Positions 1 to 64,000 of a stretch of 64,000 nucleotides of DNA are shown here, in pieces. Position 1 is the stretch's first letter, and each line of letters opens with the position of its first letter. The DNA lies in IMG/VR virus record IMGVR_UViG_3300033148_003715; one strand, 5' to 3'. A program made the position numbers and the translations under genes. This stretch comes from an uncultured virus (IMG/VR IMGVR_UViG_3300033148_003715). Taxonomy: Duplodnaviria > Heunggongvirae > Uroviricota > Caudoviricetes. The notes beneath the pieces were generated by a model. It saw only the letters and a program-made list of their open reading frames with translations. It did no database searches and was not told where the DNA came from.

Positions 1-1224
1 ATCCTCCGCGAGATTCTTCCCCATGCCGGTGGAGTCGATCCTGAACCTGCGTAGGTTCTCCCCGAGGGCCTCGACGACTCGGATCAGGCGGGCGCGTTGC
101 TTCGGGAACGGCGTTTCCCGGTACTGCTCCTGGTAGCGGAGCGTGTAGGTCTCGCCCTGCTTCTCGAAGATCGTCAGCTCGCTCGGGTGTTTGCTCCGCC
201 CGACGTCGAACCCGGCGAACAGGCGGCCGAGCTTGGGGGCCACCTGGACGAGCTGGTCGAGGTTGTCGTAGATGGGGATCTTACTCGCGTCTTTCTGACA
301 GCACGGGAGGATTAGATCGTATGCGAAGAACGAGACGCGCTCGTCCTGCCACGCGCATTCGAACTCCTGCCGGAAGTCTTCGATCGGGAGCGCGTTGAAC
401 TGGTCCTGGAGTTCGCCTGTCCCGTACCGCTCAACGCGCAGCTCGGTCGGGAGCGTCTCGGCGAGGGCGCAGAGATTGGGGTCGTCTACGATCTTCGAGA
501 AGTGTTTGCACAGCCACCACGGGACGCGCTGTCGCCAATAGCCCGCGTACTCGACTGGGTCGGTGTGGATGGCGTGGAACGTGCCGCGCTTGCCAAGCGG
601 GGTTGACCCGACCGTGAGCTGGCCGCCCGAGCGGGAGATCAGGGCCGTCGCGCCCGCGTAGATCAAGCGATCGTTTTGGCAGTGCCCAAGCTCGTCCAGG
701 TAGACGTCGCCACTCTTCCCCCGGGGAGGCTTGGCCGGGTGGGAGACGACTCGGCTGACCCGGCGCCTCGATGAGTTGCTCTCGAATCCCACGACGGTCT
801 TGGAGTCGATCACCATCTTCTTCTGGAACTCGAGCGGAAGCTCGTCGTGTAGTTCTTTGACGAGCGCGACCTTCTCCTTGGCGTCGTCGAGGTTGTAGCT
901 GACACAGACCGACATGTGCCGGTCCTTGAGGTGGCAGCGCGAGAGAGATTCGCAACTGATCCCGAACGAGAATCCGATCTGCCGACACTTGAGCTGGGAG
1001 CGGAATCGCGACTTGTTCGTCAGGAACGCGAGCTGGAACGGGTCGAACTCGAGCCCCTTGCCTTCAAAACACCCAAGAGCGATCAGCCACCCGACCTCTG
1101 TGCTGAGGAGGTCCTTGGGGTCCATGCCCCAGCCCTCGAGGATCCCTGCTGCCCGCCCGGTCTGTTTCTTCAGCCAGCGACCGAACTCCCACTCGTCGCG
1201 CTTCACGATCCCACCGACAGCCAT
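1..1224 (-). CDS. terL: Terminase large subunit (3' end runs off the window)
   Basis: Not in the ORF track; translated by hand from ATG at 1224 (GGAGG RBS). Walker A-like KCRQIGFS, Walker B VYLDE, coupling motif GSTPLGKRG, FRQEFEC, nuclease motifs GFDVG and IDSTGMG. Confidence 0.93.
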   Translation of the reverse strand, partial: MAVGGIVKRDEWEFGRWLKKQTGRAAGILEGWGMDPKDLLSTEVGWLIALGCFEGKGLEFDPFQLAFLTNKSRFRSQLKCRQIGFSFGISCESLSRCHLKDRHMSVCVSYNLDDAKEKVALVKELHDELPLEFQKKMVIDSKTVVGFESNSSRRRVSRVVSHPAKPPRGKSGDVYLDELGHCQNDRLIYAGATALISRSGGQLTVGSTPLGKRGTFHAIHTDPVEYAGYWRQRVPWWLCKHFSKIVDDPNLCALAETLPTELRVERYGTGELQDQFNALPIEDFRQEFECAWQDERVSFFAYDLILPCCQKDASKIPIYDNLDQLVQVAPKLGRLFAGFDVGRSKHPSELTIFEKQGETYTLRYQEQYRETPFPKQRARLIRVVEALGENLRRFRIDSTGMGKNLAED

Positions 1225-1257
1225 GGTGCCTCCGGTCCTATACAGCCTACAATACGA

Positions 1258-1283
1258 CAGGCGGGTGCTTGAACACCCGCCTG
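1258..1283. promoter_or_regulatory. Inverted repeat in the divergent terL/HNH intergenic region
   Basis: CAGGCGGGTG-cttgaa-CACCCGCCTG, perfect 10-bp stem. Confidence 0.55.
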
Positions 1284-1314
1284 CCAACCACGGGACCTGA
1301 AGAGGAGGTCGACC

Positions 1315-1878
1315 ATGGCCGAGAGAGATCGTAGCACGCGATCTTGCGAGCACTGCGGGGGTCCAATCAAGCGACGTCACTACTCCGAGAAGAGATATGC
1401 GCGGTCCCGGTTCTGCTCGCGCAAATGCTCCAACCGACACAGGTTCTCGAGGCCTCTCTGGGATCGGCTCTGGTCGAGGGTTGAGCGCGGCCCCGGCTGC
1501 TGGGTCTGGACTGGCTGCAGGTCGAAGTGGGGCTACGGACAGATTGGATCGAAGGGTCGTATGGCGAGGACTCATCGCGTGAGTTGGGAACTCACGAGGA
1601 ATCGGCCCGTGCCCGAGGGTCTTCATGTTCTACATCGTTGTGATAACCCGCCTTGCGTCCGACCTTCTCACCTGTATGTAGGAACGGATCTGGACAATGC
1701 TCGGGACCGAGTAGCCCGGGGTCGAAGTTGGACCAAACTCACCAAGGCAGACGTGGTCGAGATCCGTGAGCGAGCAGCCAGCGGTGAGTTCCAGACGAGC
1801 TTGGCACTCGAGTTCGGAGTTACTCAGCCAGTGATCAGTCACATAGTCCACCGGAAGAACTGGAAGCATGTTCCATGA
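1315..1878 (+). CDS. HNH endonuclease with N-terminal Zn finger and C-terminal HTH-like domain
   Basis: CEHCG...FCSRKC; CWVWTG, HRVSW, VLHRCDNPPCVRPSHL..GT..DN; C-terminal LALEFGVTQPVISHI; AGGAGG RBS. Confidence 0.9.
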   Translation: MAERDRSTRSCEHCGGPIKRRHYSEKRYARSRFCSRKCSNRHRFSRPLWDRLWSRVERGPGCWVWTGCRSKWGYGQIGSKGRMARTHRVSWELTRNRPVPEGLHVLHRCDNPPCVRPSHLYVGTDLDNARDRVARGRSWTKLTKADVVEIRERAASGEFQTSLALEFGVTQPVISHIVHRKNWKHVP

Positions 1879-2189
1879 GCAAGACCACAAAGAGGAGGAG
1901 CTGCGACAAGCGGACCTCGCGCGGAGTCTGCCGAGAGATCGTCGCCCGGCTCGCCGTGGTCGAGTACTGCCCCGCCGCGCGGGCCAAGCACTGCGCGCCC
2001 GGCAACTGCGTCCACCACCCGCTCCGCGGGCTCAAGACGCGGCTCGCCGAGATGAAACGCGGCGGGATCAACCTGCGCCGCTATGGGAGCCGGCTCCGCG
2101 ACCCCGGGTTCGTGGACAAGCTCTATCGGGCCTTCCTTAGGGCGCGCAGGAGGCGCTCGACCACGACGCGCCACTCGCGTTCCCCGTAG
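1875..2189 (+). CDS. Hypothetical basic Cys/His protein
   Basis: ATGA overlap with the HNH stop; GC3-rich codons. Confidence 0.55.
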   Translation: MSKTTKRRSCDKRTSRGVCREIVARLAVVEYCPAARAKHCAPGNCVHHPLRGLKTRLAEMKRGGINLRRYGSRLRDPGFVDKLYRAFLRARRRRSTTTRHSRSP

Positions 2190-2248
2190 AGACCGCGGAC
2201 GATCTTCCTCCGGGCCTCGCGCACCTTCTCGATCCTGATCTGTTTCAT
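2123..2248 (-). CDS. Small basic protein, 41 aa (MKQIRIEKVREARRKIVRGLYGEREW...)
   Basis: Below the ORF-track cutoff; AGGAGG RBS upstream of ATG 2248; overlaps 1875-2189 convergently. Confidence 0.5.
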   Translation of the reverse strand: MKQIRIEKVREARRKIVRGLYGEREWRVVVERLLRALRKAR

Positions 2249-2350
2249 GCGTCCTCCTGGTCTCCTATCGGTTCTCACCAGGCTGGCCCTCCAGGGTTTC
2301 TTGAGAATCTCTCCGAGCCCCCGTATGCTCTCCTCGTAGGAGGATTAGAG

Positions 2351-2968
2351 ATGAGTGACGACAAGGGCGAGCCCGCGGCAAAGTACTTCAAGAATCCGAA
2401 GCTGAAGATCCTGGCGGTGCTGCTCCAGTATGTGATCGGCCCCGCCTTGACGGCGACGATCACCACGTTTGGCCTCTACTTTGTGCAGATCAAGGACCAG
2501 GTCCAGGCCGACGTCGAGGACGGAGTCAAGGAGGGGGTGAGCGAGGAGCTGGACGCGAGAGAGGCGGCCGACGCTACCGTGCTTGACTTCGTGCGGGCGC
2601 GCGTCGCGGAGATCACGACGGCCTCCACGACGGCTGCGGTCGGGACGTCGGCGATCATGGCTCAGTTGCCTGAGCTGTTCGTGCGGGGCGAGCGCGTGAT
2701 TCCCCGATTGATCGAGCAGCTACAAGAGCAGGTCCAGTCGCAGGAGCAGGTCGACGTAGGCGTGTGCGGCGAAGGCGACGACGCCCCGGAGACGGCGCTG
2801 ACCCAGGAACAGGAACAAGACCAGGTGCAGGAGATGCTCCCCGGCAGGATCGTGGAGGCGTGGAAGAAGCGCCTCGGGAGGAGGCCCGGTCTCCGAGACT
2901 ACGAGCGGATCAGGGAGGCCGCGAACCGGGTTCAGGCCCAGGTTCAAATGCAGCAGGAGGGGTTCTAG
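2351..2968 (+). CDS. Hypothetical membrane-anchored protein with Gln/Glu-rich C-terminus
   Basis: Hydrophobic stretch ILAVLLQYVIGPALTATITTFGLYFV; GATTAGAG abuts the ATG. Confidence 0.65.
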   Translation: MSDDKGEPAAKYFKNPKLKILAVLLQYVIGPALTATITTFGLYFVQIKDQVQADVEDGVKEGVSEELDAREAADATVLDFVRARVAEITTASTTAAVGTSAIMAQLPELFVRGERVIPRLIEQLQEQVQSQEQVDVGVCGEGDDAPETALTQEQEQDQVQEMLPGRIVEAWKKRLGRRPGLRDYERIREAANRVQAQVQMQQEGF

Positions 2969-3039
2969 CGCGGGACCCGCGGCTTGTCCGTGAGTCGGGC
3001 CGGTGGTATCGTTTGCTTAGATTAGAGAGGCTGCTGCTC

Positions 3040-4116
3040 ATGGCCAAGAAGACCAAGAGGCGGGTGAGAAGGAAGCCCCTGCCGGGCGAGGCCGTCGGCG
3101 AGATCAATGGGTTTCCGATCCGCCGCATGAGGGTCTCGAGTCTCGACCCCGCCGCCTATAACCCGCGCGAGATTACCGAGCGTGCCCTCGGGGGACTCAG
3201 GGCGTCGGTCGGGGAGTTCTGGCTGCCACAGCCGATCGTGTGGAACAAGCGGACGAGTCGCGTCGTCGGGGGCCACCAGCGACTCAAGACGCTCGAGCCG
3301 GACTCCGAGACCGACGTGATTGTGGTTGACCTGGGCGAGGTCAAAGAGAAGGCCCTTAACATAGCCCTGAACAATCCCCACGCGGCCGGCGACTGGACCG
3401 ATTCTCTGAACGAGCTACTCAAGGAGATTCGGGTCGAGATTCCCGACCTGGCCGAGGATCTTCTCTTCGACGGGCTCGACATTGATCTCGGACTCGACAC
3501 CGGGGGGACGGGACCCGAGGAACCAGAGAAACGCGAGCCCCTCAAGGACCCGAAGGGTGTCTGGATCATCCACGGTTCGTGCCCAGAGGCGTTGAGGAAG
3601 TTGCCCGACAACTCGATCCACGCGATTTGCTGTTCTCCCCCCTACTGGGGACTTCGGGACTATAAAATCGAAGACACCGTGTGGGGCGGTGACTCGGAGT
3701 GCGAGCACAAATGGGGGAAGAAGAAAAAGCTGAAAGGGGTGGGCAATAACAGCTCGATACGGGGCGAGGACGACGATGGATCTGGTCCCTTTGATCAGTC
3801 CGGGGTAGACCCTGGTTCTAAGAGGGAGAGAGAGCACGTCAGACAGAGAGAAGTGGATGCAGGTCAGTTCTGTCTCCGTTGCGATGCCTGGCGCGGTTGC
3901 CTCGGGCTCGAGCCTACGCCGGAGCTGTTTCTCGTTCACCTGGTCGACGTGTTTCGCGAGGTCCGGCGGGTCCTCCGCCAGGACGGCACGTGTTGGCTGA
4001 ATATGGGATCGAGCTACGCCAGTCAGGCTGACGACATGATGGAAGTGCGGGCGGATCTCACCAACAAGGAGCGAGCCTACGTTTTGCGCGGACTCGCGGA
4101 GTGCTCACGTCGATGA
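3040..4116 (+). CDS. ParB-like N-terminal domain fused to the N-terminal (catalytic SPPY) half of an amino (N4-C/N6-A) DNA methyltransferase
   Basis: Start moved to ATG 3040 (MAKKTKRR). YNPR..., QPIVWN, VGGHQRL (ParB-N); IHGSCPEAL..LPDNSI...CSPPYWGLRDY, LGLE..PE.F...L...FREV.RVL..DG.CWLN.G (MTase). Confidence 0.88.
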   Translation: MAKKTKRRVRRKPLPGEAVGEINGFPIRRMRVSSLDPAAYNPREITERALGGLRASVGEFWLPQPIVWNKRTSRVVGGHQRLKTLEPDSETDVIVVDLGEVKEKALNIALNNPHAAGDWTDSLNELLKEIRVEIPDLAEDLLFDGLDIDLGLDTGGTGPEEPEKREPLKDPKGVWIIHGSCPEALRKLPDNSIHAICCSPPYWGLRDYKIEDTVWGGDSECEHKWGKKKKLKGVGNNSSIRGEDDDGSGPFDQSGVDPGSKREREHVRQREVDAGQFCLRCDAWRGCLGLEPTPELFLVHLVDVFREVRRVLRQDGTCWLNMGSSYASQADDMMEVRADLTNKERAYVLRGLAECSRR

Positions 4117-4619
4117 CAGCGAGCGCAGACAATCTCCAGGTTTCCCGGGCTGTGGTCGGAGTGTCCGTGGTCGCGATGGTGGAGCAGAAGCGTGTACGCG
4201 ACCTCCCGTCCGCACCTCTCGCATGTGTTCGACCGCGACCGCACACGCTTCCGCCAACCGCGACCGAACCCAGGAGCATAGGGCGTCGCCTTCCCTTTGT
4301 CCTGATGGTTCGGGTTCTTCTTCCCACTTACACTTGCCGCGACCTTCGCCAGCCACTCCATGTCTTCGGCATTCGCGAGGCCACGCTTCCGTGCCTCTGC
4401 CCGCATCTTCGGCGTCCACGCTGCGGCGGCTTTCGTGCGCGATGCCTTCGACCGCTTACGCCCGTTGAGCCATGGTCGATCGATGCCGGTTGTCGATTCG
4501 GTCATCTTAGCTCTGTGTTCCGGGGTTCGCGCGTAGGGCTTCGAGCACGAGCGACACGTCTTCGCTTTCTTGCTCTTGGGTTCCCCACAAGACGGGCATG
4601 GGACTTTCGGGCTCGGCAT
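4077..4619 (-). CDS. HNH homing-type endonuclease, antisense inside the methyltransferase
   Basis: CPSCG...CRSC, NUMOD3-like RTPEHRAKM, SGKKNPN, CERCG...LLHHRDHGHSDHSPGNLEIVCARCHRREH. Confidence 0.85.
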   Translation of the reverse strand: MPSPKVPCPSCGEPKSKKAKTCRSCSKPYARTPEHRAKMTESTTGIDRPWLNGRKRSKASRTKAAAAWTPKMRAEARKRGLANAEDMEWLAKVAASVSGKKNPNHQDKGKATPYAPGFGRGWRKRVRSRSNTCERCGREVAYTLLLHHRDHGHSDHSPGNLEIVCARCHRREHSASPRKT

Positions 4620-4652
4620 TCAATGCTCCAATCTGGGGACATTCTACCATGA
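4113..4652 (+). other. 179-codon bridge ORF antisense to the HNH gene, ATGA-coupled to both methyltransferase halves
   Basis: ATG 4113-4115 overlaps TGA 4114-4116 of the N-half; its TGA 4650-4652 overlaps ATG 4649-4651 of the C-half. No recognisable domain. Confidence 0.4.
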
Positions 4653-5563
4653 AGCTCCAACTGCGAGAGACGGAGATCCCGAAGCACCTACGGAAGTTCT
4701 TCCGGCCATGTGGCGTGAAGCCGAAGGATAACTTCCTTATGCCGGCCCGCTGTGCGCTCGCCCTCCAGGCTGATGGGTGGTGGGTGAGGAGTGAGATCGT
4801 CTGGGCCAAGGGGTGCAGCCTCTCAGACAAGTACTCGGGCAGCGTGATGCCTGCGTCGGTGCGGGACCGCCCCACGGACGGGCACGAGATGCTCTACTTG
4901 CTCACGAAGGCCCCTCGGTATTTCTACGACCAGGACGCTGTGCGGGAACGGACCGGTCGCGAAGCAACTCCCGAGGAGTACGCGAACGCGGACGGGAGGG
5001 ATGCGCCGAAAGGCGATCTCACCGAGGGGATCAACGCGGGATTCGGGTCGAAGCGAGACTCGTTCACTCACCCCGCGGGCCGCAATTTGAGGACGGTCTG
5101 GCTCATCAACCCACAGCCCTACGCGGCGGCCCACTTCGCCACATTTCCTGAGAGGCTCGTGGAGCCCTGTCTGAAGGCGGGCACGTCCGCGCACGGGGTC
5201 TGCGGCAAGTGTGGGGCGCCGTGGGAGAGAGTAGTCGAGACCGTTGGTGGTGGGGCATGGAGTGGTAAGCGACCACCGCTTGAAGGAGAAGGCGTAGCGA
5301 ACAAGAACGCGGGAGCGGCTACTGCCTCGGCGAAGGCGTGGACGAGCGGGGAGTTCAAGCACATCACAACCGGCTGGCGTCCCACCTGCAAGCACACCAA
5401 GGCGAGGCGCGTGCCCCCCACGGTCCTGGATCCGTTCAACGGGAGTGGGACGACCGGCCTGGTGGCGCGGCGTCTCGGGTGCAGGTACATCGGCGTCGAG
5501 CCCAACGCCGAATATATCCAGCTCGCGCGGCAGAGGATCCTCGACGGGGGCGTGACTGATTGA
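4649..5563 (+). CDS. C-terminal (SAM-binding) half of the DNA methyltransferase
   Basis: KPKD..LMPARCALALQADGWWVRSEIVWAK, HEMLYLLTK..RYFYD, RNLRTVW, HFATFPERLVEPC, motif I VLDPFNGSGTTG, YIGVE.NAEY. Confidence 0.88.
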   Translation: MKLQLRETEIPKHLRKFFRPCGVKPKDNFLMPARCALALQADGWWVRSEIVWAKGCSLSDKYSGSVMPASVRDRPTDGHEMLYLLTKAPRYFYDQDAVRERTGREATPEEYANADGRDAPKGDLTEGINAGFGSKRDSFTHPAGRNLRTVWLINPQPYAAAHFATFPERLVEPCLKAGTSAHGVCGKCGAPWERVVETVGGGAWSGKRPPLEGEGVANKNAGAATASAKAWTSGEFKHITTGWRPTCKHTKARRVPPTVLDPFNGSGTTGLVARRLGCRYIGVEPNAEYIQLARQRILDGGVTD

Positions 5564-5594
5564 GTGGTGGGGCGCTGTGTCCACGGGGTAGGAT

Positions 5595-5612
5595 GTTTGG
5601 GATATCCCAAAC
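5595..5612. promoter_or_regulatory. 18-bp palindrome, copy 1 (perfect), directly before the portal RBS
   Basis: GTTTGGGATATCCCAAAC. Confidence 0.85.
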
Positions 5613-5625
5613 CAGGAGGGTTCAG

Positions 5626-7869
5626 GTGAGTCGAGACAACGGGGCCGCGAAGGCCGTGATCGTAGGACCCGCCGCGCCGGCCGAGATGCTCGACCGCCTC
5701 GACGCCGAGCAGGCTGAGAAGCACGCCAGGTGGAGTTCGATGCGGACGGCGGTGGTGTCGGTCGGGAAGCGCATGGGCCTCCTAACCGAGTCCGCGAAGA
5801 AAGACGCCTCGAAGCAGGTCAGAACCAGGCTTACCAAGGCCGGGGAGCTTCAGGCCCCGACCACGCACGAGGACGATGACGACCTACTCCAGTACGGTCG
5901 GACCGACATGGTCGACGACACCCTGATGTCGCCCTACGACTTCGAGGTCCTGTGTAGCTTGGAGGAGAACAGCGGGTCGCTTCGTCAGAACATCGACGCC
6001 ATGGCGACCAACGTGGACGGGTTCGGCCACCGGTTCGAGCCCGTGATTGACTTCACGAGTCCCGAGGCAGACAACCTGATCCGAGACGTCATGCTCGTCG
6101 AGTCCCTCGAGAAGGGCATGCCTGACGATCTCATGGAACTCGACCAGGCCACGATCGACGACAACACCCCGAGCATCGACGAGGTCCAGGCGAGGAAGAT
6201 CCTCTGGGAGAGGATCGCGACGATCGAGAAGGCGAAGATCGAGCCGTTCTTCGAGTTCATCAACCCGGTCAACACGTTCGTCGAGCTACGCACGGCCATG
6301 CGGCGCAGCCGCGAGCTTCTCGGCAACGCCGGGTGGGAGGTGATCCGCGAAGACCCCGCTGATGTCGAGTCCAAGATCAGCCAGGTCTACGGTGTCCCGT
6401 TCGTGCATGTGCGGCTCGTGCGCGCCGACAGGAAGCCCATCGAGGCCAGCATGGTGATCCGTAAGAACCTGGTCCATTTCGAGACCATCAAGGTCAACCG
6501 GTTCTTTCGGCGATTCATGCGGATGACGGGATCGACCCGGATCTACTACAAGGAGTTCGGTGACCCGCGCGTGGTTTCTCGCGACACCGGCCGGTACTAC
6601 GAGTCGGTCAAGGAGTTGCAGAGCGACGCCAACGAGGGCGAGAAGGCCAAGCCCGCGAACGAGTTCTTCCACTGGGAGATTCCGAGCGAGGTCAGCGCGT
6701 ACGGGATTCCGAGGTGGATCGGCGCGCTACTGGCCGTGATCGGTTCACGCGCTGCCGAGGAAGTGAACTTCTTGTACTTCGACAACAAGGCGATCCCGGC
6801 CATGGTCATGCTCGTCTCGGGCGGGCGTGTCTCCGAGGAGTCGGTGACGAAGATCGAGTCGTACATCGAGGACCACATCAAGGGACGAGCCAACTACCAC
6901 AAGATCATGATCCTTGAGGCTCTCCCGGCGGGTGTCGACGCCTCCGAGGGAGACCTGGAGCACTCGGGGAAAACAAGGATCGAGCTGAAGCCTCTCCTGG
7001 GGAACCAGATCCAGGATGCGCTGTTCCAGGAGTACGACGCCAACAACACCACGAAGATCGGGAGGAGCTTCCGCCAGCCACCGATCCTGACCGGTGACAC
7101 GAAGGACATGAATCGGTCAACCGCCGAAACTGCCAAGGCACTCGCGGAGGAGCAAATCTACCAGCCTGTCCGGGATCAGTTCGACAAGGTCATGGATCGA
7201 CACTTTCTCACGAACTTGAAGGTCCACTTCTGGCGATTCGTCACGAACGCGCCTGTCCAGCGACTCCCCAACGATCTTGTCGACAACGTCAAGAAGTCCC
7301 TCGAGGCCGGCGCGATCGTCCCCAACGAGGCTCGCGTCCTCCTTGGAGACGCCTTCTCGACCGACCTCGACTACAAGGACGAGGACTGGGCCAAGATCCC
7401 GCCCAAGCTGGCGGTCGCCGCGGCCCGACAAGGCGCGCTCCCGGGCGCGGAGCCGGGCGACGAGGGATCGAGGGCGGCCGACGAGGTCGAGTCCGCCGTG
7501 GGAGACCTTGTCGGGAGGGGGAAGACGAGCGAGAGCGAGGGACACCTCCACGGGTTCGCCGCCGTTCGAGAGGGGGCCCAGATCCGAGTCATGGTCATGC
7601 CGGGCGGCGAGGACGGTCACTCGCACTCGGTCGCCCCGGTCCCGTTCAAGGACGGGGGTAAGTTCGAGATCACCACGGCCCCCCACGGGGGCGAGGGCGG
7701 GCACGCGCACGAGGTCGCCTTCACGGCCCCCATGTCGAAGCGACGCCAACGTGCCCACAACGCGGCCGTCGCGCTCGCCTACTTGCGCCGCTCGATCCAG
7801 GAGGAGGTCGAGGCCGGCAAGGACGAGTTCTTCGACGCCTCCAAGCTAGAGCAACCCGAAGACGATTAG
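5626..7869 (+). CDS. Portal protein (PBSX-like) with His-rich C-terminal extension
   Basis: Start GTG 5626 with AGGAGG RBS; ELLGNAGWEVIRE, YGIPRWIG, YFDNKAIPAMVMLVSGG, FRQPPILTG..DMNRSTAE, I.PNEAR; position in the head module. Confidence 0.88.
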   Translation: MSRDNGAAKAVIVGPAAPAEMLDRLDAEQAEKHARWSSMRTAVVSVGKRMGLLTESAKKDASKQVRTRLTKAGELQAPTTHEDDDDLLQYGRTDMVDDTLMSPYDFEVLCSLEENSGSLRQNIDAMATNVDGFGHRFEPVIDFTSPEADNLIRDVMLVESLEKGMPDDLMELDQATIDDNTPSIDEVQARKILWERIATIEKAKIEPFFEFINPVNTFVELRTAMRRSRELLGNAGWEVIREDPADVESKISQVYGVPFVHVRLVRADRKPIEASMVIRKNLVHFETIKVNRFFRRFMRMTGSTRIYYKEFGDPRVVSRDTGRYYESVKELQSDANEGEKAKPANEFFHWEIPSEVSAYGIPRWIGALLAVIGSRAAEEVNFLYFDNKAIPAMVMLVSGGRVSEESVTKIESYIEDHIKGRANYHKIMILEALPAGVDASEGDLEHSGKTRIELKPLLGNQIQDALFQEYDANNTTKIGRSFRQPPILTGDTKDMNRSTAETAKALAEEQIYQPVRDQFDKVMDRHFLTNLKVHFWRFVTNAPVQRLPNDLVDNVKKSLEAGAIVPNEARVLLGDAFSTDLDYKDEDWAKIPPKLAVAAARQGALPGAEPGDEGSRAADEVESAVGDLVGRGKTSESEGHLHGFAAVREGAQIRVMVMPGGEDGHSHSVAPVPFKDGGKFEITTAPHGGEGGHAHEVAFTAPMSKRRQRAHNAAVALAYLRRSIQEEVEAGKDEFFDASKLEQPEDD

Positions 7870-7879
7870 AGGATGAACG

Positions 7880-8500
7880 GTGAAGAAGAAACCGCGGAGG
7901 CGGGCTAACGGGAAGGCCGTCGGAGAGATCAACGGATTCCCCATCTACCGCATGAAGGTCTCGGAGATCGTTCCATCCGGCTACAACCCGAGGGAGATCA
8001 CCGACAAGGCCCTCGGGGGACTCCAGGCGAGCGTGGACGAGTTCGGGCTCACGCAGCCAATCGTGTGGAACAAGAGGACCAAGAGAATCGTCGGGGGACA
8101 CCAGCGGCTCAAGACGCTCCCCCCGGAGACCACGACCGACGTGGTCGTGGTTGATCTGGGCGAGGTCAAGGAGAAGGCTCTCAACCTGGCTCTCAACAAT
8201 CCCCACGCAGCCGGTGACTGGTCGGACGATCTATTCGAGATCCTCGAGGAGATCCGGGTCGAGATTCCCGATCTCTCGAATGACCTCAGGTTCGACGACA
8301 TCATGGGGGGATCGGTCGTGGATCTCGGCATTGATGACGAGTCGCCCGGGTTCGCGGAGGGCGAGCAGTTCGCGAGGGCCGACGTGGTCGTGGTTGAGGT
8401 GTCGGTACCGACCAACCAGTTCGATTCGGTGTTCAAGCAGGACATGCTCGAGTGGTGCAAGGAGAGGGATGTCACGTTCAAGGTGAGAGTCAAGCGGTGA
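7880..8500 (+). CDS. ParB-like N-terminal domain protein, paralogue of the N-terminus of 3040-4116
   Basis: YNPREIT..ALGGL..S..EFG..QPIVWNKRT..IVGGHQRLKTL; shares DLGEVKEKALN.ALNNPHAAGDW with the MTase fusion. Confidence 0.85.
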   Translation: MKKKPRRRANGKAVGEINGFPIYRMKVSEIVPSGYNPREITDKALGGLQASVDEFGLTQPIVWNKRTKRIVGGHQRLKTLPPETTTDVVVVDLGEVKEKALNLALNNPHAAGDWSDDLFEILEEIRVEIPDLSNDLRFDDIMGGSVVDLGIDDESPGFAEGEQFARADVVVVEVSVPTNQFDSVFKQDMLEWCKERDVTFKVRVKR

Positions 8501-9900
8501 TCGTTCTCGTCCAGCCCATGTACTCGAAGCGGGAGCTGAACGCGGATTCGAACTACGTGATCTACTCCTCGCTCATCAGGGGGTTTCACGAGGCCGGGCT
8601 CCCCCACCATTTCGTCGTGGTCTTTCCCGATGACAAGAGTGGATTCGCTTACTCGCCAGACGGCTTCTTCTCTCTACCGAACGTGACGCGCGTCCCGCAG
8701 AGAATCAGCACTCGGAAGATGGTCAACGCGGTCACGTTCGACGGGACCTGGTACACGACCCTGCTGAGGCGGTTCGGTTTCGACCTGGTCTGGTGCAACC
8801 TGGTCGAGGTCGCCGCGCAGATCAAGCACTCCAGCGATTCCACGTTTGAGGACGCGGGCCGACCGGCCGTGATCGTGGCTCACAACTACGCCATCCACAG
8901 GTCTCTGCCTTACCCCATGCACGCCATGGAGCATGTCCTGTGGGCGCAGTTCGTCGGGGCCGTCAACGCCGACGTCAACGTGTTCAACAGCGACCACTGC
9001 AAGTTCATGTTGCTCGAGGAGGCCCGAGATCGACTCTCGGAGGAGTCGTGCAAGAAGATTGAGGACAGCTCGGTGAGGATCGACTACGGTCCCCTCGAGG
9101 CCGATCTTCCCATGGTCCAGCACAAGGTCGACCTGCCCATCATCGCCTACAACCATCGCCTACAGGGCTACAAGCAGTGGCGCACGACCTTTGACGTCCT
9201 CAAGGACCTCTGGGACGAGGGAGTGAGATTCCGGGTCCGGTACATGAACAACACGACCGAGAACTCGTCTGCGATCCGGGCGATGCCGTTCGTGGAGGTT
9301 CGACTCTGCAAGGACCGTAGGGACTACCTGGAGGCGCTATCCGGGTGCCACCTCAACGTCATGAACAGCCTGCACGAGACCTTCTGCATCTCCGCGATTG
9401 AGTCCATGGCCCACGGTCAGCCCTTGATCGCCCCGGACGGGGTGACCTTCCCTCAGATCACGGGCAAGACGGCAGGAAACAGGTATCCCTACCTGTTCCG
9501 AGACGTCGACCAACAGAAGGTCATGTTGCGGAAGCTCCTCGCCAGCCCTCTCGAGCGTCGCAGGTTGGGAGGCGTGGTCCGCAAGCACGTCAACGAGAAC
9601 TACACGCGCTCCCTGTGGGTCGAGCGATACGCCGACTTGTTCGAGCAGGCAAGTGCGCGACACCAGCCAAGCACGGACAAGAAGTTCGTCGCCAAGGTCG
9701 GCGACCTTCTGACCTCGTATCCGAGGAGAGGGAAGAAGGCCAGGGCCTTCTACAACGACCTCACGCGCATGCGGGTCAACGGACGACAGAAGGTGAGTAA
9801 CCAGAGTTTCCCCATGGCGAAGGTGATCAGGCTGGCTCGCCAGGCCGGGGGTGAGATCCTGTTCGCCGAGGGCGAGCAGTTCGTGAGGTCGGGTCGGTGA
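8497..9900 (+). CDS. Glycosyltransferase (GT-B, GT4-like)
   Basis: GTGA overlap start; YNHRL..YKQ, SLHETFCISAIESMAHGQPLIAP (E-x7-E motif). Confidence 0.8.
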   Translation: MIVLVQPMYSKRELNADSNYVIYSSLIRGFHEAGLPHHFVVVFPDDKSGFAYSPDGFFSLPNVTRVPQRISTRKMVNAVTFDGTWYTTLLRRFGFDLVWCNLVEVAAQIKHSSDSTFEDAGRPAVIVAHNYAIHRSLPYPMHAMEHVLWAQFVGAVNADVNVFNSDHCKFMLLEEARDRLSEESCKKIEDSSVRIDYGPLEADLPMVQHKVDLPIIAYNHRLQGYKQWRTTFDVLKDLWDEGVRFRVRYMNNTTENSSAIRAMPFVEVRLCKDRRDYLEALSGCHLNVMNSLHETFCISAIESMAHGQPLIAPDGVTFPQITGKTAGNRYPYLFRDVDQQKVMLRKLLASPLERRRLGGVVRKHVNENYTRSLWVERYADLFEQASARHQPSTDKKFVAKVGDLLTSYPRRGKKARAFYNDLTRMRVNGRQKVSNQSFPMAKVIRLARQAGGEILFAEGEQFVRSGR

Positions 9901-10760
9901 GGGTCCTGGTGACTGGCGCGGCAGGATTCATCGGGAGAGCGGCGTGCAGTCGTCTCGTCGGGGAAGGCCACGAGGTCGTAGGTCTTGACAGTTTCGTGAA
10001 GCCCTCGGCGGCCTGGCCCAGCGGATTCGAGGAGCGATACAGGGCCGACGTGCGCGACCTGCCCGAGCTGCCGATCCGGGCGTGTGACGCTGTCATCCAC
10101 TTGGCGGCCCAGACCGCCGTCACCAGATCCTATGACGCGCCCCGTGCGGACTTCCTCGCGAACGCTGCGGGCACGTTCGAGGTCTGCTTGTGGGCGCGGT
10201 CCTGTGGGGCGCGCGTGATCTACGCGAGCACGAACAAGGTCTACGGCGACCTCGAGGACAAGAGAGAGCCCACGAGCCGTCACGATCCGATCGACCCCAG
10301 GACCCCGTACGGGGTCAGCAAGGCGACCGGTGCCCTCTATGTGAGGGAGCTTGTCGATCGGGGCTACGTGTTCCACCAGAGCTGTATCTACGGGCTCGAG
10401 CAACAGGGCACGATAGATCAGGGCTGGGTCTCGTTCGTGGCTCGTCAGATCCGCCTCGGTCGGCCGATCTGCTGCTTCGGTGACGGCACCCAGGTGAGAG
10501 ACCTTCTTCACGTTGACGATCTTGTGAGGTGCTACCTGGTGGCCCTCCGGGGCGACCTCGAGCCGGGTTCATACGTGGTCGGTGGAGGGTCCGAGAACGC
10601 ACGGTCGTTCTCTGATGTGATAGACCTCCTGGGGGGAGAGATCGCCTCGTTCGGCCCCTGGCGGTTGCACGATCAGAGGTACTTCGTCAGCCTGAACGAC
10701 GACCTGCCGTGGAGTCCGCGGGTGGACGTGAGGGCCGGGATCGAGGCTCTGAATCGGTGA
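9897..10760 (+). CDS. NAD-dependent nucleotide-sugar epimerase/dehydratase (CDP-paratose epimerase-like SDR)
   Basis: VLVTGAAGFIG, HLAAQTAV, ASTNKVYG, YGVSK (YxxxK), SCIYG..Q.GT.DQGWV, GDGTQVRDLLHVDDL. Confidence 0.9.
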   Translation: MRVLVTGAAGFIGRAACSRLVGEGHEVVGLDSFVKPSAAWPSGFEERYRADVRDLPELPIRACDAVIHLAAQTAVTRSYDAPRADFLANAAGTFEVCLWARSCGARVIYASTNKVYGDLEDKREPTSRHDPIDPRTPYGVSKATGALYVRELVDRGYVFHQSCIYGLEQQGTIDQGWVSFVARQIRLGRPICCFGDGTQVRDLLHVDDLVRCYLVALRGDLEPGSYVVGGGSENARSFSDVIDLLGGEIASFGPWRLHDQRYFVSLNDDLPWSPRVDVRAGIEALNR

Positions 10761-12967
10761 CGCTTTCGCTCGCACTCCTCGACTCACTCGCTCACGTTGA
10801 CTGGCTCGCCCACGCGCTTGTCGGGAAGGCGACCAAGCAACCCGGGCTTGCCTCGGTCTTGACCGAAGACGGATTCATCCAGGAGATCCTGCGCGAGTCT
10901 CGATTGATCCAGAGACAGGTTGGTCAGGCACTCAACTCGAGGGCCGTCCGGGACGGGCTTCTTGCGAGCACGAACATCAACTGGAGGGGAGTGAGCCTGA
11001 GTCAGCGCCGGGACGCGGTCAAGGCCATGTCGAACCTGATGGCTGGCCTCCCTTCGATGTTCTCTCCGAGCGTGAGGGGGATTCTGGACACGAACACGAA
11101 CAGGATCGTCGACGACGTTCATCAGAAGCTCGGGGCCAGGCACAAGGTGTTTGGGGTCGACCCCGTGTTCGCGTTGAAGAACAAGCAGGCCATCGCGGCC
11201 ATCAACGACTCGACGTCGATCTTCTTCTCTCCCGAGTACGAGCGGCAGGCCGGTCGGTTCCGGGCTCGCTCGCAGGACGTGATGCAACGGGGTCTCTCAG
11301 AGGGGCTCGGGTCGAGGGAGATCGGAGCACAACTCAGGACCGAGTTCAGAAACACAGCCATCAATCGCAACTACTGGGACACGGTCGCGGCCGTCCACGT
11401 CAACCGCGCCAGGTCGTTCTCGGCCGCGGCCACCTACGCCTCGAACGGGGTGACGCAGTTCGAGGTCGTCGCGGTGATGGATAAACGCACGACCGAGGTG
11501 TGCAGAATGCTCGATGGAACGATCCTCAGCGTAGAGTCCGCCCTGAACGCCTTTGACTCCATGGAGGCCGCGGAGGACCTCGACGGGGTTAAGGCTGCGA
11601 CGCCGTTCATGCAGGTCAGGGGAGGGACGATCAGCAATCAGCATGGGACGATCGCGACTCGCGCTCAGGGCGGCGGGTGGAACCGAGTCTCTCCTGCTGG
11701 CATGAATGCGAAGGGAGTCAATATGCCCCCTTTTCACATGCGCTGCAGGACGACCGTTGTGCCGGTCATGTCGTCGGCGTCCCCGATCTCTCCCCCGGTG
11801 GGGGCGACCGAGGCCCCCACTCCTCCTCCGTTGCCCGCGACGAGTGTTCGTCCACCTATCGCCACCATCGCTCCCAAGGCGCCTACGCCGAAGCCGACCG
11901 ATCCCTACAACCCAGGACCGGATCCGATCAGCGCGGTCGGGACAGCATCGGAGAAGCGCAAGGCCGTGCTTGGGCAGATTCGTGATGGCCGTGGTCTTCC
12001 TCCGGGGGCGATGCACAAGGGCCCACTCAGTGCCGAGCATCGCTTGTTCGGCTCTGGTTCCGACAAGCAAGGCAAGGTAGACCAGTTCGGGATCGAGACC
12101 GCCGAGGCGTTCGCGAAGATTGGCCGAGGCATGATCGCCAACGACAAGAAGCTCCGCGCGGCCTGGAACAAGGCAGTCAAGATCGGCAAGGACCCCGGCA
12201 CGGCTACTACGTTCGATGCCTTCGATGCCAGGGCCAACGCGAGCAAGGAGATCCTGCGGGTGGCTCGACGCCTGGGCGCGAAGGCGATCCCCCAGGCCGA
12301 ACGCGCCGCGAGGAAGAAGAAGTTCCAGAAGGACGTAGTCGCCATGGTCAAGCCCGGCAAGGAGCATCTGAAGCTCTTTACTGGGGCTAAGGGGAAAGTA
12401 TCTGCGGCTGACAAGAAGGACCTGAGGAAGTGGGCGGGCGAGGCGTTCGACTCTTGGGGACCCATGGCCGAGCAAGCCCTGATGAGGAATAGGAACATCT
12501 ACAAAATGCCCAGCTCGGTTAGGGCTCACAACTCAGATGATTTTCGATATTTCGGCTACACGGATCGCCAAGCCTTCCATCATGAGTTTGCCCATTCGAT
12601 CGAGTCGCACGCAATCGTCCCGCGGTGGCACGGCGGGTCGAATCCAAGTTCGACCCGCGACGATTCGTTCTGGTCGGCGCGGATCAAGACGCGCGATCCA
12701 GGACCGAGAAAGCAGATGGTCGGCTACGGCCCGGGTGAAAAGAGTCGCGAGGACAAGTGGGCTAGTCCCTACATGGGCAAAGACTACAGCGACGGGGGGT
12801 CTGAAGTCGTCACCATGTTCAGCGAGATGTTCGGCGGCAACCTGTCGAACGTGAGCCGACAGATCGCCAAGGATCACTCAGCGGTCGAGGAGTTTCTCGG
12901 CTACATGGTCTCGATGATCAATGGCGAAGTCACCCGCCAAGCCAGGGGAGGATTCGTTGGCCTCTAA
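10757..12967 (+). CDS. Head morphogenesis protein (MuF/SPP1 gp7 family) with Pro-rich linker and C-terminal HEXXH domain
   Basis: AVMDKRTTEVCRMLDG and PPFHMRCRTTVVP (MuF); HHEFAHSIE at about 12578-12604; PYMGKDY...EVVTM. Confidence 0.85.
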   Translation: MTLSLALLDSLAHVDWLAHALVGKATKQPGLASVLTEDGFIQEILRESRLIQRQVGQALNSRAVRDGLLASTNINWRGVSLSQRRDAVKAMSNLMAGLPSMFSPSVRGILDTNTNRIVDDVHQKLGARHKVFGVDPVFALKNKQAIAAINDSTSIFFSPEYERQAGRFRARSQDVMQRGLSEGLGSREIGAQLRTEFRNTAINRNYWDTVAAVHVNRARSFSAAATYASNGVTQFEVVAVMDKRTTEVCRMLDGTILSVESALNAFDSMEAAEDLDGVKAATPFMQVRGGTISNQHGTIATRAQGGGWNRVSPAGMNAKGVNMPPFHMRCRTTVVPVMSSASPISPPVGATEAPTPPPLPATSVRPPIATIAPKAPTPKPTDPYNPGPDPISAVGTASEKRKAVLGQIRDGRGLPPGAMHKGPLSAEHRLFGSGSDKQGKVDQFGIETAEAFAKIGRGMIANDKKLRAAWNKAVKIGKDPGTATTFDAFDARANASKEILRVARRLGAKAIPQAERAARKKKFQKDVVAMVKPGKEHLKLFTGAKGKVSAADKKDLRKWAGEAFDSWGPMAEQALMRNRNIYKMPSSVRAHNSDDFRYFGYTDRQAFHHEFAHSIESHAIVPRWHGGSNPSSTRDDSFWSARIKTRDPGPRKQMVGYGPGEKSREDKWASPYMGKDYSDGGSEVVTMFSEMFGGNLSNVSRQIAKDHSAVEEFLGYMVSMINGEVTRQARGGFVGL

Positions 12968-13307
12968 GGAGAAGAAGGCCGTTTTGGCCGTGTGGGATCG
13001 TGACCGAGTCGTCGAGATCGAGGTGACCTGGAACAAGGGGTACGATGTCGACGCTTCGATCAAGGTCCCAGCCAGGTTCAAGCCTGTCTGGAAGGCCGCA
13101 GTCGAGTTCCTCCGTGAGGAGCGAGGACCGAGAGACACGATCTCTCCCTACGGGGGTCTCTCGCAGATTGCGGTTCTGTCTCGAGACCTGAACAAGACCG
13201 CGACGGGTGCGTTTGCAGTCGCGAGCGCGATCTGGCCCAACGCGGGCTGGAAGGTGCGACCTCCCTACCCGGAGGTTGAAGATCCGAGCGAAAAGGTGAA
13301 GCCATGA
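12957..13307 (+). CDS. Hypothetical protein overlapping the MuF stop (immunity candidate)
   Basis: TTG 12957 with GGGGAGGA RBS (ORF track starts at 12921). Confidence 0.55.
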   Translation: MASKEKKAVLAVWDRDRVVEIEVTWNKGYDVDASIKVPARFKPVWKAAVEFLREERGPRDTISPYGGLSQIAVLSRDLNKTATGAFAVASAIWPNAGWKVRPPYPEVEDPSEKVKP

Positions 13308-13633
13308 CGGGACCACTGATCAAGATCAACGAGGACTTCAACCGAGGCGATCAGCGGCGAGCCTACCGCGAATTCTGGTCTGTCATGTACCCGATCGTGG
13401 CTCTCGTGGTGGAGTCGAGTTTCATGCACCCCTCGACGGGCATGAAGACAGACCCGACTCAGGCCGAGATCAAGGAGCGGACCGACGTCTGCAAGAAACT
13501 CGTCGACACCATGAGGAACGACCTCGGGTGGAGCCAGGTGAGGATCAAGGACAACCTGGCCCTGGCCCTGCGGACGAAGCTGTCGGGTCTCGTCGTCGAC
13601 CTCGACGCGCTCGCCAAGCGGGGATCCTGGTAG
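13304..13633 (+). CDS. Hypothetical protein
   Basis: ATGA overlap; GC3-rich ORF. Confidence 0.7.
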   Translation: MTGPLIKINEDFNRGDQRRAYREFWSVMYPIVALVVESSFMHPSTGMKTDPTQAEIKERTDVCKKLVDTMRNDLGWSQVRIKDNLALALRTKLSGLVVDLDALAKRGSW

Positions 13634-13638
13634 GACTG

Positions 13639-13656
13639 GTTTGGGATATCGCAAAC
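13639..13656. promoter_or_regulatory. 18-bp palindrome, copy 2 (one mismatch)
   Basis: GTTTGGGATATCGCAAAC, 5 nt after a stop and 7 nt before a -35 box. Confidence 0.8.
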
Positions 13657-13663
13657 CCCTAGC

Positions 13664-13693
13664 TTGACTCCCCACCCCGAGCACGCTTAGACT
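13664..13693 (+). promoter_or_regulatory. Sigma70-like promoter candidate
   Basis: TTGACT-18 nt-TAGACT upstream of ATG 13731. Confidence 0.55.
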
Positions 13694-13730
13694 CTTGATC
13701 GTAGAAGAAGACCACCGGAGGATCACCGAA

Positions 13731-14363
13731 ATGCCGATCACCGCCGACGAACTCAAGAAGGCTCTCGCGCCGATCACCGAGATCGAGAAGACCGAGCGCG
13801 TCGACCTCGACCCCCTCAAGGTCGCCAAGGCCCTGGTGGCCGAAACGACCAGCTTCGTCTCCGCCGACGACCCCATGTCGAAGCTCGACGCGATCTGCGA
13901 CCGCGTGGACGGGATCGACACCCTCCTCGAGAAGGCCGAGGAGGACGACGGGGGGATCTTCGTCAGCGTCCTGCCGACGAACGAGATCGCCAAGGAGTTC
14001 TCGATCGTCAAGACCGACCCTAAGCCCGCCCCGGCCGCGCCCCCTCCGGTCACGGAGAAGGGCAAGGAGGGCACTGGCGGGGTGGCCGAGGCCGGAGCCA
14101 CCTCGGAGGGCGACAAGGCCCAGGGTGGGGCCAAGGCGGCCCCTGAGGGTGGGAAGACCGAGACCGAGAAGGGCGACGGCCTCTCCGACGACGTCGAGTG
14201 GGCCAACGACCTGGCCCCGGCCAAGCCCCCCACGACCCGCAGCGAGCGCCTGACCAAGGACGAAAGGCCCGTCCCGGCCCGCCGCGGCGCCAGCGCGACC
14301 ATGGCCAAGTACGAGAAGGCCCGAGACCGGGCCATGGGTCGCAGCGAGCGCTGCACGGAGTAG
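13731..14363 (+). CDS. Acidic low-complexity head-module protein
   Basis: ATG 13731 with GGAGGA RBS; lies before the protease. Confidence 0.7.
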   Translation: MPITADELKKALAPITEIEKTERVDLDPLKVAKALVAETTSFVSADDPMSKLDAICDRVDGIDTLLEKAEEDDGGIFVSVLPTNEIAKEFSIVKTDPKPAPAAPPPVTEKGKEGTGGVAEAGATSEGDKAQGGAKAAPEGGKTETEKGDGLSDDVEWANDLAPAKPPTTRSERLTKDERPVPARRGASATMAKYEKARDRAMGRSERCTE

Positions 14364-14371
14364 GTTCATCG

Positions 14372-15451
14372 ATGGCGGCCAAGCAGGAGCCGAAGAAGAC
14401 TGAGGCCGGCGTGCAGTTCCCCGCCGCTGCCTACGCCCACGTGCCCGACGGGTCCAAGCCGAGCACGTGGAAGCTGCGCCTGTTCGATACCCCGGCCGAC
14501 GTCGCGGCCGGCAAGCCGTCGATCAGGATCACCGCCGCGGCCGTCATGGCCCTGTCGTCGTCTGGGTTTCGAGGACAGCCGGTCCAGATCCCCGCCTCCG
14601 ACCGCGCCGCCGTCAAGCGCAAGGTCGCCGCGGCTTGGCTCAAGGCTCGCCGTCAGGCGGGTCAACAGGCCGCGCTCCCCCAGGTCCTCAAGGTGGACGA
14701 GATCCCGGCGACGAAGCTCGAGGGAATCGTCCTCTCGCTTGACGAGGCCGGTCAGGAGGCGTTTAGCCGCCTCGCGGGCTCGCTCCCCGAGATCGCCAAG
14801 GTCGTCGGGGACCTGGCGCGGGACATGGTGGTCGACCCGACGCAGAAGCGCGACGAGCCTGTCCCGGTCGGGACCGCCGTCGCCGACCTCGAGATCCTCT
14901 TGCTTCAGGTCAAGGATGAGGCTATCAAGAAGAGGATCGAGGGCGTCCTCGGGGTCCTGGGGAAGGCCGAGAAGTTTGGGATATCCCAAACCGATCCTGG
15001 GACACTACAGCCCGAGCAGGGGGAGTTGGAGCCGGGGACGGTTGAGGAGCCCACGTTCGCTCCGATCGACGTCAAGATCGTCAAGATCGAGTCCGAGGAG
15101 GAGCGCACGGTCTTTGGGATCGTCCTCGAGCCTGAGGAGATCGACTCCCAGAAGGACGTCTACTCGGAGGACGAGGTCCGCAAGACCGCGTATCAGTTCC
15201 TCGAGCGTTACCAACAGTTCGGCCTCATGCACCAGCAGATCGTCTCGACGATCCTCCCGCTCGAGTCCTACCTGGCCCCGGTCGAGTTCAAGAGCGGTGA
15301 GCAAACGATCAAGAAGGGGACCTGGCTACTCCGCACCAGGATCCTTGACGACGCGATTTGGAAGAAGATCAAGAAGGGCGAGTTGACTGGGTATTCGATC
15401 GGTGGGTCGGCCGTCAGGACTCCCGACAAGGTCAAGGTTACCGCGGCGTGA
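14372..15451 (+). CDS. Prohead protease (XkdF-like)
   Basis: EERTVFGIVLEP..IDSQKD, GLMH, ESYLAP, IKKGTWLL, IWKKIKKGELTGYSIGG. Confidence 0.85.
   Translation: MAAKQEPKKTEAGVQFPAAAYAHVPDGSKPSTWKLRLFDTPADVAAGKPSIRITAAAVMALSSSGFRGQPVQIPASDRAAVKRKVAAAWLKARRQAGQQAALPQVLKVDEIPATKLEGIVLSLDEAGQEAFSRLAGSLPEIAKVVGDLARDMVVDPTQKRDEPVPVGTAVADLEILLLQVKDEAIKKRIEGVLGVLGKAEKFGISQTDPGTLQPEQGELEPGTVEEPTFAPIDVKIVKIESEEERTVFGIVLEPEEIDSQKDVYSEDEVRKTAYQFLERYQQFGLMHQQIVSTILPLESYLAPVEFKSGEQTIKKGTWLLRTRILDDAIWKKIKKGELTGYSIGGSAVRTPDKVKVTAA
14974..14991. promoter_or_regulatory. 18-bp palindrome, copy 3 (perfect), inside the protease CDS
   Basis: GTTTGGGATATCCCAAAC, read as K-F-G-I-S-Q-T with codons atypical for this gene (TTT, ATA, CAA). 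Confidence 0.8.
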
Positions 15452-15460
15452 CCAGAGACC

Positions 15461-15490
15461 TTGACCGCGACGATCGGAAACGAGTAAGCT
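15461..15490 (+). promoter_or_regulatory. Sigma70-like promoter candidate
   Basis: TTGACC-18 nt-TAAGCT upstream of 15516. Confidence 0.5.
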
Positions 15491-15515
15491 CAGGCGTGTT
15501 GGAAGTGGCAGCAGC

Positions 15516-17381
15516 ATGACAACCGACGCGCTTGCTTCTGAGAAGGATGAGGATGTTGGTCGCCTGACCGACATGGACACGCGCGAGGTCTCGGTCGTGG
15601 ACCGGGCGGCGAACAAGAAGGTCTTCCTCATCATTAAGAGAGACGGCGACGTGACCACGACTACCGAGACCAAGAAGCCCAAGACCGAGCCCGAGACGGG
15701 CGCGGTGAAGAAGCAGCTCGAGGACGGCCTGACCCGCGTCGACGCGATCAAGGCGGCGATCGAGGCGACCGAGACCGCCAAGGAGGGCGGGGGCTCCGTC
15801 CCAGAGGCGGTCAAGACCGAGATCGTGGTCACCCAGTGCGTGCTCAAGGGGATCGCGGGCGTTACTGTCAAGGGCTCCCTCGTCATGGCTCAGGCCGACC
15901 TCTCCGGGATCGGCCCGATCACGCAGGTCGCGAAGACCGCCGCGGTCAAGATCCTCGACGAGGTCTCGACCCGGGTCTCGACCCTCAAGGACGCGATCGG
16001 GACCGCGACCATGCTCGACGCGGTCCAGGCCCGGAGTCTCGACGGGGCCGCCGACCTGCTGGCCTCGATCCCCTCCATGGGGGCCGCGGGTCCATTCGTC
16101 ACCAAGGCGTCCCTGACGGGCGCGCAGGCCGACAAGGTCTTTGTCGCGATCCAGAAGTCGGTCGCAGAGCTGACGTCGCTGTTCGTCGCGCTCCAGACTG
16201 ACACGGTCGCCAAGAGCGCCGACGTGGCCGACCAGTTCGTCGTCGGGTCCGTGCTTCACGCCGCCGCGAGCGAGGTCGAGAAGTCCGTCGCCGAGATCCT
16301 CTCGGGTGGCGAGGACCACCGCAGCGCGGGCGAGCGTGCGGTCGAGTCCATCAGGGAGATCGAGAAGTCGCTCGGCGACAAGGCCAGCGAGGCCTTGACC
16401 GAGGTGAGCGGCACCGTGGTCGAGATCGCCAAGGCGGCGACCATGTACGAGACCGCGTGCGACTGGGACGCCAAGCCGGGCGAGGACAAGTACTACGTGG
16501 TCCTCCGCACAGCCCCCGAGCCGGACAAGAAGATCAGCTCGCACGGGTCGAGGATCGAGGCCAAGAACGCGGCCCTGAAGCTGAACATGGAGGCCGTGGC
16601 CAAGATCGCCAAGGGCGCGACCAAGAAGGGGTTCACGGTCAAGCCGGGCGGCAAGGGCTACCTGGTCGTCGACGCCGACTCGGGCAAGATCGTGCTCGAC
16701 ACCGCGGACGAGGCAGCGGCGAAGAAGAAGGCGATGGAGCTGAACTTCGGCGCGAAGAAGAACGACACAGGCAAGGAGGACGACGTGACCGCCACCGCCA
16801 CCGCGACCACGGGGACCGAGACGACCCAGACCGGGAAGGTCGGGACTCCCATGCAGAGCAACCGCCTGAACCGACTCAAGGGGGCGGTGAAGCTCCTCAA
16901 GGAGGCCCTGGGCGACCTCCGGTCCGGGAGCGTCAGCATGGAGAAGTTCCGCAAGGTCGGCGACCTCCTGGGGACGCTGATCAACGAGCTGGGCGTGGTG
17001 AAGCAGTCGGGCCAGACCGGCGGCGTCGACGACGTCCGCGACACCACCCCCGGCAACGCCAACGTGGGCTCCGGCGTCCAGCCCGACGCGGCGTCCGTCG
17101 CGGACGCGACCGCCGTCGTGGGCGACGGCACCCCCGACTCGCTCAAGCAGATCCTCAAGCAGCTCGAGGACCTCAAGGGCGAGGTCGCGAAGGTCTCCGA
17201 GGCGGCGACGAAGAAGGACGAGACGATCGCCGGCCTCAAGACCGAGCTCGCCACGATCAAGAAGGCCAAGGCCGCGCCGAGCGCGCCCCCCGAGGACGAC
17301 GGCGTCGTCGCGGGCAAGGTCGAGAAGTCCGAGCGGGTCGCGTGGCCCGCCGACATGAACACCATCACCCTGAAGGACTGA
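15516..17381 (+). CDS. Putative capsid scaffolding protein with an N-terminal protease-type strand
   Basis: Ala/Lys/Glu-rich coiled coil directly before the capsid gene; N-terminal LTDMDTREVSVVDRAANKKVFLIIKR. Confidence 0.65.
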   Translation: MTTDALASEKDEDVGRLTDMDTREVSVVDRAANKKVFLIIKRDGDVTTTTETKKPKTEPETGAVKKQLEDGLTRVDAIKAAIEATETAKEGGGSVPEAVKTEIVVTQCVLKGIAGVTVKGSLVMAQADLSGIGPITQVAKTAAVKILDEVSTRVSTLKDAIGTATMLDAVQARSLDGAADLLASIPSMGAAGPFVTKASLTGAQADKVFVAIQKSVAELTSLFVALQTDTVAKSADVADQFVVGSVLHAAASEVEKSVAEILSGGEDHRSAGERAVESIREIEKSLGDKASEALTEVSGTVVEIAKAATMYETACDWDAKPGEDKYYVVLRTAPEPDKKISSHGSRIEAKNAALKLNMEAVAKIAKGATKKGFTVKPGGKGYLVVDADSGKIVLDTADEAAAKKKAMELNFGAKKNDTGKEDDVTATATATTGTETTQTGKVGTPMQSNRLNRLKGAVKLLKEALGDLRSGSVSMEKFRKVGDLLGTLINELGVVKQSGQTGGVDDVRDTTPGNANVGSGVQPDAASVADATAVVGDGTPDSLKQILKQLEDLKGEVAKVSEAATKKDETIAGLKTELATIKKAKAAPSAPPEDDGVVAGKVEKSERVAWPADMNTITLKD

Positions 17382-17451
17382 AACCACCAAGGACTGCCGA
17401 ACCGCCTCGGCGGGACGTGGCCGAACCCGTAAGAGTAGGAGGAACTCACTC

Positions 17452-18390
17452 ATGATCGGGAATCGCTCTCTGATCCAAAAGGCGGACCTCGCGCTGTCCG
17501 ACCTTCTCACCGATGGCGGCGCGCTGGTCGCCGAGCAGGCGGTGCGGTTCATCCGCACGTTGATCGAGGAGTCGGTCATCATGCCCATGAGCACCGTCGT
17601 GCCCATGAAGAACCCGACCAAGCTCCTGGAGAAGATCCGCTTCGGATCCAGGGTGCTCCGCGCCGGCACCGAGGGGCAGGCCCTCGGCGTCAGCGACCGC
17701 GCCAAGCCCGACCTCGAGAAGGAGGAGCTGAACGCGCAGCTTTTCAAGGCTGAGGTGCGCCTCAACAACGAGGTGCTGGAGGACTCGATCGAGCGCCAGC
17801 AGCTCCGCCAGACGATCATGGCGACCCTGGCCGAGCGGATCGCGCTCGACATGGATGAGGTGATCATCCTCGGCGACACCGCCACCGTCGGCGACCCGTT
17901 CCTCGCCAAGTTCGACGGGATCCTCAAGCAGGCCTCGGTCAACGTCGTCCCGCACGGCGTCGCCCCGGTCGACAAGACCCTGTTCAAGAACATGCTCAAG
18001 TCGATGCCGACCGAGTTCCTCAGGAACAAGCGCAAGATGCGCTTCCTGGTCAGCGTCGACACCGAGATCGACTACCGCGACACCACCAACGCGCGGGAGA
18101 CCAACCTCGGGGACCGCTACCTCGAGAACGACGTCCCGGTCGCCTACAGCGGCGTCCCGATCGTCGACGTGCCCCTGTTCCCCGAGGACGGCGGCTCGGG
18201 CTCGAACGAGAGCCAGGTGCTCCTCACGGACCCGAAGAACATCAACGTGGGGATCCTCCGCAAGATCACCATGGAGACCGACAAGGACATCAGCGCGGGC
18301 GTGTTGATCATCGTCGCCACCCTCCGCTTCGACGTCCAGTTCGCCGAGAAGCGGGCCACCGTCAAGGGAACCCAGGTCACGGTCAGCTAG
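17452..18390 (+). CDS. Major capsid protein (XkdG-like, HK97 fold)
   Basis: GGAL..EQAVRFI, KIRFGSRVLRAG, EVLEDSIE, DMDEVIILGDT, DGILKQA, LLTDPKNI.VG..RKI.ME; AGGAGG RBS. Confidence 0.9.
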   Translation: MIGNRSLIQKADLALSDLLTDGGALVAEQAVRFIRTLIEESVIMPMSTVVPMKNPTKLLEKIRFGSRVLRAGTEGQALGVSDRAKPDLEKEELNAQLFKAEVRLNNEVLEDSIERQQLRQTIMATLAERIALDMDEVIILGDTATVGDPFLAKFDGILKQASVNVVPHGVAPVDKTLFKNMLKSMPTEFLRNKRKMRFLVSVDTEIDYRDTTNARETNLGDRYLENDVPVAYSGVPIVDVPLFPEDGGSGSNESQVLLTDPKNINVGILRKITMETDKDISAGVLIIVATLRFDVQFAEKRATVKGTQVTVS

Positions 18391-18447
18391 GCTTCGGCCT
18401 AGCTCGCCCGTCCCCAGGACACACAGAAAGCACACGGAGGAAACACC

Positions 18448-18783
18448 ATGGCAAGCACGATCGCCCTCTCGAACCACGGCGGCAAGCAGCCGTCCGCGCC
18501 CCTGATCGCGACCGTCCTGGACTTCACGTCCGATACCTCGTACCCGAACCCGGCGGGGTGGCCGTTCAACCCGGGTGCGCTGCTCCAGTCGCTCGCCGGC
18601 TACGACAAGGCCCCCGAGGTCATGTCGGTGCTGTCCGAGCCCAAGGGCGACTACTACGCCCAGTGGGACCGCTCGGACAACAGCCTGCACTTCTACCTGG
18701 TCTCGACCGGGGCCGAGGTCGCCAACACGGTCGACCTGTCGACCACGCCGGGCCTCGTGAAGCTGCTGGTGCTCGCCAAGTAG
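18448..18783 (+). CDS. Putative head decoration/structural protein
   Basis: Directly after the capsid gene; GGAGG RBS; SYP..GW...GAEVANTVDLS. Confidence 0.55.
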   Translation: MASTIALSNHGGKQPSAPLIATVLDFTSDTSYPNPAGWPFNPGALLQSLAGYDKAPEVMSVLSEPKGDYYAQWDRSDNSLHFYLVSTGAEVANTVDLSTTPGLVKLLVLAK

Positions 18784-18798
18784 AAACCACCAACCGGA

Positions 18799-18844
18799 GG
18801 AGGCGGGACCGGACTGGGCTAGTCCCAAGCCTGGTCCCGCCTCC
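18799..18844 (+). terminator. GC-rich hairpin after the capsid genes
   Basis: GGAGGCGGGACC...GGTCCCGCCTCC, 12-bp arms; only a weak U tract. Confidence 0.55.
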
Positions 18845-18880
18845 TTCGCTATCAACGATTAGAGACGACAGGAGAACAGC

Positions 18881-19393
18881 ATGAAGCTCGCACGGATACA
18901 CCCGCCGAACACCTCGAGGGGGTTCTTCGCCCACACCTACCTCCTCTCAGGGAGCGGCTACCCCAAGTTCGAGGCCAGGAAGGGCTGGTACGAGGTCGAC
19001 GACGGGTTCGCCGACAAGACCCTCAGGCCGCTCCTCAACAACCCCGACGACCCGCACTCGAGGCCCGTGTTCCAGATCTGCACCGTCGCCGAGGCCAGGG
19101 CCCTCGAGGAGGCCGAGAAGGAGATCATCGCCGTCGCGGACGCCCCGATCCCGGCCCCGAAGAAGAAGCGCGACGTGGAGTGGCCCGACGACATGGCCGC
19201 GCCCGCCACGCCGCCGGAGCCCGAGGAGCCCGAGGCCTCCGACGACTCGATCGTCGTGGACGGGGTCAAGTACCGGGAGACCGCCGACGACGGGGCCGAC
19301 GAGCCGCCTCCGCCCCCGCCGCCGGCCGCCAAGCCGCCGCGGAAGAAGGCCAAGGCGAAGCCGCGGAAGAAGACGAAGTCCAAGGGGAAGTAG
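18881..19393 (+). CDS. Hypothetical protein with Pro/Lys-rich tail
   Basis: AGGAG RBS; GC3-rich. Confidence 0.75.
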   Translation: MKLARIHPPNTSRGFFAHTYLLSGSGYPKFEARKGWYEVDDGFADKTLRPLLNNPDDPHSRPVFQICTVAEARALEEAEKEIIAVADAPIPAPKKKRDVEWPDDMAAPATPPEPEEPEASDDSIVVDGVKYRETADDGADEPPPPPPPAAKPPRKKAKAKPRKKTKSKGK

Positions 19394-19662
19394 TGGCCGG
19401 CAACGGCCAAGACGTGTTCGAGTCCAGCGACCTCGGGACCGCGGCCTACGTCCACATGCGCGGCCTCGAGATCCTGGGCGTCAGGCAGGGGTCGCACCGC
19501 GGCCAGTTCGTCTTCATGTTCCAGGACCCGGAGGGGCAGGGCAAGCAGCTCCAGGTCGACTACCTGAACTCGGAGAGCCGCAAGTTCGACGGCGCGGTGC
19601 GGTCGCTCAAGAAGCTCTGCTACGACAGGCCGAAGACCGGCTCGAGGAGGACGTTGAGATGA
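19393..19662 (+). CDS. Small phage protein (DUF5659-like)
   Basis: GTG overlapping the upstream TAG; FESSDLGTAAYVHMRGLEILG...FVFMF. Confidence 0.6.
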   Translation: MAGNGQDVFESSDLGTAAYVHMRGLEILGVRQGSHRGQFVFMFQDPEGQGKQLQVDYLNSESRKFDGAVRSLKKLCYDRPKTGSRRTLR

Positions 19663-19997
19663 GCGGCAAGGACAGGATCATCAAGGTCGACGTCACCCTC
19701 GTGGCGTCCGACGTGGTCGAGCAGGTCCTCACGATCCCACCCTCGTTCCGGCGCTGGACGCTCGTTGCGGTGGCGAAGAACGTCTCGGCCTCCCCGGGGG
19801 CGGTCACGTTCGAGCTTCAGTACCTGATCGACGGCGCCTACTACAAGCGGAACCCGGCGGGCTCGGGCCCGCTGGCGATCAACGAGGCCAACGTGATCAC
19901 GTCCGAGGACGTAGTCCAGAAGGTCAAGCTCAAGATCACCTGCGCCGGGGCCAAGCCAGACGGGGACGCGGTGATCGAGCTGTGGGGAGCCAGGTAG
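19659..19997 (+). CDS. Hypothetical beta-rich structural protein
   Basis: ATGA overlap. Confidence 0.7.
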   Translation: MSGKDRIIKVDVTLVASDVVEQVLTIPPSFRRWTLVAVAKNVSASPGAVTFELQYLIDGAYYKRNPAGSGPLAINEANVITSEDVVQKVKLKITCAGAKPDGDAVIELWGAR

Positions 19998-19998
19998 C

Positions 19999-22107
19999 GT
20001 GGCGAACCAGTCCGACTTCCTCGCCGGGGAGAACCCCACCCACCCCGGCAGCCCCGGCGGGGTCCTGATCTCGCCCGAGGGAGGCGAGACGGTTCCGTCG
20101 CTCGGAGCCGACTACGTCTGGAAGGGCGACGGTTCGGGCGGCTGGGTCCAGGGCGCGGTCCCGGCCAGCGCACCGCTCGCCCACGACCTCGGCGACCCGG
20201 GCGTCCACAACGCGGACTCGCTCGCGGACCTGAACGGGCGAGTCAGCGACGCCACGCTGATCGACACCGCCGACGCGAGACTCTCCAACGCGAGGACCCC
20301 GACCGGTGCGGCCACAGGCGACCTCACGGGGACGTTCCCCGCGCCGTCAATCGCGCCCCTCGCGGTCACCGACGCCAAGGTCGCCGCGGCCAACAAGGAC
20401 GGCACGGCGGGCACGGCGTCCATGCGGACCCTCGGGGCCGGCGCACAGCAGGCCACGGCCGGCAACGACGGGAGGCTCTCCGACGCCCGCACCCCGACCT
20501 CGCACGGGCTCGGTGGGGGCGAACACGCCACGGCGACCCTGGCGCAGCTCAACGCGAAGATCAGCGACGCGGACCTGATCGACTCGGGGGCCGCCGCCGC
20601 AGCGACGAAGGAGCCCACCGGGTTCGTCGACGGTCAGGCCGACGTCGTGATCTCGTGGTCCGACGTGTCGAAGGTCCTGACCGTGACCCCGACCGGGGCG
20701 GACTTCGACCTCTGGCAGCGAGGCGTGAAGTTCACCAAGACGGCCGAGACCAAGGACGTCAGCGGCTCGATCGCCGAGGGCTTCTGGTTCTTCTACTACG
20801 ACACGTCGGGCGTGCTCCAGGGCGGCCAGACCGTCTGGGACCTCGAGCAGCACGCGCCGGTCGCGTTCCTCTACTGGGACGCGACGAACTCGAAGGCGCT
20901 GAACCTGGCTCTCGAGACCCACGGGACCGCAATGGGCTGGAGCACCCACCGCGAGCTTCACCTCACGGTCGGGGCGCTCTGGCAGACCGGGCTCGCCGCC
21001 TCGGGCAACGTGGCCGGCGACGGGAGCGTCGCCTCGCACGCCCAGATCGCGGTCGGGGCCGGGACGATCCACGACGAGGACCTCATGGTCCAGATCACGT
21101 CGGGGGTCGGGGGCGGGCTGTTCGAGCAGGACCTCGGTCTGCCGGCGAAGATCCCCGTCTGGTACCTGGACGGGTCGGGGCCGGTGTGGCGGAAGAAGAC
21201 CGCCAACACCTTCCCGCTCCTCGAGGGCACGAGTCGGATCAAGTACAACCAGTTCAGCTCCCCGAACTGGCTCCAGACCGACGTGGCGAGCAACGGTCGC
21301 TACGCGGCGATCTGGCTGTTCGCCACGAACAACCAGGCCGAGCCCGTCATGGCGATCCTCGGCCAGAGCGACGACGGCACCCTCGCCAACGCGAAGGAGA
21401 ACAACACTCTCGACAGTCTGAGCCTGGCGGGCATGTTCCTCCAGGAAATGAAGGTAATCGCGCGGCTGATCTTCCAGTCCAGCAGCTCCTACGGGAACGC
21501 CTCGAAGGCGCGCCTCCGCGACGTACTCGACCTCAGGGACGTGTCGAGCATTCCCTCGGGCGGGTTCATTGCGACCACGCACAACAGCCTCGCCGGACGT
21601 GACCTGTTGCCCTCGCACCCCGCGAGCGCCCTCACGGCGGACGTGTCCGCGTTCGGAGGAGCCCTCTCGGCGACCGAGGACACGGTCCAGAAGGCGCTCG
21701 ACAAGCTCGACGACAACGTCTTCGGGCTCAACTACACGAAGGGCGTCTCGGAGGCCGAGTCGACCACGACGACCAAGCTCTCGAGCTGGGACGACAAGCT
21801 CACCGTCGCGCTGCCGGCGATTACCGGGACCATGCTCGTCACCGCCAGGGCCGAGGTCAGCACGCTCGTCAAGGACAAGGCTGTCGCGTGTCGGCTCTAC
21901 AACTCGACCGACGCTGTCGTCCTCGGTGATTCTCTGATCACGACCCTGGAGGGCGGCGACACGAGCGTCGACTGGCTCACGGTCGAGTTCACCGTCGAGG
22001 TCGTCCTGGCCGGGACCGGCAAGGACATGAAGATCCAGTGGGCCGACGACTCGACCTCGACGGCGAAGATCCGTCGGGCCAGGATCTTCGCCTGGCGAGT
22101 CGCGTAG
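19999..22107 (+). CDS. Putative virion fibre protein
   Basis: Fibre-type repeats DARLSNARTPT / DGRLSDARTPTSH, GDLTGTFPAPSI, HNSLAGRD...HPASA, VQKALDKLD. Confidence 0.65.
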   Translation: MANQSDFLAGENPTHPGSPGGVLISPEGGETVPSLGADYVWKGDGSGGWVQGAVPASAPLAHDLGDPGVHNADSLADLNGRVSDATLIDTADARLSNARTPTGAATGDLTGTFPAPSIAPLAVTDAKVAAANKDGTAGTASMRTLGAGAQQATAGNDGRLSDARTPTSHGLGGGEHATATLAQLNAKISDADLIDSGAAAAATKEPTGFVDGQADVVISWSDVSKVLTVTPTGADFDLWQRGVKFTKTAETKDVSGSIAEGFWFFYYDTSGVLQGGQTVWDLEQHAPVAFLYWDATNSKALNLALETHGTAMGWSTHRELHLTVGALWQTGLAASGNVAGDGSVASHAQIAVGAGTIHDEDLMVQITSGVGGGLFEQDLGLPAKIPVWYLDGSGPVWRKKTANTFPLLEGTSRIKYNQFSSPNWLQTDVASNGRYAAIWLFATNNQAEPVMAILGQSDDGTLANAKENNTLDSLSLAGMFLQEMKVIARLIFQSSSSYGNASKARLRDVLDLRDVSSIPSGGFIATTHNSLAGRDLLPSHPASALTADVSAFGGALSATEDTVQKALDKLDDNVFGLNYTKGVSEAESTTTTKLSSWDDKLTVALPAITGTMLVTARAEVSTLVKDKAVACRLYNSTDAVVLGDSLITTLEGGDTSVDWLTVEFTVEVVLAGTGKDMKIQWADDSTSTAKIRRARIFAWRVA

Positions 22108-22115
22108 GAGGAGCC

Positions 22116-22361
22116 ATGACCGTCTACACCTACGAGAACGAGACGAACCCGAACCTGGACACGCTGCGCTCCGAGATCGACCTCGACGCCCAGCTCGTCG
22201 CCGACAAGGACTCGGGGGACGAGGGCCACTTCGATCGCGCTCGCTGGGACGAGGACGAGACCTCGCCCGGGTGCGGAGTCGGCGATCTTCAGATCCACTG
22301 GGACGGCGATCTCTGCGCGACCTGCAAGACCGCCCTGGACGCGATCGTTGCGGGGCTCTAG
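22116..22361 (+). CDS. Small acidic protein following the fibre gene
   Basis: ATG 22116 with AGGAGGAG RBS. Confidence 0.65.
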   Translation: MTVYTYENETNPNLDTLRSEIDLDAQLVADKDSGDEGHFDRARWDEDETSPGCGVGDLQIHWDGDLCATCKTALDAIVAGL

Positions 22362-22469
22362 GGACAGACCCTCCCTGAGGCCCTCCTCGGACGTTGCCCT
22401 GGGTCTCGGTTCGTTGCACCCTCGGCTCCCTGCTAACATGGACTCGGAAGGGGCCGAAGGAGGCTGCTA

Positions 22470-22904
22470 GTGGATCTTCCCCTCATGCTCGCCATGGAGG
22501 TCTCGGACGGGGCCATCTGGGGAGCGATCCTCGGCCTCGCCGGAGCGGCCGGCGGCGCGGTCAAGGCCGTCTGGTGGTACCTGACGGAGCGCGAGAAGAA
22601 GCGAGCCGAGCTTCTCAAGCAGGCCCACGACGCCGCGCTCTCCACCAAGGACGGCGAGATCACCAGGCTTCGCGACGAGGTCAAGGATCTCGGGAAGCGA
22701 CTCGCGAAGAAGTCCGACGACCACGCGGCCAAGGTCGAGGAGCTGATGCTGCTCGCGCTGACCAAGGTCGAGGAGGGCCGAGAGCAAGACAGGGAGGCGC
22801 GTGAGGAGTGGTCCGAGAGGGACCGCGAGTCAAGGGCCGAGATCCTCAAGGCGCTCGTTGACTTCAACGCCACCGTGAACAGGTTGAATCCACAGAAGCC
22901 TTGA
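22470..22904 (+). CDS. Membrane protein, one TM helix plus coiled coil (holin/chaperone-like)
   Basis: AIWGAILGLAGAAGGAVKAVWWYL followed by a charged helix; AAGGAGG RBS. Confidence 0.6.
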   Translation: MDLPLMLAMEVSDGAIWGAILGLAGAAGGAVKAVWWYLTEREKKRAELLKQAHDAALSTKDGEITRLRDEVKDLGKRLAKKSDDHAAKVEELMLLALTKVEEGREQDREAREEWSERDRESRAEILKALVDFNATVNRLNPQKP

Positions 22905-22930
22905 ACGAGGATTAGAGGACAGGAGACAGC

Positions 22931-23281
22931 ATGGCAGCCACGCCCTCGCCGCAGGATCCGCTCGAGGTGTTCAAGCAGAGGCTCCTGGAGTCGGACGTTG
23001 AGCAGGCCCAACAGATCAACAGGATCACCGCCGCCCAGTGGGCCCAGACGGCCAGGACCAAGGCTGAGATCGGCAAGGCGAGCGGGGCCGTGGGCAGACT
23101 CTCGAAGACGCTGATCGAGACCAATACGAGATTCTCGATCAGGGCGTTCAAGAAGGCGAGCAACAACGGGGACGGCGACGAGGACGAGCCAGAGGACGAG
23201 GAGGAAGGGCTCGCTCGGCGCGAGACCGAGGTGGTAGACTCTGAGGAACTTGCTCGTCGCCTGGAGCGCGACGGGCAGTAG
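22931..23281 (+). CDS. Hypothetical protein
   Basis: AGGAG RBS, preceded by GATTAGAG. Confidence 0.65.
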   Translation: MAATPSPQDPLEVFKQRLLESDVEQAQQINRITAAQWAQTARTKAEIGKASGAVGRLSKTLIETNTRFSIRAFKKASNNGDGDEDEPEDEEEGLARRETEVVDSEELARRLERDGQ

Positions 23282-23285
23282 TCGA

Positions 23286-23303
23286 GTTTGGGATATCCCA
23301 AAC
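23286..23303. promoter_or_regulatory. 18-bp palindrome, copy 4 (perfect)
   Basis: GTTTGGGATATCCCAAAC between stop 23281 and the next RBS. Confidence 0.85.
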
Positions 23304-23315
23304 CGGGAGCACGCG

Positions 23316-24470
23316 GTGGGGTGGCAAAGTGAAGACTTGAGCGCGCAGGTAACGACCGGGACCGGGATCACGATCTCGACCACGTTCCAGCGCGTGCTGT
23401 CCAGGCTCGCCGTCTTCTACGACGGCCTCCGGGTCAAGGAGGCCTTGTTCACCGAGGTCGACTCGATCCAGCTCCGGCTCGACTTCGCCTCAGTCCTGGG
23501 CGAGGACCTCCTCGTCGTCTACTGGACCGACCAGACCGCGGACGGGCGCGTGGTCGGCTACTCCGAGGATCCGAGCGGGGGCGCGGTCGAGATCCCGCAG
23601 ACGCTCGAGGACATCATTGAGGGACTCGACCAGAGGATCGACGCCATCGAGGACGCACCCCCAGCAGACTCGAAGGACTCGGTCAGGTACGCGACCACCG
23701 CCGACGTCGGGGGCAGCTACGACCAGACGGGTGGGATCTCCGAGCGCGGGCAGCTCGCCAGCATGGCCGACTCGGTCGACGGGACCACGCTCGAGGCCGG
23801 CGACAGGATCCTGGTCAAGAACCAGACCGCCAAGGACCAGAACGGCGTCTACGTGGTCTCCTCAGTCGGGTCCGGCGTGGACGGGGTCTGGGACCGGGCC
23901 GGGGACTTCGACGCCGACGCCGAGGTCACGAGCGGCGCCGTCTTCCACGTCATAGCCGGGATCGCCAACGCGAGGACGGCGTGGATTCTCCTCACCCCGG
24001 ACCCGATCGAGGTCGGGGGCGCGAGCGGGACCGATCAGCTCTGGGGTCAGATCCAGGGCGGGACCGTGTCGATCACCGACCTGGTCAGGACCTACGCGGC
24101 CGGCGTGCTCGCCCAGGACGCGGTCTATCAGAAGGCCGACGCGACCGTCGGGAGGGCCGACGCGACCTCGACCACGACCGCGCGAGCCTTCTTGGGGTTC
24201 GTGGCCTCCAAGGACCTCCCGAACCCGGGCCAGGTCACGATCCGCTACCACGGGGATCTGTCGGGGTTTTCGGGGCTCGTCGCGGGCAAGACGTACCTGA
24301 TCAGCACGAGCCCCGGCCAGGTCGTCGCGTCCGACGACATTACGAATCCCATTCACCCCGAGTTCGCCGGACTCGTCCCGGGAAGCGGATTCGTGACCCG
24401 GGAGGTCGGCCAAGCTAAAGACTCGACCACCCTCTTCGTCGAGGGCAGTCGAGACTACGAAGTCATGTAG
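23316..24470 (+). CDS. Virion fibre/structural protein
   Basis: KDSVRYATT...VDGTTLEAGDRILVKNQT..DQNGVYVV...WDRAGDFD (common phage fibre domain); C-terminal cement-like domain. Confidence 0.75.
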   Translation: MGWQSEDLSAQVTTGTGITISTTFQRVLSRLAVFYDGLRVKEALFTEVDSIQLRLDFASVLGEDLLVVYWTDQTADGRVVGYSEDPSGGAVEIPQTLEDIIEGLDQRIDAIEDAPPADSKDSVRYATTADVGGSYDQTGGISERGQLASMADSVDGTTLEAGDRILVKNQTAKDQNGVYVVSSVGSGVDGVWDRAGDFDADAEVTSGAVFHVIAGIANARTAWILLTPDPIEVGGASGTDQLWGQIQGGTVSITDLVRTYAAGVLAQDAVYQKADATVGRADATSTTTARAFLGFVASKDLPNPGQVTIRYHGDLSGFSGLVAGKTYLISTSPGQVVASDDITNPIHPEFAGLVPGSGFVTREVGQAKDSTTLFVEGSRDYEVM

Positions 24471-24484
24471 CCAGGAGAAACACT

Positions 24485-27400
24485 ATGGCGACAGCAGTAC
24501 TACTCAAGAAGGTCGCGGGGATCCCCTCGCCGCAGTATTCGGCCGAGACCGACCAGGCCCTCCTGGGTGGACTCGCGCTCTCCGCTGGCGGCACCGCCGC
24601 CCTCTACGACGACGCCAACGTCACGGCGCTCCAGATCGGAGGCGGCGCGGCCCTCACGGACATCGACATCGGGAGCGCCGCCAACGCGCCGAACGTCGAC
24701 ATCGACGGCAACGCGGTCGAGATCGACGCCGACGCTGCCTCCCACTTCACCGTCGACGGCGCGGCCCTCACGCTCGCCACGACCACGTCGGGCAACGTCG
24801 AGATCGACGGGATCGACGCGGTGAAGATCGAATCCGAGGGGGCGATCAGCATCGGCGACGACGATCGCGACCAGGACATCAACATCGGCACCAAGGGCGA
24901 GCGCTCGATCAACGTCGGCACGGGCGCGTTCGCGGCCACGATCACGATCGGGAACACGACCGGCGCGACCGCGCTCGCGCTCAAGTCCGGCACGGGCTCG
25001 ACCACGATCACCGGGGACACCGTGATCACGGGCAACCTGACCGTGCAGGGCGACTCGTTCGTCTCCGAGGCCGAGACGGTCCTCTACGACGACAACCACC
25101 TCTACCTGAACAACGCCTACAAGACGGCCGTGGCCGAGACGGGCGGGCTGATCGTCAACTACCTCCCGACCGCGACCACCGACACGGTGGCCGCGACGGG
25201 GTTCGTCGCGGGGGTCGGCGCGGGTGACAACCCGAAGGTCTACACGGTGGGGAATGCGTTCGCGGCCACGGATCTGATCCAGGTCGACGGGGCTGCCGAC
25301 CCGGCCAACAACGGCCTCTTCGAGGTCCTGTCCCACGCCGGGGAGGTCCTGACGATCAAGGGGATCGGGTCCACCGCGACCGTCGAGGACTTTACCCAGA
25401 ACCAGTTCGTCACCGACACCACTGTCCAGGGCACGATCTTCAAGGTGAATGTCTCGGTCATGCGTGCCGGCACCGACGGCACCTGGGAGTCCGCTAAGGG
25501 GAACCAGACTGGGTTCGTGTTCGCCGACCTGGCTCTCGCGACGGTCGACTGGGCCGACGTCCTCGCCCAGGACGAGAACTCGGGAGCCAACAGCCCCTCG
25601 ATCGACACCGGGCAGAAGCTCGTCGGGGCGGCCGAGCTGACCCTCGAGGCCGAGGGTGGCAGCGTGCGGATCGACGCCAGCGACAATACGCTCCTGACCA
25701 ACGCGACCGCCCTGACGGCGGACGCGGCCCTGACGGTGACCGCGACCGCCGCCGACCTGGCCCTGGCCTCGTCGACCAAGTCGGTCGTGATCACCGGAGC
25801 CGAGGCCGCCGCGGACGCGGTCACGATCACGGCGAGCAACGCCGCGGGCGGGATCGACATCAACGCGGGCGTCACGTCGGGCGTGGTGACGATCAACGGC
25901 GGCGGGTCCTGCACGATCACCCACGCGGGGATCAACCTGGCCGGCGGCGCGAGTGAGATCGACCTGACCACGTCGGGCGCGCTGGACCTGAACTCGGGCG
26001 CGTTCACCCTGGAGGCGTCGACGGCCTCGCTCGCCATGACGAGCAGCTTCGACCTCCAGGCTGCCGGGGCGGTCACGATCGACAGCTCGGCCGCCGCGAT
26101 CAGCATCGGCGCCGACGCCGACGCCTTCGCGATCAACGTCGGCACGGGCGCCGCCGCGAGGACGATCACGATCGGCAACGCCACGGGGGCGACCTCGGTC
26201 GTGCTCAACGCAGGCACGGGGAACATCGACATCGGGGTCGGGAACCAGGTCAGGGCGACCAACGTCGCCACCGGGGCCGCGGCCCAGACGGTCACGATCG
26301 GCAGCACGAACAGCACGTCGTCGCTGACCCTCCAGGCGGGTTCGGGCGAGATCGACGTTACCACGACCGGGCTCCTCGACCTGAACAGTGCCACCTACAC
26401 GCTCAACACGTCATCGACGGCGATCGTCACGATCGGCTCCACCTACGACCTCGACGTGGTCGGGGCCCTTTCGATCAACAGCTCGGCTGGCGTGATCAAC
26501 GTCGGAAACGACGACGACGACTTTGCTATCAACATCGGCACCCAGGGCGAGAGGGCGATCTCGATCGGGTCCGGGGCGTTCGCGCAGACGATCACCCTGG
26601 GGAACAACACGGGGGCCACGAGCCTCGCGCTCGAGACCGGCTCGGGTGGCCTGAACATCGACGCCGACGGGAACAGCGCGTGGGACGTCTCCGGGACCCT
26701 GGACCTCCAGACCGGCGGCGCGCTCACGATCGACAGCGACGCCGCGATCACGATCGGCGGGGACGCGGACGCGCAGGCGATCAACATCGGGACCGGGGCC
26801 GCGGCCCGGACGATCACCGCCGGCAACGCGACCGGCGCGACCTCGATCGTCCTGAACTGCGGGACCGGCAACCTCGACGTGGGCGTCAACGCGGTCGCGC
26901 ACGAGGTCAGGATCGGAAGCGCGGCCGGCGCGGCCGGCGTGACGATCAACACCGGCACGGGCGGGATCGACGTCGGGACTAACGCGATTGCGGCCACGGT
27001 CACGCTCGGGAACGTCACGGGCGCGACCGCCCTCGACCTCAACTCCGGGACCGGCGGGGTCACGATTGACACCGTCGCCACGGGGAGCATTCGGCTCACC
27101 GCCGTGGACGACGCCGGCAGCGACATCTCCTTCCAGGCGCACGGCAGCGCGGTGATCGAGTTCAACGACGCGACCCACAACGACCTCGACTCCGGGTTCG
27201 TCGGGGTCACGTCGATCGTCGGCGCGCTCAACTACATCATGACCGAGGGCGGGACCGGCACTCACCTCGAGAACGACTACAAGAACACCACGGGCGGCGC
27301 GATCGACGAGGGCGAGCTGGTCGCGATCAAGCTCGCGACGACCACGCTGGAGATCCTCCTCTGCGACGCCACCGTCTACTCGGCCAACGCGGCCAACTTC

Positions 27401-27697
27401 CTCGGAGTCGCCGAGGCCCAGATCGCCAACAACGGGACCGGCGGGGTTATCTCGGAGGGCCCGGCCACGGTCAGGTTCGCGGCAGGCGAGGGCGCTGGCG
27501 GGGCCGGCACCCACTCGGGCAAGGAGGCGTTCATGTCGGAGGCGACCGGGCTCGCCACGCTCGACGGGACGAGCGTCTCCACCTCGGGCGCGGTCCTGCT
27601 GCCGATCGGCTACGTCACCGACGACTCCGGCTACGACAACGGCGTCGAGTCCACTATGGAGGTCCACCTGGTCCGCGGCCAGAAGATGATCGTCTAG
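24485..27697 (+). CDS. Large repetitive virion fibre protein (1070 aa)
   Basis: Repeats of INIGTGAAARTITIGNATGATS..L..GTG; Gly/Thr/Ala-rich; C-terminal cement-like domain. Confidence 0.75.
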   Translation: MATAVLLKKVAGIPSPQYSAETDQALLGGLALSAGGTAALYDDANVTALQIGGGAALTDIDIGSAANAPNVDIDGNAVEIDADAASHFTVDGAALTLATTTSGNVEIDGIDAVKIESEGAISIGDDDRDQDINIGTKGERSINVGTGAFAATITIGNTTGATALALKSGTGSTTITGDTVITGNLTVQGDSFVSEAETVLYDDNHLYLNNAYKTAVAETGGLIVNYLPTATTDTVAATGFVAGVGAGDNPKVYTVGNAFAATDLIQVDGAADPANNGLFEVLSHAGEVLTIKGIGSTATVEDFTQNQFVTDTTVQGTIFKVNVSVMRAGTDGTWESAKGNQTGFVFADLALATVDWADVLAQDENSGANSPSIDTGQKLVGAAELTLEAEGGSVRIDASDNTLLTNATALTADAALTVTATAADLALASSTKSVVITGAEAAADAVTITASNAAGGIDINAGVTSGVVTINGGGSCTITHAGINLAGGASEIDLTTSGALDLNSGAFTLEASTASLAMTSSFDLQAAGAVTIDSSAAAISIGADADAFAINVGTGAAARTITIGNATGATSVVLNAGTGNIDIGVGNQVRATNVATGAAAQTVTIGSTNSTSSLTLQAGSGEIDVTTTGLLDLNSATYTLNTSSTAIVTIGSTYDLDVVGALSINSSAGVINVGNDDDDFAINIGTQGERAISIGSGAFAQTITLGNNTGATSLALETGSGGLNIDADGNSAWDVSGTLDLQTGGALTIDSDAAITIGGDADAQAINIGTGAAARTITAGNATGATSIVLNCGTGNLDVGVNAVAHEVRIGSAAGAAGVTINTGTGGIDVGTNAIAATVTLGNVTGATALDLNSGTGGVTIDTVATGSIRLTAVDDAGSDISFQAHGSAVIEFNDATHNDLDSGFVGVTSIVGALNYIMTEGGTGTHLENDYKNTTGGAIDEGELVAIKLATTTLEILLCDATVYSANAANFLGVAEAQIANNGTGGVISEGPATVRFAAGEGAGGAGTHSGKEAFMSEATGLATLDGTSVSTSGAVLLPIGYVTDDSGYDNGVESTMEVHLVRGQKMIV

Positions 27698-27709
27698 GAC
27701 GAACAACCC

Positions 27710-27737
27710 GGCCGGGGAGGGACGTCCTTCCCCGGCC
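27710..27737. terminator. GC-rich hairpin
   Basis: GGCCGGGGAGGGACGTCCTTCCCCGGCC, followed by GATTAGAG. Confidence 0.5.
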
Positions 27738-27757
27738 CCAATGATTAGAGAGAAGAC

Positions 27758-28192
27758 ATGACCAAGAAGAAGGCGACGAAGCAGACCGTGAAGGAGAAGA
27801 CGACGAAGAAGAAGCGCGGCAAGAAGAAGGCGACCAAGAACGGGGCCGGCATGAAGGTGCTCGACGGCGACAAGCCCAAGACGCCCCCGAAGCCGAAGCC
27901 GCCCTCGAGGAGCACGGTCACCGAGGCCGAGCACCTGGCCGCGCAGCTATTCGCGGAGCGCGAGACGTCCTCGAGCCTCCGCACGATCGTCAAGGGCAAG
28001 GAGGCGACGATCGCGACCCTCGCGACCGAGCTTGCGCGCCTCAAGGCGATCTGCACCGACATCGACGTCGGCAACGTCAGCAGGCAGAACGCGGAGCTGG
28101 CGAAGAAGTACGGGCTCGAAGCCGGCTACTCGTACTCGGCGGACGAGAAGACCGGGCAGGCGTTCAAGCAGAAGACGGAGCTGGCGAAGTAG
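27758..28192 (+). CDS. Hypothetical protein, Lys-rich N-terminus and coiled coil
   Basis: ORF in operon orientation, GC3-rich. Confidence 0.7.
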   Translation: MTKKKATKQTVKEKTTKKKRGKKKATKNGAGMKVLDGDKPKTPPKPKPPSRSTVTEAEHLAAQLFAERETSSSLRTIVKGKEATIATLATELARLKAICTDIDVGNVSRQNAELAKKYGLEAGYSYSADEKTGQAFKQKTELAK

Positions 28193-28216
28193 CCTCGAGC
28201 CCAGCGGGAGACGGAC

Positions 28217-30457
28217 ATGGCCGACCACCTGACTCTCAAGCAGGCCGCGGCGGGGGTGCCGGCCCCGGGGAAGCTCGCCGAGACCGACAGGGCGATCCTG
28301 TCGGGGCTCGTCCGGTCCTCGAGCGGGACCGCGTCGCTCTACTCGGACACGGTCACGACGGGAATCACGATCGGGGGCGGGGGCGGTGCCCCCGACCTGG
28401 CCTCGGTCGTGATCGGGGCCACAGTCACGATTCCGGGTAGCGGTACAACGTCAACCAGAATCGGTTCCGGGGCGGTCGCCGACAACACCGACGCGGTCGC
28501 GGTTGGAACCAACTCTGACGCTGGAGGTTTGAGGGCGATTGCGATCGGTTTGGGATCTGGTTCATCGGGCGGTCAGAACGTTGCGATCGGATACAACTCC
28601 CTCGCAGACGGATCAGATTCCGCGGTCGCAGTCGGAGACCGGGCCGACGCGGGAGGTCAGAGGGCCGTCGCGATCGGCGGCCTGGCGAACGCCGACTCGC
28701 CAACCACGGTCGCGATCGGGTATCAGGCAGCCGCGACCACGTCTCAGTCAATCGCGATCGGGAGTAGTGCCCAGGTTACGACTAACTTGCGCGGCGTAGC
28801 GATCGGCTCCTCGGCCAGCACGACGATCGGAGGCGTCGCGATCGGCTACAACGCGCAAAACGACTCCGGCGGCAACTCGGGGGTCGCGATCGGCGTTGGG
28901 GCTCAGGCGAATGCCGACAGCGCCACCTGCGTGGGGCGAGGCGCCCTTGGGTCCTCTCATGGGGTCGCCATCGGGGCCACGGCGTCGACCAGTGGAGCCC
29001 TCAGCGCAACCGCTGTCGGTGAAGGGGCGGCGGCGTCAGCCAGTGGCGCCTCGGCGTTCGGCAGGGACTCGAACGCCGGGCACACGGACGCCCTCTGCCT
29101 CGGACGCTTCGCCACCTCGACGGAGTCCAGACAGTGCGTGATCGGGTCGGCCAACGCTCCCCTCACGGCTTTCTACCTGGGTCAGGGTGTCGAGACTACG
29201 GCGACGGCACCAGATATCTTGATCAGTGCCAGCTCGATCGCGACGAGCGAGACCGACGAGTCCGGTGGTTCCGTCGCTTTCCAATCGGGTAAGGGCACTG
29301 GGGCCGGGGCGGCGAGCACGATCACGTTCCAGACCCCGACCGCGCTCGGGTCAGGGACGACCCAGCAGTCCCTCACGACCAGGATGACGATCGGAACCAC
29401 GGTCACGATCCCTGGCAGTGGGACAACGTCGACCCAGATCGGCTCCTCCTCGAGCGCGGCCAACACGGACACGATCGCTGTCGGACGCGCTTCATCGGCC
29501 TCCGGTTCGAGCGGGGGCGCGATAGCGATCGGAGCACAAGCTACGGCCGGGGCCGGCAACCGAAACCTTGCGATCGGCTTTGCCGCCCAGGCGACCGGGA
29601 CCGGGAGCGGGAACTCGACCGTCGTCGGGCATCAGTCCGACGACGGCGACAACACCGCCTGTTCGCTGTTCGGGGCGGGGGTCACGGCGAGCGGCACAAA
29701 CGCCACCGGAATAGGACAGGCCGTCACGGTTGCTGCAAGCGGAACGGCTGTCGGCTGGTCGGCAGATGCCTCGGTGCAGGCCGTGGCGATCGGGAGGGAC
29801 GCACAAGCCGCGAACACCAACTCGGTCGCGATAGGAATGTCGACCAACGTGAGCGGCGTCAACTCGATCGGGGTGGGGCAGAGCGCCGCCGCCGCGGGGA
29901 ACAGTGCTATCGCGATCGGTGGGTCCGCGAGCGCCGCTTACACCGATTCGATAGTACTCGCTAGGAATGCCGTCTCCACAGCCGTGAGTCAGTTCGTGGT
30001 CGGATCTCCCTCGCATACGATCGCGGCCTTCTATCTCGGCGAGGGTGTTGAGACGACCAACGCGGCCCCGGACGTCGTGATCAGCGCCAGCTCGATCGCA
30101 ACAAGCGAGACCGACGAGGCTGGTGGAACGATCACCTTCCAGTCCGGGAAGGGCAGGGGCGACGGCACCGAATCAACGATCGTGTTCCAGACGCCGAACA
30201 AGGTCGGCACAGGAACGGACCCGCAGACCCTCACAACGCGGGTCTTGATCTCTGCAACCGACGTCACATTGGGTAGCGCCGACGACGAGAACGTCAACCT
30301 CGCCAGCAGCGGAGGTAAGGTCGGGTTCTACGGTGTGGCCGCCGTGGCGAAGCAGACGATCGCCACGGCGCGGGATAACCCTGAGGGAGCCCTCAAGGAT
30401 CTCTTGGTGGCTCTTGCGGCGCTCGGGATCCTCACGGACAGCACGACGGCTTCGTAG
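28217..30457 (+). CDS. Fibre/adhesin with YadA-head-like repeats
   Basis: Many 14-15-aa repeats ending A(V/I)AIG; two-module internal duplication. Confidence 0.8.
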   Translation: MADHLTLKQAAAGVPAPGKLAETDRAILSGLVRSSSGTASLYSDTVTTGITIGGGGGAPDLASVVIGATVTIPGSGTTSTRIGSGAVADNTDAVAVGTNSDAGGLRAIAIGLGSGSSGGQNVAIGYNSLADGSDSAVAVGDRADAGGQRAVAIGGLANADSPTTVAIGYQAAATTSQSIAIGSSAQVTTNLRGVAIGSSASTTIGGVAIGYNAQNDSGGNSGVAIGVGAQANADSATCVGRGALGSSHGVAIGATASTSGALSATAVGEGAAASASGASAFGRDSNAGHTDALCLGRFATSTESRQCVIGSANAPLTAFYLGQGVETTATAPDILISASSIATSETDESGGSVAFQSGKGTGAGAASTITFQTPTALGSGTTQQSLTTRMTIGTTVTIPGSGTTSTQIGSSSSAANTDTIAVGRASSASGSSGGAIAIGAQATAGAGNRNLAIGFAAQATGTGSGNSTVVGHQSDDGDNTACSLFGAGVTASGTNATGIGQAVTVAASGTAVGWSADASVQAVAIGRDAQAANTNSVAIGMSTNVSGVNSIGVGQSAAAAGNSAIAIGGSASAAYTDSIVLARNAVSTAVSQFVVGSPSHTIAAFYLGEGVETTNAAPDVVISASSIATSETDEAGGTITFQSGKGRGDGTESTIVFQTPNKVGTGTDPQTLTTRVLISATDVTLGSADDENVNLASSGGKVGFYGVAAVAKQTIATARDNPEGALKDLLVALAALGILTDSTTAS

Positions 30458-30630
30458 TGGCGAAGTGGGAGGAGGACGTGTGTTCTGTGCTTTGCTGGCT
30501 AGTCGCCGTCCTCCTGGGCTGCTGCGTGGCCCAGCACCAGATAGCGTGTGGGGCATGGATCGCCGGGAGCTAGACGGGAGCTGACGACAAGGGTGCTTTC
30601 GAGTACTCTGGCAGCAGGAAGGAGTGAGGC

Positions 30631-31743
30631 ATGCCGAGCCTGGCACGAGGAGAATCGAGCACCCAGGGCGACCCAGTCCTCGATCTCTGGACCGCCGTCG
30701 GGAACCCGGCCGTCCTCACGGACGTCGCGCTCCTCCGGTTCAGGGTCTACGACATCTCGACCCCGGCCAAGCGCGGCACCCCCGTCCAGGTCCACCCGGG
30801 CACGCTCGGCGACTGGGAGGACCTGGACCCGGTTAACGACGCCCCGACCGGGCACCGACTCGGGACCGGCCACAACTACGCCCCCTACACGGTCCCGCTC
30901 GACGAGGCGATCGGCGACCACAAGATCGTGTGGGAGTTCCAGCACTCGGCGGTCTCGCCGTGGGAGACGCTCTCGGAGGAGTTCTACGTCGCCGAGGGCA
31001 CGATCCCGACCGCAGACACGTACTGCGGCGTCTCGTGTCTCCGTGCCGAGGGCTACACGGACCCGCCCTTCACCGACGCCAGGATCGACATGCTGATCGC
31101 GCTCGCGACCCGCTATATCGACAAGGTCACCGGGCGCTGGTTCACGCCGCGCACGTTCGACGACTCCGGTCGGTTCAGGGCTGACGGGAAGGACTCCAGG
31201 ACCCTCCACCTCGAGGTCCCGATCATTCGCCTCGACAAGCTCTACATCGAGAACCAGGGGCTCGTCTCGGGCGATCTGACCGAGATCGACCTCGACGCCG
31301 TCAGGGTCTACAACCGCCACGTCTCGGGCATGACCCAGCCCGACGACCGCGAGAACCCCAAGCTGTCGTTCATTCAGACGCGAGCCATGCAGATCCACGC
31401 CGAGGGCCTCTTTCCGGCTCCGCGAGTCTTCCCCCTGGGGAGGCTCAACGTGCAGATCGAGGGCGTGTTCGGCTACACGGACCCGGACGGCTCCCCGTTC
31501 GGCTGCACCCCTCTCCTGATCCAGCAGGTCTGCTGTCGTCTCGTGGCCCGCGACCTCCTGCTTGATTCGGACGCCTGCGAGAAGCTGAACGTGAAGCAGA
31601 AGTACCGGATCATCTCCGACAAGGAGGGGTCGACGACGGTCAAGCTCCAGAACCTCTGGCTCAAGGGGGCGTTCACGGGCGATCCCGAGATTGACAACGT
31701 CTTGATGGCCTTCAAACGTCCTCCCCGCATGGCGGCCGTCTAG
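30631..31743 (+). CDS. Head-tail adaptor/neck protein with N-terminal extra domain
   Basis: YCGVSCLRAEG, LIALATRYIDKVTGRWF, NVQIEGVFGY...PLLIQQVCCRLV, FTGDPEIDNVL. Confidence 0.7.
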   Translation: MPSLARGESSTQGDPVLDLWTAVGNPAVLTDVALLRFRVYDISTPAKRGTPVQVHPGTLGDWEDLDPVNDAPTGHRLGTGHNYAPYTVPLDEAIGDHKIVWEFQHSAVSPWETLSEEFYVAEGTIPTADTYCGVSCLRAEGYTDPPFTDARIDMLIALATRYIDKVTGRWFTPRTFDDSGRFRADGKDSRTLHLEVPIIRLDKLYIENQGLVSGDLTEIDLDAVRVYNRHVSGMTQPDDRENPKLSFIQTRAMQIHAEGLFPAPRVFPLGRLNVQIEGVFGYTDPDGSPFGCTPLLIQQVCCRLVARDLLLDSDACEKLNVKQKYRIISDKEGSTTVKLQNLWLKGAFTGDPEIDNVLMAFKRPPRMAAV

Positions 31744-32258
31744 TGGGAACCCTCAAGCCGTGCTTCTCCGTCTCGGGCGACTCGGTCGAGGTCGCGGTAA
31801 TCGAGGTCTACGACGAGGCCAAGGCGCGCGAGGTCGCGTCAGTCGAGTACCCGACCAATCCCGGCTTCGACGACCTCCTGGGCGAGCCCTACTTGGAGGA
31901 CGGGGACGACGACGGGATCGGGGACCGGGTCCGGCCCGGCACCGAGTACGAAGTCAAGGCCAGGGCCAAGTTCGCCGCCAACGAGGAGCAGGACCAGGGC
32001 CAGGTCGGGAACGACCCCAGGACGGTCCTCACACTGGTCGTCGACACGAGGATCCTGACCGGGCTCGGGCTCTACTCGGCGGGCGTCTTCGGGGTCCGCC
32101 CAAACGACCGACTCCTCCGGCTTGAGAGGAACGACGGGACGACCAGGCTCGACTTCGTCCACGCGGGACGGGAGGGCTTGTTTGTTTACGAGGTCCGGCC
32201 GGGCGAGACCGGCTCAGGGATGGTGAAGATCCTCCTCGAGAGGAGACAGTCGCGGTGA
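31743..32258 (+). CDS. Putative head closure protein
   Basis: Position after the adaptor; beta-rich. Confidence 0.5.
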   Translation: MGTLKPCFSVSGDSVEVAVIEVYDEAKAREVASVEYPTNPGFDDLLGEPYLEDGDDDGIGDRVRPGTEYEVKARAKFAANEEQDQGQVGNDPRTVLTLVVDTRILTGLGLYSAGVFGVRPNDRLLRLERNDGTTRLDFVHAGREGLFVYEVRPGETGSGMVKILLERRQSR

Positions 32259-32260
32259 GG

Positions 32261-32278
32261 GTTTGGGATATCCCAAAC
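32261..32278. promoter_or_regulatory. 18-bp palindrome, copy 5 (perfect)
   Basis: GTTTGGGATATCCCAAAC, 2 nt after a stop. Confidence 0.85.
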
Positions 32279-32411
32279 TTTCCCAGGCCCCTCAGAGCCC
32301 CTCAGAGCCCCGAGGGCGATCGGTGGGCCGATCCATCACCCCAGCCACGATCAGGCCCGTACACGCGCCCGGAGAGCGTTCGGGAGTGTATCCCTGTTGG
32401 ATCGGAGACCC

Positions 32412-33005
32412 GTGGCCGGGTTTAGCATGCGTACGGCCCTCTCGAGTTCCTGGCAGATCGCCAGAGTCAGGTTCAGCACTGCCGTCGCGACCAGTCAGGG
32501 ACGGCAGTGGCTCGCAATTAGGAGAGCCGCCCTACTGGCAGAGCGGGAGCTGAAGAAGGGTCTCAGGAGTGGAGCCCCCGGAGGGCAGCGGTTCAAGCCC
32601 CTCGCACTCAGCACGACGCTCCTCAGGGGCGGGAAGAAGCCGCTGCTCGACACGGGTTCGCTCCTGGGATCGATCACGACCAATCTCAACAAGGGAAGGA
32701 AGTCGGCATTCGTCGGAGTACTCAGGACGGCCAGGAAGAACGGCGACAACCTCATGAACGTCGCGGTCGCCCACGAGTTCGGAACGAAGCGATACGTGGT
32801 CAAGGTCACGCCCGCCATGCGTCGATTCTTCTGGGTCCTCCACTTCAAGAGCGGCGGCAGGATCAAGCCCTTCAAGGCGAGCACGACCTGGTTCATGCAT
32901 CCCGGGGTGCCCGCGCGGCCGTTCGTGCGACCTGTGATCCGGGCGATTCGGCCTCGGCTCGAGCGTGAGATCAGAGTTGTCTTCGGACGCACGGGAGGGA
33001 TCTAG
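32412..33005 (+). CDS. Virion morphogenesis/neck protein
   Basis: FKPLALST, KPLLDTGSLLGSI, AVAHEFG, VPARPFVRP. Confidence 0.8.
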   Translation: MAGFSMRTALSSSWQIARVRFSTAVATSQGRQWLAIRRAALLAERELKKGLRSGAPGGQRFKPLALSTTLLRGGKKPLLDTGSLLGSITTNLNKGRKSAFVGVLRTARKNGDNLMNVAVAHEFGTKRYVVKVTPAMRRFFWVLHFKSGGRIKPFKASTTWFMHPGVPARPFVRPVIRAIRPRLEREIRVVFGRTGGI

Positions 33006-33919
33006 TGGCCGCACCAACTATCACTTCCGTCGTCCCTGCCCTGGGCCTGAGCCTGGGCGAGACGTTCGTCACGATCAACGGGACCGGGTTCAACGACGAT
33101 GTCTCGGGAGGGACGATCAGGGTCCTCTTCGGCACCGTCGAGGCCCTCGAGTACGGGGCCGTGGACTCGACCAAGGTGATCGCGCTCACGCCGGGCGGCG
33201 AGGTCGGCGACGTCGACGTCACCGTGGTCAACGTGCCCGCGTCGGGACCGGACGAGCCCACGACGCTCTCGGACGGGTTCGAGTACCGCCGCCCCGCGAT
33301 CGAGACCAAGCGCGACCACTCCGAGGACGAGGCGATCGTGGCTGTGACCCGCACGCTCGTGAAGGAGCTGCGCCGCACCGTCCTCGCCAACACCCACCAC
33401 GACATGCACCCCGAGTACGTGGACGACGTCTCGGCCCTGGTCCCGGAGGAGAAGCAGGAGGAGGTGCCGAGCCTGGAGGTGCGCGGGCCGTCGATCCAAG
33501 AGGACAGGTTCTACGCCGTCAACGGTCGCTACTCGGTCAGGACATCCGCCGCTCCCGGTGGCACGCACGACACGTTCAATCAGCCGGTCACGCTCCGGCT
33601 CGAGTACCAGTACGTGGGCGTGGCCCGGTCCACGGGTGAGATCAGCAACCTGTTCGCGGCCGTGACCGGCTTCTTCAATCGCACGCCGTTCCTATCCGTG
33701 CCCGTCGATGGCCTCGACCCCGCCAACGGAACGATCGAGTTCGAGTTGTCGCCCGTGTGGGAGCAGAGGGCCGAGTTCAGGTCCCGTGCCACCAGGGCCG
33801 CCACGTACCAGTTCGAGGGCTCGTTCGTCGTCAGGGGTGTTCACGTCGTCGGCGACGATAAGGTCTCCGAAGGCAAGGATGTCTCGGAGGTCGTGGTCGA
33901 AACGGAGACGTTGCCCTAG
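33005..33919 (+). CDS. IPT/TIG-domain tail completion protein
   Basis: APTITSVVPALG...GETFVTINGTGF..VLFG...ALTP....VDVTVVN (IPT/TIG); precedes the sheath. Confidence 0.65.
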   Translation: MAAPTITSVVPALGLSLGETFVTINGTGFNDDVSGGTIRVLFGTVEALEYGAVDSTKVIALTPGGEVGDVDVTVVNVPASGPDEPTTLSDGFEYRRPAIETKRDHSEDEAIVAVTRTLVKELRRTVLANTHHDMHPEYVDDVSALVPEEKQEEVPSLEVRGPSIQEDRFYAVNGRYSVRTSAAPGGTHDTFNQPVTLRLEYQYVGVARSTGEISNLFAAVTGFFNRTPFLSVPVDGLDPANGTIEFELSPVWEQRAEFRSRATRAATYQFEGSFVVRGVHVVGDDKVSEGKDVSEVVVETETLP

Positions 33920-33940
33920 CGGGGCTAAATCAGTTAGACT
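33911..33940 (+). promoter_or_regulatory. Sigma70-like promoter candidate for the sheath operon
   Basis: TTGCCC-18 nt-TAGACT; same -10 and spacing as 13664-13693. Confidence 0.45.
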
Positions 33941-33966
33941 CTGGCGAGACCGTGGAGGAGGCCGAG

Positions 33967-34188
33967 ATGGCACAACTCAAGAACCTTCTGAGGCGCACCC
34001 GTGCGTTCAACCTCGAGCACCCCACGTTCCTCAATCTCGCGGGCGAGAACGGCGTCGGGAAGCCCGAGGCGTTGACCCTCCTCCCGAGGGAGACGAAGAC
34101 CGTCCACGCCGACGTCCTCGCCTGCGTCGAGGTCAGGAACGCGCTCAGACCCTCGAAGGGCCGCCCGACCCTCCGGGTCATGGGGTAG
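33967..34188 (+). CDS. Small protein preceding the sheath
   Basis: GGAGGAG RBS. Confidence 0.65.
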   Translation: MAQLKNLLRRTRAFNLEHPTFLNLAGENGVGKPEALTLLPRETKTVHADVLACVEVRNALRPSKGRPTLRVMG

Positions 34189-34217
34189 ACCGAACACAGG
34201 AACACGAGGAGTAGTCC

Positions 34218-36500
34218 ATGCCTCCGTCCAACCTCTTGCTCGCGTCCAAGATCGTCGTGGTCGAGGAGCCGCCCCAGATCAGGAACATCCCCGGTGTCCC
34301 GACCGCGATCCTAGCCTTCGAGGGCGTGACCGAGCGCGGGCCGCTGCGCGTGCCTCAGTTCATCACCGACTTCGAGCAGTTCGTAGAGGTCTTCGGTGGG
34401 CACATCGCCGAGTCCGACCTCTCGATCGCGATCGAGGCCGCGTTCCGCAACGGTGCGACCGCCATGTGGGTGACCCGCGTCTGCCACTACACGGACGTCA
34501 CGGACAACGCAACCGCCGAGGCGACCAAGGGGTCGCAGATGATCGTCGACCGCGGAGGCGTCGCGGGCGTGGCCGTCCTGGACTCGAACGCGGGTCCGTT
34601 CGCGCTCCTCCCCGCCGACATCCTCGAGGTGAACCTGGACGGGGCTGGGGCCGATCCCCTCACCCTGACGGCGGCCGAGGGTTCGGACGAGTCGGGGAAC
34701 TCGCAGCCGTTCGCGCTCGTCAACCTCGACACGTTCGTCTACCAGACCAACGCGGCCCTCGACGACACCGCGCTCGGCCTCCAGCGGACGATCACCTTCC
34801 TCGCCGCTGACCCGCTGATCGGCACGATCGGGGCCGCCACCGCGGAGGAGATCGCCGCGGTGATCAACCGCGACGGGATCGGGATCAGCGCCGAGGTCAC
34901 CTCGAGCACCAAGGTGACGATCAAGAGCGACGCCAAGGGGACGGGGGCGAAGCTCGTCGTCGACGCCTCCAGCACGGCGATTGCGGGCGGCAAGCTCAAC
35001 CTCCCCGCCCAGACCAACTCGGGCTCCGGCAACGTCTCCCTGATCGGCGGCGTCACCGCGGCCGAGCTGGCCGGGCTTCTGACCGCGCTCCCACTCTCGA
35101 GCGGCACCGCGACCGTCTACGACACGACCAAGCTGCGCATGACCAGCACCGGCACGGGCGTCTCCGCGACGGTTGTGATTACCGCGAACACGACCGCCTC
35201 CGGGATCTTCACGGGCAGCCTCCCGATCACCCAGCCCGGGACCGACGCGGCCGAGTCGAACACGATCAAGGTCACGGGCCGCGACCCCGGGACGTGGATC
35301 CAGAGCTACTCGGTCACGATCGAGGCCCCCACGTCGGGCGACTCCGACCGGTTCAACCTCCGGGTCCTGAAGGGGACCGCGACCGCCGAGGTGTGGCCCA
35401 ACCTGTCCATGGACGACACCGACGCCCGCTACGTCGAGGACTTCATCAACGAGAACAGCAAGCTCGCCGACGTCGAGGACCAGTCGAGCCCCGCCTCGTC
35501 CCCCAACAACCGACCCAAGCTGGGCAACTGGTCGGCCTGGGCCGGCGACGACGACGGCCTCTCGGGCCTGGTCGACGTCGACTTCGTCGGGAGCGAGGCG
35601 GGCGGCACGGGCCTCTACGCATTCGACCTCGTGACGACGATCACCGTCCTCGCCATCCCCGGCAGGGCCACCAGCGCGGTCCACAACGCCATGGTCGCTT
35701 ACTGCGAGGTCCACCGGGCCAAGCAGACCTTCCCGATCCTGGACCCGCCCGAGGGACTCGACGCGCAGCAGATCAAGACCTACGTCGAGACCACCGCGGC
35801 GCTCTACAACCTGTCCGAGTTCGGGGCGATCTACTGGCCTCGCGTCGAGATCCTCAACCCCTCGACGACGATCTATGGGACCGGCGAGACGATCTTCGTC
35901 CCGCCCTCGGGGCACATCGCCGGCCTCTACGCGCGAGTCGACGCCAGCACGCCTGGCGGCGTCTACGTGCCCCCCGCGGGGGTCGAGAACGGTGTCCTGT
36001 TCGGGGTCCTTGGGTTCGAGACCGACGACGTCCTTGACGAGCGGAAGCGCGACGTCGTCTTCCCTTCGAGGATCAACCCGATCACGTTCATCGACGGAGC
36101 GCCTCGTCACGTCGACGGAGCCAGGACCCTCAAGGGCAACGGGAACTTCCCGAGCGTGAGCGAGCGCCGCGGGGTGATCTTCATCGAGCAGTCTCTCAAG
36201 CTCGGCCTCCTGTTTGCCAAGCACCGGAGCAACGACCGCCGGCTCCGCATGGAAGTGAAGAGGAGCATCGAGACATTCCTCCTGCTCCAGTACGGCAACG
36301 GGGCGTTCCGGGGAGCGACGCCAGCGGAGAGCTTCTACGTCGACGTCTCCGACGCACTCAACACGATCGAGCGGATCTTCGCCGGGGAGCTGCACGCGAG
36401 GATCGGACTGGCGACTCAGAAGCCGGCCGAGTTCATCGTCCTCAAGTTCACGCAGGATACGCGGGAGCTGGAGGAGCGCCTGGCTGGGGCGCTCGGCTAG
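34218..36500 (+). CDS. Tail sheath protein
   Basis: TAILAFEGVTERGP, FRNGA...VTRV, ILDPP, GAIYWPRV, VPPSGHIAGLYARVD, PPAG, INPI, GARTL, RRG.IFIEQS, IGLA.QKPAEFIVLKF. Confidence 0.95.
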   Translation: MPPSNLLLASKIVVVEEPPQIRNIPGVPTAILAFEGVTERGPLRVPQFITDFEQFVEVFGGHIAESDLSIAIEAAFRNGATAMWVTRVCHYTDVTDNATAEATKGSQMIVDRGGVAGVAVLDSNAGPFALLPADILEVNLDGAGADPLTLTAAEGSDESGNSQPFALVNLDTFVYQTNAALDDTALGLQRTITFLAADPLIGTIGAATAEEIAAVINRDGIGISAEVTSSTKVTIKSDAKGTGAKLVVDASSTAIAGGKLNLPAQTNSGSGNVSLIGGVTAAELAGLLTALPLSSGTATVYDTTKLRMTSTGTGVSATVVITANTTASGIFTGSLPITQPGTDAAESNTIKVTGRDPGTWIQSYSVTIEAPTSGDSDRFNLRVLKGTATAEVWPNLSMDDTDARYVEDFINENSKLADVEDQSSPASSPNNRPKLGNWSAWAGDDDGLSGLVDVDFVGSEAGGTGLYAFDLVTTITVLAIPGRATSAVHNAMVAYCEVHRAKQTFPILDPPEGLDAQQIKTYVETTAALYNLSEFGAIYWPRVEILNPSTTIYGTGETIFVPPSGHIAGLYARVDASTPGGVYVPPAGVENGVLFGVLGFETDDVLDERKRDVVFPSRINPITFIDGAPRHVDGARTLKGNGNFPSVSERRGVIFIEQSLKLGLLFAKHRSNDRRLRMEVKRSIETFLLLQYGNGAFRGATPAESFYVDVSDALNTIERIFAGELHARIGLATQKPAEFIVLKFTQDTRELEERLAGALG

Positions 36501-36516
36501 GCCAAGAGGAGGCACC

Positions 36517-36975
36517 ATGACAATCCGGGGCGTCACCAAGCAGTACCACAAGAAGTTCACGTTTCTGATCGAGATCCGTGGCGTGATCTCGGCCGCGTTC
36601 CGTACCTGTGGCGAGATCGGGCTCGAGATCGCCAAGATCGAGCACTTCGAAGGCGGTTCGCTGATCCCTCACAAGGGCATGGGTCGGGTCACGGTCGCGG
36701 ACGTGGAGCTGACCCGCGGGGCCACATCGGACCTCGACCTCTACAACTGGATGCAGGAGGCGGTCGGGGCCGGGGCGATGCTTGCCGAGGACGCCGTGAA
36801 GCGCACCCTCGACGTGGTCGAACTCGACAGAGCCGGGACCGAGGTGCGTCGCTGGACCTTGGTCAACGCCTTCCCGATCAAGTGGGTCGGGGGCGAGTGG
36901 GACAATGAGGTCGACGAGAACACGATCGAGAAGGTCACCCTCGCCTACGACTACCCGGTCCTGAACACTGGGTAG
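36517..36975 (+). CDS. Tail tube protein (T4 gp19-like)
   Basis: F.F.IEI.G, VELTRG, LYNW, RWTLVNAFPIKW, IEKVTLAYD; follows the sheath. Confidence 0.9.
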   Translation: MTIRGVTKQYHKKFTFLIEIRGVISAAFRTCGEIGLEIAKIEHFEGGSLIPHKGMGRVTVADVELTRGATSDLDLYNWMQEAVGAGAMLAEDAVKRTLDVVELDRAGTEVRRWTLVNAFPIKWVGGEWDNEVDENTIEKVTLAYDYPVLNTG

Positions 36976-37019
36976 TTTCGGTCGAGGTCAGACGAACACC
37001 CTGAGGAAGGAACAAGAAC

Positions 37020-37313
37020 ATGGGACTCGAGGAGATCACCAAGGACACCGTCAAGGGGGCCGCGATCCGCGAGCTTCAGGGCCTCGCCATGGCGCTCGTC
37101 GCCGGGGCCGCGAAGGACACGAACATCGCGATCACGGGCGTCACGGTTCGTCGCACCACGATCGTCGGTGTGCTCGAGTTCGTCGCCGCCACGCCGGTCC
37201 TGAACGACCGCACCGCTGAGGCCAATGTGACCAGTGACGGGAACATCCAGCTCGACACGACCGACACGTCGGGCAGCCAGCTCGTCGTGCTTTACTTCCA
37301 CAAGGCCGAGTAG
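37020..37313 (+). CDS. Hypothetical structural protein
   Basis: ORF after the tube gene, GC3-rich. Confidence 0.7.
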   Translation: MGLEEITKDTVKGAAIRELQGLAMALVAGAAKDTNIAITGVTVRRTTIVGVLEFVAATPVLNDRTAEANVTSDGNIQLDTTDTSGSQLVVLYFHKAE

Positions 37314-37328
37314 CCGCCTACGCTCGCC

Positions 37329-37360
37329 TGGTCGGGTCTGCGACATCACAGACCCGACCA
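37329..37360. terminator. 12-bp hairpin after the tube genes
   Basis: TGGTCGGGTCTG-8 nt-CAGACCCGACCA, followed by GATTAGAG twice. Confidence 0.55.
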
Positions 37361-37418
37361 CCCAAGTCAAGATTAGAGCCGATTAGAGAAACCGAAACAG
37401 AAACCGAAAGGGGGCCCG

Positions 37419-38204
37419 GTGTCCCACGTCGTCGTAGAGTGTCCGACCGGCCTCGTCGTCGTCCTCCGCAAGTTCAAGGTCAAGGACGAAGACCTCCTCA
37501 CCGACCCCAAGACGATCCGCAACGGGGCTGCCGTCAACGACCTCCTGGAGGCGATCACCCACAAGGTCGAAGAGACCGGCCCGTACCGGCTCAGGGAGCC
37601 GCGCAAGAAGAAGGGTGAGACCGAGTCATACCTGGACTGGAACGACGTCCTCCAGGGCGACCGCATGACCGTCCTACTCAAGAACCGGATCCACACCTGG
37701 GGCCCTGAGCTGGAGTTCTCCCAGCCCTGCACGAACTGCCCGAACAAGAAGGTCGAGATCGAGATCGACCTCAACGACCTCGTGATCAAGCCGCTCCCGG
37801 AGGAGTCGATCCCCCACGTCCTTGATCCGGGCGCGGTGTCGATCTCACGGGTGCTCCCCGGGTGCGGGGTCAAGGTCTCGTTCCGCCTCCTCCGAGGAGA
37901 CGACGAGAAGAAGCTCATCAAGCTCCAGAAGCAGAAGAAGGACTCGCAGTCGTCGAGCTATTTCCGCTTCAGGATCACTGAGATCGAGGGCGTCCCGCAG
38001 AACACATGGATCAAGTGGATTGAGGATCTGGACGCGGACGATTCGGCGTGGCTCAGGGCCGCGTTCGACGAGGCCGACTGCGGGGTCGACCAGGAGGTTC
38101 AGTTCGAGTGCGAGGATTGCGGGTTCGTCTGGCTCGACGACGTGAGGTTCCGCGCTGATTTTTTGTTCCCCAAGTATCGGAGGAAGTCCACGAGCAAAAC
38201 CTGA
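37419..38204 (+). CDS. Tail assembly chaperone with two CxxC pairs; -1 frameshift extends it to 38341
   Basis: KVKDEDLL, LQGDR...L..RIHTWG, CTNC, FRLLRGDDEK, CEDCG; slippery T TTT TTG at 38159-38165; -1 frame open to TAG 38339-38341. Confidence 0.75.
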   Translation: MSHVVVECPTGLVVVLRKFKVKDEDLLTDPKTIRNGAAVNDLLEAITHKVEETGPYRLREPRKKKGETESYLDWNDVLQGDRMTVLLKNRIHTWGPELEFSQPCTNCPNKKVEIEIDLNDLVIKPLPEESIPHVLDPGAVSISRVLPGCGVKVSFRLLRGDDEKKLIKLQKQKKDSQSSSYFRFRITEIEGVPQNTWIKWIEDLDADDSAWLRAAFDEADCGVDQEVQFECEDCGFVWLDDVRFRADFLFPKYRRKSTSKT

Positions 38205-38353
38205 TCGCGCTGTTGGCCCGGTACCCGAACCGAACCGGGTTCAATCTCACCTACCAGGACGCACTCTCGCTCCCGGTCACGCTGCGCGATAGGATGCTAG
38301 GACAGATCGAGGAGTGGCGGAGCCAGGAGGGCTCCAAGTAGCCGGGAGTCGAC

Positions 38354-40876
38354 ATGGGACTCAATCAGCTCGGGATGGGCATTACGTTTGTGGCCGCCGA
38401 CCTCGCGTCGGGCGTGATCCGCCAGGTCGCCGGCAGCTTCCTCAACCTGGGCAACACGGCTACCTCGATCTCGGACACGATCGCGAAGAAGCTCGGGACC
38501 AGTAGCAAGGTGATCGTCGGTTCCCTTAAGGGGATCGCGGTTGGTGCGGCACTCGCTATTGGGGGTCTCGTCGGCCTCAAGGCGTCGTTGTCGTTCGCCG
38601 ATCCGGCCGGCAAGTTCGAGATGGCCCTTGCAGGGATCAAGGCGATCAGCGGGGCGACCGAGGAGCAGCTCGGGCAACTTGAGCGCGCCGCGATCGACGC
38701 CGGGATCGCGACCCAGTTCTCTCCCCGGGAGGCCGCCGAGGGGCTTCAGATCCTCGCCCAGGCTGGATTCGATACGAAGAAGTCGATCGACTCCCTCAAC
38801 CCGGTCCTCGACCTGGCGGCGGCGTCGCTCGGTCAGCTCGGTCTCGAGCAGGCCGGCGGCCTCGCGGTAGCGTCCATGAAGATATTTCCGAAGTTTGCCG
38901 AGGACGCAGGCGGAGCCATGGACCTCCTGGTACGTGCGACCTCGAGGTCCAACCTCCAGTTCCGCGACCTCCCGATCGCGCTCGGCAACAGCGCCCGCGG
39001 CGTGAAGGTCTTCAACGCATCCCTCGAGGACACGCTGATCGCGCTCGGTGAAGTCCGAAACGTGATCCCGACTATCGAGCTGGGAGCGACGTCGGTCGCG
39101 ACGTCGATGGAACGCCTCGCCATGCCGAGGACCCAAAAGATGCTCAAGAAGTTGGGCGTTGAGGTGAGGACCCTCGACCAGAAGAACTTCAGGCCGTTCC
39201 TCGACGTCATGACTGACGTGTCGAAGACGTTCGCCGCTATGGGGGGACAGGCGGAGCGGGCCGAGCACCTCTTGAAGATATTCGGTCGTAGGGGCGTTGC
39301 GGGCCTCGTCCCCATGTTGGACGCACTAACGCTGGCGGCGAAGAAGGCCGGGGGTGGCGTCGCCGACTACGACGCCGGCCTCAGAATGCTCCGCGAGTCC
39401 ATGCGGAACACGCGGATCAGCGCAGAGAGCTTCCGCGAGACCCTGCTGGACACGTTCGAGGGTCAGAAGATCCTCCTACGAGGGACGCTTGACACGATCG
39501 CAATCGCGATTGGGAAGCCGTTCACCAAGGTTCTCAAGCCGATCGTGGCGGCAGTGGTCCAGACTCTCAACGTCATGCTGCGCATGTTCCTCGCCCTACC
39601 GGAACCGATCAAGAAGTTCGCCGCAGGCTTCTTCGTGTTCGCTTCGATCGCCCTCCTCGTGACCGGCCTTGCAATCGCGATCAAGTTCCTGATTCCGCTC
39701 ATAATCGCAGTCGGGACTACGTTCGCCGCGACCCTGTGGCCGGTCCTCGCGATCATGGCCGCGGTCGTCGCGGTAGCCGCGCTCGTCTACGCAGCGTGGA
39801 AGACCAACTTCGGTGGGATCCGCGACATAGTGCTACCGATCTTTGAGAAGATCAGTCTCGCGGCGCGATCTCTGTTCGCGCTGTTCTCGTCTGGGGAGAT
39901 CAGCGGAGCCCTCGCGGAGGATCTCGGGAAGGCCGAGAACCAAGGCGTGCTTGGGTTCGTCGACGGAATCTCGAGGGCGATCAAGGTGATCGAGGTCCTC
40001 TGGGAGGGAATGGTCGAGGTCCTGACCGAGGTGTGGACGGATCTGTCGAAGGAGTTTGCTCCGGTATTCGAGGAGCTTGCTGGTGCGGCGTCCGAGTTCG
40101 GGGCGTTGTTCATGGAGGTCCTCACCCCGCTCGCCGAGGCTCTCGGGCTCTCGGCCCCAGGTAAGGACGCCCTCGGTTGGATCAAGTGGATCGGCAAGGC
40201 GATCTTCAAGTACATGCTCGAGCCGATCAAGCTCATGCTCAAGGGACTCGCCATGCTGGTTCGCTCGTTCGTCTTCATATGGCGGATCGTGATCGCAATC
40301 GCGCGGGGGTTCGTGGCCGTCCTCGACTCCCTCGGCGTGCTGGAGCACGTCCTGGGTCCGTTCGTCTTGCTGGTAAAGGATCTCTGGGACATATCGTCCA
40401 AGATCCCGGGGACGTGGGACGAGATCGGGAAGGCGATCGACCGCGTCGTCGAGAAGATCCGCGGCAGCATGATCGCCAGGGCCGCCCTCAGCGTGTTGAC
40501 GGGTGGCATGAGCGATGCGGCGTTCGCGGTCGGCGACCTTCGCACCGCGAGCTTCAGAGCCGGGGGAGGAGGAGCGGCGGGCATGGCTGGCGTCGGTTCG
40601 AGTTCGATCACAGCCAGCACCGGAGTAGTCTCACAGGGCACGACGGCTGCGACGATCCCGACCTCGACTCCGATTGTGAGTGGTGGCGTCAGCGGGGCCG
40701 ACATGAGGGCTCTGGTGGAGTCGAATGCGCGGCTGGTCGAGACGATCTCTAGCCGCCCGATCGTCGTTCAGGGCGAGGTCGTCCTCGACGGCGAGGTCGT
40801 GGGGGAGATGCAGGCCCAGCAGGACAGAGACTCCATGGCGCGAGGCGGCGGACTCAGCACGGTGTTCGGGGGGTAG
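38354..40876 (+). CDS. Tail tape measure protein
   Basis: FE.ALAGIKAISGAT, ATQFSPREAAEGL..LAQAGF, VLDLAAA (TP901-type core); hydrophobic C-terminal helices. Confidence 0.93.
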   Translation: MGLNQLGMGITFVAADLASGVIRQVAGSFLNLGNTATSISDTIAKKLGTSSKVIVGSLKGIAVGAALAIGGLVGLKASLSFADPAGKFEMALAGIKAISGATEEQLGQLERAAIDAGIATQFSPREAAEGLQILAQAGFDTKKSIDSLNPVLDLAAASLGQLGLEQAGGLAVASMKIFPKFAEDAGGAMDLLVRATSRSNLQFRDLPIALGNSARGVKVFNASLEDTLIALGEVRNVIPTIELGATSVATSMERLAMPRTQKMLKKLGVEVRTLDQKNFRPFLDVMTDVSKTFAAMGGQAERAEHLLKIFGRRGVAGLVPMLDALTLAAKKAGGGVADYDAGLRMLRESMRNTRISAESFRETLLDTFEGQKILLRGTLDTIAIAIGKPFTKVLKPIVAAVVQTLNVMLRMFLALPEPIKKFAAGFFVFASIALLVTGLAIAIKFLIPLIIAVGTTFAATLWPVLAIMAAVVAVAALVYAAWKTNFGGIRDIVLPIFEKISLAARSLFALFSSGEISGALAEDLGKAENQGVLGFVDGISRAIKVIEVLWEGMVEVLTEVWTDLSKEFAPVFEELAGAASEFGALFMEVLTPLAEALGLSAPGKDALGWIKWIGKAIFKYMLEPIKLMLKGLAMLVRSFVFIWRIVIAIARGFVAVLDSLGVLEHVLGPFVLLVKDLWDISSKIPGTWDEIGKAIDRVVEKIRGSMIARAALSVLTGGMSDAAFAVGDLRTASFRAGGGGAAGMAGVGSSSITASTGVVSQGTTAATIPTSTPIVSGGVSGADMRALVESNARLVETISSRPIVVQGEVVLDGEVVGEMQAQQDRDSMARGGGLSTVFGG

Positions 40877-40877
40877 C

Positions 40878-41498
40878 GTGGCAACAACTAAGAGGAAGCA
40901 CGAGAAGATCGATCAGTACCTGGCGGTGAAGGTCGAGAGGGGATTCTTGCAGAACATCGAGTCTGGCCTCCTGATCGAGTTCATGTTCAACCCCGTTCAG
41001 TTTGAGGAGTCCTATCAGGCCGCGTACGTCAGGCACAAGTCGCCGGGACTCTCGCACCAGCCTCTCCACTTCGTCGGGAACGCAAACACGTCGATCCCGC
41101 TCGAGCTGATCTTCGACCAGCTTGTCTTCAACGAACGCCTCGGCAGGAACGAGAATGCCGTCCAGCTTCCGCCGAGCGTCTGGCCCCAGAACGACGCCGA
41201 CGCCTGGCGCAGGAACCTCATCGCGCTGATCCTCCCAAGGAAGAACCAGCGAATCACGCACGCCTCACCCCCGCCCGTCTTCTTCTACTGGCCCGGATTC
41301 ATAAACATGCGGGTCAGGGTAATGACGTTGAAGTTCAGGCATGTTTTGTTCGCGACTGGTCGGCCGCTCCCGAGGATCTTGGTCGCGAGCATTCAGCTCG
41401 AAGAGGAGCCGCTCGGGAGGCTCTATTCGGAGGACATGATCCGCACCGGGACCTTCCGATCCTGGGGGACCTCGTCGAGGCCGCAGGGGAGGTCGTAG
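40878..41498 (+). CDS. Tail tube initiator/baseplate protein
   Basis: IEFMFNP..FEESY...Y....PGLS...LHFVG, PPPVFFYW; follows the tape measure. Confidence 0.7.
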   Translation: MATTKRKHEKIDQYLAVKVERGFLQNIESGLLIEFMFNPVQFEESYQAAYVRHKSPGLSHQPLHFVGNANTSIPLELIFDQLVFNERLGRNENAVQLPPSVWPQNDADAWRRNLIALILPRKNQRITHASPPPVFFYWPGFINMRVRVMTLKFRHVLFATGRPLPRILVASIQLEEEPLGRLYSEDMIRTGTFRSWGTSSRPQGRS

Positions 41499-41839
41499 TG
41501 CCGGCGACGCGACTCTCTCGCTACGAGTTCGCCCCCGTCCACGAGGACGAAGACGGCAGGACGTTCTTCGACGTCCCCGATCCGCTCAGGAGGATCGTCA
41601 GGAAGGACGACGCTCGGGTGATCGTCGCCGCGGGGGACACGGTCCACAGGATCGCATGGCGTGCCTACAGGGTCATGATCGACCCCGAGCAGGACATTCG
41701 CCCCACCAGCTTCTTCGACGTTGTCGCGCAAATGAACGACGTCGTCGACGTGACCGAGCCCCTCGAGCCCGACAAGATCATTCGGGTGCCGTCGATCCAG
41801 GCGCTTGTCGGTGAGATCCGGGCGTCGCCGTCGACATGA
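41498..41839 (+). CDS. LysM/tail X-like baseplate protein
   Basis: SRY..., VAAGDTVHRIAWRAY, VVAQMN...LEP..IIRVPS. Confidence 0.7.
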   Translation: MPATRLSRYEFAPVHEDEDGRTFFDVPDPLRRIVRKDDARVIVAAGDTVHRIAWRAYRVMIDPEQDIRPTSFFDVVAQMNDVVDVTEPLEPDKIIRVPSIQALVGEIRASPST

Positions 41840-43143
41840 AGCTGGACACGACGGCACCCGGGTTCTCGATCAAGGTCCTGACCAACACGAACGAGGTCAG
41901 GATCAGGGGCAAGGCTGACCCCGCCTCGCTCGGCAAGGCCCTCGAGGGCATGGACGACGTGACGGAGCGCGTCCTGAGCTTCACCTTCGAGGACTCCGAG
42001 GACGAGCACGACGTCCTGAAGCTCAAGGTCAACAACTCCGATCTGTACTTCCTCTCCCACCCGGCGTGGGTCAAGGGCAACCTCGTCCGGTTCTTCTTCG
42101 GCTACCCGGGGCGGTTCAGCCCCGTGCGGTCCATGGTCGTCGACTCCATGCGGGGACTGCTCCAACTCTCGATCACCTGCGTCGAGACGACGAGCCTGGT
42201 CAACACGCCGCGGAGCCGGATCTGGAAGAACACGAGCAGGGCCGACATAGTCAGGAAGCTGGTGCTGGAGGGCGTGTTCCCGGGCGTGACCAGGTTCGAG
42301 ATCGCCGAGGCTTCCGTCCTCTTCCAGGTCGACGAGTGGACGCAGTCGCGCCAGACCGACTGGCAGTTCATCCTCAAGCTCGGAGAGAAGGTCGGGATCA
42401 CTCCGTGGGTCGAGGGCGACACCCTCCACTTCCACCCGCGCAAGCTGGACTCGACCCCGGTGAGGCGGTACGAGTACTTCTACGGCAACGGCGACCTCAA
42501 GGACTTCAAGATCAGCGAGTGGCGGCTCCTCGACCGCCCCTCGGCTACCTGGGTCGCCGGCAGGGATCCGATCAGTCGGAAGAACCTGGTCGCGACCGGC
42601 TCGGACGAGAACACGAAGCGCGACGTCCACGGCAAGGTGGGCGGCCTCAAGTTCACCAGGACCGGCACGGGCGGGCTGTCCAAGCAGGAGGTTTCGGGCG
42701 TCGAGGGCGGCGACCCGGTCCGAACCGACCTCGTCGCGGGGGCGAAGATCGTCCCGACCCCGTCGACGGACCAGGCCAGCGTGACCGAGGAGGCCGACGC
42801 CCACTTCCGCAAGGAGGAGGAGAACGAGGTCAAGGCGACCGCGAAGATCATCGGCGACCCGATCCTGGCGGCGAAGTCAGTGATCGAAATAGTCGGGATC
42901 GGCCCTCAGCTCTCCGGCAAGTGGTACGTGACCAAGCACGTCCACAAGATCGACTACGGCGGCGGCTACGTGGGGTCGCTCAAACTGAACAAGAACGCGC
43001 TCGCCGCGGTCCCGTCCCAGGACCAGCCCACCCTGGGGGACAACGCGGCTGAGAACGAGAAGAAGGTGCCTGAGGGGAAGCAGCGCAAGGCCACGTATCG
43101 GAACGTCACAACCGGTGGTCTCGAGCAGGTGTGGAAGCGATGA
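41836..43143 (+). CDS. Baseplate hub protein (late control D-like)
   Basis: FFFGYPG, QTDWQFILKL, VEGDTLHFHP, IIGDPIL....IEIVGIG..LSGKWYVTKHVH. Confidence 0.85.
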   Translation: MKLDTTAPGFSIKVLTNTNEVRIRGKADPASLGKALEGMDDVTERVLSFTFEDSEDEHDVLKLKVNNSDLYFLSHPAWVKGNLVRFFFGYPGRFSPVRSMVVDSMRGLLQLSITCVETTSLVNTPRSRIWKNTSRADIVRKLVLEGVFPGVTRFEIAEASVLFQVDEWTQSRQTDWQFILKLGEKVGITPWVEGDTLHFHPRKLDSTPVRRYEYFYGNGDLKDFKISEWRLLDRPSATWVAGRDPISRKNLVATGSDENTKRDVHGKVGGLKFTRTGTGGLSKQEVSGVEGGDPVRTDLVAGAKIVPTPSTDQASVTEEADAHFRKEEENEVKATAKIIGDPILAAKSVIEIVGIGPQLSGKWYVTKHVHKIDYGGGYVGSLKLNKNALAAVPSQDQPTLGDNAAENEKKVPEGKQRKATYRNVTTGGLEQVWKR

Positions 43144-43261
43144 CGGCCTGCACGATACGTCCAGGAGGCCCTGGGGGGCCCGGAGAGCGTCGCGGAGGAG
43201 CCAAGAGGGGGAATCCTACTCTCGGAGGGTTCGAGGCGCTCTCCGTGGCTCTCAGGAGGCC

Positions 43262-43279
43262 GTTTGCGATACAGCAAAC
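43262..43279. promoter_or_regulatory. Degenerate palindrome, copy 6
   Basis: GTTTGCGATACAGCAAAC; outer GTTTGC/GCAAAC arms kept; directly before the spike RBS. Confidence 0.55.
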
Positions 43280-43294
43280 TCTGAGGAGGACGGG

Positions 43295-44272
43295 GTGAAG
43301 CACACGGTCGCTCGCGAGACCAAGGACGCCCGCTACGACCACCTGATCCTCGGGGAGGTGGTGGAGAACGTCGACCCGGAGGGGCTAGGGCGCGTGCGGG
43401 TCTTCGCGCCCGCTTACCTCGAGCCCGAGTCCAAGTGGGCGTTCCCGATCGGTCACATGTTCGGGGTCCAGAACGGGATCCATTGGGTGCCGGAGATCGG
43501 GTCCAACGTCGTCGTGTTCCTCAACCAGGGCGACGCCGACCACCCCTACTATGCGGCCGGTCCCCCGGGGAAGCCCGACGGGGTCAGCGACGTGCCCGAG
43601 CAGGCTCCGTCGGGCTCCGTCGACCACATGGTCATTCGCTGGCGCGGCTTCCACCTGACGATCAACGGCAAGAGCGGCGAGGAGCGGCTGACGATCGAGG
43701 ATCTCGAGAGCGAGACGAAGATCGAGATCGACCGGACCACCAAGGACTACACGCGCCTCGTCAAGGGAGACGAGCACGTCACGGTCGAGAAGAATCGCGA
43801 CGTGACCGTCGTGACCGGCGACGAGGTCCACGCGGTCACCGTCGGCAAGCGGACCACGACCGTCCAGGGCGACGACGTCAAGACGATCGTGGCCGGGAAC
43901 AAGGTCGACACCGTCACGGCGGGGAACGAGGTCAAGACCCTCACGGCGGGCGGGAGCACGGAGACCATGGCGGCGGGGGCGAAAACAGTCACGGCCCTCT
44001 CGGTGGCGATCACCGGGACCGCGTCGGTCGCGCTCACCTCGGGTGCGGTGATCAACCTTACCGCGCCGGCCGTCAACCTCCTCACTGCGCTCCTGTTCCT
44101 GGGTGGCCCGCTTGGGCTCCCACTCATGAACAACCTCCTGCTCGCGTGGGCGAACTCCCACACCCACTCCAGCTCCGGTGCGGGAGCCCCGAACGAGCAG
44201 ATCATTCCCGGCGGGACGACCCCGAACTTCGACTCGAACCTTCTCGCCACGACGGCGACCAAGGCCCTATAG
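43295..44272 (+). CDS. Baseplate central spike (gp5/gpV OB fold plus beta-helix)
   Basis: GEVVENVDPEGLGRVRV, WAFP, WVPEIGSNVVVFLNQGDADHPY; 8-9-aa V.G(D/N) repeats; apical HTH motif NSHTH. Confidence 0.88.
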   Translation: MKHTVARETKDARYDHLILGEVVENVDPEGLGRVRVFAPAYLEPESKWAFPIGHMFGVQNGIHWVPEIGSNVVVFLNQGDADHPYYAAGPPGKPDGVSDVPEQAPSGSVDHMVIRWRGFHLTINGKSGEERLTIEDLESETKIEIDRTTKDYTRLVKGDEHVTVEKNRDVTVVTGDEVHAVTVGKRTTTVQGDDVKTIVAGNKVDTVTAGNEVKTLTAGGSTETMAAGAKTVTALSVAITGTASVALTSGAVINLTAPAVNLLTALLFLGGPLGLPLMNNLLLAWANSHTHSSSGAGAPNEQIIPGGTTPNFDSNLLATTATKAL

Positions 44273-44281
44273 TGGTGAGCC

Positions 44282-45127
44282 ATGGCTGACCCGGTCCTCG
44301 ACAACCTCCTCGCGGCACAGCGCGACGCGGCGAGCACGTTCCTCGTCGACGTCTCCTTCGACGTGCTCGACCCGGACGGGGACGACCTCGGCCTGGCCGT
44401 CCAGTGGGGGCACTCCGCGACCGGTCCCTGGACCCTGGCGACCCCGCAGACCTACGATCGCCAGCACTCGGCCACCGATCCGATCACGTCGGTCCCGACT
44501 GGGACCCCAGCCAAGGCGGTCCAGTTCGTCTGGAACGCATTCCACGACCTCCCCGCCGGATCCTACACGGACGTCCACGTCAGGGTCACGATCGACGACG
44601 GGGGGACGATCGACGACGGCGTGTTCGGTCCGTTCGCCGTCGTGACCGAAGTGACGACCCAGGCTGACGTGCTGACGAAGTCCTTGGCCCGGACCGGGAT
44701 CGCCTCCAGGACCGAGCTAGAGTTCCTCGGCGCCGGCCTCTTGATCCCGTTCAGGCGAGGTGCGAGCGACTTCGTGAACGGCTCCGACGTCGAACTCGTC
44801 AAGGCGAGCGTGGCGCAGATCCTCGGGACCAGGGCCGCCGTGGGGGACATGGGGGGCGACCTCCCGTGGCGACCCGACTTCGGGTGCAAGCTCTGGGTGC
44901 TCAGGAACCGCAAGAACGACCCGACCCTACAGGCCCAGGCGGTCGCGTTCGTCTACGAGGCTTTCCAGTGGGAGCCCAGGGCGGAGGTGACGGCGATCCA
45001 GGTCGAGGAGCAGGGAGACCCGAACTTGCTCCAGATCCTCGTCAGGTATCGGGTGATCTCCGAGAACGTGGACGCGAATCGAGTCTTCCTGCCGGAGTTC
45101 GAGGAGGTGGTGACGATCGCCGCGTAG
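44282..45127 (+). CDS. Baseplate wedge protein (gp25/GPW-like C-terminus with extra N-terminal domain)
   Basis: LGAGLLIPF, VKASVAQILGT, LPWRPDFGCKL, QWEPRAEV. Confidence 0.8.
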   Translation: MADPVLDNLLAAQRDAASTFLVDVSFDVLDPDGDDLGLAVQWGHSATGPWTLATPQTYDRQHSATDPITSVPTGTPAKAVQFVWNAFHDLPAGSYTDVHVRVTIDDGGTIDDGVFGPFAVVTEVTTQADVLTKSLARTGIASRTELEFLGAGLLIPFRRGASDFVNGSDVELVKASVAQILGTRAAVGDMGGDLPWRPDFGCKLWVLRNRKNDPTLQAQAVAFVYEAFQWEPRAEVTAIQVEEQGDPNLLQILVRYRVISENVDANRVFLPEFEEVVTIAA

Positions 45128-45148
45128 CGGTCGCGCCGAGGAGAACGA

Positions 45149-45694
45149 ATGGTCGACACGATCACCGAGCGGGCGGACGATTTTACCGACATCGAGACCT
45201 GGAAGTGGGTCCCTGGGTACGAGGGATTCTACGAAGCATCCGATCAAGGGAGGATTCGAAGGAACTGTCGAGTTCGTAGAACCAGGGTTCTGAAGTCTTT
45301 CCTAAGTGGTAGCGGGTACCTGACTGTCAGACCATCCCTCCATGGGGAGCCAAGAACGGTCAGCGTACATGTTCTCGTTTTGCGTGCCTTCCGAGGTGAA
45401 CGTCCACCTAGACACGAGACAAACCACAAGAACGGCGACAAGACCGACAACAGGCTTGCGAACCTAGAGTACATGACGCGGAGCGAGAACCTCGTTCATT
45501 CCTATTGCTACCTCGGCAGGAAGTCTCCTGGGAAACGTGGGGAAGAGTCGCACCTGTCAAGACTCACTGAGAACAACATCCGCGAGATTAGATCGAGGGG
45601 TGATTCGATCTACGCCGACCTAGCTGAGGAGTTCGGGGTGACCCCTTCGACGATCGGGAAGATCGTTCGTCGCGAAACGTGGAGGCACATTTAG
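45149..45694 (+). mobile_element. NUMOD4-HNH homing endonuclease inserted at the start of baseplate J
   Basis: ETWKWVPGYEGFYEASDQGRIR (NUMOD4), SGY, VHVLVLRAF.G, NHKNGDKTDNRLANLEY; lower GC; N-terminus duplicates that of the next gene. Confidence 0.9.
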
Positions 45695-47236
45695 ATGGTC
45701 GACACAATCACAGAGCGAGCGTCTGACTTCACCAACAAAGACTTCGACTCCTGGATCCTTGAGGAGCGCGCGAGGGCCAGCGCGGCCTTCCCGGCGTGGA
45801 CGGACTTCAACACCCCCAACTACGGCAACATCCTGCTGGAGCTGTTCGCCCACACGCTCGACGTGTGCTCGTTCACCCAGGACCAGCAGCACCTCGAGCG
45901 GTTCACGGACTTCGCCAGGCTCCGGCGCTCCATGATCCTCCTCGGGAAGAACGTCGGCTTCAGACTCCCCGGGGCGGCCGTCGCCAGCGTCGACCTCGAG
46001 ATCACCTTCGCGAGTGGGGTCGCGGTCGGGGCCGACCTGGTGATCCCGAAGGGGACAGTGGTGAAGCCGGCCGACGAGGACGTCGAGTTCGACTTGATCG
46101 CGGACGTGACGATCCCCGCGGGGTCGATCCAGGTCACCGACGCGGGGGCCGAGAACGCACGCGAGCGCACCGACACGTTCGTCGCGGACGGGACGCCTGA
46201 TCAGACGGTCAGGCTCACCTCGACGCCGTTCGTGGACGGCTCCGCGGACGGCAACGTCGTCGCCGGGATCGACACGTTCACGGAGGTCGACGACTTCCTC
46301 CAGAGCGGACCCGCCGACAAGCACTTCGTCGTCGACGTGGACGAGAATGACCGCGCCACGATCCGCTTCGGGGACGGGATCAACGGCGTGATCCCGACCG
46401 GAGCCGGGAGCGCGGTCTACAAGACCGGCGGCGGCGCAGACGGCAACGTCGAGTCCAACTCGCTCACCGTGTTCCGCGACGGCAACCGCTTCCCGACCCT
46501 CTCGGGAGAGCAGGTCCAGCTCCTCGTGAGGAACCCGAGCGCCGCCGCGGGCGGCGTGGATCGCATGAGCGTCGAGGAGGCCAGGGTCGCGATCCCAGCG
46601 AGCCTCAGGACGACCGGCAACCGCAGCGTGACCCGTACCGACTTCGAGGACAACTCGAAGAAGGTCCGGGGCGTGGCCCGGTCCATGATGCTCACAAGCG
46701 ACGACGACGGCTCGATCCCAGAGAACAGCGGGAAGCTCTATGTGGTCCCGGTCGGGGGTGGACTCCCGAGTAGCCAGCTCAAGCAGGACGTGGCGGACCT
46801 AATCAACGACGACTACCCGCCCTGCCTGACGTTCACTTTCAGCGTCGAGGACCCGAGCCTGCTGATCGTCTCCGTCACCGCGACCGTCTACCTCAACACG
46901 GGAGTCTCGGAGGCCGACGCCCGCACGGCGATCGAGAACTCGCTCGACTCGTTCTTCTCGCTCCTCAACGACGACGGGAGCGAGAACACTCAGATTGACT
47001 TTGGATTCAAGGTCCGCTCGCTCCGAATGCCCGCCGGGTCGACACAAGGCGAGATCCCCTGGAGCGACCTGTTCAACGCGATCGGGGACGCGGCCCTCGC
47101 GGACGGCTCCCTCGCGCTCCGCAAGGTCGCCGAGGACACCGTCGTCCCCGTCAACGACGTGCTCTTGACCGACATCGAGTTTCCCGTCCTCGGATCAATC
47201 ACACTTGTGAACGGCGCAACCTCGGGGTCGTTCTAG
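45695..47236 (+). CDS. Baseplate J-like wedge protein
   Basis: DFTNKDFDS, WTDFN..NYGNILLELFA, IRFGDGINGVIP, Y.TGGG..GNV, NP.AAAGG.D, RSVTRTDFE. Confidence 0.92.
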   Translation: MVDTITERASDFTNKDFDSWILEERARASAAFPAWTDFNTPNYGNILLELFAHTLDVCSFTQDQQHLERFTDFARLRRSMILLGKNVGFRLPGAAVASVDLEITFASGVAVGADLVIPKGTVVKPADEDVEFDLIADVTIPAGSIQVTDAGAENARERTDTFVADGTPDQTVRLTSTPFVDGSADGNVVAGIDTFTEVDDFLQSGPADKHFVVDVDENDRATIRFGDGINGVIPTGAGSAVYKTGGGADGNVESNSLTVFRDGNRFPTLSGEQVQLLVRNPSAAAGGVDRMSVEEARVAIPASLRTTGNRSVTRTDFEDNSKKVRGVARSMMLTSDDDGSIPENSGKLYVVPVGGGLPSSQLKQDVADLINDDYPPCLTFTFSVEDPSLLIVSVTATVYLNTGVSEADARTAIENSLDSFFSLLNDDGSENTQIDFGFKVRSLRMPAGSTQGEIPWSDLFNAIGDAALADGSLALRKVAEDTVVPVNDVLLTDIEFPVLGSITLVNGATSGSF

Positions 47237-47574
47237 TGGGCGACGCGGACGAGGCCGTGCTCTCGCGTTCTGGCGCTCGGCTGTTCTTCTACTGTCCAGG
47301 CTGTAAGTGTGCCCACTCCTACAACGTGGAACCCGGAGAGCGCGAGGACGGGACGGCCCTGCCGGTGTGGGAGTGGGACGGGAACATGACGAGCCCGACC
47401 TTCTCGCCGTCCCTGCGCTGCAATGGCGACGTGAAGGACGAGGACATCTACCCTCACACGACCGCGCACCGCTGTCACCTGTTCGTGCGGAGCGGGAAGA
47501 TTCAGTACTGCGCCGACTGCACGCACGGGTTTGCGGGACGGATCGTGGCGATGGAACCCTTCGGAGAGTGGTAG
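47236..47574 (+). CDS. Small Cys/His metal-binding protein (DUF6527-like)
   Basis: FYCPGCKCAH, WEWDGN..PTFSPSL, CHLFVRSGKIQYCADCTH. Confidence 0.7.
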   Translation: MGDADEAVLSRSGARLFFYCPGCKCAHSYNVEPGEREDGTALPVWEWDGNMTSPTFSPSLRCNGDVKDEDIYPHTTAHRCHLFVRSGKIQYCADCTHGFAGRIVAMEPFGEW

Positions 47575-47575
47575 C

Positions 47576-48265
47576 GTGCCCGCCCCGATCCTCGAGAAGC
47601 TACTCCCGTTCTTCAACTTCCGTCGCGACGACACCGGAGACCTGGATCGGTTCGTCAACCAGGTCCTCCAGCCGGTGCTCGACATGCTCTGGGACGAGCA
47701 CGAACGGTGGAAGCTCCAGGCGGACATCGACCAGGCCGAGTCGAACTCGATCAACGCCCACCTCCGCTCCTTCGGGAACCCGTTCCTGATCGCCTACGAC
47801 CAAGACCTGAATCGACGACGACTCCTCGCCCGGGTCCTGATCGACGTCTACAAGGCGAAGGGCGTCGAGCCCGGCCTGGTCGACGTGATCCGCGCCCTGA
47901 CGGGTATCGAGATCGTCTCGATCGTCAGTCCCGCCACGATCGACGCCTGGGACCTGGGAGTGGACGTGCTTGGAGACGGGACCGAGCCCAGCAATCCCGA
48001 CTTCGCCAACGTCGTCACCCTCGGTTCGTCTCCTGGCTTCATGCGATACTCATTCCAGATCGAGGTCCCGAGGGTCCTCACGTCGGACGAGCGGGAGATC
48101 ATTGAGCAGATCGTCGAGCTGGTGAAGCCGGCCCACACGCACTTCGTCGGCTTCAGGGAGCCGGGGGTCGCGTCTCCCGTCGAGCACTGGGAACTTGACG
48201 TTAGCTACTTGCACAAGACGGGCGAGCCGCTCCTCGGAGACGAGGCCGACCTTCACAGCCCGTAG
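47576..48265 (+). CDS. Baseplate/tail protein (P2 gpI-like)
   Basis: RRLLARVLIDVYKAKG...GL...IRALTG, VELVKPAHTH. Confidence 0.8.
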   Translation: MPAPILEKLLPFFNFRRDDTGDLDRFVNQVLQPVLDMLWDEHERWKLQADIDQAESNSINAHLRSFGNPFLIAYDQDLNRRRLLARVLIDVYKAKGVEPGLVDVIRALTGIEIVSIVSPATIDAWDLGVDVLGDGTEPSNPDFANVVTLGSSPGFMRYSFQIEVPRVLTSDEREIIEQIVELVKPAHTHFVGFREPGVASPVEHWELDVSYLHKTGEPLLGDEADLHSP

Positions 48266-48280
48266 GGGCAGGAGAGAAAC

Positions 48281-50068
48281 ATGCACAGGCAAGACTGGTA
48301 CTACCGTCAGCGCGTCACGGCGGCGGAGATGGACACGGCCGCGGACAACGCCGAGATCGCCGACCGGAGGATCACGCAGGAGATCATGGGCGAGGGGTTC
48401 TTGGTTGACGGGGTCAACCCGGCGACGGTCGTGGAGAACTCCCCCAAGGACCTCCAGGTGGTCTGCAACCAATTCCTCGGCTATAGCAAGCTCGGGGAGC
48501 GGGTTTCGAATCTGCTGACCGGCTACCTGGGCGGGATCGACCAAGGCGCGGCCCCGCAGACGATCGACCTCTCCGTTGACGAGGTCGGAGCCCCGACCAC
48601 GGTAGGGGCGGCGCCGAACGAGAAGACGCTCACGATCTTCGTCGAGTTTCGTCGGCACCCCAGCGACCCGCGCCTGGACGGGGTCGGGGCCACCGTCTAC
48701 TGGGAGCAGGCCGAGTCGATCCAGTTCAACGTGGTCCAGTCTGCTGAGGCCCCGCTGGGGACGTCGGTCCCGACGCCGGCCAGGGCAGACCAACTGATCC
48801 TTGCCGACGTCGTCCGGGTGTTCGCTCAGACTCAGTTCCAGAACAGCGACATTTCCCAGACACGGCGCGAGGACTTCGTCTTCAACCTGGTCCACGGACC
48901 CACTCACGTCGAGACCGGGTCGGACCCGATCCCGAACGCGACGCCCTCGGTGGGCGGACTCGAGAGCGCGGCCGACAAGACCAAGTTGAACACGATCACC
49001 TGGACCGACGCCGGGGTTGGGGGATTGTTCAACAACCAGTATCGGGACTTCCAGCCCGCGAACGTGACAGCCCCGGCGGCGATCTCGCTCGACGTGTCGA
49101 CCCAGATGTCCGCCCAGACCCCTGGCGGGAGCACGAGCGTCGAGGGGATCCTGACGACGCCGCCCGACAACTCGGTCGATATCAGGAAGGCCAACGGCGA
49201 CAGCTTCCTCAACGCGACCGGGGACAAGATCCAGGCCCGCCTCGGTGAGGCCGCGGGCGTGTGGACGCTCTCGTTCTTCTACCTGGACGAGACCACCGGG
49301 GCCGAGACCGGCTACGACATGACGCCCGACTCGGGGGCGACGATCGTCTGGTTCGTCCAGCGCGCGTACTCGCTCGAGAACCTGCCGAGCGGGAACCCCT
49401 CGAGAACGATCCCCTCGGACCAGGTCGCGGGCGAGGTCCCGGACGCGACCCCGACCCAGAAGGGGGTCATGGTCTTCGCCACCGACGGAGAGGTCGCGGC
49501 AAGCAAGGCCGTCCAGGGCAACGACTCCAGGCTGGCGAGTGGGAACGTCCCGGTCGGGACCGTGATCGACTGGCTCCGTCCCACCACGGGCGTCGCGGTC
49601 CCGACCGGGTACTGGCCCTGTGACGGCTCCACCGTCACCGCCACCGGGGGGATCTTCGACGGCTTCACCACGCCGGACCTGCGGGACAAGTTCGTCCGCG
49701 GCTACTCGGGCGCGCTCGGTTCCTACCCGCCGTTCACCACGGGCGGCTCCGACACCCACACCCACGGCAACACCGGGAGCGCGAGTCCGAACACGAACAG
49801 CCAGTCGCCCGGCACGGATAGCCAGGGCGGTCACGACCACACCGGCACCACCGGCACCACGAACATCGGAACCTTCGTCGCCAGCTCCGGCGGGGACGCG
49901 CTCGCCCTCACCGCGGCCGGTCACTCCCATACGATCGGCACCGACGGGGCCCACACCCACACGGTCAATTCCCACTCCCACACGGTCGACAGCCACGCCC
50001 ACACAACCGGCTCGGGCAACAACGTGCCCGCATGGGTCGGGCTCTACAAGCTGCTCCGAGTCACATAG
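48281..50068 (+). CDS. Tail fibre with collar domain and His-rich tip
   Basis: DATPTQKGV, VPVGTVIDW...VPTGYWPCDG, TPDLRDKFVRG, repeated HxH, NNVPAW. Confidence 0.88.
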   Translation: MHRQDWYYRQRVTAAEMDTAADNAEIADRRITQEIMGEGFLVDGVNPATVVENSPKDLQVVCNQFLGYSKLGERVSNLLTGYLGGIDQGAAPQTIDLSVDEVGAPTTVGAAPNEKTLTIFVEFRRHPSDPRLDGVGATVYWEQAESIQFNVVQSAEAPLGTSVPTPARADQLILADVVRVFAQTQFQNSDISQTRREDFVFNLVHGPTHVETGSDPIPNATPSVGGLESAADKTKLNTITWTDAGVGGLFNNQYRDFQPANVTAPAAISLDVSTQMSAQTPGGSTSVEGILTTPPDNSVDIRKANGDSFLNATGDKIQARLGEAAGVWTLSFFYLDETTGAETGYDMTPDSGATIVWFVQRAYSLENLPSGNPSRTIPSDQVAGEVPDATPTQKGVMVFATDGEVAASKAVQGNDSRLASGNVPVGTVIDWLRPTTGVAVPTGYWPCDGSTVTATGGIFDGFTTPDLRDKFVRGYSGALGSYPPFTTGGSDTHTHGNTGSASPNTNSQSPGTDSQGGHDHTGTTGTTNIGTFVASSGGDALALTAAGHSHTIGTDGAHTHTVNSHSHTVDSHAHTTGSGNNVPAWVGLYKLLRVT

Positions 50069-50091
50069 GAACACCAGACAGGAGAGAAGGA

Positions 50092-50367
50092 ATGAAGACA
50101 CTCGCGTTGGGATTCGTGTTCGCGCTCGCGGGCTGCTGTTCGTGCCCGCACGCGGTCACGACCGCCAAGGGCATGATCTCCACCCTGAAAGGAGACATGA
50201 ACGACGACTCGCTCCCGATCGAGGCCAGGGAGATCGCCACCGACGATCACGACGCCTTCTGGGCGATCGTCAACCACCTCGACGACACCCCGCTTCCCGA
50301 GGACGTCGCTGCCCGCAAGGCGGTCAGGGACGAGGCGAAGAAGGCCGCGGCCGGAGGCGGCCAGTGA
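50092..50367 (+). CDS. Lipoprotein
   Basis: MKTLALGFVFALAG-C lipobox; ATG 50092. Confidence 0.7.
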   Translation: MKTLALGFVFALAGCCSCPHAVTTAKGMISTLKGDMNDDSLPIEAREIATDDHDAFWAIVNHLDDTPLPEDVAARKAVRDEAKKAAAGGGQ

Positions 50368-50885
50368 GCGAGCAGATCAAGGCTGCGCTCGTCGACCTCC
50401 TCAGGGAGAAGACGAGCGGCGAGATCGGCTCCCACCTCCTCTCGCAGGAACCGAAGGAGTGGATCGACAAGGCAAGTATACTCCTCGGCGACCGCGGCGA
50501 GGGCTGGCTCGACGAGGTCCTCGACGCGGGCGAGGACCTGGTCGACGCGGAGGCGGACGGCGAGTACGCCAAGGCCGGCGCGGAGGCGATCACGCTCCTC
50601 AGGGAGAACAAGCAGCCGTTCCTCCGCATGGGCGACGTGACCCTGGCCTGGGTGGCGGCCAACTTCGACGACGACCAGGAGGAGGCGAAGCGCGTCTACA
50701 TGGCGACCCGAGCCACCTACGCGGAGCGCCGCGCGTACAAGCACGCCCTCACGGACCATCTGATCGACTGGACCGCCGAGGCCAGCGACGCCTGGGACGC
50801 GGTCGCGGACGTGTTGGGCAAGATCGGGAACATCGGCCTCAGGCTGATCACCAAGGCAGCGCTCGGCACGATCGGGCTCGCCTGA
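50364..50885 (+). CDS. Hypothetical helical protein
   Basis: GTGA overlap, GGAGG RBS; amphipathic C-terminus. Confidence 0.7.
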   Translation: MSEQIKAALVDLLREKTSGEIGSHLLSQEPKEWIDKASILLGDRGEGWLDEVLDAGEDLVDAEADGEYAKAGAEAITLLRENKQPFLRMGDVTLAWVAANFDDDQEEAKRVYMATRATYAERRAYKHALTDHLIDWTAEASDAWDAVADVLGKIGNIGLRLITKAALGTIGLA

Positions 50886-50888
50886 GAA

Positions 50889-50906
50889 GTTTGGGATATC
50901 GCAAAG
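50889..50906. promoter_or_regulatory. 18-bp palindrome, copy 7 (two mismatches)
   Basis: GTTTGGGATATCGCAAAG between a stop and an RBS. Confidence 0.75.
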
Positions 50907-50921
50907 CGAAAGGAGTAGACG

Positions 50922-51296
50922 ATGGACAAGTGGAGTGAGGGGCAGTTCACAAAGCTGCTCGAGGAGGTGCAGGAGCCGTTCCAGGACGGCTTCGACTGGG
51001 AGGACATTCCCAAGGCGCTCAAGACGAGCCTCGATGTCGTCCAGGGCCTCGACGAGCTGACCAACACGGAGAAGCGCGACGGGGCGATCAAGCTCGGCCG
51101 GGGGCTGCTCGAGAAGCATCTACCCGTGCTGCTCGACGAGCACGACCTACCGTGGGTGCCGGCCATGCTCGAGAAGACCGTCGTCGACCCGTGGCTGCTC
51201 AAGGGAGCCCTCTGGGCCTACGACCGGTTCGCACCCGATCTGTTCACCTGGGTCGTCGACGCCGCCAAGGGGAGGCTTGCGATCAAGCAGGGATAG
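50922..51296 (+). CDS. Hypothetical protein
   Basis: AAGGAG RBS. Confidence 0.7.
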   Translation: MDKWSEGQFTKLLEEVQEPFQDGFDWEDIPKALKTSLDVVQGLDELTNTEKRDGAIKLGRGLLEKHLPVLLDEHDLPWVPAMLEKTVVDPWLLKGALWAYDRFAPDLFTWVVDAAKGRLAIKQG

Positions 51297-51338
51297 CTGC
51301 ACTGGTCGACCCCCCACCGGGTCGTCCGACTTCCGAAG

Positions 51339-51380
51339 CTGCGGCGTTGCGGGGTGTTCCTGCAACGCCGCAGTTCTTTG
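51339..51380 (+). terminator. Intrinsic terminator ending the structural region
   Basis: CTGCGGCGTTGC...GCAACGCCGCAG stem followed by TTCTTTG. Confidence 0.7.
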
Positions 51381-51439
51381 ATGGGCCGAGGGGTCTAATA
51401 GAGAGACCTTTGAGAAAAGCAGTTAAAGGAAGAAGTACT

Positions 51440-51946
51440 ATGCAGATCACGTATAAGGATCTGGGCCAACCCTTCCTTGTCTGGTGGCAATCGGTCCCGT
51501 GGAGGAAGACCCCGATCTTGACCGTGTCGTGGCCTGGCCTGATAGTGATCGGGGCCGATCCAGAGTGGCCGGACGGGTTCACTCCCTCAAGGTTGGACGG
51601 GTGGGGCAAGTGCTCGTTCAGGTTCGCCAAGGTAAGGAATCTCCCGGGCGTGCGTTCCCTCCCCGATGTACCGGTCCCGAACCTCGAGCCTGTTCTCGAT
51701 CTCAAACGCGGCCACCTCCAGAAGGGGAAGCCGGGTTTGAGATCGGATCGTGAGATCAAGTTCGGCGAGCGTGGGGTCTATTTGGGTATGGGAGACAGAT
51801 CCAAGATCAGGAGAGCGCTCGGGACGTCCTCGAGTCAGATCCTCGAGTTCCGACTGTTCGAGTCCGAGGAGCCCGAGGGACTGAAGGTGATCGTCTACAA
51901 GAGCAAGAGGATGAGGGTGATCGCGTCGGTCTCGGAGGGAGAGTGA
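51440..51946 (+). CDS. Hypothetical protein
   Basis: ATG 51440 after an A-rich leader; GTGA overlap with the helicase. Confidence 0.55.
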   Translation: MQITYKDLGQPFLVWWQSVPWRKTPILTVSWPGLIVIGADPEWPDGFTPSRLDGWGKCSFRFAKVRNLPGVRSLPDVPVPNLEPVLDLKRGHLQKGKPGLRSDREIKFGERGVYLGMGDRSKIRRALGTSSSQILEFRLFESEEPEGLKVIVYKSKRMRVIASVSEGE

Positions 51947-53658
51947 TCCTCGTCTCCCTGACCCGGGCGGGCACGGTCGGGCTCAGACCCAAGACCAGAG
52001 CCGACCGTGCCCGCCTAAGGTCTATCCCGTACGTGAAGCGGACCCGCAGCGGGGTCGGGGCTACGTGGTGGACCTATCTGTCGGATCTGCGCCGAGACGT
52101 GCCGGCTCGTCAGCTCTGTTGGGACCCAGGGGTGGTCGGCCGTCTCCGCGCGTTGAAGCTCTCCCTGGACGAGCGCCTCAAGGGCGACGACGACGAGGTC
52201 CTGCGTGAGTTTGCCGACGGGGTCGAGCCATACCGGTTTCAGATCCAGGCGATTCATTGCGCGCTCAACGTGAAGCGCCTCCTGATCGCCGACGACACCG
52301 GGCTTGGGAAAACCATTGAGACCATCGGGACCATGCAGGTCGCGATGGCTAGAGGTCTGGTTCGGCGTGCGATCCTAGTCGTCCCGTCCGGGGTGAAGGT
52401 CCAGTGGTACGAGGAGATCCACCGCTTCGCTCGTTGTCCGCCTGATCCGATCGTGGTCGTCATGGGGGGATCGCCCAAGACCAGGAAGACCATCTACAAG
52501 AAGTCCTGGCGGGTCCTGGTGATCAACCCCGAGCTGGTCAGGATCGACAGCCGACACATCGACCGCGTGGAGGATGTCGACTTCGTCGTCCTCGACGAGG
52601 CGAGCTGTATTCGGAACCCCGACACAGCCATCGCCTACACGATGAAGGAGCTGTTCAAAAGGACCAAGTTCCGACTCGCCCTCACGGCGACACCGGTCGA
52701 GAACCGACTCGCCGATCTTTGGTCGGTCTTCGAGTGGGTGGACAGGCGCGTGTTTCTATCGAAGAGGTACTTCGATAGCCGATACATCGTTTGGAAGAAG
52801 CGCAAGCTGACCGTCTACAGTAATCGGCTCAAGCGCAATGTGACGATCACCAAAGAGGAGCCTTTGCGATATCGCAAACTCCGTGAGGTTCAGGCGAAGA
52901 TTCGACCCGCCTACATCCGACGTCGAGTCAGCGACGTCGAGATTGAGCTTCCAGGCTTGATCGTCAAGTGGGAGACGATCCACCTTCCCAAGAGACAGAG
53001 GCTCGTCTACGAGGCCATCAAGGACAAGGTCATCGCCAAGCTCGCGGGACTGCGAGGTGCCGCGCTCCGGGCTCCCCTCCAGGCCCTCAGGCAGGCGTGC
53101 AACAGCACGGCACTGGTGGAGCGGGCCGGGGGGCAGAAGCCCGTCCACGCCAAGGTGGACCGGATCCGGGAGCTGCTCGAGACCGAGCTGGCCGGCGAGC
53201 AGGTGATCGTCTTCACCGACTACGAGCGGTTCGTCAGGCTCATGATGGACGAGCTGCGCCAGTACCGCCCCGTGGCCTACACGGGGAAGATGACCAAGCG
53301 GGACAAGCAGCGGGCCGTAGAGGCGTTCCGGCTCGGGGACCGGCGGCTCCTCCTCGGGACCAAGGCGCTCGAGCGCGGGCACAACCTCCAGAACGCCTCG
53401 ATTGTGATCAACGTCGACCTGCCCTGGAACCCGGCCGCGGTAGCCCAGCGGATCGGGAGGATCCGCCGGATCGGGTCCGAGCACGGCACGTGCAGGTTGA
53501 TCAACATGATCGCCAAGGGGACGGTCGAAGAGAAGCTGATCATGCGGAAGCTCTACCTCAAGAACAAGCTGTTCCTGGATCTGTTCGAGTCAGCGAGTGA
53601 CGTCACGTTTGACCTGTTCGAATCCATGGGCGGGGCGGAGGTAGCGGACTTCCTGTGA
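51943..53658 (+). CDS. SNF2-family helicase/translocase
   Basis: IADDTGLGKT, VVLDEAS, ALTATPVEN, GHNLQNAS.VINVDLPWNP, QRIGRIRRIG. Confidence 0.92.
   Translation: MILVSLTRAGTVGLRPKTRADRARLRSIPYVKRTRSGVGATWWTYLSDLRRDVPARQLCWDPGVVGRLRALKLSLDERLKGDDDEVLREFADGVEPYRFQIQAIHCALNVKRLLIADDTGLGKTIETIGTMQVAMARGLVRRAILVVPSGVKVQWYEEIHRFARCPPDPIVVVMGGSPKTRKTIYKKSWRVLVINPELVRIDSRHIDRVEDVDFVVLDEASCIRNPDTAIAYTMKELFKRTKFRLALTATPVENRLADLWSVFEWVDRRVFLSKRYFDSRYIVWKKRKLTVYSNRLKRNVTITKEEPLRYRKLREVQAKIRPAYIRRRVSDVEIELPGLIVKWETIHLPKRQRLVYEAIKDKVIAKLAGLRGAALRAPLQALRQACNSTALVERAGGQKPVHAKVDRIRELLETELAGEQVIVFTDYERFVRLMMDELRQYRPVAYTGKMTKRDKQRAVEAFRLGDRRLLLGTKALERGHNLQNASIVINVDLPWNPAAVAQRIGRIRRIGSEHGTCRLINMIAKGTVEEKLIMRKLYLKNKLFLDLFESASDVTFDLFESMGGAEVADFL
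52862..52879. promoter_or_regulatory. Palindrome, copy 8 (symmetric variant), inside the SNF2 CDS
   Basis: CTTTGCGATATCGCAAAC; inner 16 bp TTTGCGATATCGCAAA is a perfect palindrome. Confidence 0.7.
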
Positions 53659-53693
53659 CCGCCGCACAGGGATCTAATCAGATAGGAGGACGC

Positions 53694-54281
53694 ATGAAGA
53701 TCGAGATCGGGCAAGGCGAGGAGATCGTGATCACCCTGGAGGATACGGACGGGGAGTTCACGATCAAGTGGGGAGAGGAGGCGCTCACGATCGAGGCCGA
53801 CCTACCCGACGACGAGGGGCGCGGCGGGCACGTCGAGCTGAACGAGCGCAAGGTCGACCCTGACCAACCGGACTGCGACCCGGTCATCTACCGGGAGACG
53901 TTCGGGCGCGACATGGACGAGGGGGGGAACAAGATCCCGCCGGTCGGGGTCGTGACGATCAGTGGCGGTTACGGGCCCGACGGCGAGCCGCTGGAGCAGA
54001 AGGTTGAGATCGTGGGCGGACTTCGGCATCGCGACAAGCTCCTCGGGGACCTCGCGGCGGAGCTGAAGCGGCGCGACCACCACAACGCCAAGGTCCAGCT
54101 CGAGAACCGCGGCCACATGCAGACGACGAACGTGATCCACATTCACGCTCGCCTCGTCGACGCCGAGGGTGAGGTGCTGCTCGACGGCTACTTCGGCACG
54201 GTCCTCGAGTACGTGGTCGAGGACATCTACTGGGACGAGAACGGCGACTGGGCCGACGCGGTGCGGGTCGAGTTCGAGTAG
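53694..54281 (+). CDS. Hypothetical acidic protein
   Basis: ATG 53694 with AGGAGGA RBS. Confidence 0.7.
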   Translation: MKIEIGQGEEIVITLEDTDGEFTIKWGEEALTIEADLPDDEGRGGHVELNERKVDPDQPDCDPVIYRETFGRDMDEGGNKIPPVGVVTISGGYGPDGEPLEQKVEIVGGLRHRDKLLGDLAAELKRRDHHNAKVQLENRGHMQTTNVIHIHARLVDAEGEVLLDGYFGTVLEYVVEDIYWDENGDWADAVRVEFE

Positions 54282-54296
54282 GTCCTCGGTCTTCGA

Positions 54297-54314
54297 GTTT
54301 GGGATATCCCAAAC
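54297..54314. promoter_or_regulatory. 18-bp palindrome, copy 9 (perfect; extends to 22 bp, 54295-54316)
   Basis: GA-GTTTGGGATATCCCAAAC-TC just upstream of the dnaE RBS. Confidence 0.85.
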
Positions 54315-54328
54315 TCTCAAGGAGAAGC

Positions 54329-57300
54329 ATGGCTCGTAAGAAGACCTTCTTCCCGATGCTTCACACTCATGACGAATACAGCATCAAGGACGGATGCAGC
54401 ACGGTCGAGACCTACGCGAAGATCGTGAAGGGGCTCGGGGGTGACTCGCTTGCCGTGACCAATCACGGCCAGGCGGCGGGATTTGCCCGGCAGTGGTTCG
54501 CTTGCAAGGACCAGGGGATCAAGCCCATCTTCGGCCTCGAGGCCTACCTGTGCGAGGACCGCCACTCTACCGTCAGGGATGTCCTGGTCGAACTGAGGAA
54601 GAAGGACAAGAAGGCGAAGGGCAAGGACCTCTCGATCCGCGCCAAGATCGCCAAGGCCGACGCTTTCCTCAAGGAGCGGTTCCGGCCGAGCCCTCATTCG
54701 GTCTTGCTGGCCCAAACCCGGGAGGGATACCGCAACCTGGTCCGAGTCTCGTCCGACTCCTGGCAGCGCGGCTTCTACTACGTGCCCAGGACCGACACGG
54801 CGTTTCTCGCCGAGCACGCCGAGGGGCTCGCCTACTCAACGGCCTGCATGGGCGGCTACATTCCTAAGCTCGCCAGGGACGACCCCGAGAAGGCCCTCAG
54901 GGAGGCCAGGAGGCTTCAAAAAGCATTCGAGGGGAGATTCTATGTCGAGCTGCTCATGACCGAGTACGGGCCCCAGAGGGAGTCCAACCAGGCTATGCTT
55001 GAGCTGGCCCACGAGATCGGGGCTCGGACGATCCTGACCTGCGACGTCCACTACGCGCGCCCGCGGGACTCGAAGGCGCAGGACACGCTCCTGCTAATGC
55101 GGGACAAGAAGACCATCAAGGACCGCGAGACCGGCGGCGAGGTCTGGCAATTCGAGACCAAGGACCTCTACTGGAAGACGCTCGAGCGCGTCGTCGAGTG
55201 CTGGCGAGACCATCACGGCGACTACCTGGATCGGAAGACGTTCAAGCGGTCGGTCAGGAACACCTACGCGCTCGCGGAGTCGATCGAGCACATAGAGTTC
55301 GACACGAGCCTGAAGCTCCCGGGGGTGTTTGAGAATCCCCAGGCCACGTTGAGGGAGCTGGTCGTGGTAGGGCTACGCCTCCGGGTGGCTCGTGGCGAGG
55401 TCCCGGCCAGTGGGAAGACGAGGCGCGACTACGTGGACCGGATCAAGCGCGAGCTGACCGTGGTCAACGTGAAGGGGTTCGCGGAGTACTTCCTTGTCCT
55501 GCACGACGTGTGCGACCACGCCCGGAAGATTGGCTCGCGCATGGGCCCCGGCCGGGGGAGCGCGGGCGGTTCGCTCCTTGCGTTCCTCCTGCGAATCACC
55601 GAGATCGACCCACTGCGATTCTCGCTCCTGTTCGAGCGGTTCCTGGACGAGAACAGGCCAGACCCGCCCGACATCGACCTCGACTTCTCTCCCGAGCACC
55701 GCGACGCGATCAAGCAGTACGTGCAGGACCAGTACCCGGCCACGGCAACGATCGGATCGTTCGGCACCTTCAAGCCCAGGACGACGATTCAGAACGTGGC
55801 CCGCGTCTACGGGCTCGACCACCGCGAGGTCCTGAAGATCACCAAGCCCCTCGGGACCGACGCGGATAAGAAGACGTGGGATGAGGTGTTTGATCTCTGG
55901 CCTGAGGTCGAGGAGTTCGCCGACGACAACCCCGAGGCGTGGGAGGTGATCAAGACCCTCCGGGGGTTGATCTCCCACCGGGGTAAGAACGCCGCCGGGG
56001 TCCTGATCGCGCCGGCTTCGGCTCTGGACGAGATCCCCATGATCGTCGAGCCCGACACGGGCCAGGTCGTGACTGCGTTTCCAGACAGCCAGGGCGATGG
56101 GGTCACCTATCACGGGCGTGAGCTGACCAGGTTGGGCTACTTGAAGCTCGACATCCTCGGGGTCCGCAACCTCAATATCGCTCCTTTGGCGGCCGAGATC
56201 CTCGAGCGCGAGACCGGCGAGATGGTCGATCTGTCGGTGTCGTCTATGCCGCTCGACGACGCTCCGACTCTCGCGACGGCCTCGACGGCTGTCGTGCCTG
56301 GCGTATTCCAGCTCGACTCGGCGACGACGCGCCCGATCCTCAAGCACGTCGGCGTTGACTCGTTCATTGACCTCGTCATGGTGACCGCGCTCTGTCGACC
56401 CGGCCCGCTCAAGCACGAGATCCATCGCGAGTTTTCACGACTCAAGCGGGCCGGCGGCGAGTGGAAGCGCGGCCTCCACCCGAAGCTCGTCCCGCTTCTC
56501 CGGGAGAGCCGCGGACTCATGATTCTCCAAGAGGATGTTATGGCCGTCGTCCAGGTCCTCGGGGGTCTCACGTTCGGCGAGGCCAACATGGTGCGTAAGG
56601 TGATCGGGAAGAAGCTCGACCCGGCTGCATTCAAGCCCTGGTGGGAGAAGTTCCTCGAGGGCGGTCTCGCTTTGGATCATTCCAAGGAGGAGCTAGAAGG
56701 AACGTGGTCGAAGATTGTCACCTTCGCCCGCTATGGATTCCCGAAAGCTCACGGGGTCGCCTACATGCTGACTAGCTATCAGCAGCTCTACATGCTCACC
56801 CACCATCCACTGTTCTACTTTGCCGCGCTCCTCGCCCAGACCCCGCGCTCGAAGAAGACCAACTGGGGCGAGGAGAAGCTCGTCGGATTCATGCGGTCCG
56901 CCATGGGAGGCAGCCTGTCCGTGTTGGGTCCAGACGCGAGAGCCGGTTCGATCGAGTTCGACGTCGAGGACGGGGCGATCAGGTTCGGCCTCTCGAAGAT
57001 CAAGGGAGTCGCGAGCGCGGCCGAGGCCGTCCTGGCCGCGCGACCCTTCTCGACCCTCTCGGAGTTCCACGACAAGATCGAGAAGAAGAAGGCGAACGCG
57101 CGAGTCGTGAAGGCCTTGATCTACTCCGGTGCGCTAGACGGACTCCGGCTCGGACGCGGTCTCGAGCGGGCCGAGCACGAGGCGCGCGAGCAGGGCGTTT
57201 TCCCGGAGGAGATCGAGTGGAGGAACGTGCTCATCGCGGGCTATCACGCCCTGCGGAAGACCAAGGGCGATCCTGACGTGTTTCTCTCGGGCTCGCTCCT

Positions 57301-57712
57301 CGATCGCGAGAGGGAGCTGATTGGGTTTGCGTTCTCCTGGTGGGGGTCTAATCAGAAGGGAGAGCTGAGAGAACAGGAAGGGCTCGAGACGATTGCCTGG
57401 CACGAAGAGGAAGACGTGACTCGGACGGAGATCCTGGCCGAGGTGACGAGGGCAAAGATCCACAAGAGCAAGCGCGGCCCTATGGCGTTCCTGACCCTGG
57501 CTGACGAGACCGGGTTGATCGAGAATGTGACGATCTTCGCCGAGCAGTGGAAGCACTACCGGGACCGTCTCAAGCCCGGGAGGATCGTGGTGATCCGCCT
57601 CAGACGGCGCGAGAGCACCAACCCACGCTACGGCGAGTTCAGCTACTACCTGGACGACCGCGCCGACGAGCAGGTCGAGCCCGCACAGCGCGCCCTCAGG
57701 AGAGGTAGGTGA
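54329..57712 (+). CDS. dnaE: DNA polymerase III alpha subunit (family C)
   Basis: PHP motifs HTHDEYS.KDG, TNHG, DVHY; GPGRGSAGGSL, LLFERFL, PPDIDLD, KLDILG, GVFQL, YGFPKAH; C-terminal OB fold. Confidence 0.96.
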   Translation: MARKKTFFPMLHTHDEYSIKDGCSTVETYAKIVKGLGGDSLAVTNHGQAAGFARQWFACKDQGIKPIFGLEAYLCEDRHSTVRDVLVELRKKDKKAKGKDLSIRAKIAKADAFLKERFRPSPHSVLLAQTREGYRNLVRVSSDSWQRGFYYVPRTDTAFLAEHAEGLAYSTACMGGYIPKLARDDPEKALREARRLQKAFEGRFYVELLMTEYGPQRESNQAMLELAHEIGARTILTCDVHYARPRDSKAQDTLLLMRDKKTIKDRETGGEVWQFETKDLYWKTLERVVECWRDHHGDYLDRKTFKRSVRNTYALAESIEHIEFDTSLKLPGVFENPQATLRELVVVGLRLRVARGEVPASGKTRRDYVDRIKRELTVVNVKGFAEYFLVLHDVCDHARKIGSRMGPGRGSAGGSLLAFLLRITEIDPLRFSLLFERFLDENRPDPPDIDLDFSPEHRDAIKQYVQDQYPATATIGSFGTFKPRTTIQNVARVYGLDHREVLKITKPLGTDADKKTWDEVFDLWPEVEEFADDNPEAWEVIKTLRGLISHRGKNAAGVLIAPASALDEIPMIVEPDTGQVVTAFPDSQGDGVTYHGRELTRLGYLKLDILGVRNLNIAPLAAEILERETGEMVDLSVSSMPLDDAPTLATASTAVVPGVFQLDSATTRPILKHVGVDSFIDLVMVTALCRPGPLKHEIHREFSRLKRAGGEWKRGLHPKLVPLLRESRGLMILQEDVMAVVQVLGGLTFGEANMVRKVIGKKLDPAAFKPWWEKFLEGGLALDHSKEELEGTWSKIVTFARYGFPKAHGVAYMLTSYQQLYMLTHHPLFYFAALLAQTPRSKKTNWGEEKLVGFMRSAMGGSLSVLGPDARAGSIEFDVEDGAIRFGLSKIKGVASAAEAVLAARPFSTLSEFHDKIEKKKANARVVKALIYSGALDGLRLGRGLERAEHEAREQGVFPEEIEWRNVLIAGYHALRKTKGDPDVFLSGSLLDRERELIGFAFSWWGSNQKGELREQEGLETIAWHEEEDVTRTEILAEVTRAKIHKSKRGPMAFLTLADETGLIENVTIFAEQWKHYRDRLKPGRIVVIRLRRRESTNPRYGEFSYYLDDRADEQVEPAQRALRRGR

Positions 57713-58332
57713 GCGAGTGCCAGGTCTGCCGCGGCTCACGGCACGTCTGGGACAAGGAGGCCGGGTCGTGGGTGTCGTGCGAGTGCCTACAGACCGAGCG
57801 AGCCCTGGCCCGGTACCGGTCGGCCGGGGTGCCGACCTGGCTCGAGGGGATGACGTGGCGGAGTTTCCTCGATTCACATCAGGTCTCGGACCCGGCTACG
57901 CTTCTTCGAATCGCAGCCAAGCTCAGGCGGGGTGAGCTACCGTGCGAGGGTCTCCTCGTTCACGGGAGGCCATCGCGGTCCAGAACCACGGCCGCGGCTC
58001 TCGTGCTCAGGTCCGCGTGTGATGCCGGGCTCGGGGTCCACTCAGTCACGATTCCGGCCTTGATCGACATCGAGTTTGACCGTGACCGCTCGCATCCCGA
58101 GGCTCTCGAGGCTGACGTGTTGTCGATCAGGTGCGGGGGCGAACCCGCGCACAAGTGGAACGGCTACGTCCTCGAGAAGGTGTTCCGATCCAGGGCCACA
58201 GCGGGCCTGTTCACCATGGTCGTCGCGGATCGTGATCCGGGTAGGCTCGAGGCCCTTTATAGGTCTGGTACGGTCGCGGACACGCTCAGACAATTCGTCA
58301 AGACACGGGTCGCCCCGGAGGGAGTCGAGTGA
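57709..58332 (+). CDS. DnaC/IstB-like helicase loader with degenerate P-loop
   Basis: N-terminal CQVC...CEC; LLVHGRPSRSRTT in place of GxxGxGKT; precedes DnaB. Confidence 0.55.
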   Translation: MSECQVCRGSRHVWDKEAGSWVSCECLQTERALARYRSAGVPTWLEGMTWRSFLDSHQVSDPATLLRIAAKLRRGELPCEGLLVHGRPSRSRTTAAALVLRSACDAGLGVHSVTIPALIDIEFDRDRSHPEALEADVLSIRCGGEPAHKWNGYVLEKVFRSRATAGLFTMVVADRDPGRLEALYRSGTVADTLRQFVKTRVAPEGVE

Positions 58333-59693
58333 GCGAGGCCGAGCACACCGTTATAGCCGGGATCCTCCAGTCGTCGTCGAGGCTGGCCGACGTTGGAGGG
58401 CTGCGCCCAGAGTTCTTCGGACTCAAGGAGACCAGGGCCCTGTTCGAGTACGCGACTGCCTACCACCGCAAGCGCGGGAGGAAGAACGCCCTCGACATTC
58501 CCCTGGCGCGGTCGAGGCTGGAGGCGTCCAAGTCCAAGATTGCCCTGGCCTTGCTGGAGTTGGTCGACGACTACTCGGACCAGGAGCCCGTCACGGAGGC
58601 GGAGTTCAAGGACGCCCTCGAGGTCCTGGCCTCCGAGAGGAGGCACCACGTCTTGCGCCGGCACGGGGCCGCGGCCCTGGAGGCGGTGATCGAGGGAGAC
58701 CTGGACGCGGCCACGAGGCGCATGAGGCGAGGCTTGGTCGAGGCGGGCGACGCGAGCCTTGACGACGACTCCCCCGTCGACGTCAGGTCCAAGAGGGAGA
58801 TCGCCGAGGAGAAGCGTCTGCTCGAGCCCCCCGAGGAGGGGGAGGAGGAGCAGAGTTTCGACGTCGGCTTCCCGCGGATCACGAGGGCCGTCTCGCTGCG
58901 CCGCAGGGAGCTGACGATCCTCGGGGGATATAGCTCGGACGGGAAGAGCCAGTGGTCGAAGGCGCTCGTCTACAACGCCTCGCGCCTGAGCAGGGCCAAC
59001 GTCCTCTTCGTCGCGCTGGAGATGAGCCGGAGGGAGATGCGCGTCCTGTTCGTGGCCCAGCACGCGGCGTCCCTCGACCGGCGCGGCGTCGACTACCGGG
59101 CGATCCTGGAGAGGAACGCGAGCGCGGACGACAGGAAGCTCTATCGGCGGGCCCTCGATGAGTTCGGCATCGAGGGCCACGAGGACCAGGAGGAGATCCG
59201 CTCCGAGGCCGGGGCGCTGATCGTGTGGTCGCCGAACAAGCGGATCAACATGGACGACTTCACCGACCGCATTCGGGCCATGCGGCGCGACGCCGGGATC
59301 GACATTGTCGTTGGCGACTTCCTAGAGCTGATCCAGCCGAGCCGCAACCTTGGGCAGTACAGGCTCAACCTGAAGGACATGGTCGAGGAGAGCAAGGCGC
59401 TCGCCCGCGAGGAGGGGGTGTGGATGATCCTCAACCACCAGATCAGTCGGAAGGGCAGAGACGACGCAGAGAAGAGGAAGCCCAGGCCCTACTATCTGAT
59501 GCGCGACCTGGGGGAGACGAGTGGGATCGAGCGCGCGGCCGACTCATTCCTCTGGGTCTACTACGACGAGGACCTCGAGGACGACCGCGAGGCCATCGTG
59601 GGTGTCGGCAAGGCTCGGAAGGGACGGAAGATCGTGCGAGGTTTTCCGGTGTTCGCCAACTACTCACGCGCCCTGATCGCGGAGATTGACTAG
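58329..59693 (+). CDS. dnaB: Replicative DNA helicase (DnaB-like)
   Basis: ELTILGGYSSDGKS, VLFVALEMS, VVGDFLELI, HQISR, DLGETSGIERAAD, KARKG. Confidence 0.88.
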   Translation: MSEAEHTVIAGILQSSSRLADVGGLRPEFFGLKETRALFEYATAYHRKRGRKNALDIPLARSRLEASKSKIALALLELVDDYSDQEPVTEAEFKDALEVLASERRHHVLRRHGAAALEAVIEGDLDAATRRMRRGLVEAGDASLDDDSPVDVRSKREIAEEKRLLEPPEEGEEEQSFDVGFPRITRAVSLRRRELTILGGYSSDGKSQWSKALVYNASRLSRANVLFVALEMSRREMRVLFVAQHAASLDRRGVDYRAILERNASADDRKLYRRALDEFGIEGHEDQEEIRSEAGALIVWSPNKRINMDDFTDRIRAMRRDAGIDIVVGDFLELIQPSRNLGQYRLNLKDMVEESKALAREEGVWMILNHQISRKGRDDAEKRKPRPYYLMRDLGETSGIERAADSFLWVYYDEDLEDDREAIVGVGKARKGRKIVRGFPVFANYSRALIAEID

Positions 59694-60200
59694 GTGTCGT
59701 GGAAGTGCCCGACTTGTGGCCCGGTCGACGCCCCCATGTTCGGCGAGGACGAGCAGTTTCATTGCTCCAAAGTGGGCTGCGACGAGGTCGTCTCGATCCT
59801 CTCGGAGGCCGAGAGGATCGCCGCGCAGGGCTGGAAGAAGTTCAGTATCGGTCCTGGGCCGAGGAGGAACCACGCGAAGGAGGAGCAGGACAGCAGGACT
59901 GCGACGGCCGAGGGTAAGAGGATCCTGGCCAACATGGCCGCACGGAACGAGGCAAGATCGAGAGGAACGACGATCGTGAAGAAGACCAAGAAGAAGGCTG
60001 GAGTCAAGGACCAGAAGAAGTCGGCGGCGGCCAAGAAGAAGCCCGACGCGACCTCGGCCGAGGTCGCGGCGATCGAGACCTGCCTCCGCGCGCTCGAGGG
60101 ACTTGACGCGGCCGAGTCGGTGATTCGCTACGTGGCTCGCCGGCACGGTCTCTCGGTCCTCGCCGTTGGACAGAACGCGACCTCGACTCGCGCCCTATAG
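59694..60200 (+). CDS. Hypothetical Zn-ribbon protein with Lys-rich linker
   Basis: CPTCG...HCSKVGC. Confidence 0.6.
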   Translation: MSWKCPTCGPVDAPMFGEDEQFHCSKVGCDEVVSILSEAERIAAQGWKKFSIGPGPRRNHAKEEQDSRTATAEGKRILANMAARNEARSRGTTIVKKTKKKAGVKDQKKSAAAKKKPDATSAEVAAIETCLRALEGLDAAESVIRYVARRHGLSVLAVGQNATSTRAL

Positions 60201-60218
60201 GTTTGGGATATCCCAAAC
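60201..60218. promoter_or_regulatory. 18-bp palindrome, copy 10 (perfect), filling the whole intergenic gap
   Basis: TAG|GTTTGGGATATCCCAAAC|ATG. Confidence 0.85.
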
Positions 60219-60875
60219 ATGGGTGAGGTCGGGAGGAGGATCGCGCGAATCAAGCTGGTTCCGTTCGAGGACGCCCTCAGGACGGTCGCCCCCGCCTGGC
60301 TCGAGATCCCCGACTCGCTCCCGGCGATGATCGAGTGTCCGCTCCCCGACCACGATGACGTGACTCCCTCGTGTTGGGTCCAGCCGCACCGCTGGCACTG
60401 CTTCGGGTGTGGTTGCGGTGGCGATGTTTTGGATCTGGTCCAGGGGTTGATCGGGGTGGAAGTCGTCGCGGCCCTCCGGGTGGTCGAGCACGCACTCGGG
60501 TTCCGTCAGGGCGAGGACGAGGAGCTGTTCGAGCTGCTCGCCAGGTCTCGGGCCCGGCCGAGTCCGACCATCGATCGCCGTTCCTGGGAGGCCGAGTTGG
60601 AGCAGATCGAGCGAGACTACTTTGATCGGGTCCGCCCCTATCTGAGGTGTCGTGATCCGATCGTCTCGGGTCGGGCCTGGTCGGTTTCCGATTACGTCTT
60701 CGCCCGGCTCGCTCTCGCGGCCTGGCCGGTCCCGAAGACCGCGCGCCGAGCCCGTGAGGTGACGCGCCGGCTCCGGTCGTGGTCGCAGGCCTACGCGGCC
60801 GGGCTCGAGGCGGACGTCGAGAGGATCACGGGCAAGGATCGCCTGGATGTCTCGCTCCAGCATTGGCTGCAATAG
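60219..60875 (+). CDS. CHC2 zinc-finger protein (primase Zn-binding domain only)
   Basis: CPLPDHDDVTPSC...WHCFGCGCGGDVLDLV; no TOPRIM domain visible. Confidence 0.8.
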   Translation: MGEVGRRIARIKLVPFEDALRTVAPAWLEIPDSLPAMIECPLPDHDDVTPSCWVQPHRWHCFGCGCGGDVLDLVQGLIGVEVVAALRVVEHALGFRQGEDEELFELLARSRARPSPTIDRRSWEAELEQIERDYFDRVRPYLRCRDPIVSGRAWSVSDYVFARLALAAWPVPKTARRAREVTRRLRSWSQAYAAGLEADVERITGKDRLDVSLQHWLQ

Positions 60876-60912
60876 GGTTACAACCTTCTCGGGATCTTTC
60901 TGGTTTCACCCC

Positions 60913-60941
60913 TTGTGGGGTGGGTATGACCCGGCTATAAC
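60913..60941 (+). promoter_or_regulatory. Sigma70-like promoter, probably leaderless transcript
   Basis: TTGTGG-17 nt-TATAAC; ATG 60948 lies 7 nt downstream with no SD. Confidence 0.6.
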
Positions 60942-60947
60942 GTGGGT

Positions 60948-61370
60948 ATGAGCAGCACAACCAAGACCCGCCGCCGACCCAAGAACATGGCCGAGAAGAA
61001 CCTGACCTGCTCGCGCTGCAAGGGCACCGGCTACGTCGACTCCCCCGTCCTCTACGCGGGCCGCCCCGGTGGCTGCTTCAAGTGCGCCACCCGCGGAACG
61101 GTCCCGAACCGGGCCAAGCAGTACCGGCTCGACCTCGAGGAGGCCCGCTCCAACCTGGTCGAGGCTCAGAAGGATGTCCCCGAGGCTCGCAGGCTGATCG
61201 AGGAGGCGGTCGTGGCGAAGCGGGCCCGCTATGAGGCCAAGGGGACGGAGTTCACCGCCAAGCGCGAGGCCAGCTACCGCGGGCGGCTCCAGAGCGACGT
61301 CGACCGTGCCTTGAAGGCCCTCTCTTACCGCGAGGCCGAGCTGGCCGCCTTTGTCGACGAGGGGATTTAG
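60948..61370 (+). CDS. Hypothetical protein with CxxCxGxG zinc motifs
   Basis: CSRCKGTG...CFKCATRG then coiled coil. Confidence 0.7.
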   Translation: MSSTTKTRRRPKNMAEKNLTCSRCKGTGYVDSPVLYAGRPGGCFKCATRGTVPNRAKQYRLDLEEARSNLVEAQKDVPEARRLIEEAVVAKRARYEAKGTEFTAKREASYRGRLQSDVDRALKALSYREAELAAFVDEGI

Positions 61371-61411
61371 TTGTAAGGGCGACGAATAAGAACAACACGA
61401 AGGAGACAACC

Positions 61412-61864
61412 ATGAAGAAGCAGACCAAGCTCGATCGCGCCCAGATCCTCATCCTCGCCAATTCCGAGGAGGGAGGGTCGGTCAGTGTCTCGAGCCGGTA
61501 TGGTGGGCCGAGCTGGGCCGAGGGTACCGGCATCGGGCTCGGGACCATTCAGCGGGCCGCGAAGATCCTCGAGGATCGGGACCTGCTCCGCACCCCCGGC
61601 TACAACAACCGGTCGAGCCACTACCACCGGACGACCGAGGCCGAGCGGCGCGAGGCTCGCGAGGTCACCCACCGCCGCCACGCCGCCGACGCCGAGTCGA
61701 AGGACGTCCGGGCCACCCTCGAGGGCCACGGGGTTGAGACCAAGAAGGACTACGGGACCGACATCATCATGACCGCCGCCAACGCCCGCAAGCTCCTCGC
61801 CCTGATCGGGTCCAGCGCGGACGCCGAGACCCTCGCAGCGGTCCGGGCCCTGCTCACCAAGTAA
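61412..61864 (+). CDS. Hypothetical protein
   Basis: AAGGAG RBS. Confidence 0.7.
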   Translation: MKKQTKLDRAQILILANSEEGGSVSVSSRYGGPSWAEGTGIGLGTIQRAAKILEDRDLLRTPGYNNRSSHYHRTTEAERREAREVTHRRHAADAESKDVRATLEGHGVETKKDYGTDIIMTAANARKLLALIGSSADAETLAAVRALLTK

Positions 61865-61916
61865 CCAAGCCCAGAAGGCGACCGACAAGGAGGCGACTAT
61901 GACCAAGTAGTCGGCA

Positions 61917-61980
61917 GCGTGTCTAAGGCGGATTGGCCCTCGGGGGTCGGTGACGGGTTCGACTCCCGTGGCGCGCGTCA
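61917..61980 (+). ncRNA. tRNA-like element lacking a D-arm and a canonical anticodon loop
   Basis: Acceptor-like stem GCGTGTC/GGCGCGC, T-arm ACGGG-TTCGACT-CCCGT, central 8-bp hairpin, 3' G-TCA. Confidence 0.5.
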
Positions 61981-62009
61981 ACCCTGATTAGTAGACCAAG
62001 GAGAAGGCT

Positions 62010-62411
62010 ATGAAGACCACCACGACCCAGAAGATCATGAACGCGATCCGGGACCTGCATGACTCGACCCCGAAGATCGTCGCCGCGACCGGCCTGGCGG
62101 CCTCGACGGTCCGGCGCAATCTGTCCGTCCTGCGCGAGTCCGGCCAGATCGTCGCGGCCGGTCAGGCCCGGCCCCGGGGCTACACCTACTCGCTCCCGAC
62201 CCCGGAGCCCATGCCGGAGTTCGTCACCACCGCCACCCCGGAGGAGACGATCATCGCCACCCTCGAGGCCCCGACCCCGTTCGGCCTCATCGCGGCCCGG
62301 ACCCGGATCAAGCGGGTTCGGCTCCAGGCCGTCCTGGTCCTGCTCGTCCAGGACGGGAAGCTGATCCGGGAGCGGATCAGCGGCGGCTGGGTCTACCAGC
62401 GGACCGCGTGA
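62010..62411 (+). CDS. Tandem winged-HTH DNA-binding protein
   Basis: STPKIVAATGLAASTVRRNLSVLRESGQIV; second repeat IAARTRI....LQAVL..LVQDGKL. Confidence 0.7.
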   Translation: MKTTTTQKIMNAIRDLHDSTPKIVAATGLAASTVRRNLSVLRESGQIVAAGQARPRGYTYSLPTPEPMPEFVTTATPEETIIATLEAPTPFGLIAARTRIKRVRLQAVLVLLVQDGKLIRERISGGWVYQRTA

Positions 62412-62525
62412 CCCCTCAGGGGCCGCTCACAGGTCTCGATCTCCCCCTGGGGGGATCCGGGCCTGTCGGGCGAGATCGTGCGCGAGGCGAGCCCGGAGAG
62501 CGTCACAGGGCACGCCCGGGAGAAG

Positions 62526-62543
62526 GTTTGGGATATCCCAAAC
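62526..62543. promoter_or_regulatory. 18-bp palindrome, copy 11 (perfect)
   Basis: GTTTGGGATATCCCAAAC; a second palindrome GACCCCCCGGGGGGTC follows at 62549-62564. Confidence 0.85.
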
Positions 62544-62582
62544 TCCTTGACCCCCCGGGGGGTCTACTTGGGAGAGGAGACC

Positions 62583-62750
62583 ATGGTCGATCAGGAGAGA
62601 TGGAAGAGGGTTAGGAGGGCCGCCAAGGTTAGGCGAGACACGCTCCTCAGGGAGTTGTTCGAGGCCGAGGAGCGCGGCAACTCGACTCGAGTCGAGATTC
62701 TGCGGATAGGGATCTCAACCGCCGACCGAGAGGCGAGGGGGGAGGCGTGA
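62583..62750 (+). CDS. Small hypothetical protein
   Basis: ATG 62583 with GAGGAG RBS; GTGA overlap with the next gene. Confidence 0.6.
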   Translation: MVDQERWKRVRRAAKVRRDTLLRELFEAEERGNSTRVEILRIGISTADREARGEA

Positions 62751-63856
62751 TCGCCGAAGGGGAGTTTACCCTGCACGAGATCCGGGCCCAGCAGGTCAGG
62801 CTCGACCAGATCACGTCCCGGCTCGGGACGTTTCGGGAGTCGCTCTCCTTCAAGAGGGCCACGGCCGCCGCGGGGGAGACGGAGGCCGAGGCCCGCACGC
62901 TCGGCGAGGCCCTCAAGGTCGAGGAGTTCCGCGAGGCCCTCGAGGCGTACTCGACGGCGCGGGATAGGGAGCGGCAGGCCCAGAAGGCGTTCAACCGATG
63001 TCGTCGCACCAGGAGGGGCGGCTACACCGAGACCGGCGAGACCAGGAGGAACGAGCTGGCTGGGGCTCAGTCGAGGCTCAACTCGGAGCGCCTGCGCGTC
63101 CTGGACCTGGCCGACCGCCACGGGGTCCCGGTCAACCTCGCGGCCTACGGCTCGGGGTCGCTCCTAAGTGACCTCAAGTGGCGACTCAAGAATCTGATCG
63201 CCAGTTACCGGGACGGGGATCTCCCGGCCCTGATCTCCGGCACCGAGAGGGAGGAGCGCGAGTTCCGCGAGGCCCTGGACGCCATGCGGGGATCCCAGAT
63301 CACGCCCAAGCGGGTCCGCCTGTTCGGACTCTACCTGAGCCTGAAGGCGCAGAAGACCCTCGTCAAGCTCTCGGCCGGGTACCAGCCCAAGAAGAAGACG
63401 ATCGAGAATCAGGCGGCGACCTATGACGTCCTCGTTGACCTTGGCATGATCGAGCGGACAAGCCGGGTCTCGGTCGAGGACTTCGGGAGGGACGTCGCGG
63501 AGTGGCTTGAGCTGAACGTGTTGGTCCCGGATGTCAAGACCGCGGAGGCCAGGTCGGTCCCGCTGCGCGACGTCAAGAAGGCATTCACGGAGGACGAGCG
63601 GGGAGACATGGTGACTCGGGCCAGGACAGAGTTGGCCCGGATCGTCGCGGAGGGCGAGGACGACCTGAGCACGATCCAGCTCGGCGTCGACGGGGCCAGC
63701 TACGAGATCCTCAGGACCCGAGGGGCGCTTAGGTGGTTCCTGCGAATGATCGGTGGTTTGGCGGAGAAGCAGCCAGGCGTGAGAGCCAGGATCCGCTCGA
63801 GGAAGCGCCCTCCCGCGTTCGTCCCAGGGAGGATCGTCAATGTCGGACAGGCGTGA
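62747..63856 (+). CDS. Hypothetical protein
   Basis: 369-aa helical ORF; GGGGGAGG RBS. Confidence 0.7.
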   Translation: MIAEGEFTLHEIRAQQVRLDQITSRLGTFRESLSFKRATAAAGETEAEARTLGEALKVEEFREALEAYSTARDRERQAQKAFNRCRRTRRGGYTETGETRRNELAGAQSRLNSERLRVLDLADRHGVPVNLAAYGSGSLLSDLKWRLKNLIASYRDGDLPALISGTEREEREFREALDAMRGSQITPKRVRLFGLYLSLKAQKTLVKLSAGYQPKKKTIENQAATYDVLVDLGMIERTSRVSVEDFGRDVAEWLELNVLVPDVKTAEARSVPLRDVKKAFTEDERGDMVTRARTELARIVAEGEDDLSTIQLGVDGASYEILRTRGALRWFLRMIGGLAEKQPGVRARIRSRKRPPAFVPGRIVNVGQA

Positions 63857-63892
63857 TATGACCCCTGGTCTGTGGGTGCAACCGTGAGAGAG

Positions 63893-64000
63893 ATGTCGGA
63901 CCAGGACGAGCTGATCGACGCCGCCCGCGAGGTTCTCCTGCACCCGCTCGTCTCCGGGAACGCGGTCGCGCGGAAGCTCCTTGAGTTGCTCGAGGACGAT
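63893..64000 (+). CDS. Hypothetical protein (partial, runs off the window)
   Basis: MSDQDELIDAAREVLLHP..., open to the end of the window. Confidence 0.5.
   Translation, partial: MSDQDELIDAAREVLLHPLVSGNAVARKLLELLEDD

Follow-up and report, generated by a model that had tools for sequence, protein, structure and literature searches.

The window analyzed here is a 64,000-nucleotide stretch of DNA from an uncultured, high-GC phage, across which an 18-bp palindrome (GTTTGSGATATCSCAAAC / GTTTGGGATATCCCAAAC) is dispersed. An independent motif scan of the window recovered the same 11 coordinates that a preliminary description of this DNA had reported, against 0.01 sites expected, and none of 100 dinucleotide-preserving shuffles reached 11. 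Repeat counting identified the motif as by far the most repeated 12-mer. Seven copies are perfect matches to GTTTGGGATATCCCAAAC, and four are imperfect (Table 1). With our own gene calls, nine copies were placed in intergenic gaps and two within coding sequences (CDSs; 14974 and 52862), the split originally proposed. Most of the gaps are small: the stop codon lies 0 to 5 nt before the motif in five of the nine intergenic copies, and at five sites (5595, 23286, 43262, 50889, and 54297) the motif ends 12 to 15 nt before a start codon and abuts the ribosome-binding site (RBS). The copy at 60201, described as filling a whole gap, does span the interval from a TAG (60198-60200) to the ATG at 60219. 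The divergent promoter region at 1627-2350 is without a motif copy, which counts against the explanation preferred below.

TABLE 1 Palindrome copies in the window and the gene for the candidate reader
Feature	Position	Strand	Context
Perfect copy	5595..5612	.	31 nt past stop of methyltransferase C-part (5563); 13 nt before portal GTG at 5626
G/G (6/13) copy	13639..13656	.	5 nt past stop at 13633; followed by promoter-like TTGACT-18-TAGACT (13664-13693)
Perfect in-CDS copy	14974..14991	.	Linker, ~residue 200 of 359-aa protein with C-terminal XkdF-type protease domain; rare codons TTT, ATA, CAA
Perfect copy	23286..23303	.	4 nt past stop at 23281; 12 nt before GTG at 23316; positional orthologue G004 20548
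Perfect copy	32261..32278	.	2 nt past stop at 32258; upstream of tail-completion (Neck1) gene; positional orthologues G003 6863, G004 11254
Degenerate copy, 4 mismatches, alone not significant	37336..37353	.	Junction with full copies in G003 (12094) and G004 (5905)
Degenerate copy, 2 mismatches, C/G at 6/13	43262..43279	.	15 nt before GTG at 43295 (baseplate gene); positional orthologue G003 18227
1-mismatch copy, G/G at 6/13	50889..50906	.	3 nt past stop at 50885; 15 nt before ATG at 50922
In-CDS copy, 1 mismatch, C/G at 6/13	52862..52879	.	SNF2 helicase, encodes P-L-R-Y-R-K; G003 has its own motif at same codons (33756)
Perfect copy	54297..54314	.	15 nt past stop at 54281; 14 nt before ATG at 54329 of DnaE-type polymerase
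Perfect copy	60201..60218	.	Entire gap from stop (60200) to ATG 60219 of CHC2 zinc-ribbon (primase-type) protein
Perfect copy	62526..62543	.	114 nt past stop of tandem wHTH gene; 39 nt before ATG at 62583
Tandem winged-helix protein, 133 aa, candidate palindrome reader	62010..62411	+	Domain scan, AF2 model, synteny

Extent and distribution of the array

The array was extended with G001 and G002, a pair of near-identical viral records from the same phage whose sequences overlap that of the window. In the 11.6 kb covered upstream, five further copies were found (window coordinates -11102, -10125, -4104, -3035, and -735), all outside called genes, and no copy was found in the 3.5 kb past the window end, giving 16 copies in 79 kb (window plus flanks). 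Among 2.9 million viral contigs, the exact motif was identified only in these two records. Searches of genome contigs, with one representative for each of 185,579 species, and of metagenome contigs returned 53 and 69 matches, respectively, all single, on different contigs, and at chance level. No nucleotide match of the phage to any phage record was identified.

REPs are host-genome repeats of 20 to 40 bp that occur in hundreds of copies and are mobilized by RAYT transposases, and the palindromes resemble REP/BIME elements in being hairpin-forming repeats just past stop codons. However, REP/BIME elements are cellular repeats, whereas this motif is confined to the phage: no species-representative genome contig from the 185,579 species carried more than one copy, and domain and family scans of the window phage and its sister phage G003 found no REP-mobilizing transposase. 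An assembly or adapter artifact is refuted by the recurrence of the same copies in the two further overlapping records and by sister motifs at orthologous places in phages from other records, which likewise argue against a host repeat. A REP-like selfish or host-derived repeat, or an artifact, is thus extremely improbable.

Sister motifs and the nature of the sites

Conservation in relatives had been named beforehand as a test of the array, and sister motifs were indeed present at orthologous junctions. The sister phages have tail sheaths 64 to 73% identical to that of the window phage and carry a motif in the same 18-bp frame. G003 has 34 copies of TTGCGGTACCGCAA in 83 kb (≤2 mismatches), and the flanks, which show only weak asymmetry, extend this sequence to GYTTGCGGTACCGCAARC, the same frame as the window motif. 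G004 has four copies with the core ATGCGGTACCGCAT, and G005, G006, and G007 have one, two, and one, respectively. The sister motifs differ at positions 2/17, 6/13, and 8/11, all with complementarity retained, and the minor half-site of the window phage, GTTTGCGAT, is one base off the G003 half-site. Each of the four G004 sites lies at a junction that is also occupied in G003 or in the window phage, with the degenerate 37336 being the only window-phage copy at one of them. Within the region common with G003, four of seven window sites, a count that includes degenerate 37336, are matched by a copy in G003 at the identical junction or codon, and in each of the two phages the zinc-ribbon gene has a copy directly next to it. 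The sites are conserved in place and have co-evolved in sequence; in our preferred explanation, recognition specificity would have diverged between sister phages.

The two in-CDS copies had been suggested to impose AT-rich codons, and both do use rare codons: the joint usage probability of the chosen codons is 3e-7 for the helicase peptide PLRYRKL and 1e-5 for the linker of the protease protein (site 14974). In the helicase, the window phage reads CT TTG CGA TAT CGC AAA C and G003 reads CC TTG CGG TAC CGC AAC C. Both versions encode PLRYR(K/N), differing by synonymous codons and K/N only, and each matches the motif of its own phage. The window helicase codons have usages of 0.066 to 0.118 (AAA, 0.03). 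Rare synonymous codons that match the motif of the phage in which they occur indicate selection at the nucleotide level. All three reading frames (LRYR, AVPQ, and CGTA) are represented among the in-CDS copies of G003.

Such sites could be read in DNA, which we tentatively prefer, or in RNA. All 18 positions are conserved, the center included; an uncompensated G/G or C/C is present at 6/13 in 3 of the 16 phage copies; and all 12 single-mismatch copies of G003 are single-sided, 10 breaking symmetry in the arms and 2 being central. Thus, the sites behave as dyad-symmetric, sequence-specific recognition sites and not as purely structural hairpins. The original argument that nonpairing variation at 6/13 favors a DNA site over a hairpin therefore stands against a purely structural hairpin; it does not dispose of a hairpin that is recognized as RNA. 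In that case, a phage nuclease or RNA-binding protein would recognize a 7-bp stem with a 4-nt loop, or this hairpin would act as an exonuclease barrier, and the element would control processing, stability, or translation re-initiation in long polycistronic mRNAs.

Several features are consistent with an RNA element. Folding energies of the core hairpins range from -7.8 to -11.8 kcal/mol, and the copies sit 0 to 5 nt after stops and 0 to 15 nt before starts, abutting the RBS, with the start codon following the motif without a spacer at 60201 and -10125. One copy per phage forms the tip of a 44- to 46-bp perfect palindrome (-4104 in the window phage and 61687 in G003, the latter -47 kcal/mol as RNA). 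At 37336 the motif has decayed and the hairpin is retained, the copy capping a hairpin with an 11-bp stem (-24.3 kcal/mol), and the leader downstream of it is conserved with G003. The long-palindrome tips in both phages and the hairpin kept at 37336 point to a hairpin function, and copies hugging stop codons resemble RNA 3′-end hairpins; both observations count against our preferred explanation. The complementarity kept by all sister-motif differences and the ability of tandem winged helices to bind RNA hairpins, as in SelB, also fit an RNA role. Conversely, core hairpin stability is ordinary for composition (z, -1.5 to -2.1 for typical copies), the stem pair is broken in the 3 of 16 window-phage and 10 of 12 single-mismatch G003 copies by changes that are neither of G-U type nor compensated, and conservation extends to the loop and to all stem bases, which a purely structural hairpin would not need. 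In-gene copies, found in all three frames and only in long gaps, would be odd for an RNA signal at gene boundaries, and no Rfam match was obtained. On balance, an RNA-level element appears possible but unlikely. Intrinsic terminators were rejected as a candidate, with no U-tract after the sites and only 32261 followed by TTT; in a terminator scan of 1-20000, none of the three motif copies there was listed.

Candidate readers and spacing

The palindromes had also been proposed as parS-like loading sites for the two ParB-like proteins encoded in the window (7880-8500 and a ParB-methyltransferase at ~3040-4116); they might equally be the counterpart of KorB operators. ParB-parS and KorB-OB (RK2) systems use palindromic 13- to 16-bp sites from which the protein slides away, and KorB has 12 sites over the 60-kb replicon. 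A dozen dispersed palindromic operators is the KorB pattern on plasmid RK2, and the arms GTTT...AAAC resemble chromosomal parS. The proteins match PHROG ParB-like families (E values, 1e-21 to 1e-24), and the N-domain aligns to Spo0J/ParB N-domains (E value, 2e-4). However, the features that define the proteins of those systems were not found: the Pfam ParB_N score of 20 bits falls below the 26.3-bit gathering cutoff, the CTP/arginine-patch GERRxRA reads GGHQRLK, and only a ParB N-terminal-type domain was detected, with no helix-turn-helix (HTH) or dimerization domain in either protein. In the 206-aa protein no further Pfam domain was found past the N-domain, and the second protein forms the N-terminal part of a DNA methyltransferase. 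PHROG and Pfam scans found no ParA. Co-occurrence of the ParB_N gene was judged from G008, the G003 record excluding the head region; this complete relative has a ParB_N homologue (28 to 32% identity) and no palindrome array. The proposal fared poorly, and loading of ParB-like proteins at these sites is very improbable.

The tandem winged-helix (wHTH) protein encoded beside the last copy, named earlier as a candidate binder, gained support. Its AF2 model (pLDDT, 87.5) has two winged-helix domains, and a distant homologue in G003 is syntenic, two to three genes past the primase-type gene and with a motif copy 3 nt after it. The family is small, with 17 matches (~10 full-length) in 1.84 billion protein representatives, and it is absent from relatives G008 to G011, of which the two checked for the motif, the complete genomes G008 and G009, have no palindrome array. 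The protein is the leading candidate for a reader of the palindromes. Its co-occurrence with the palindrome comes from two phages (the window phage and G003) and does not set it apart, as a replication module comprising the SNF2 helicase, DnaE, DnaB, and the zinc-ribbon protein is distributed identically. The recognition helices of its two wHTH domains differ, and therefore a single chain cannot read a pair of identical half-sites. Both points count against our preferred explanation. Fold matches include SelB-SECIS, and such folds also bind RNA hairpins, which counts against a DNA site.

Spacing was also considered. In G003 the copies are evenly spaced, with a CV of 0.42 versus 0.96 expected (none of 20,000 random sets was equally even) and a largest gap of 3,827 bp versus 9,684 bp expected, and in-CDS copies occur only where the gap from one intergenic copy to the next exceeds 4 kb. 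This even spacing, the use of all frames, and the filling of long gaps by in-CDS copies indicate a density requirement independent of gene boundaries, which we count in favor of our preferred explanation. The palindromes could also be spacing-dependent DNA identity tags, each a loading point for phage machinery with a reach of a few kilobases, and their specificity would diversify so that a phage distinguishes its DNA from the DNA of co-infecting relatives. Such machinery might serve in lagging-strand priming, recombination-dependent replication, genome coating, or processive DNA modification. The array co-occurs with one replication module, with the zinc-ribbon protein of CHC2 type, that is absent from array-less relatives; the zinc-ribbon gene is the one abutted by a copy in both phages; and at least three specificities exist in one clade. 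Against this, spacing in the window phage is wide, with gaps of up to 11 kb, and not significantly even (CV, 0.67; P, 0.09), an observation that also counts against our preferred explanation. To our knowledge, an 18-bp palindrome is not the recognition site of any primase, recombinase, or modification enzyme, a domain scan identified no catalytic primase domain near the zinc-ribbon protein, and the repeats of Cluster O mycobacteriophages, the closest known analogue, are not even (CV, 1.06). Identity tags of this kind therefore seem rather improbable.

Related systems and proposed role

One repressor reading many dispersed sites is known from phage P1, with its C1 operators, and from Streptomyces phage phiC31, a high-GC actinophage whose CIR operators are 17-bp intergenic palindromes. 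Both phages are temperate, and their operator sites, unlike the array described here, are concentrated near early promoters. In mycobacteriophages of Cluster A, the specificity of the dispersed stoperators reportedly diverges between relatives. Scans of 79 kb of the 131-kb phage genome and of the examined G003 sequence detected neither an integrase nor a CI-type immunity repressor, leaving a lysogenic stoperator role unsupported; one HTH_3 protein is encoded upstream of the window.

The portion of the stoperator study drawn on here (PMC9283540; L5 and TipsytheTRex repressors) describes more than 20 copies of one short site, genome-wide and mostly in short intergenic spaces, a layout shared by the present array (9 of 11 window copies and the five upstream copies are intergenic). 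In the same portion, the reader of stoperators is a small phage protein, as is the candidate reader of the palindromes. They differ in that stoperators are there asymmetric 13-mers bound by a monomer in one orientation to transcription, whereas the window site is a perfect palindrome, and in that stoperator phages are temperate with an immunity repressor, whereas lysogeny genes were not found in the 79 kb of the window phage (PMC9283540).

The section of Cresawn et al. (2015; PMC4351075) used for comparison reports a 17-bp palindromic repeat, TGTTCGGNNNCCGAACA, in Cluster O mycobacteriophages, for which its authors suggest a dimeric regulator. As reported in that section, this repeat too is a phage-specific palindrome with 7-bp arms, in tens of copies per genome, located in short intergenic gaps and in genes and absent from host genomes (PMC4351075). 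From the Cluster O phage Corndog, 34 copies were recovered, which are clustered, and no homologue of the wHTH family was identified. Cluster O differs in its unrelated sequence and lineage, Corndog being a siphovirus of Mycobacterium, and, unlike in Cluster O, sisters in the clade of the window phage have different versions of the motif at conserved places, and synonymous codons adapt an in-CDS copy to the motif of its phage.

The explanation we consider best, although at somewhat less than even odds, is that the palindromes are binding sites for a phage-encoded DNA-binding protein. This protein, most likely the tandem wHTH protein (62010-62411) and probably as a dimer, would dock on double-stranded DNA and read two inverted half-sites (GTTTGSG ... 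CSCAAAC) whose centers are separated by 11 bp, or about one turn of the helix. The sites would have been squeezed into the minimal space separating a stop codon from the following RBS and, where no gap exists, written into the CDS through synonymous rare codons. A repressor or roadblock role for the putative sites is plausible. The bound protein would punctuate the whole genome, and its most likely effect would be genome-wide control of transcription read-through, as a roadblock, an insulator, or a means of silencing, as with mycobacteriophage stoperators.

The window phage and its palindrome array

The window has a G+C content of 65%, and from ~1.8 kb on nearly all genes are carried on the + strand. 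PHROG and Pfam scans identified a terminase gene, structural genes and a replication module (see table); Rfam and tRNA scans of the whole window gave no matches. The polymerase was ~30% identical to those of Streptomyces phages, and none of 50,697 phage records matched either half of the window at the nucleotide level; the phage is contractile-tailed and without a close cultured relative. A sheath protein identical to that of the window was recorded on a 131,306-bp contig. The view was widened to 79 kb using two overlapping records of the same phage. G001 corresponds to the window from 20328 onward plus 3.5 kb past its end (100% identity where compared), and G002, which is reversed, spans −11606 to 19689, negative positions lying upstream of the window (99.97 to 100% identity outside an 87-nt indel of the terminase gene). 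The 87-nt stretch is in frame, present in the window and missing from G002; it represents a polymorphism between strains or else a variant that arose in assembly. An HNH/NUMOD4 homing-type endonuclease gene and a DUF6527 gene lie inside the baseplate module; no counterparts were found in relatives G003, G004, G008 and G009, and both are probably recent insertions. Many 6-bp palindromes were strongly avoided in the window relative to second-order Markov expectations (GAGCTC, 1 versus 54 expected; TCCGGA, 0 versus 36; ACGCGT, 0 versus 27; CAGCTG, 0 versus 17.5; CCTAGG, 0 versus 15.6; AGATCT, 1 versus 19). CTCGAG was frequent, and the avoided sets differed among relatives; this avoidance is a footprint of host restriction systems.

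All 11 copies of the 18-bp GYTTGSGRTAYCSCAARC-type palindrome listed in the preliminary description were reproduced exactly, against an expectation of 0.01. G002 contributed five more upstream, giving 16 copies in 79 kb, and none were added by the 3.5 kb of G001 downstream. The motif was by far the most repeated word of the phage. Eleven of the 16 copies were perfect; the minor, C-type half-site occurred once in three copies (13639, 50889, and −3035) and twice in two (43262 and 52862). The window phage yielded no variants of the motif centre, and matches with four mismatches stayed at chance level (5 versus ~8 expected), giving no sign of cryptic copies. Copies were present in all modules and on both transcription blocks, and the main divergent promoter region had none. 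The distance from stop codon to motif was 0 to 5 nt at five window sites and 15, 31, 114, and 118 nt at others, while that from motif to start codon was 0 nt at 60201, 12 to 15 nt at five sites, and then 39, 74, and 118 nt. Of the copies outside the window, on its upstream side, −10125 is directly followed by a TTG start and −3035, after 12 nt, by an ATG. The two copies within coding sequences were spelled with codons rare in this phage (joint probability, 3e-7 at the helicase site and 1e-5 in the protease linker).

An assembly artefact, the concern raised in the preliminary description, was ruled out, as the copies recur in G001 and G002. Among 2.9 million viral contigs, the exact motif pattern was found only in the two records of the window phage. 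Prokaryote genomes (one per species, 185,579 species) gave 53 matches, each alone on its contig and from unrelated phyla, and a metagenome collection gave 69, likewise single; by our own estimate, an 18-mer in which two positions are twofold would match ~600 Gb a few tens of times by chance. Since cellular genomes and metagenomes gave single matches only, a host repeat was also ruled out. The motif centre was rejected as a restriction site because it is not generally avoided: nine GGTACC sites lie outside the motif in sister phage G003. GATATC occurred outside the motif of the window phage twice, versus ~7 expected. A promoter reading was rejected because −10 and −35 elements stood at no consistent distance from the motif. 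Sigma-A-like promoters do follow four copies at varying distances (13639, −735, −4104, and G003 8411), which is compatible with the motif as a boundary element.

A second repeat, TATAAC-N3/4-GGGTATGA, occurred five times, two copies being preceded by TTGCGR at 17 nt. With an ATG 8 to 9 nt after the −10 box, these look like sigma-A-type promoters of leaderless mRNAs. A related sequence, GGGTTATGAG, occurred four times near palindrome copies and was not found in G003.

Features of the window phage and their counterparts in sister phages G003 and G004 (L-numbers denote loci cut from the records)
Feature	Window phage	Strand	G003	G004	Remark
Terminase	1-1626	−			PHROG and Pfam scans
87-nt stretch, large terminase	942-1027	−			
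ParB_N-methyltransferase	2764-5563				
ORF with ParB_N and N6_N4_Mtase profile positions 1-67	2764-4116				Likely start near 3040
Stretch between methyltransferase ORFs	4117-4597				
ORF of methyltransferase C-part, N6_N4_Mtase profile positions 60-181	4598-5563				
Structural genes: portal, XkdF-type protease, major capsid-type protein, tail sheath, tube, tape measure, baseplate					PHROG and Pfam scans
Replication module: SNF2 helicase, DnaE-type polymerase, DnaB helicase, CHC2 zinc-ribbon protein					PHROG and Pfam scans
HNH/NUMOD4 gene	45149-45694				
DUF6527 gene	47236-47574				
Second repeat	60936-60951	+			
Second repeat	−815, −1362, −3552, −4180	−			L022
44- to 46-bp perfect palindrome	−4116 to −4073		61674-61719		L022; L215:1674-1719
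Junction before 23316 gene	23286			20548	Copy
Junction before tail-completion gene	32261		6863	11254	Copy in all three
Junction before 37419 gene	37336		12094	5905	Decayed in window, full in G003 and G004
Leader before baseplate-hub-type gene	37354-37418		L212:12108-12175		
Junction before baseplate gene	43262		18227		Copy
Matching copies			8411	9694	

Motif versions and spacing in sister phages

Among many metagenomic relatives of the sheath protein, 28 were aligned, and a search with this alignment gave 63 viral loci. In these loci, repeated palindromes were restricted to the closest clade (sheath identity of at least 64%). G003 (83,007 bp; sheath identity, 69%) carried 34 copies of TTGCGGTACCGCAA with up to two mismatches, G004 (25,332 bp; 65%) carried four copies of ATGCGGTACCGCAT, and G005, G006, and G007 carried one, two, and one. 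The G003 consensus with its flanks, G-Y-TTGCGGTACCGCAA-R-C, occupies the same 18-bp frame as the window motif. It differs by A.T to G.C at the symmetric positions 8/11, in its preference at 6/13 and in its strictness at 2/17; the G004 motif differs additionally at 3/16. No such array was found in the complete relatives G008 (118 kb) and G009 (114 kb), both with ~45% sheath identity, and no repeated palindrome was found in sheath relatives at or below 58% identity (~30 loci of 8 to 22 kb and these two complete genomes). A portal-protein search gave a single distant relative (L026; 47.5% GC), whose 10 kb contained no palindrome repeatedly.

Mapping the window proteins onto G003 and G004 and comparing the site lists placed copies at orthologous junctions (see table), so that the conservation in relatives which the preliminary description had proposed to look for was found: the positions are kept, and the motif sequence shifts. 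The copy within the SNF2 helicase gene lies in the same codons in the window phage (C CT TTG CGA TAT CGC AAA C) and G003 (C CC TTG CGG TAC CGC AAC C), both encoding P-L-R-Y-R-(K/N). Thus, each phage writes the peptide in those synonymous codons that match the motif version it carries. In the shared region, G003 lacked a counterpart for three of the window copies (50889, 54297, and 60201) and several G003 copies had none in the window, which indicates turnover too.

Other features of G003 were noted. A leader before the baseplate-hub-type gene was kept between the two phages (…TTAGAGCYGATTAGAGAAACCGAAAC…CGAAAG…), the intergenic DNA around it being otherwise diverged. Intein or LAGLIDADG insertions were identified in the SNF2 helicase and a DEAD helicase of G003 (L213 to L215), and its DnaE (1546 aa versus 1127) and DnaB (in two parts) apparently carry insertions as well. 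Further genes of this phage code for a sigma-70 region-2 protein and an HU-like protein; after the HU gene come a hairpin and, in tandem, two variant motif copies 17 bp apart.

Copies in G003 were evenly spaced. Its 33 gaps had a CV of 0.42, versus 0.96 at random placement, and the longest measured 3,827 bp, versus 9,684 bp; none of 20,000 random sets was as even. By heuristic gene calls corrected by reading the contexts, 19 copies were intergenic, and 15 fell within coding sequences and used all three frames. Each gap of >4 kb between intergenic copies contained one to four copies within coding sequences, and shorter gaps contained none. When the intergenic copies were held fixed and the other 15 were placed at random, none of 20,000 trials was equally even. 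This spacing rule suggests that the reader acts over a limited range. Copies are fewer in the window phage, its evenness was not significant (CV, 0.67; P, 0.09), and its gaps held no cryptic copies. The 34 Cluster O repeats recovered from the record of mycobacteriophage Corndog were clustered (CV, 1.06).

Nature of the site and its candidate readers

The preliminary description had preferred a dimeric protein site over an RNA hairpin. The reading as a duplex site for a symmetric protein, as proposed, remains favoured, as the motif is conserved at all positions, the central ones too, its half-sites lie 11 bp apart from centre to centre, G/G and C/C variants occur uncompensated, all single-mismatch copies in G003 carry single-sided changes, and the density rule is blind to gene boundaries. 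Hairpin features are also present, however, and an RNA or single-strand role is the less favoured reading. Copies lie close behind stop codons, the motif directly adjoins two start codons, and at 37336 the motif has decayed yet a hairpin with an 11-bp stem is kept, the decayed copy forming its tip. Furthermore, exactly one copy in each of the window phage and G003 centres a perfect palindrome of 44 to 46 bp (RNA fold of −47 kcal/mol in G003); such a palindrome may serve as a genuine bidirectional terminator, as an origin, or as a master site. Against a hairpin role, the core hairpin is modest (−7.8 to −11.8 kcal/mol; z of about −1.5 to −2 for typical copies), and no U-tract follows the motif.

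As to what protein might bind a duplex site, the suggestion that the copies are loading sites for two ParB-like proteins did not hold up, and no HTH domain was detected in either protein. Both carry only the N-terminal-type domain, with GGHQRLK where GERRxRA is expected, and G008 has a ParB_N-type domain and lacks the array. One of the two is the head of a methyltransferase gene seemingly split by ~480 nt. The intervening stretch has a non-coding look and no Rfam match, and the gene could contain an intervening sequence or be decayed.

The tandem winged-helix (wHTH) protein (62010-62411), also put forward as a binder, fares better as a candidate reader. Its gene follows a primase-type gene and has a palindrome downstream in both the window phage and G003. 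The family is narrow, with 17 matches, ~10 of them full-length, in 1.84 billion representatives. The G003 homologue is distant (BLASTP E value, 0.001; profile E value, 6.5e-58). A word-based homologue search found only the protein itself, two family-alignment scans of viral contigs found it only in the window phage and G003, and the family was absent from G008 to G011 and Corndog. An AF2 model from two sequences was poor (pLDDT, 58), and one from a 10-sequence alignment was used instead, predicting two winged helices (pLDDT, 87.5). Fold searches returned generic winged-helix matches (YceH, ScpB, AlkX, SelB, and the ArsR family) and no specific family. However, the whole replication module shares the distribution of the protein, in a comparison of two genomes, and the protein is therefore a candidate rather than a conclusion. 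An HTH_3 protein and a zinc-finger protein encoded in the − strand block upstream of the window are other possible readers; the G003 record does not include the region of that block carrying these genes.

Possible roles and significance

Copies lie in all modules and on both blocks, promoters follow four of them, and the main region of divergent promoters has none; this agrees better with boundary or roadblock elements than with classical operators. The nearest working parallel is offered by the stoperators of Cluster A mycobacteriophages, a network from which the array differs in the symmetry of its site (PMC9283540); a temperate life style would be putative for the window phage. The divergence of specificity among sister phages is as expected of an immunity-like or self-recognition pair. 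A further reading, which we consider unlikely, is that the palindromes tag the DNA as self, under an upper limit on the distance between tags, and are read by a phage-encoded, range-limited, and co-shifting reader. Such a reader would load at each tag and reach only ~3 to 4 kb, so that a tag would be needed at least that often, long genes included. Tag and reader would have shifted together in sister phages, so that in co-infection each machine would act on its own DNA alone, whether by silencing, priming, or DNA protection. If true, these tags would constitute a genome-wide viral addressing system distinct from operators, parS, and Chi.

Elements of this kind are already known. A report on Cluster O mycobacteriophages describes a short, phage-specific palindrome scattered in gaps and genes, its function being left unresolved there (PMC4351075). 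What is new here is that three versions of the motif occupy conserved positions, that an in-gene copy is tuned through synonymous codons, that spacing in G003 follows a rule, and that the candidate reader family is narrow. Literature searches, which covered related systems rather than this sequence, found no description of the motif or lineage. The lineage is a natural experiment in which sister phages have three different motif versions at identical gene junctions and even at identical helicase codons, and it shows strong selection on a genome-wide cis-element with a co-evolving putative reader. Testable candidates come down to a short list, the roughly ten known members of one tandem winged-helix family. 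Identification of the reader and its effect could yield orthogonal protein-site pairs as tools and could explain how genomes are insulated or marked in large lytic actinophage-like viruses.
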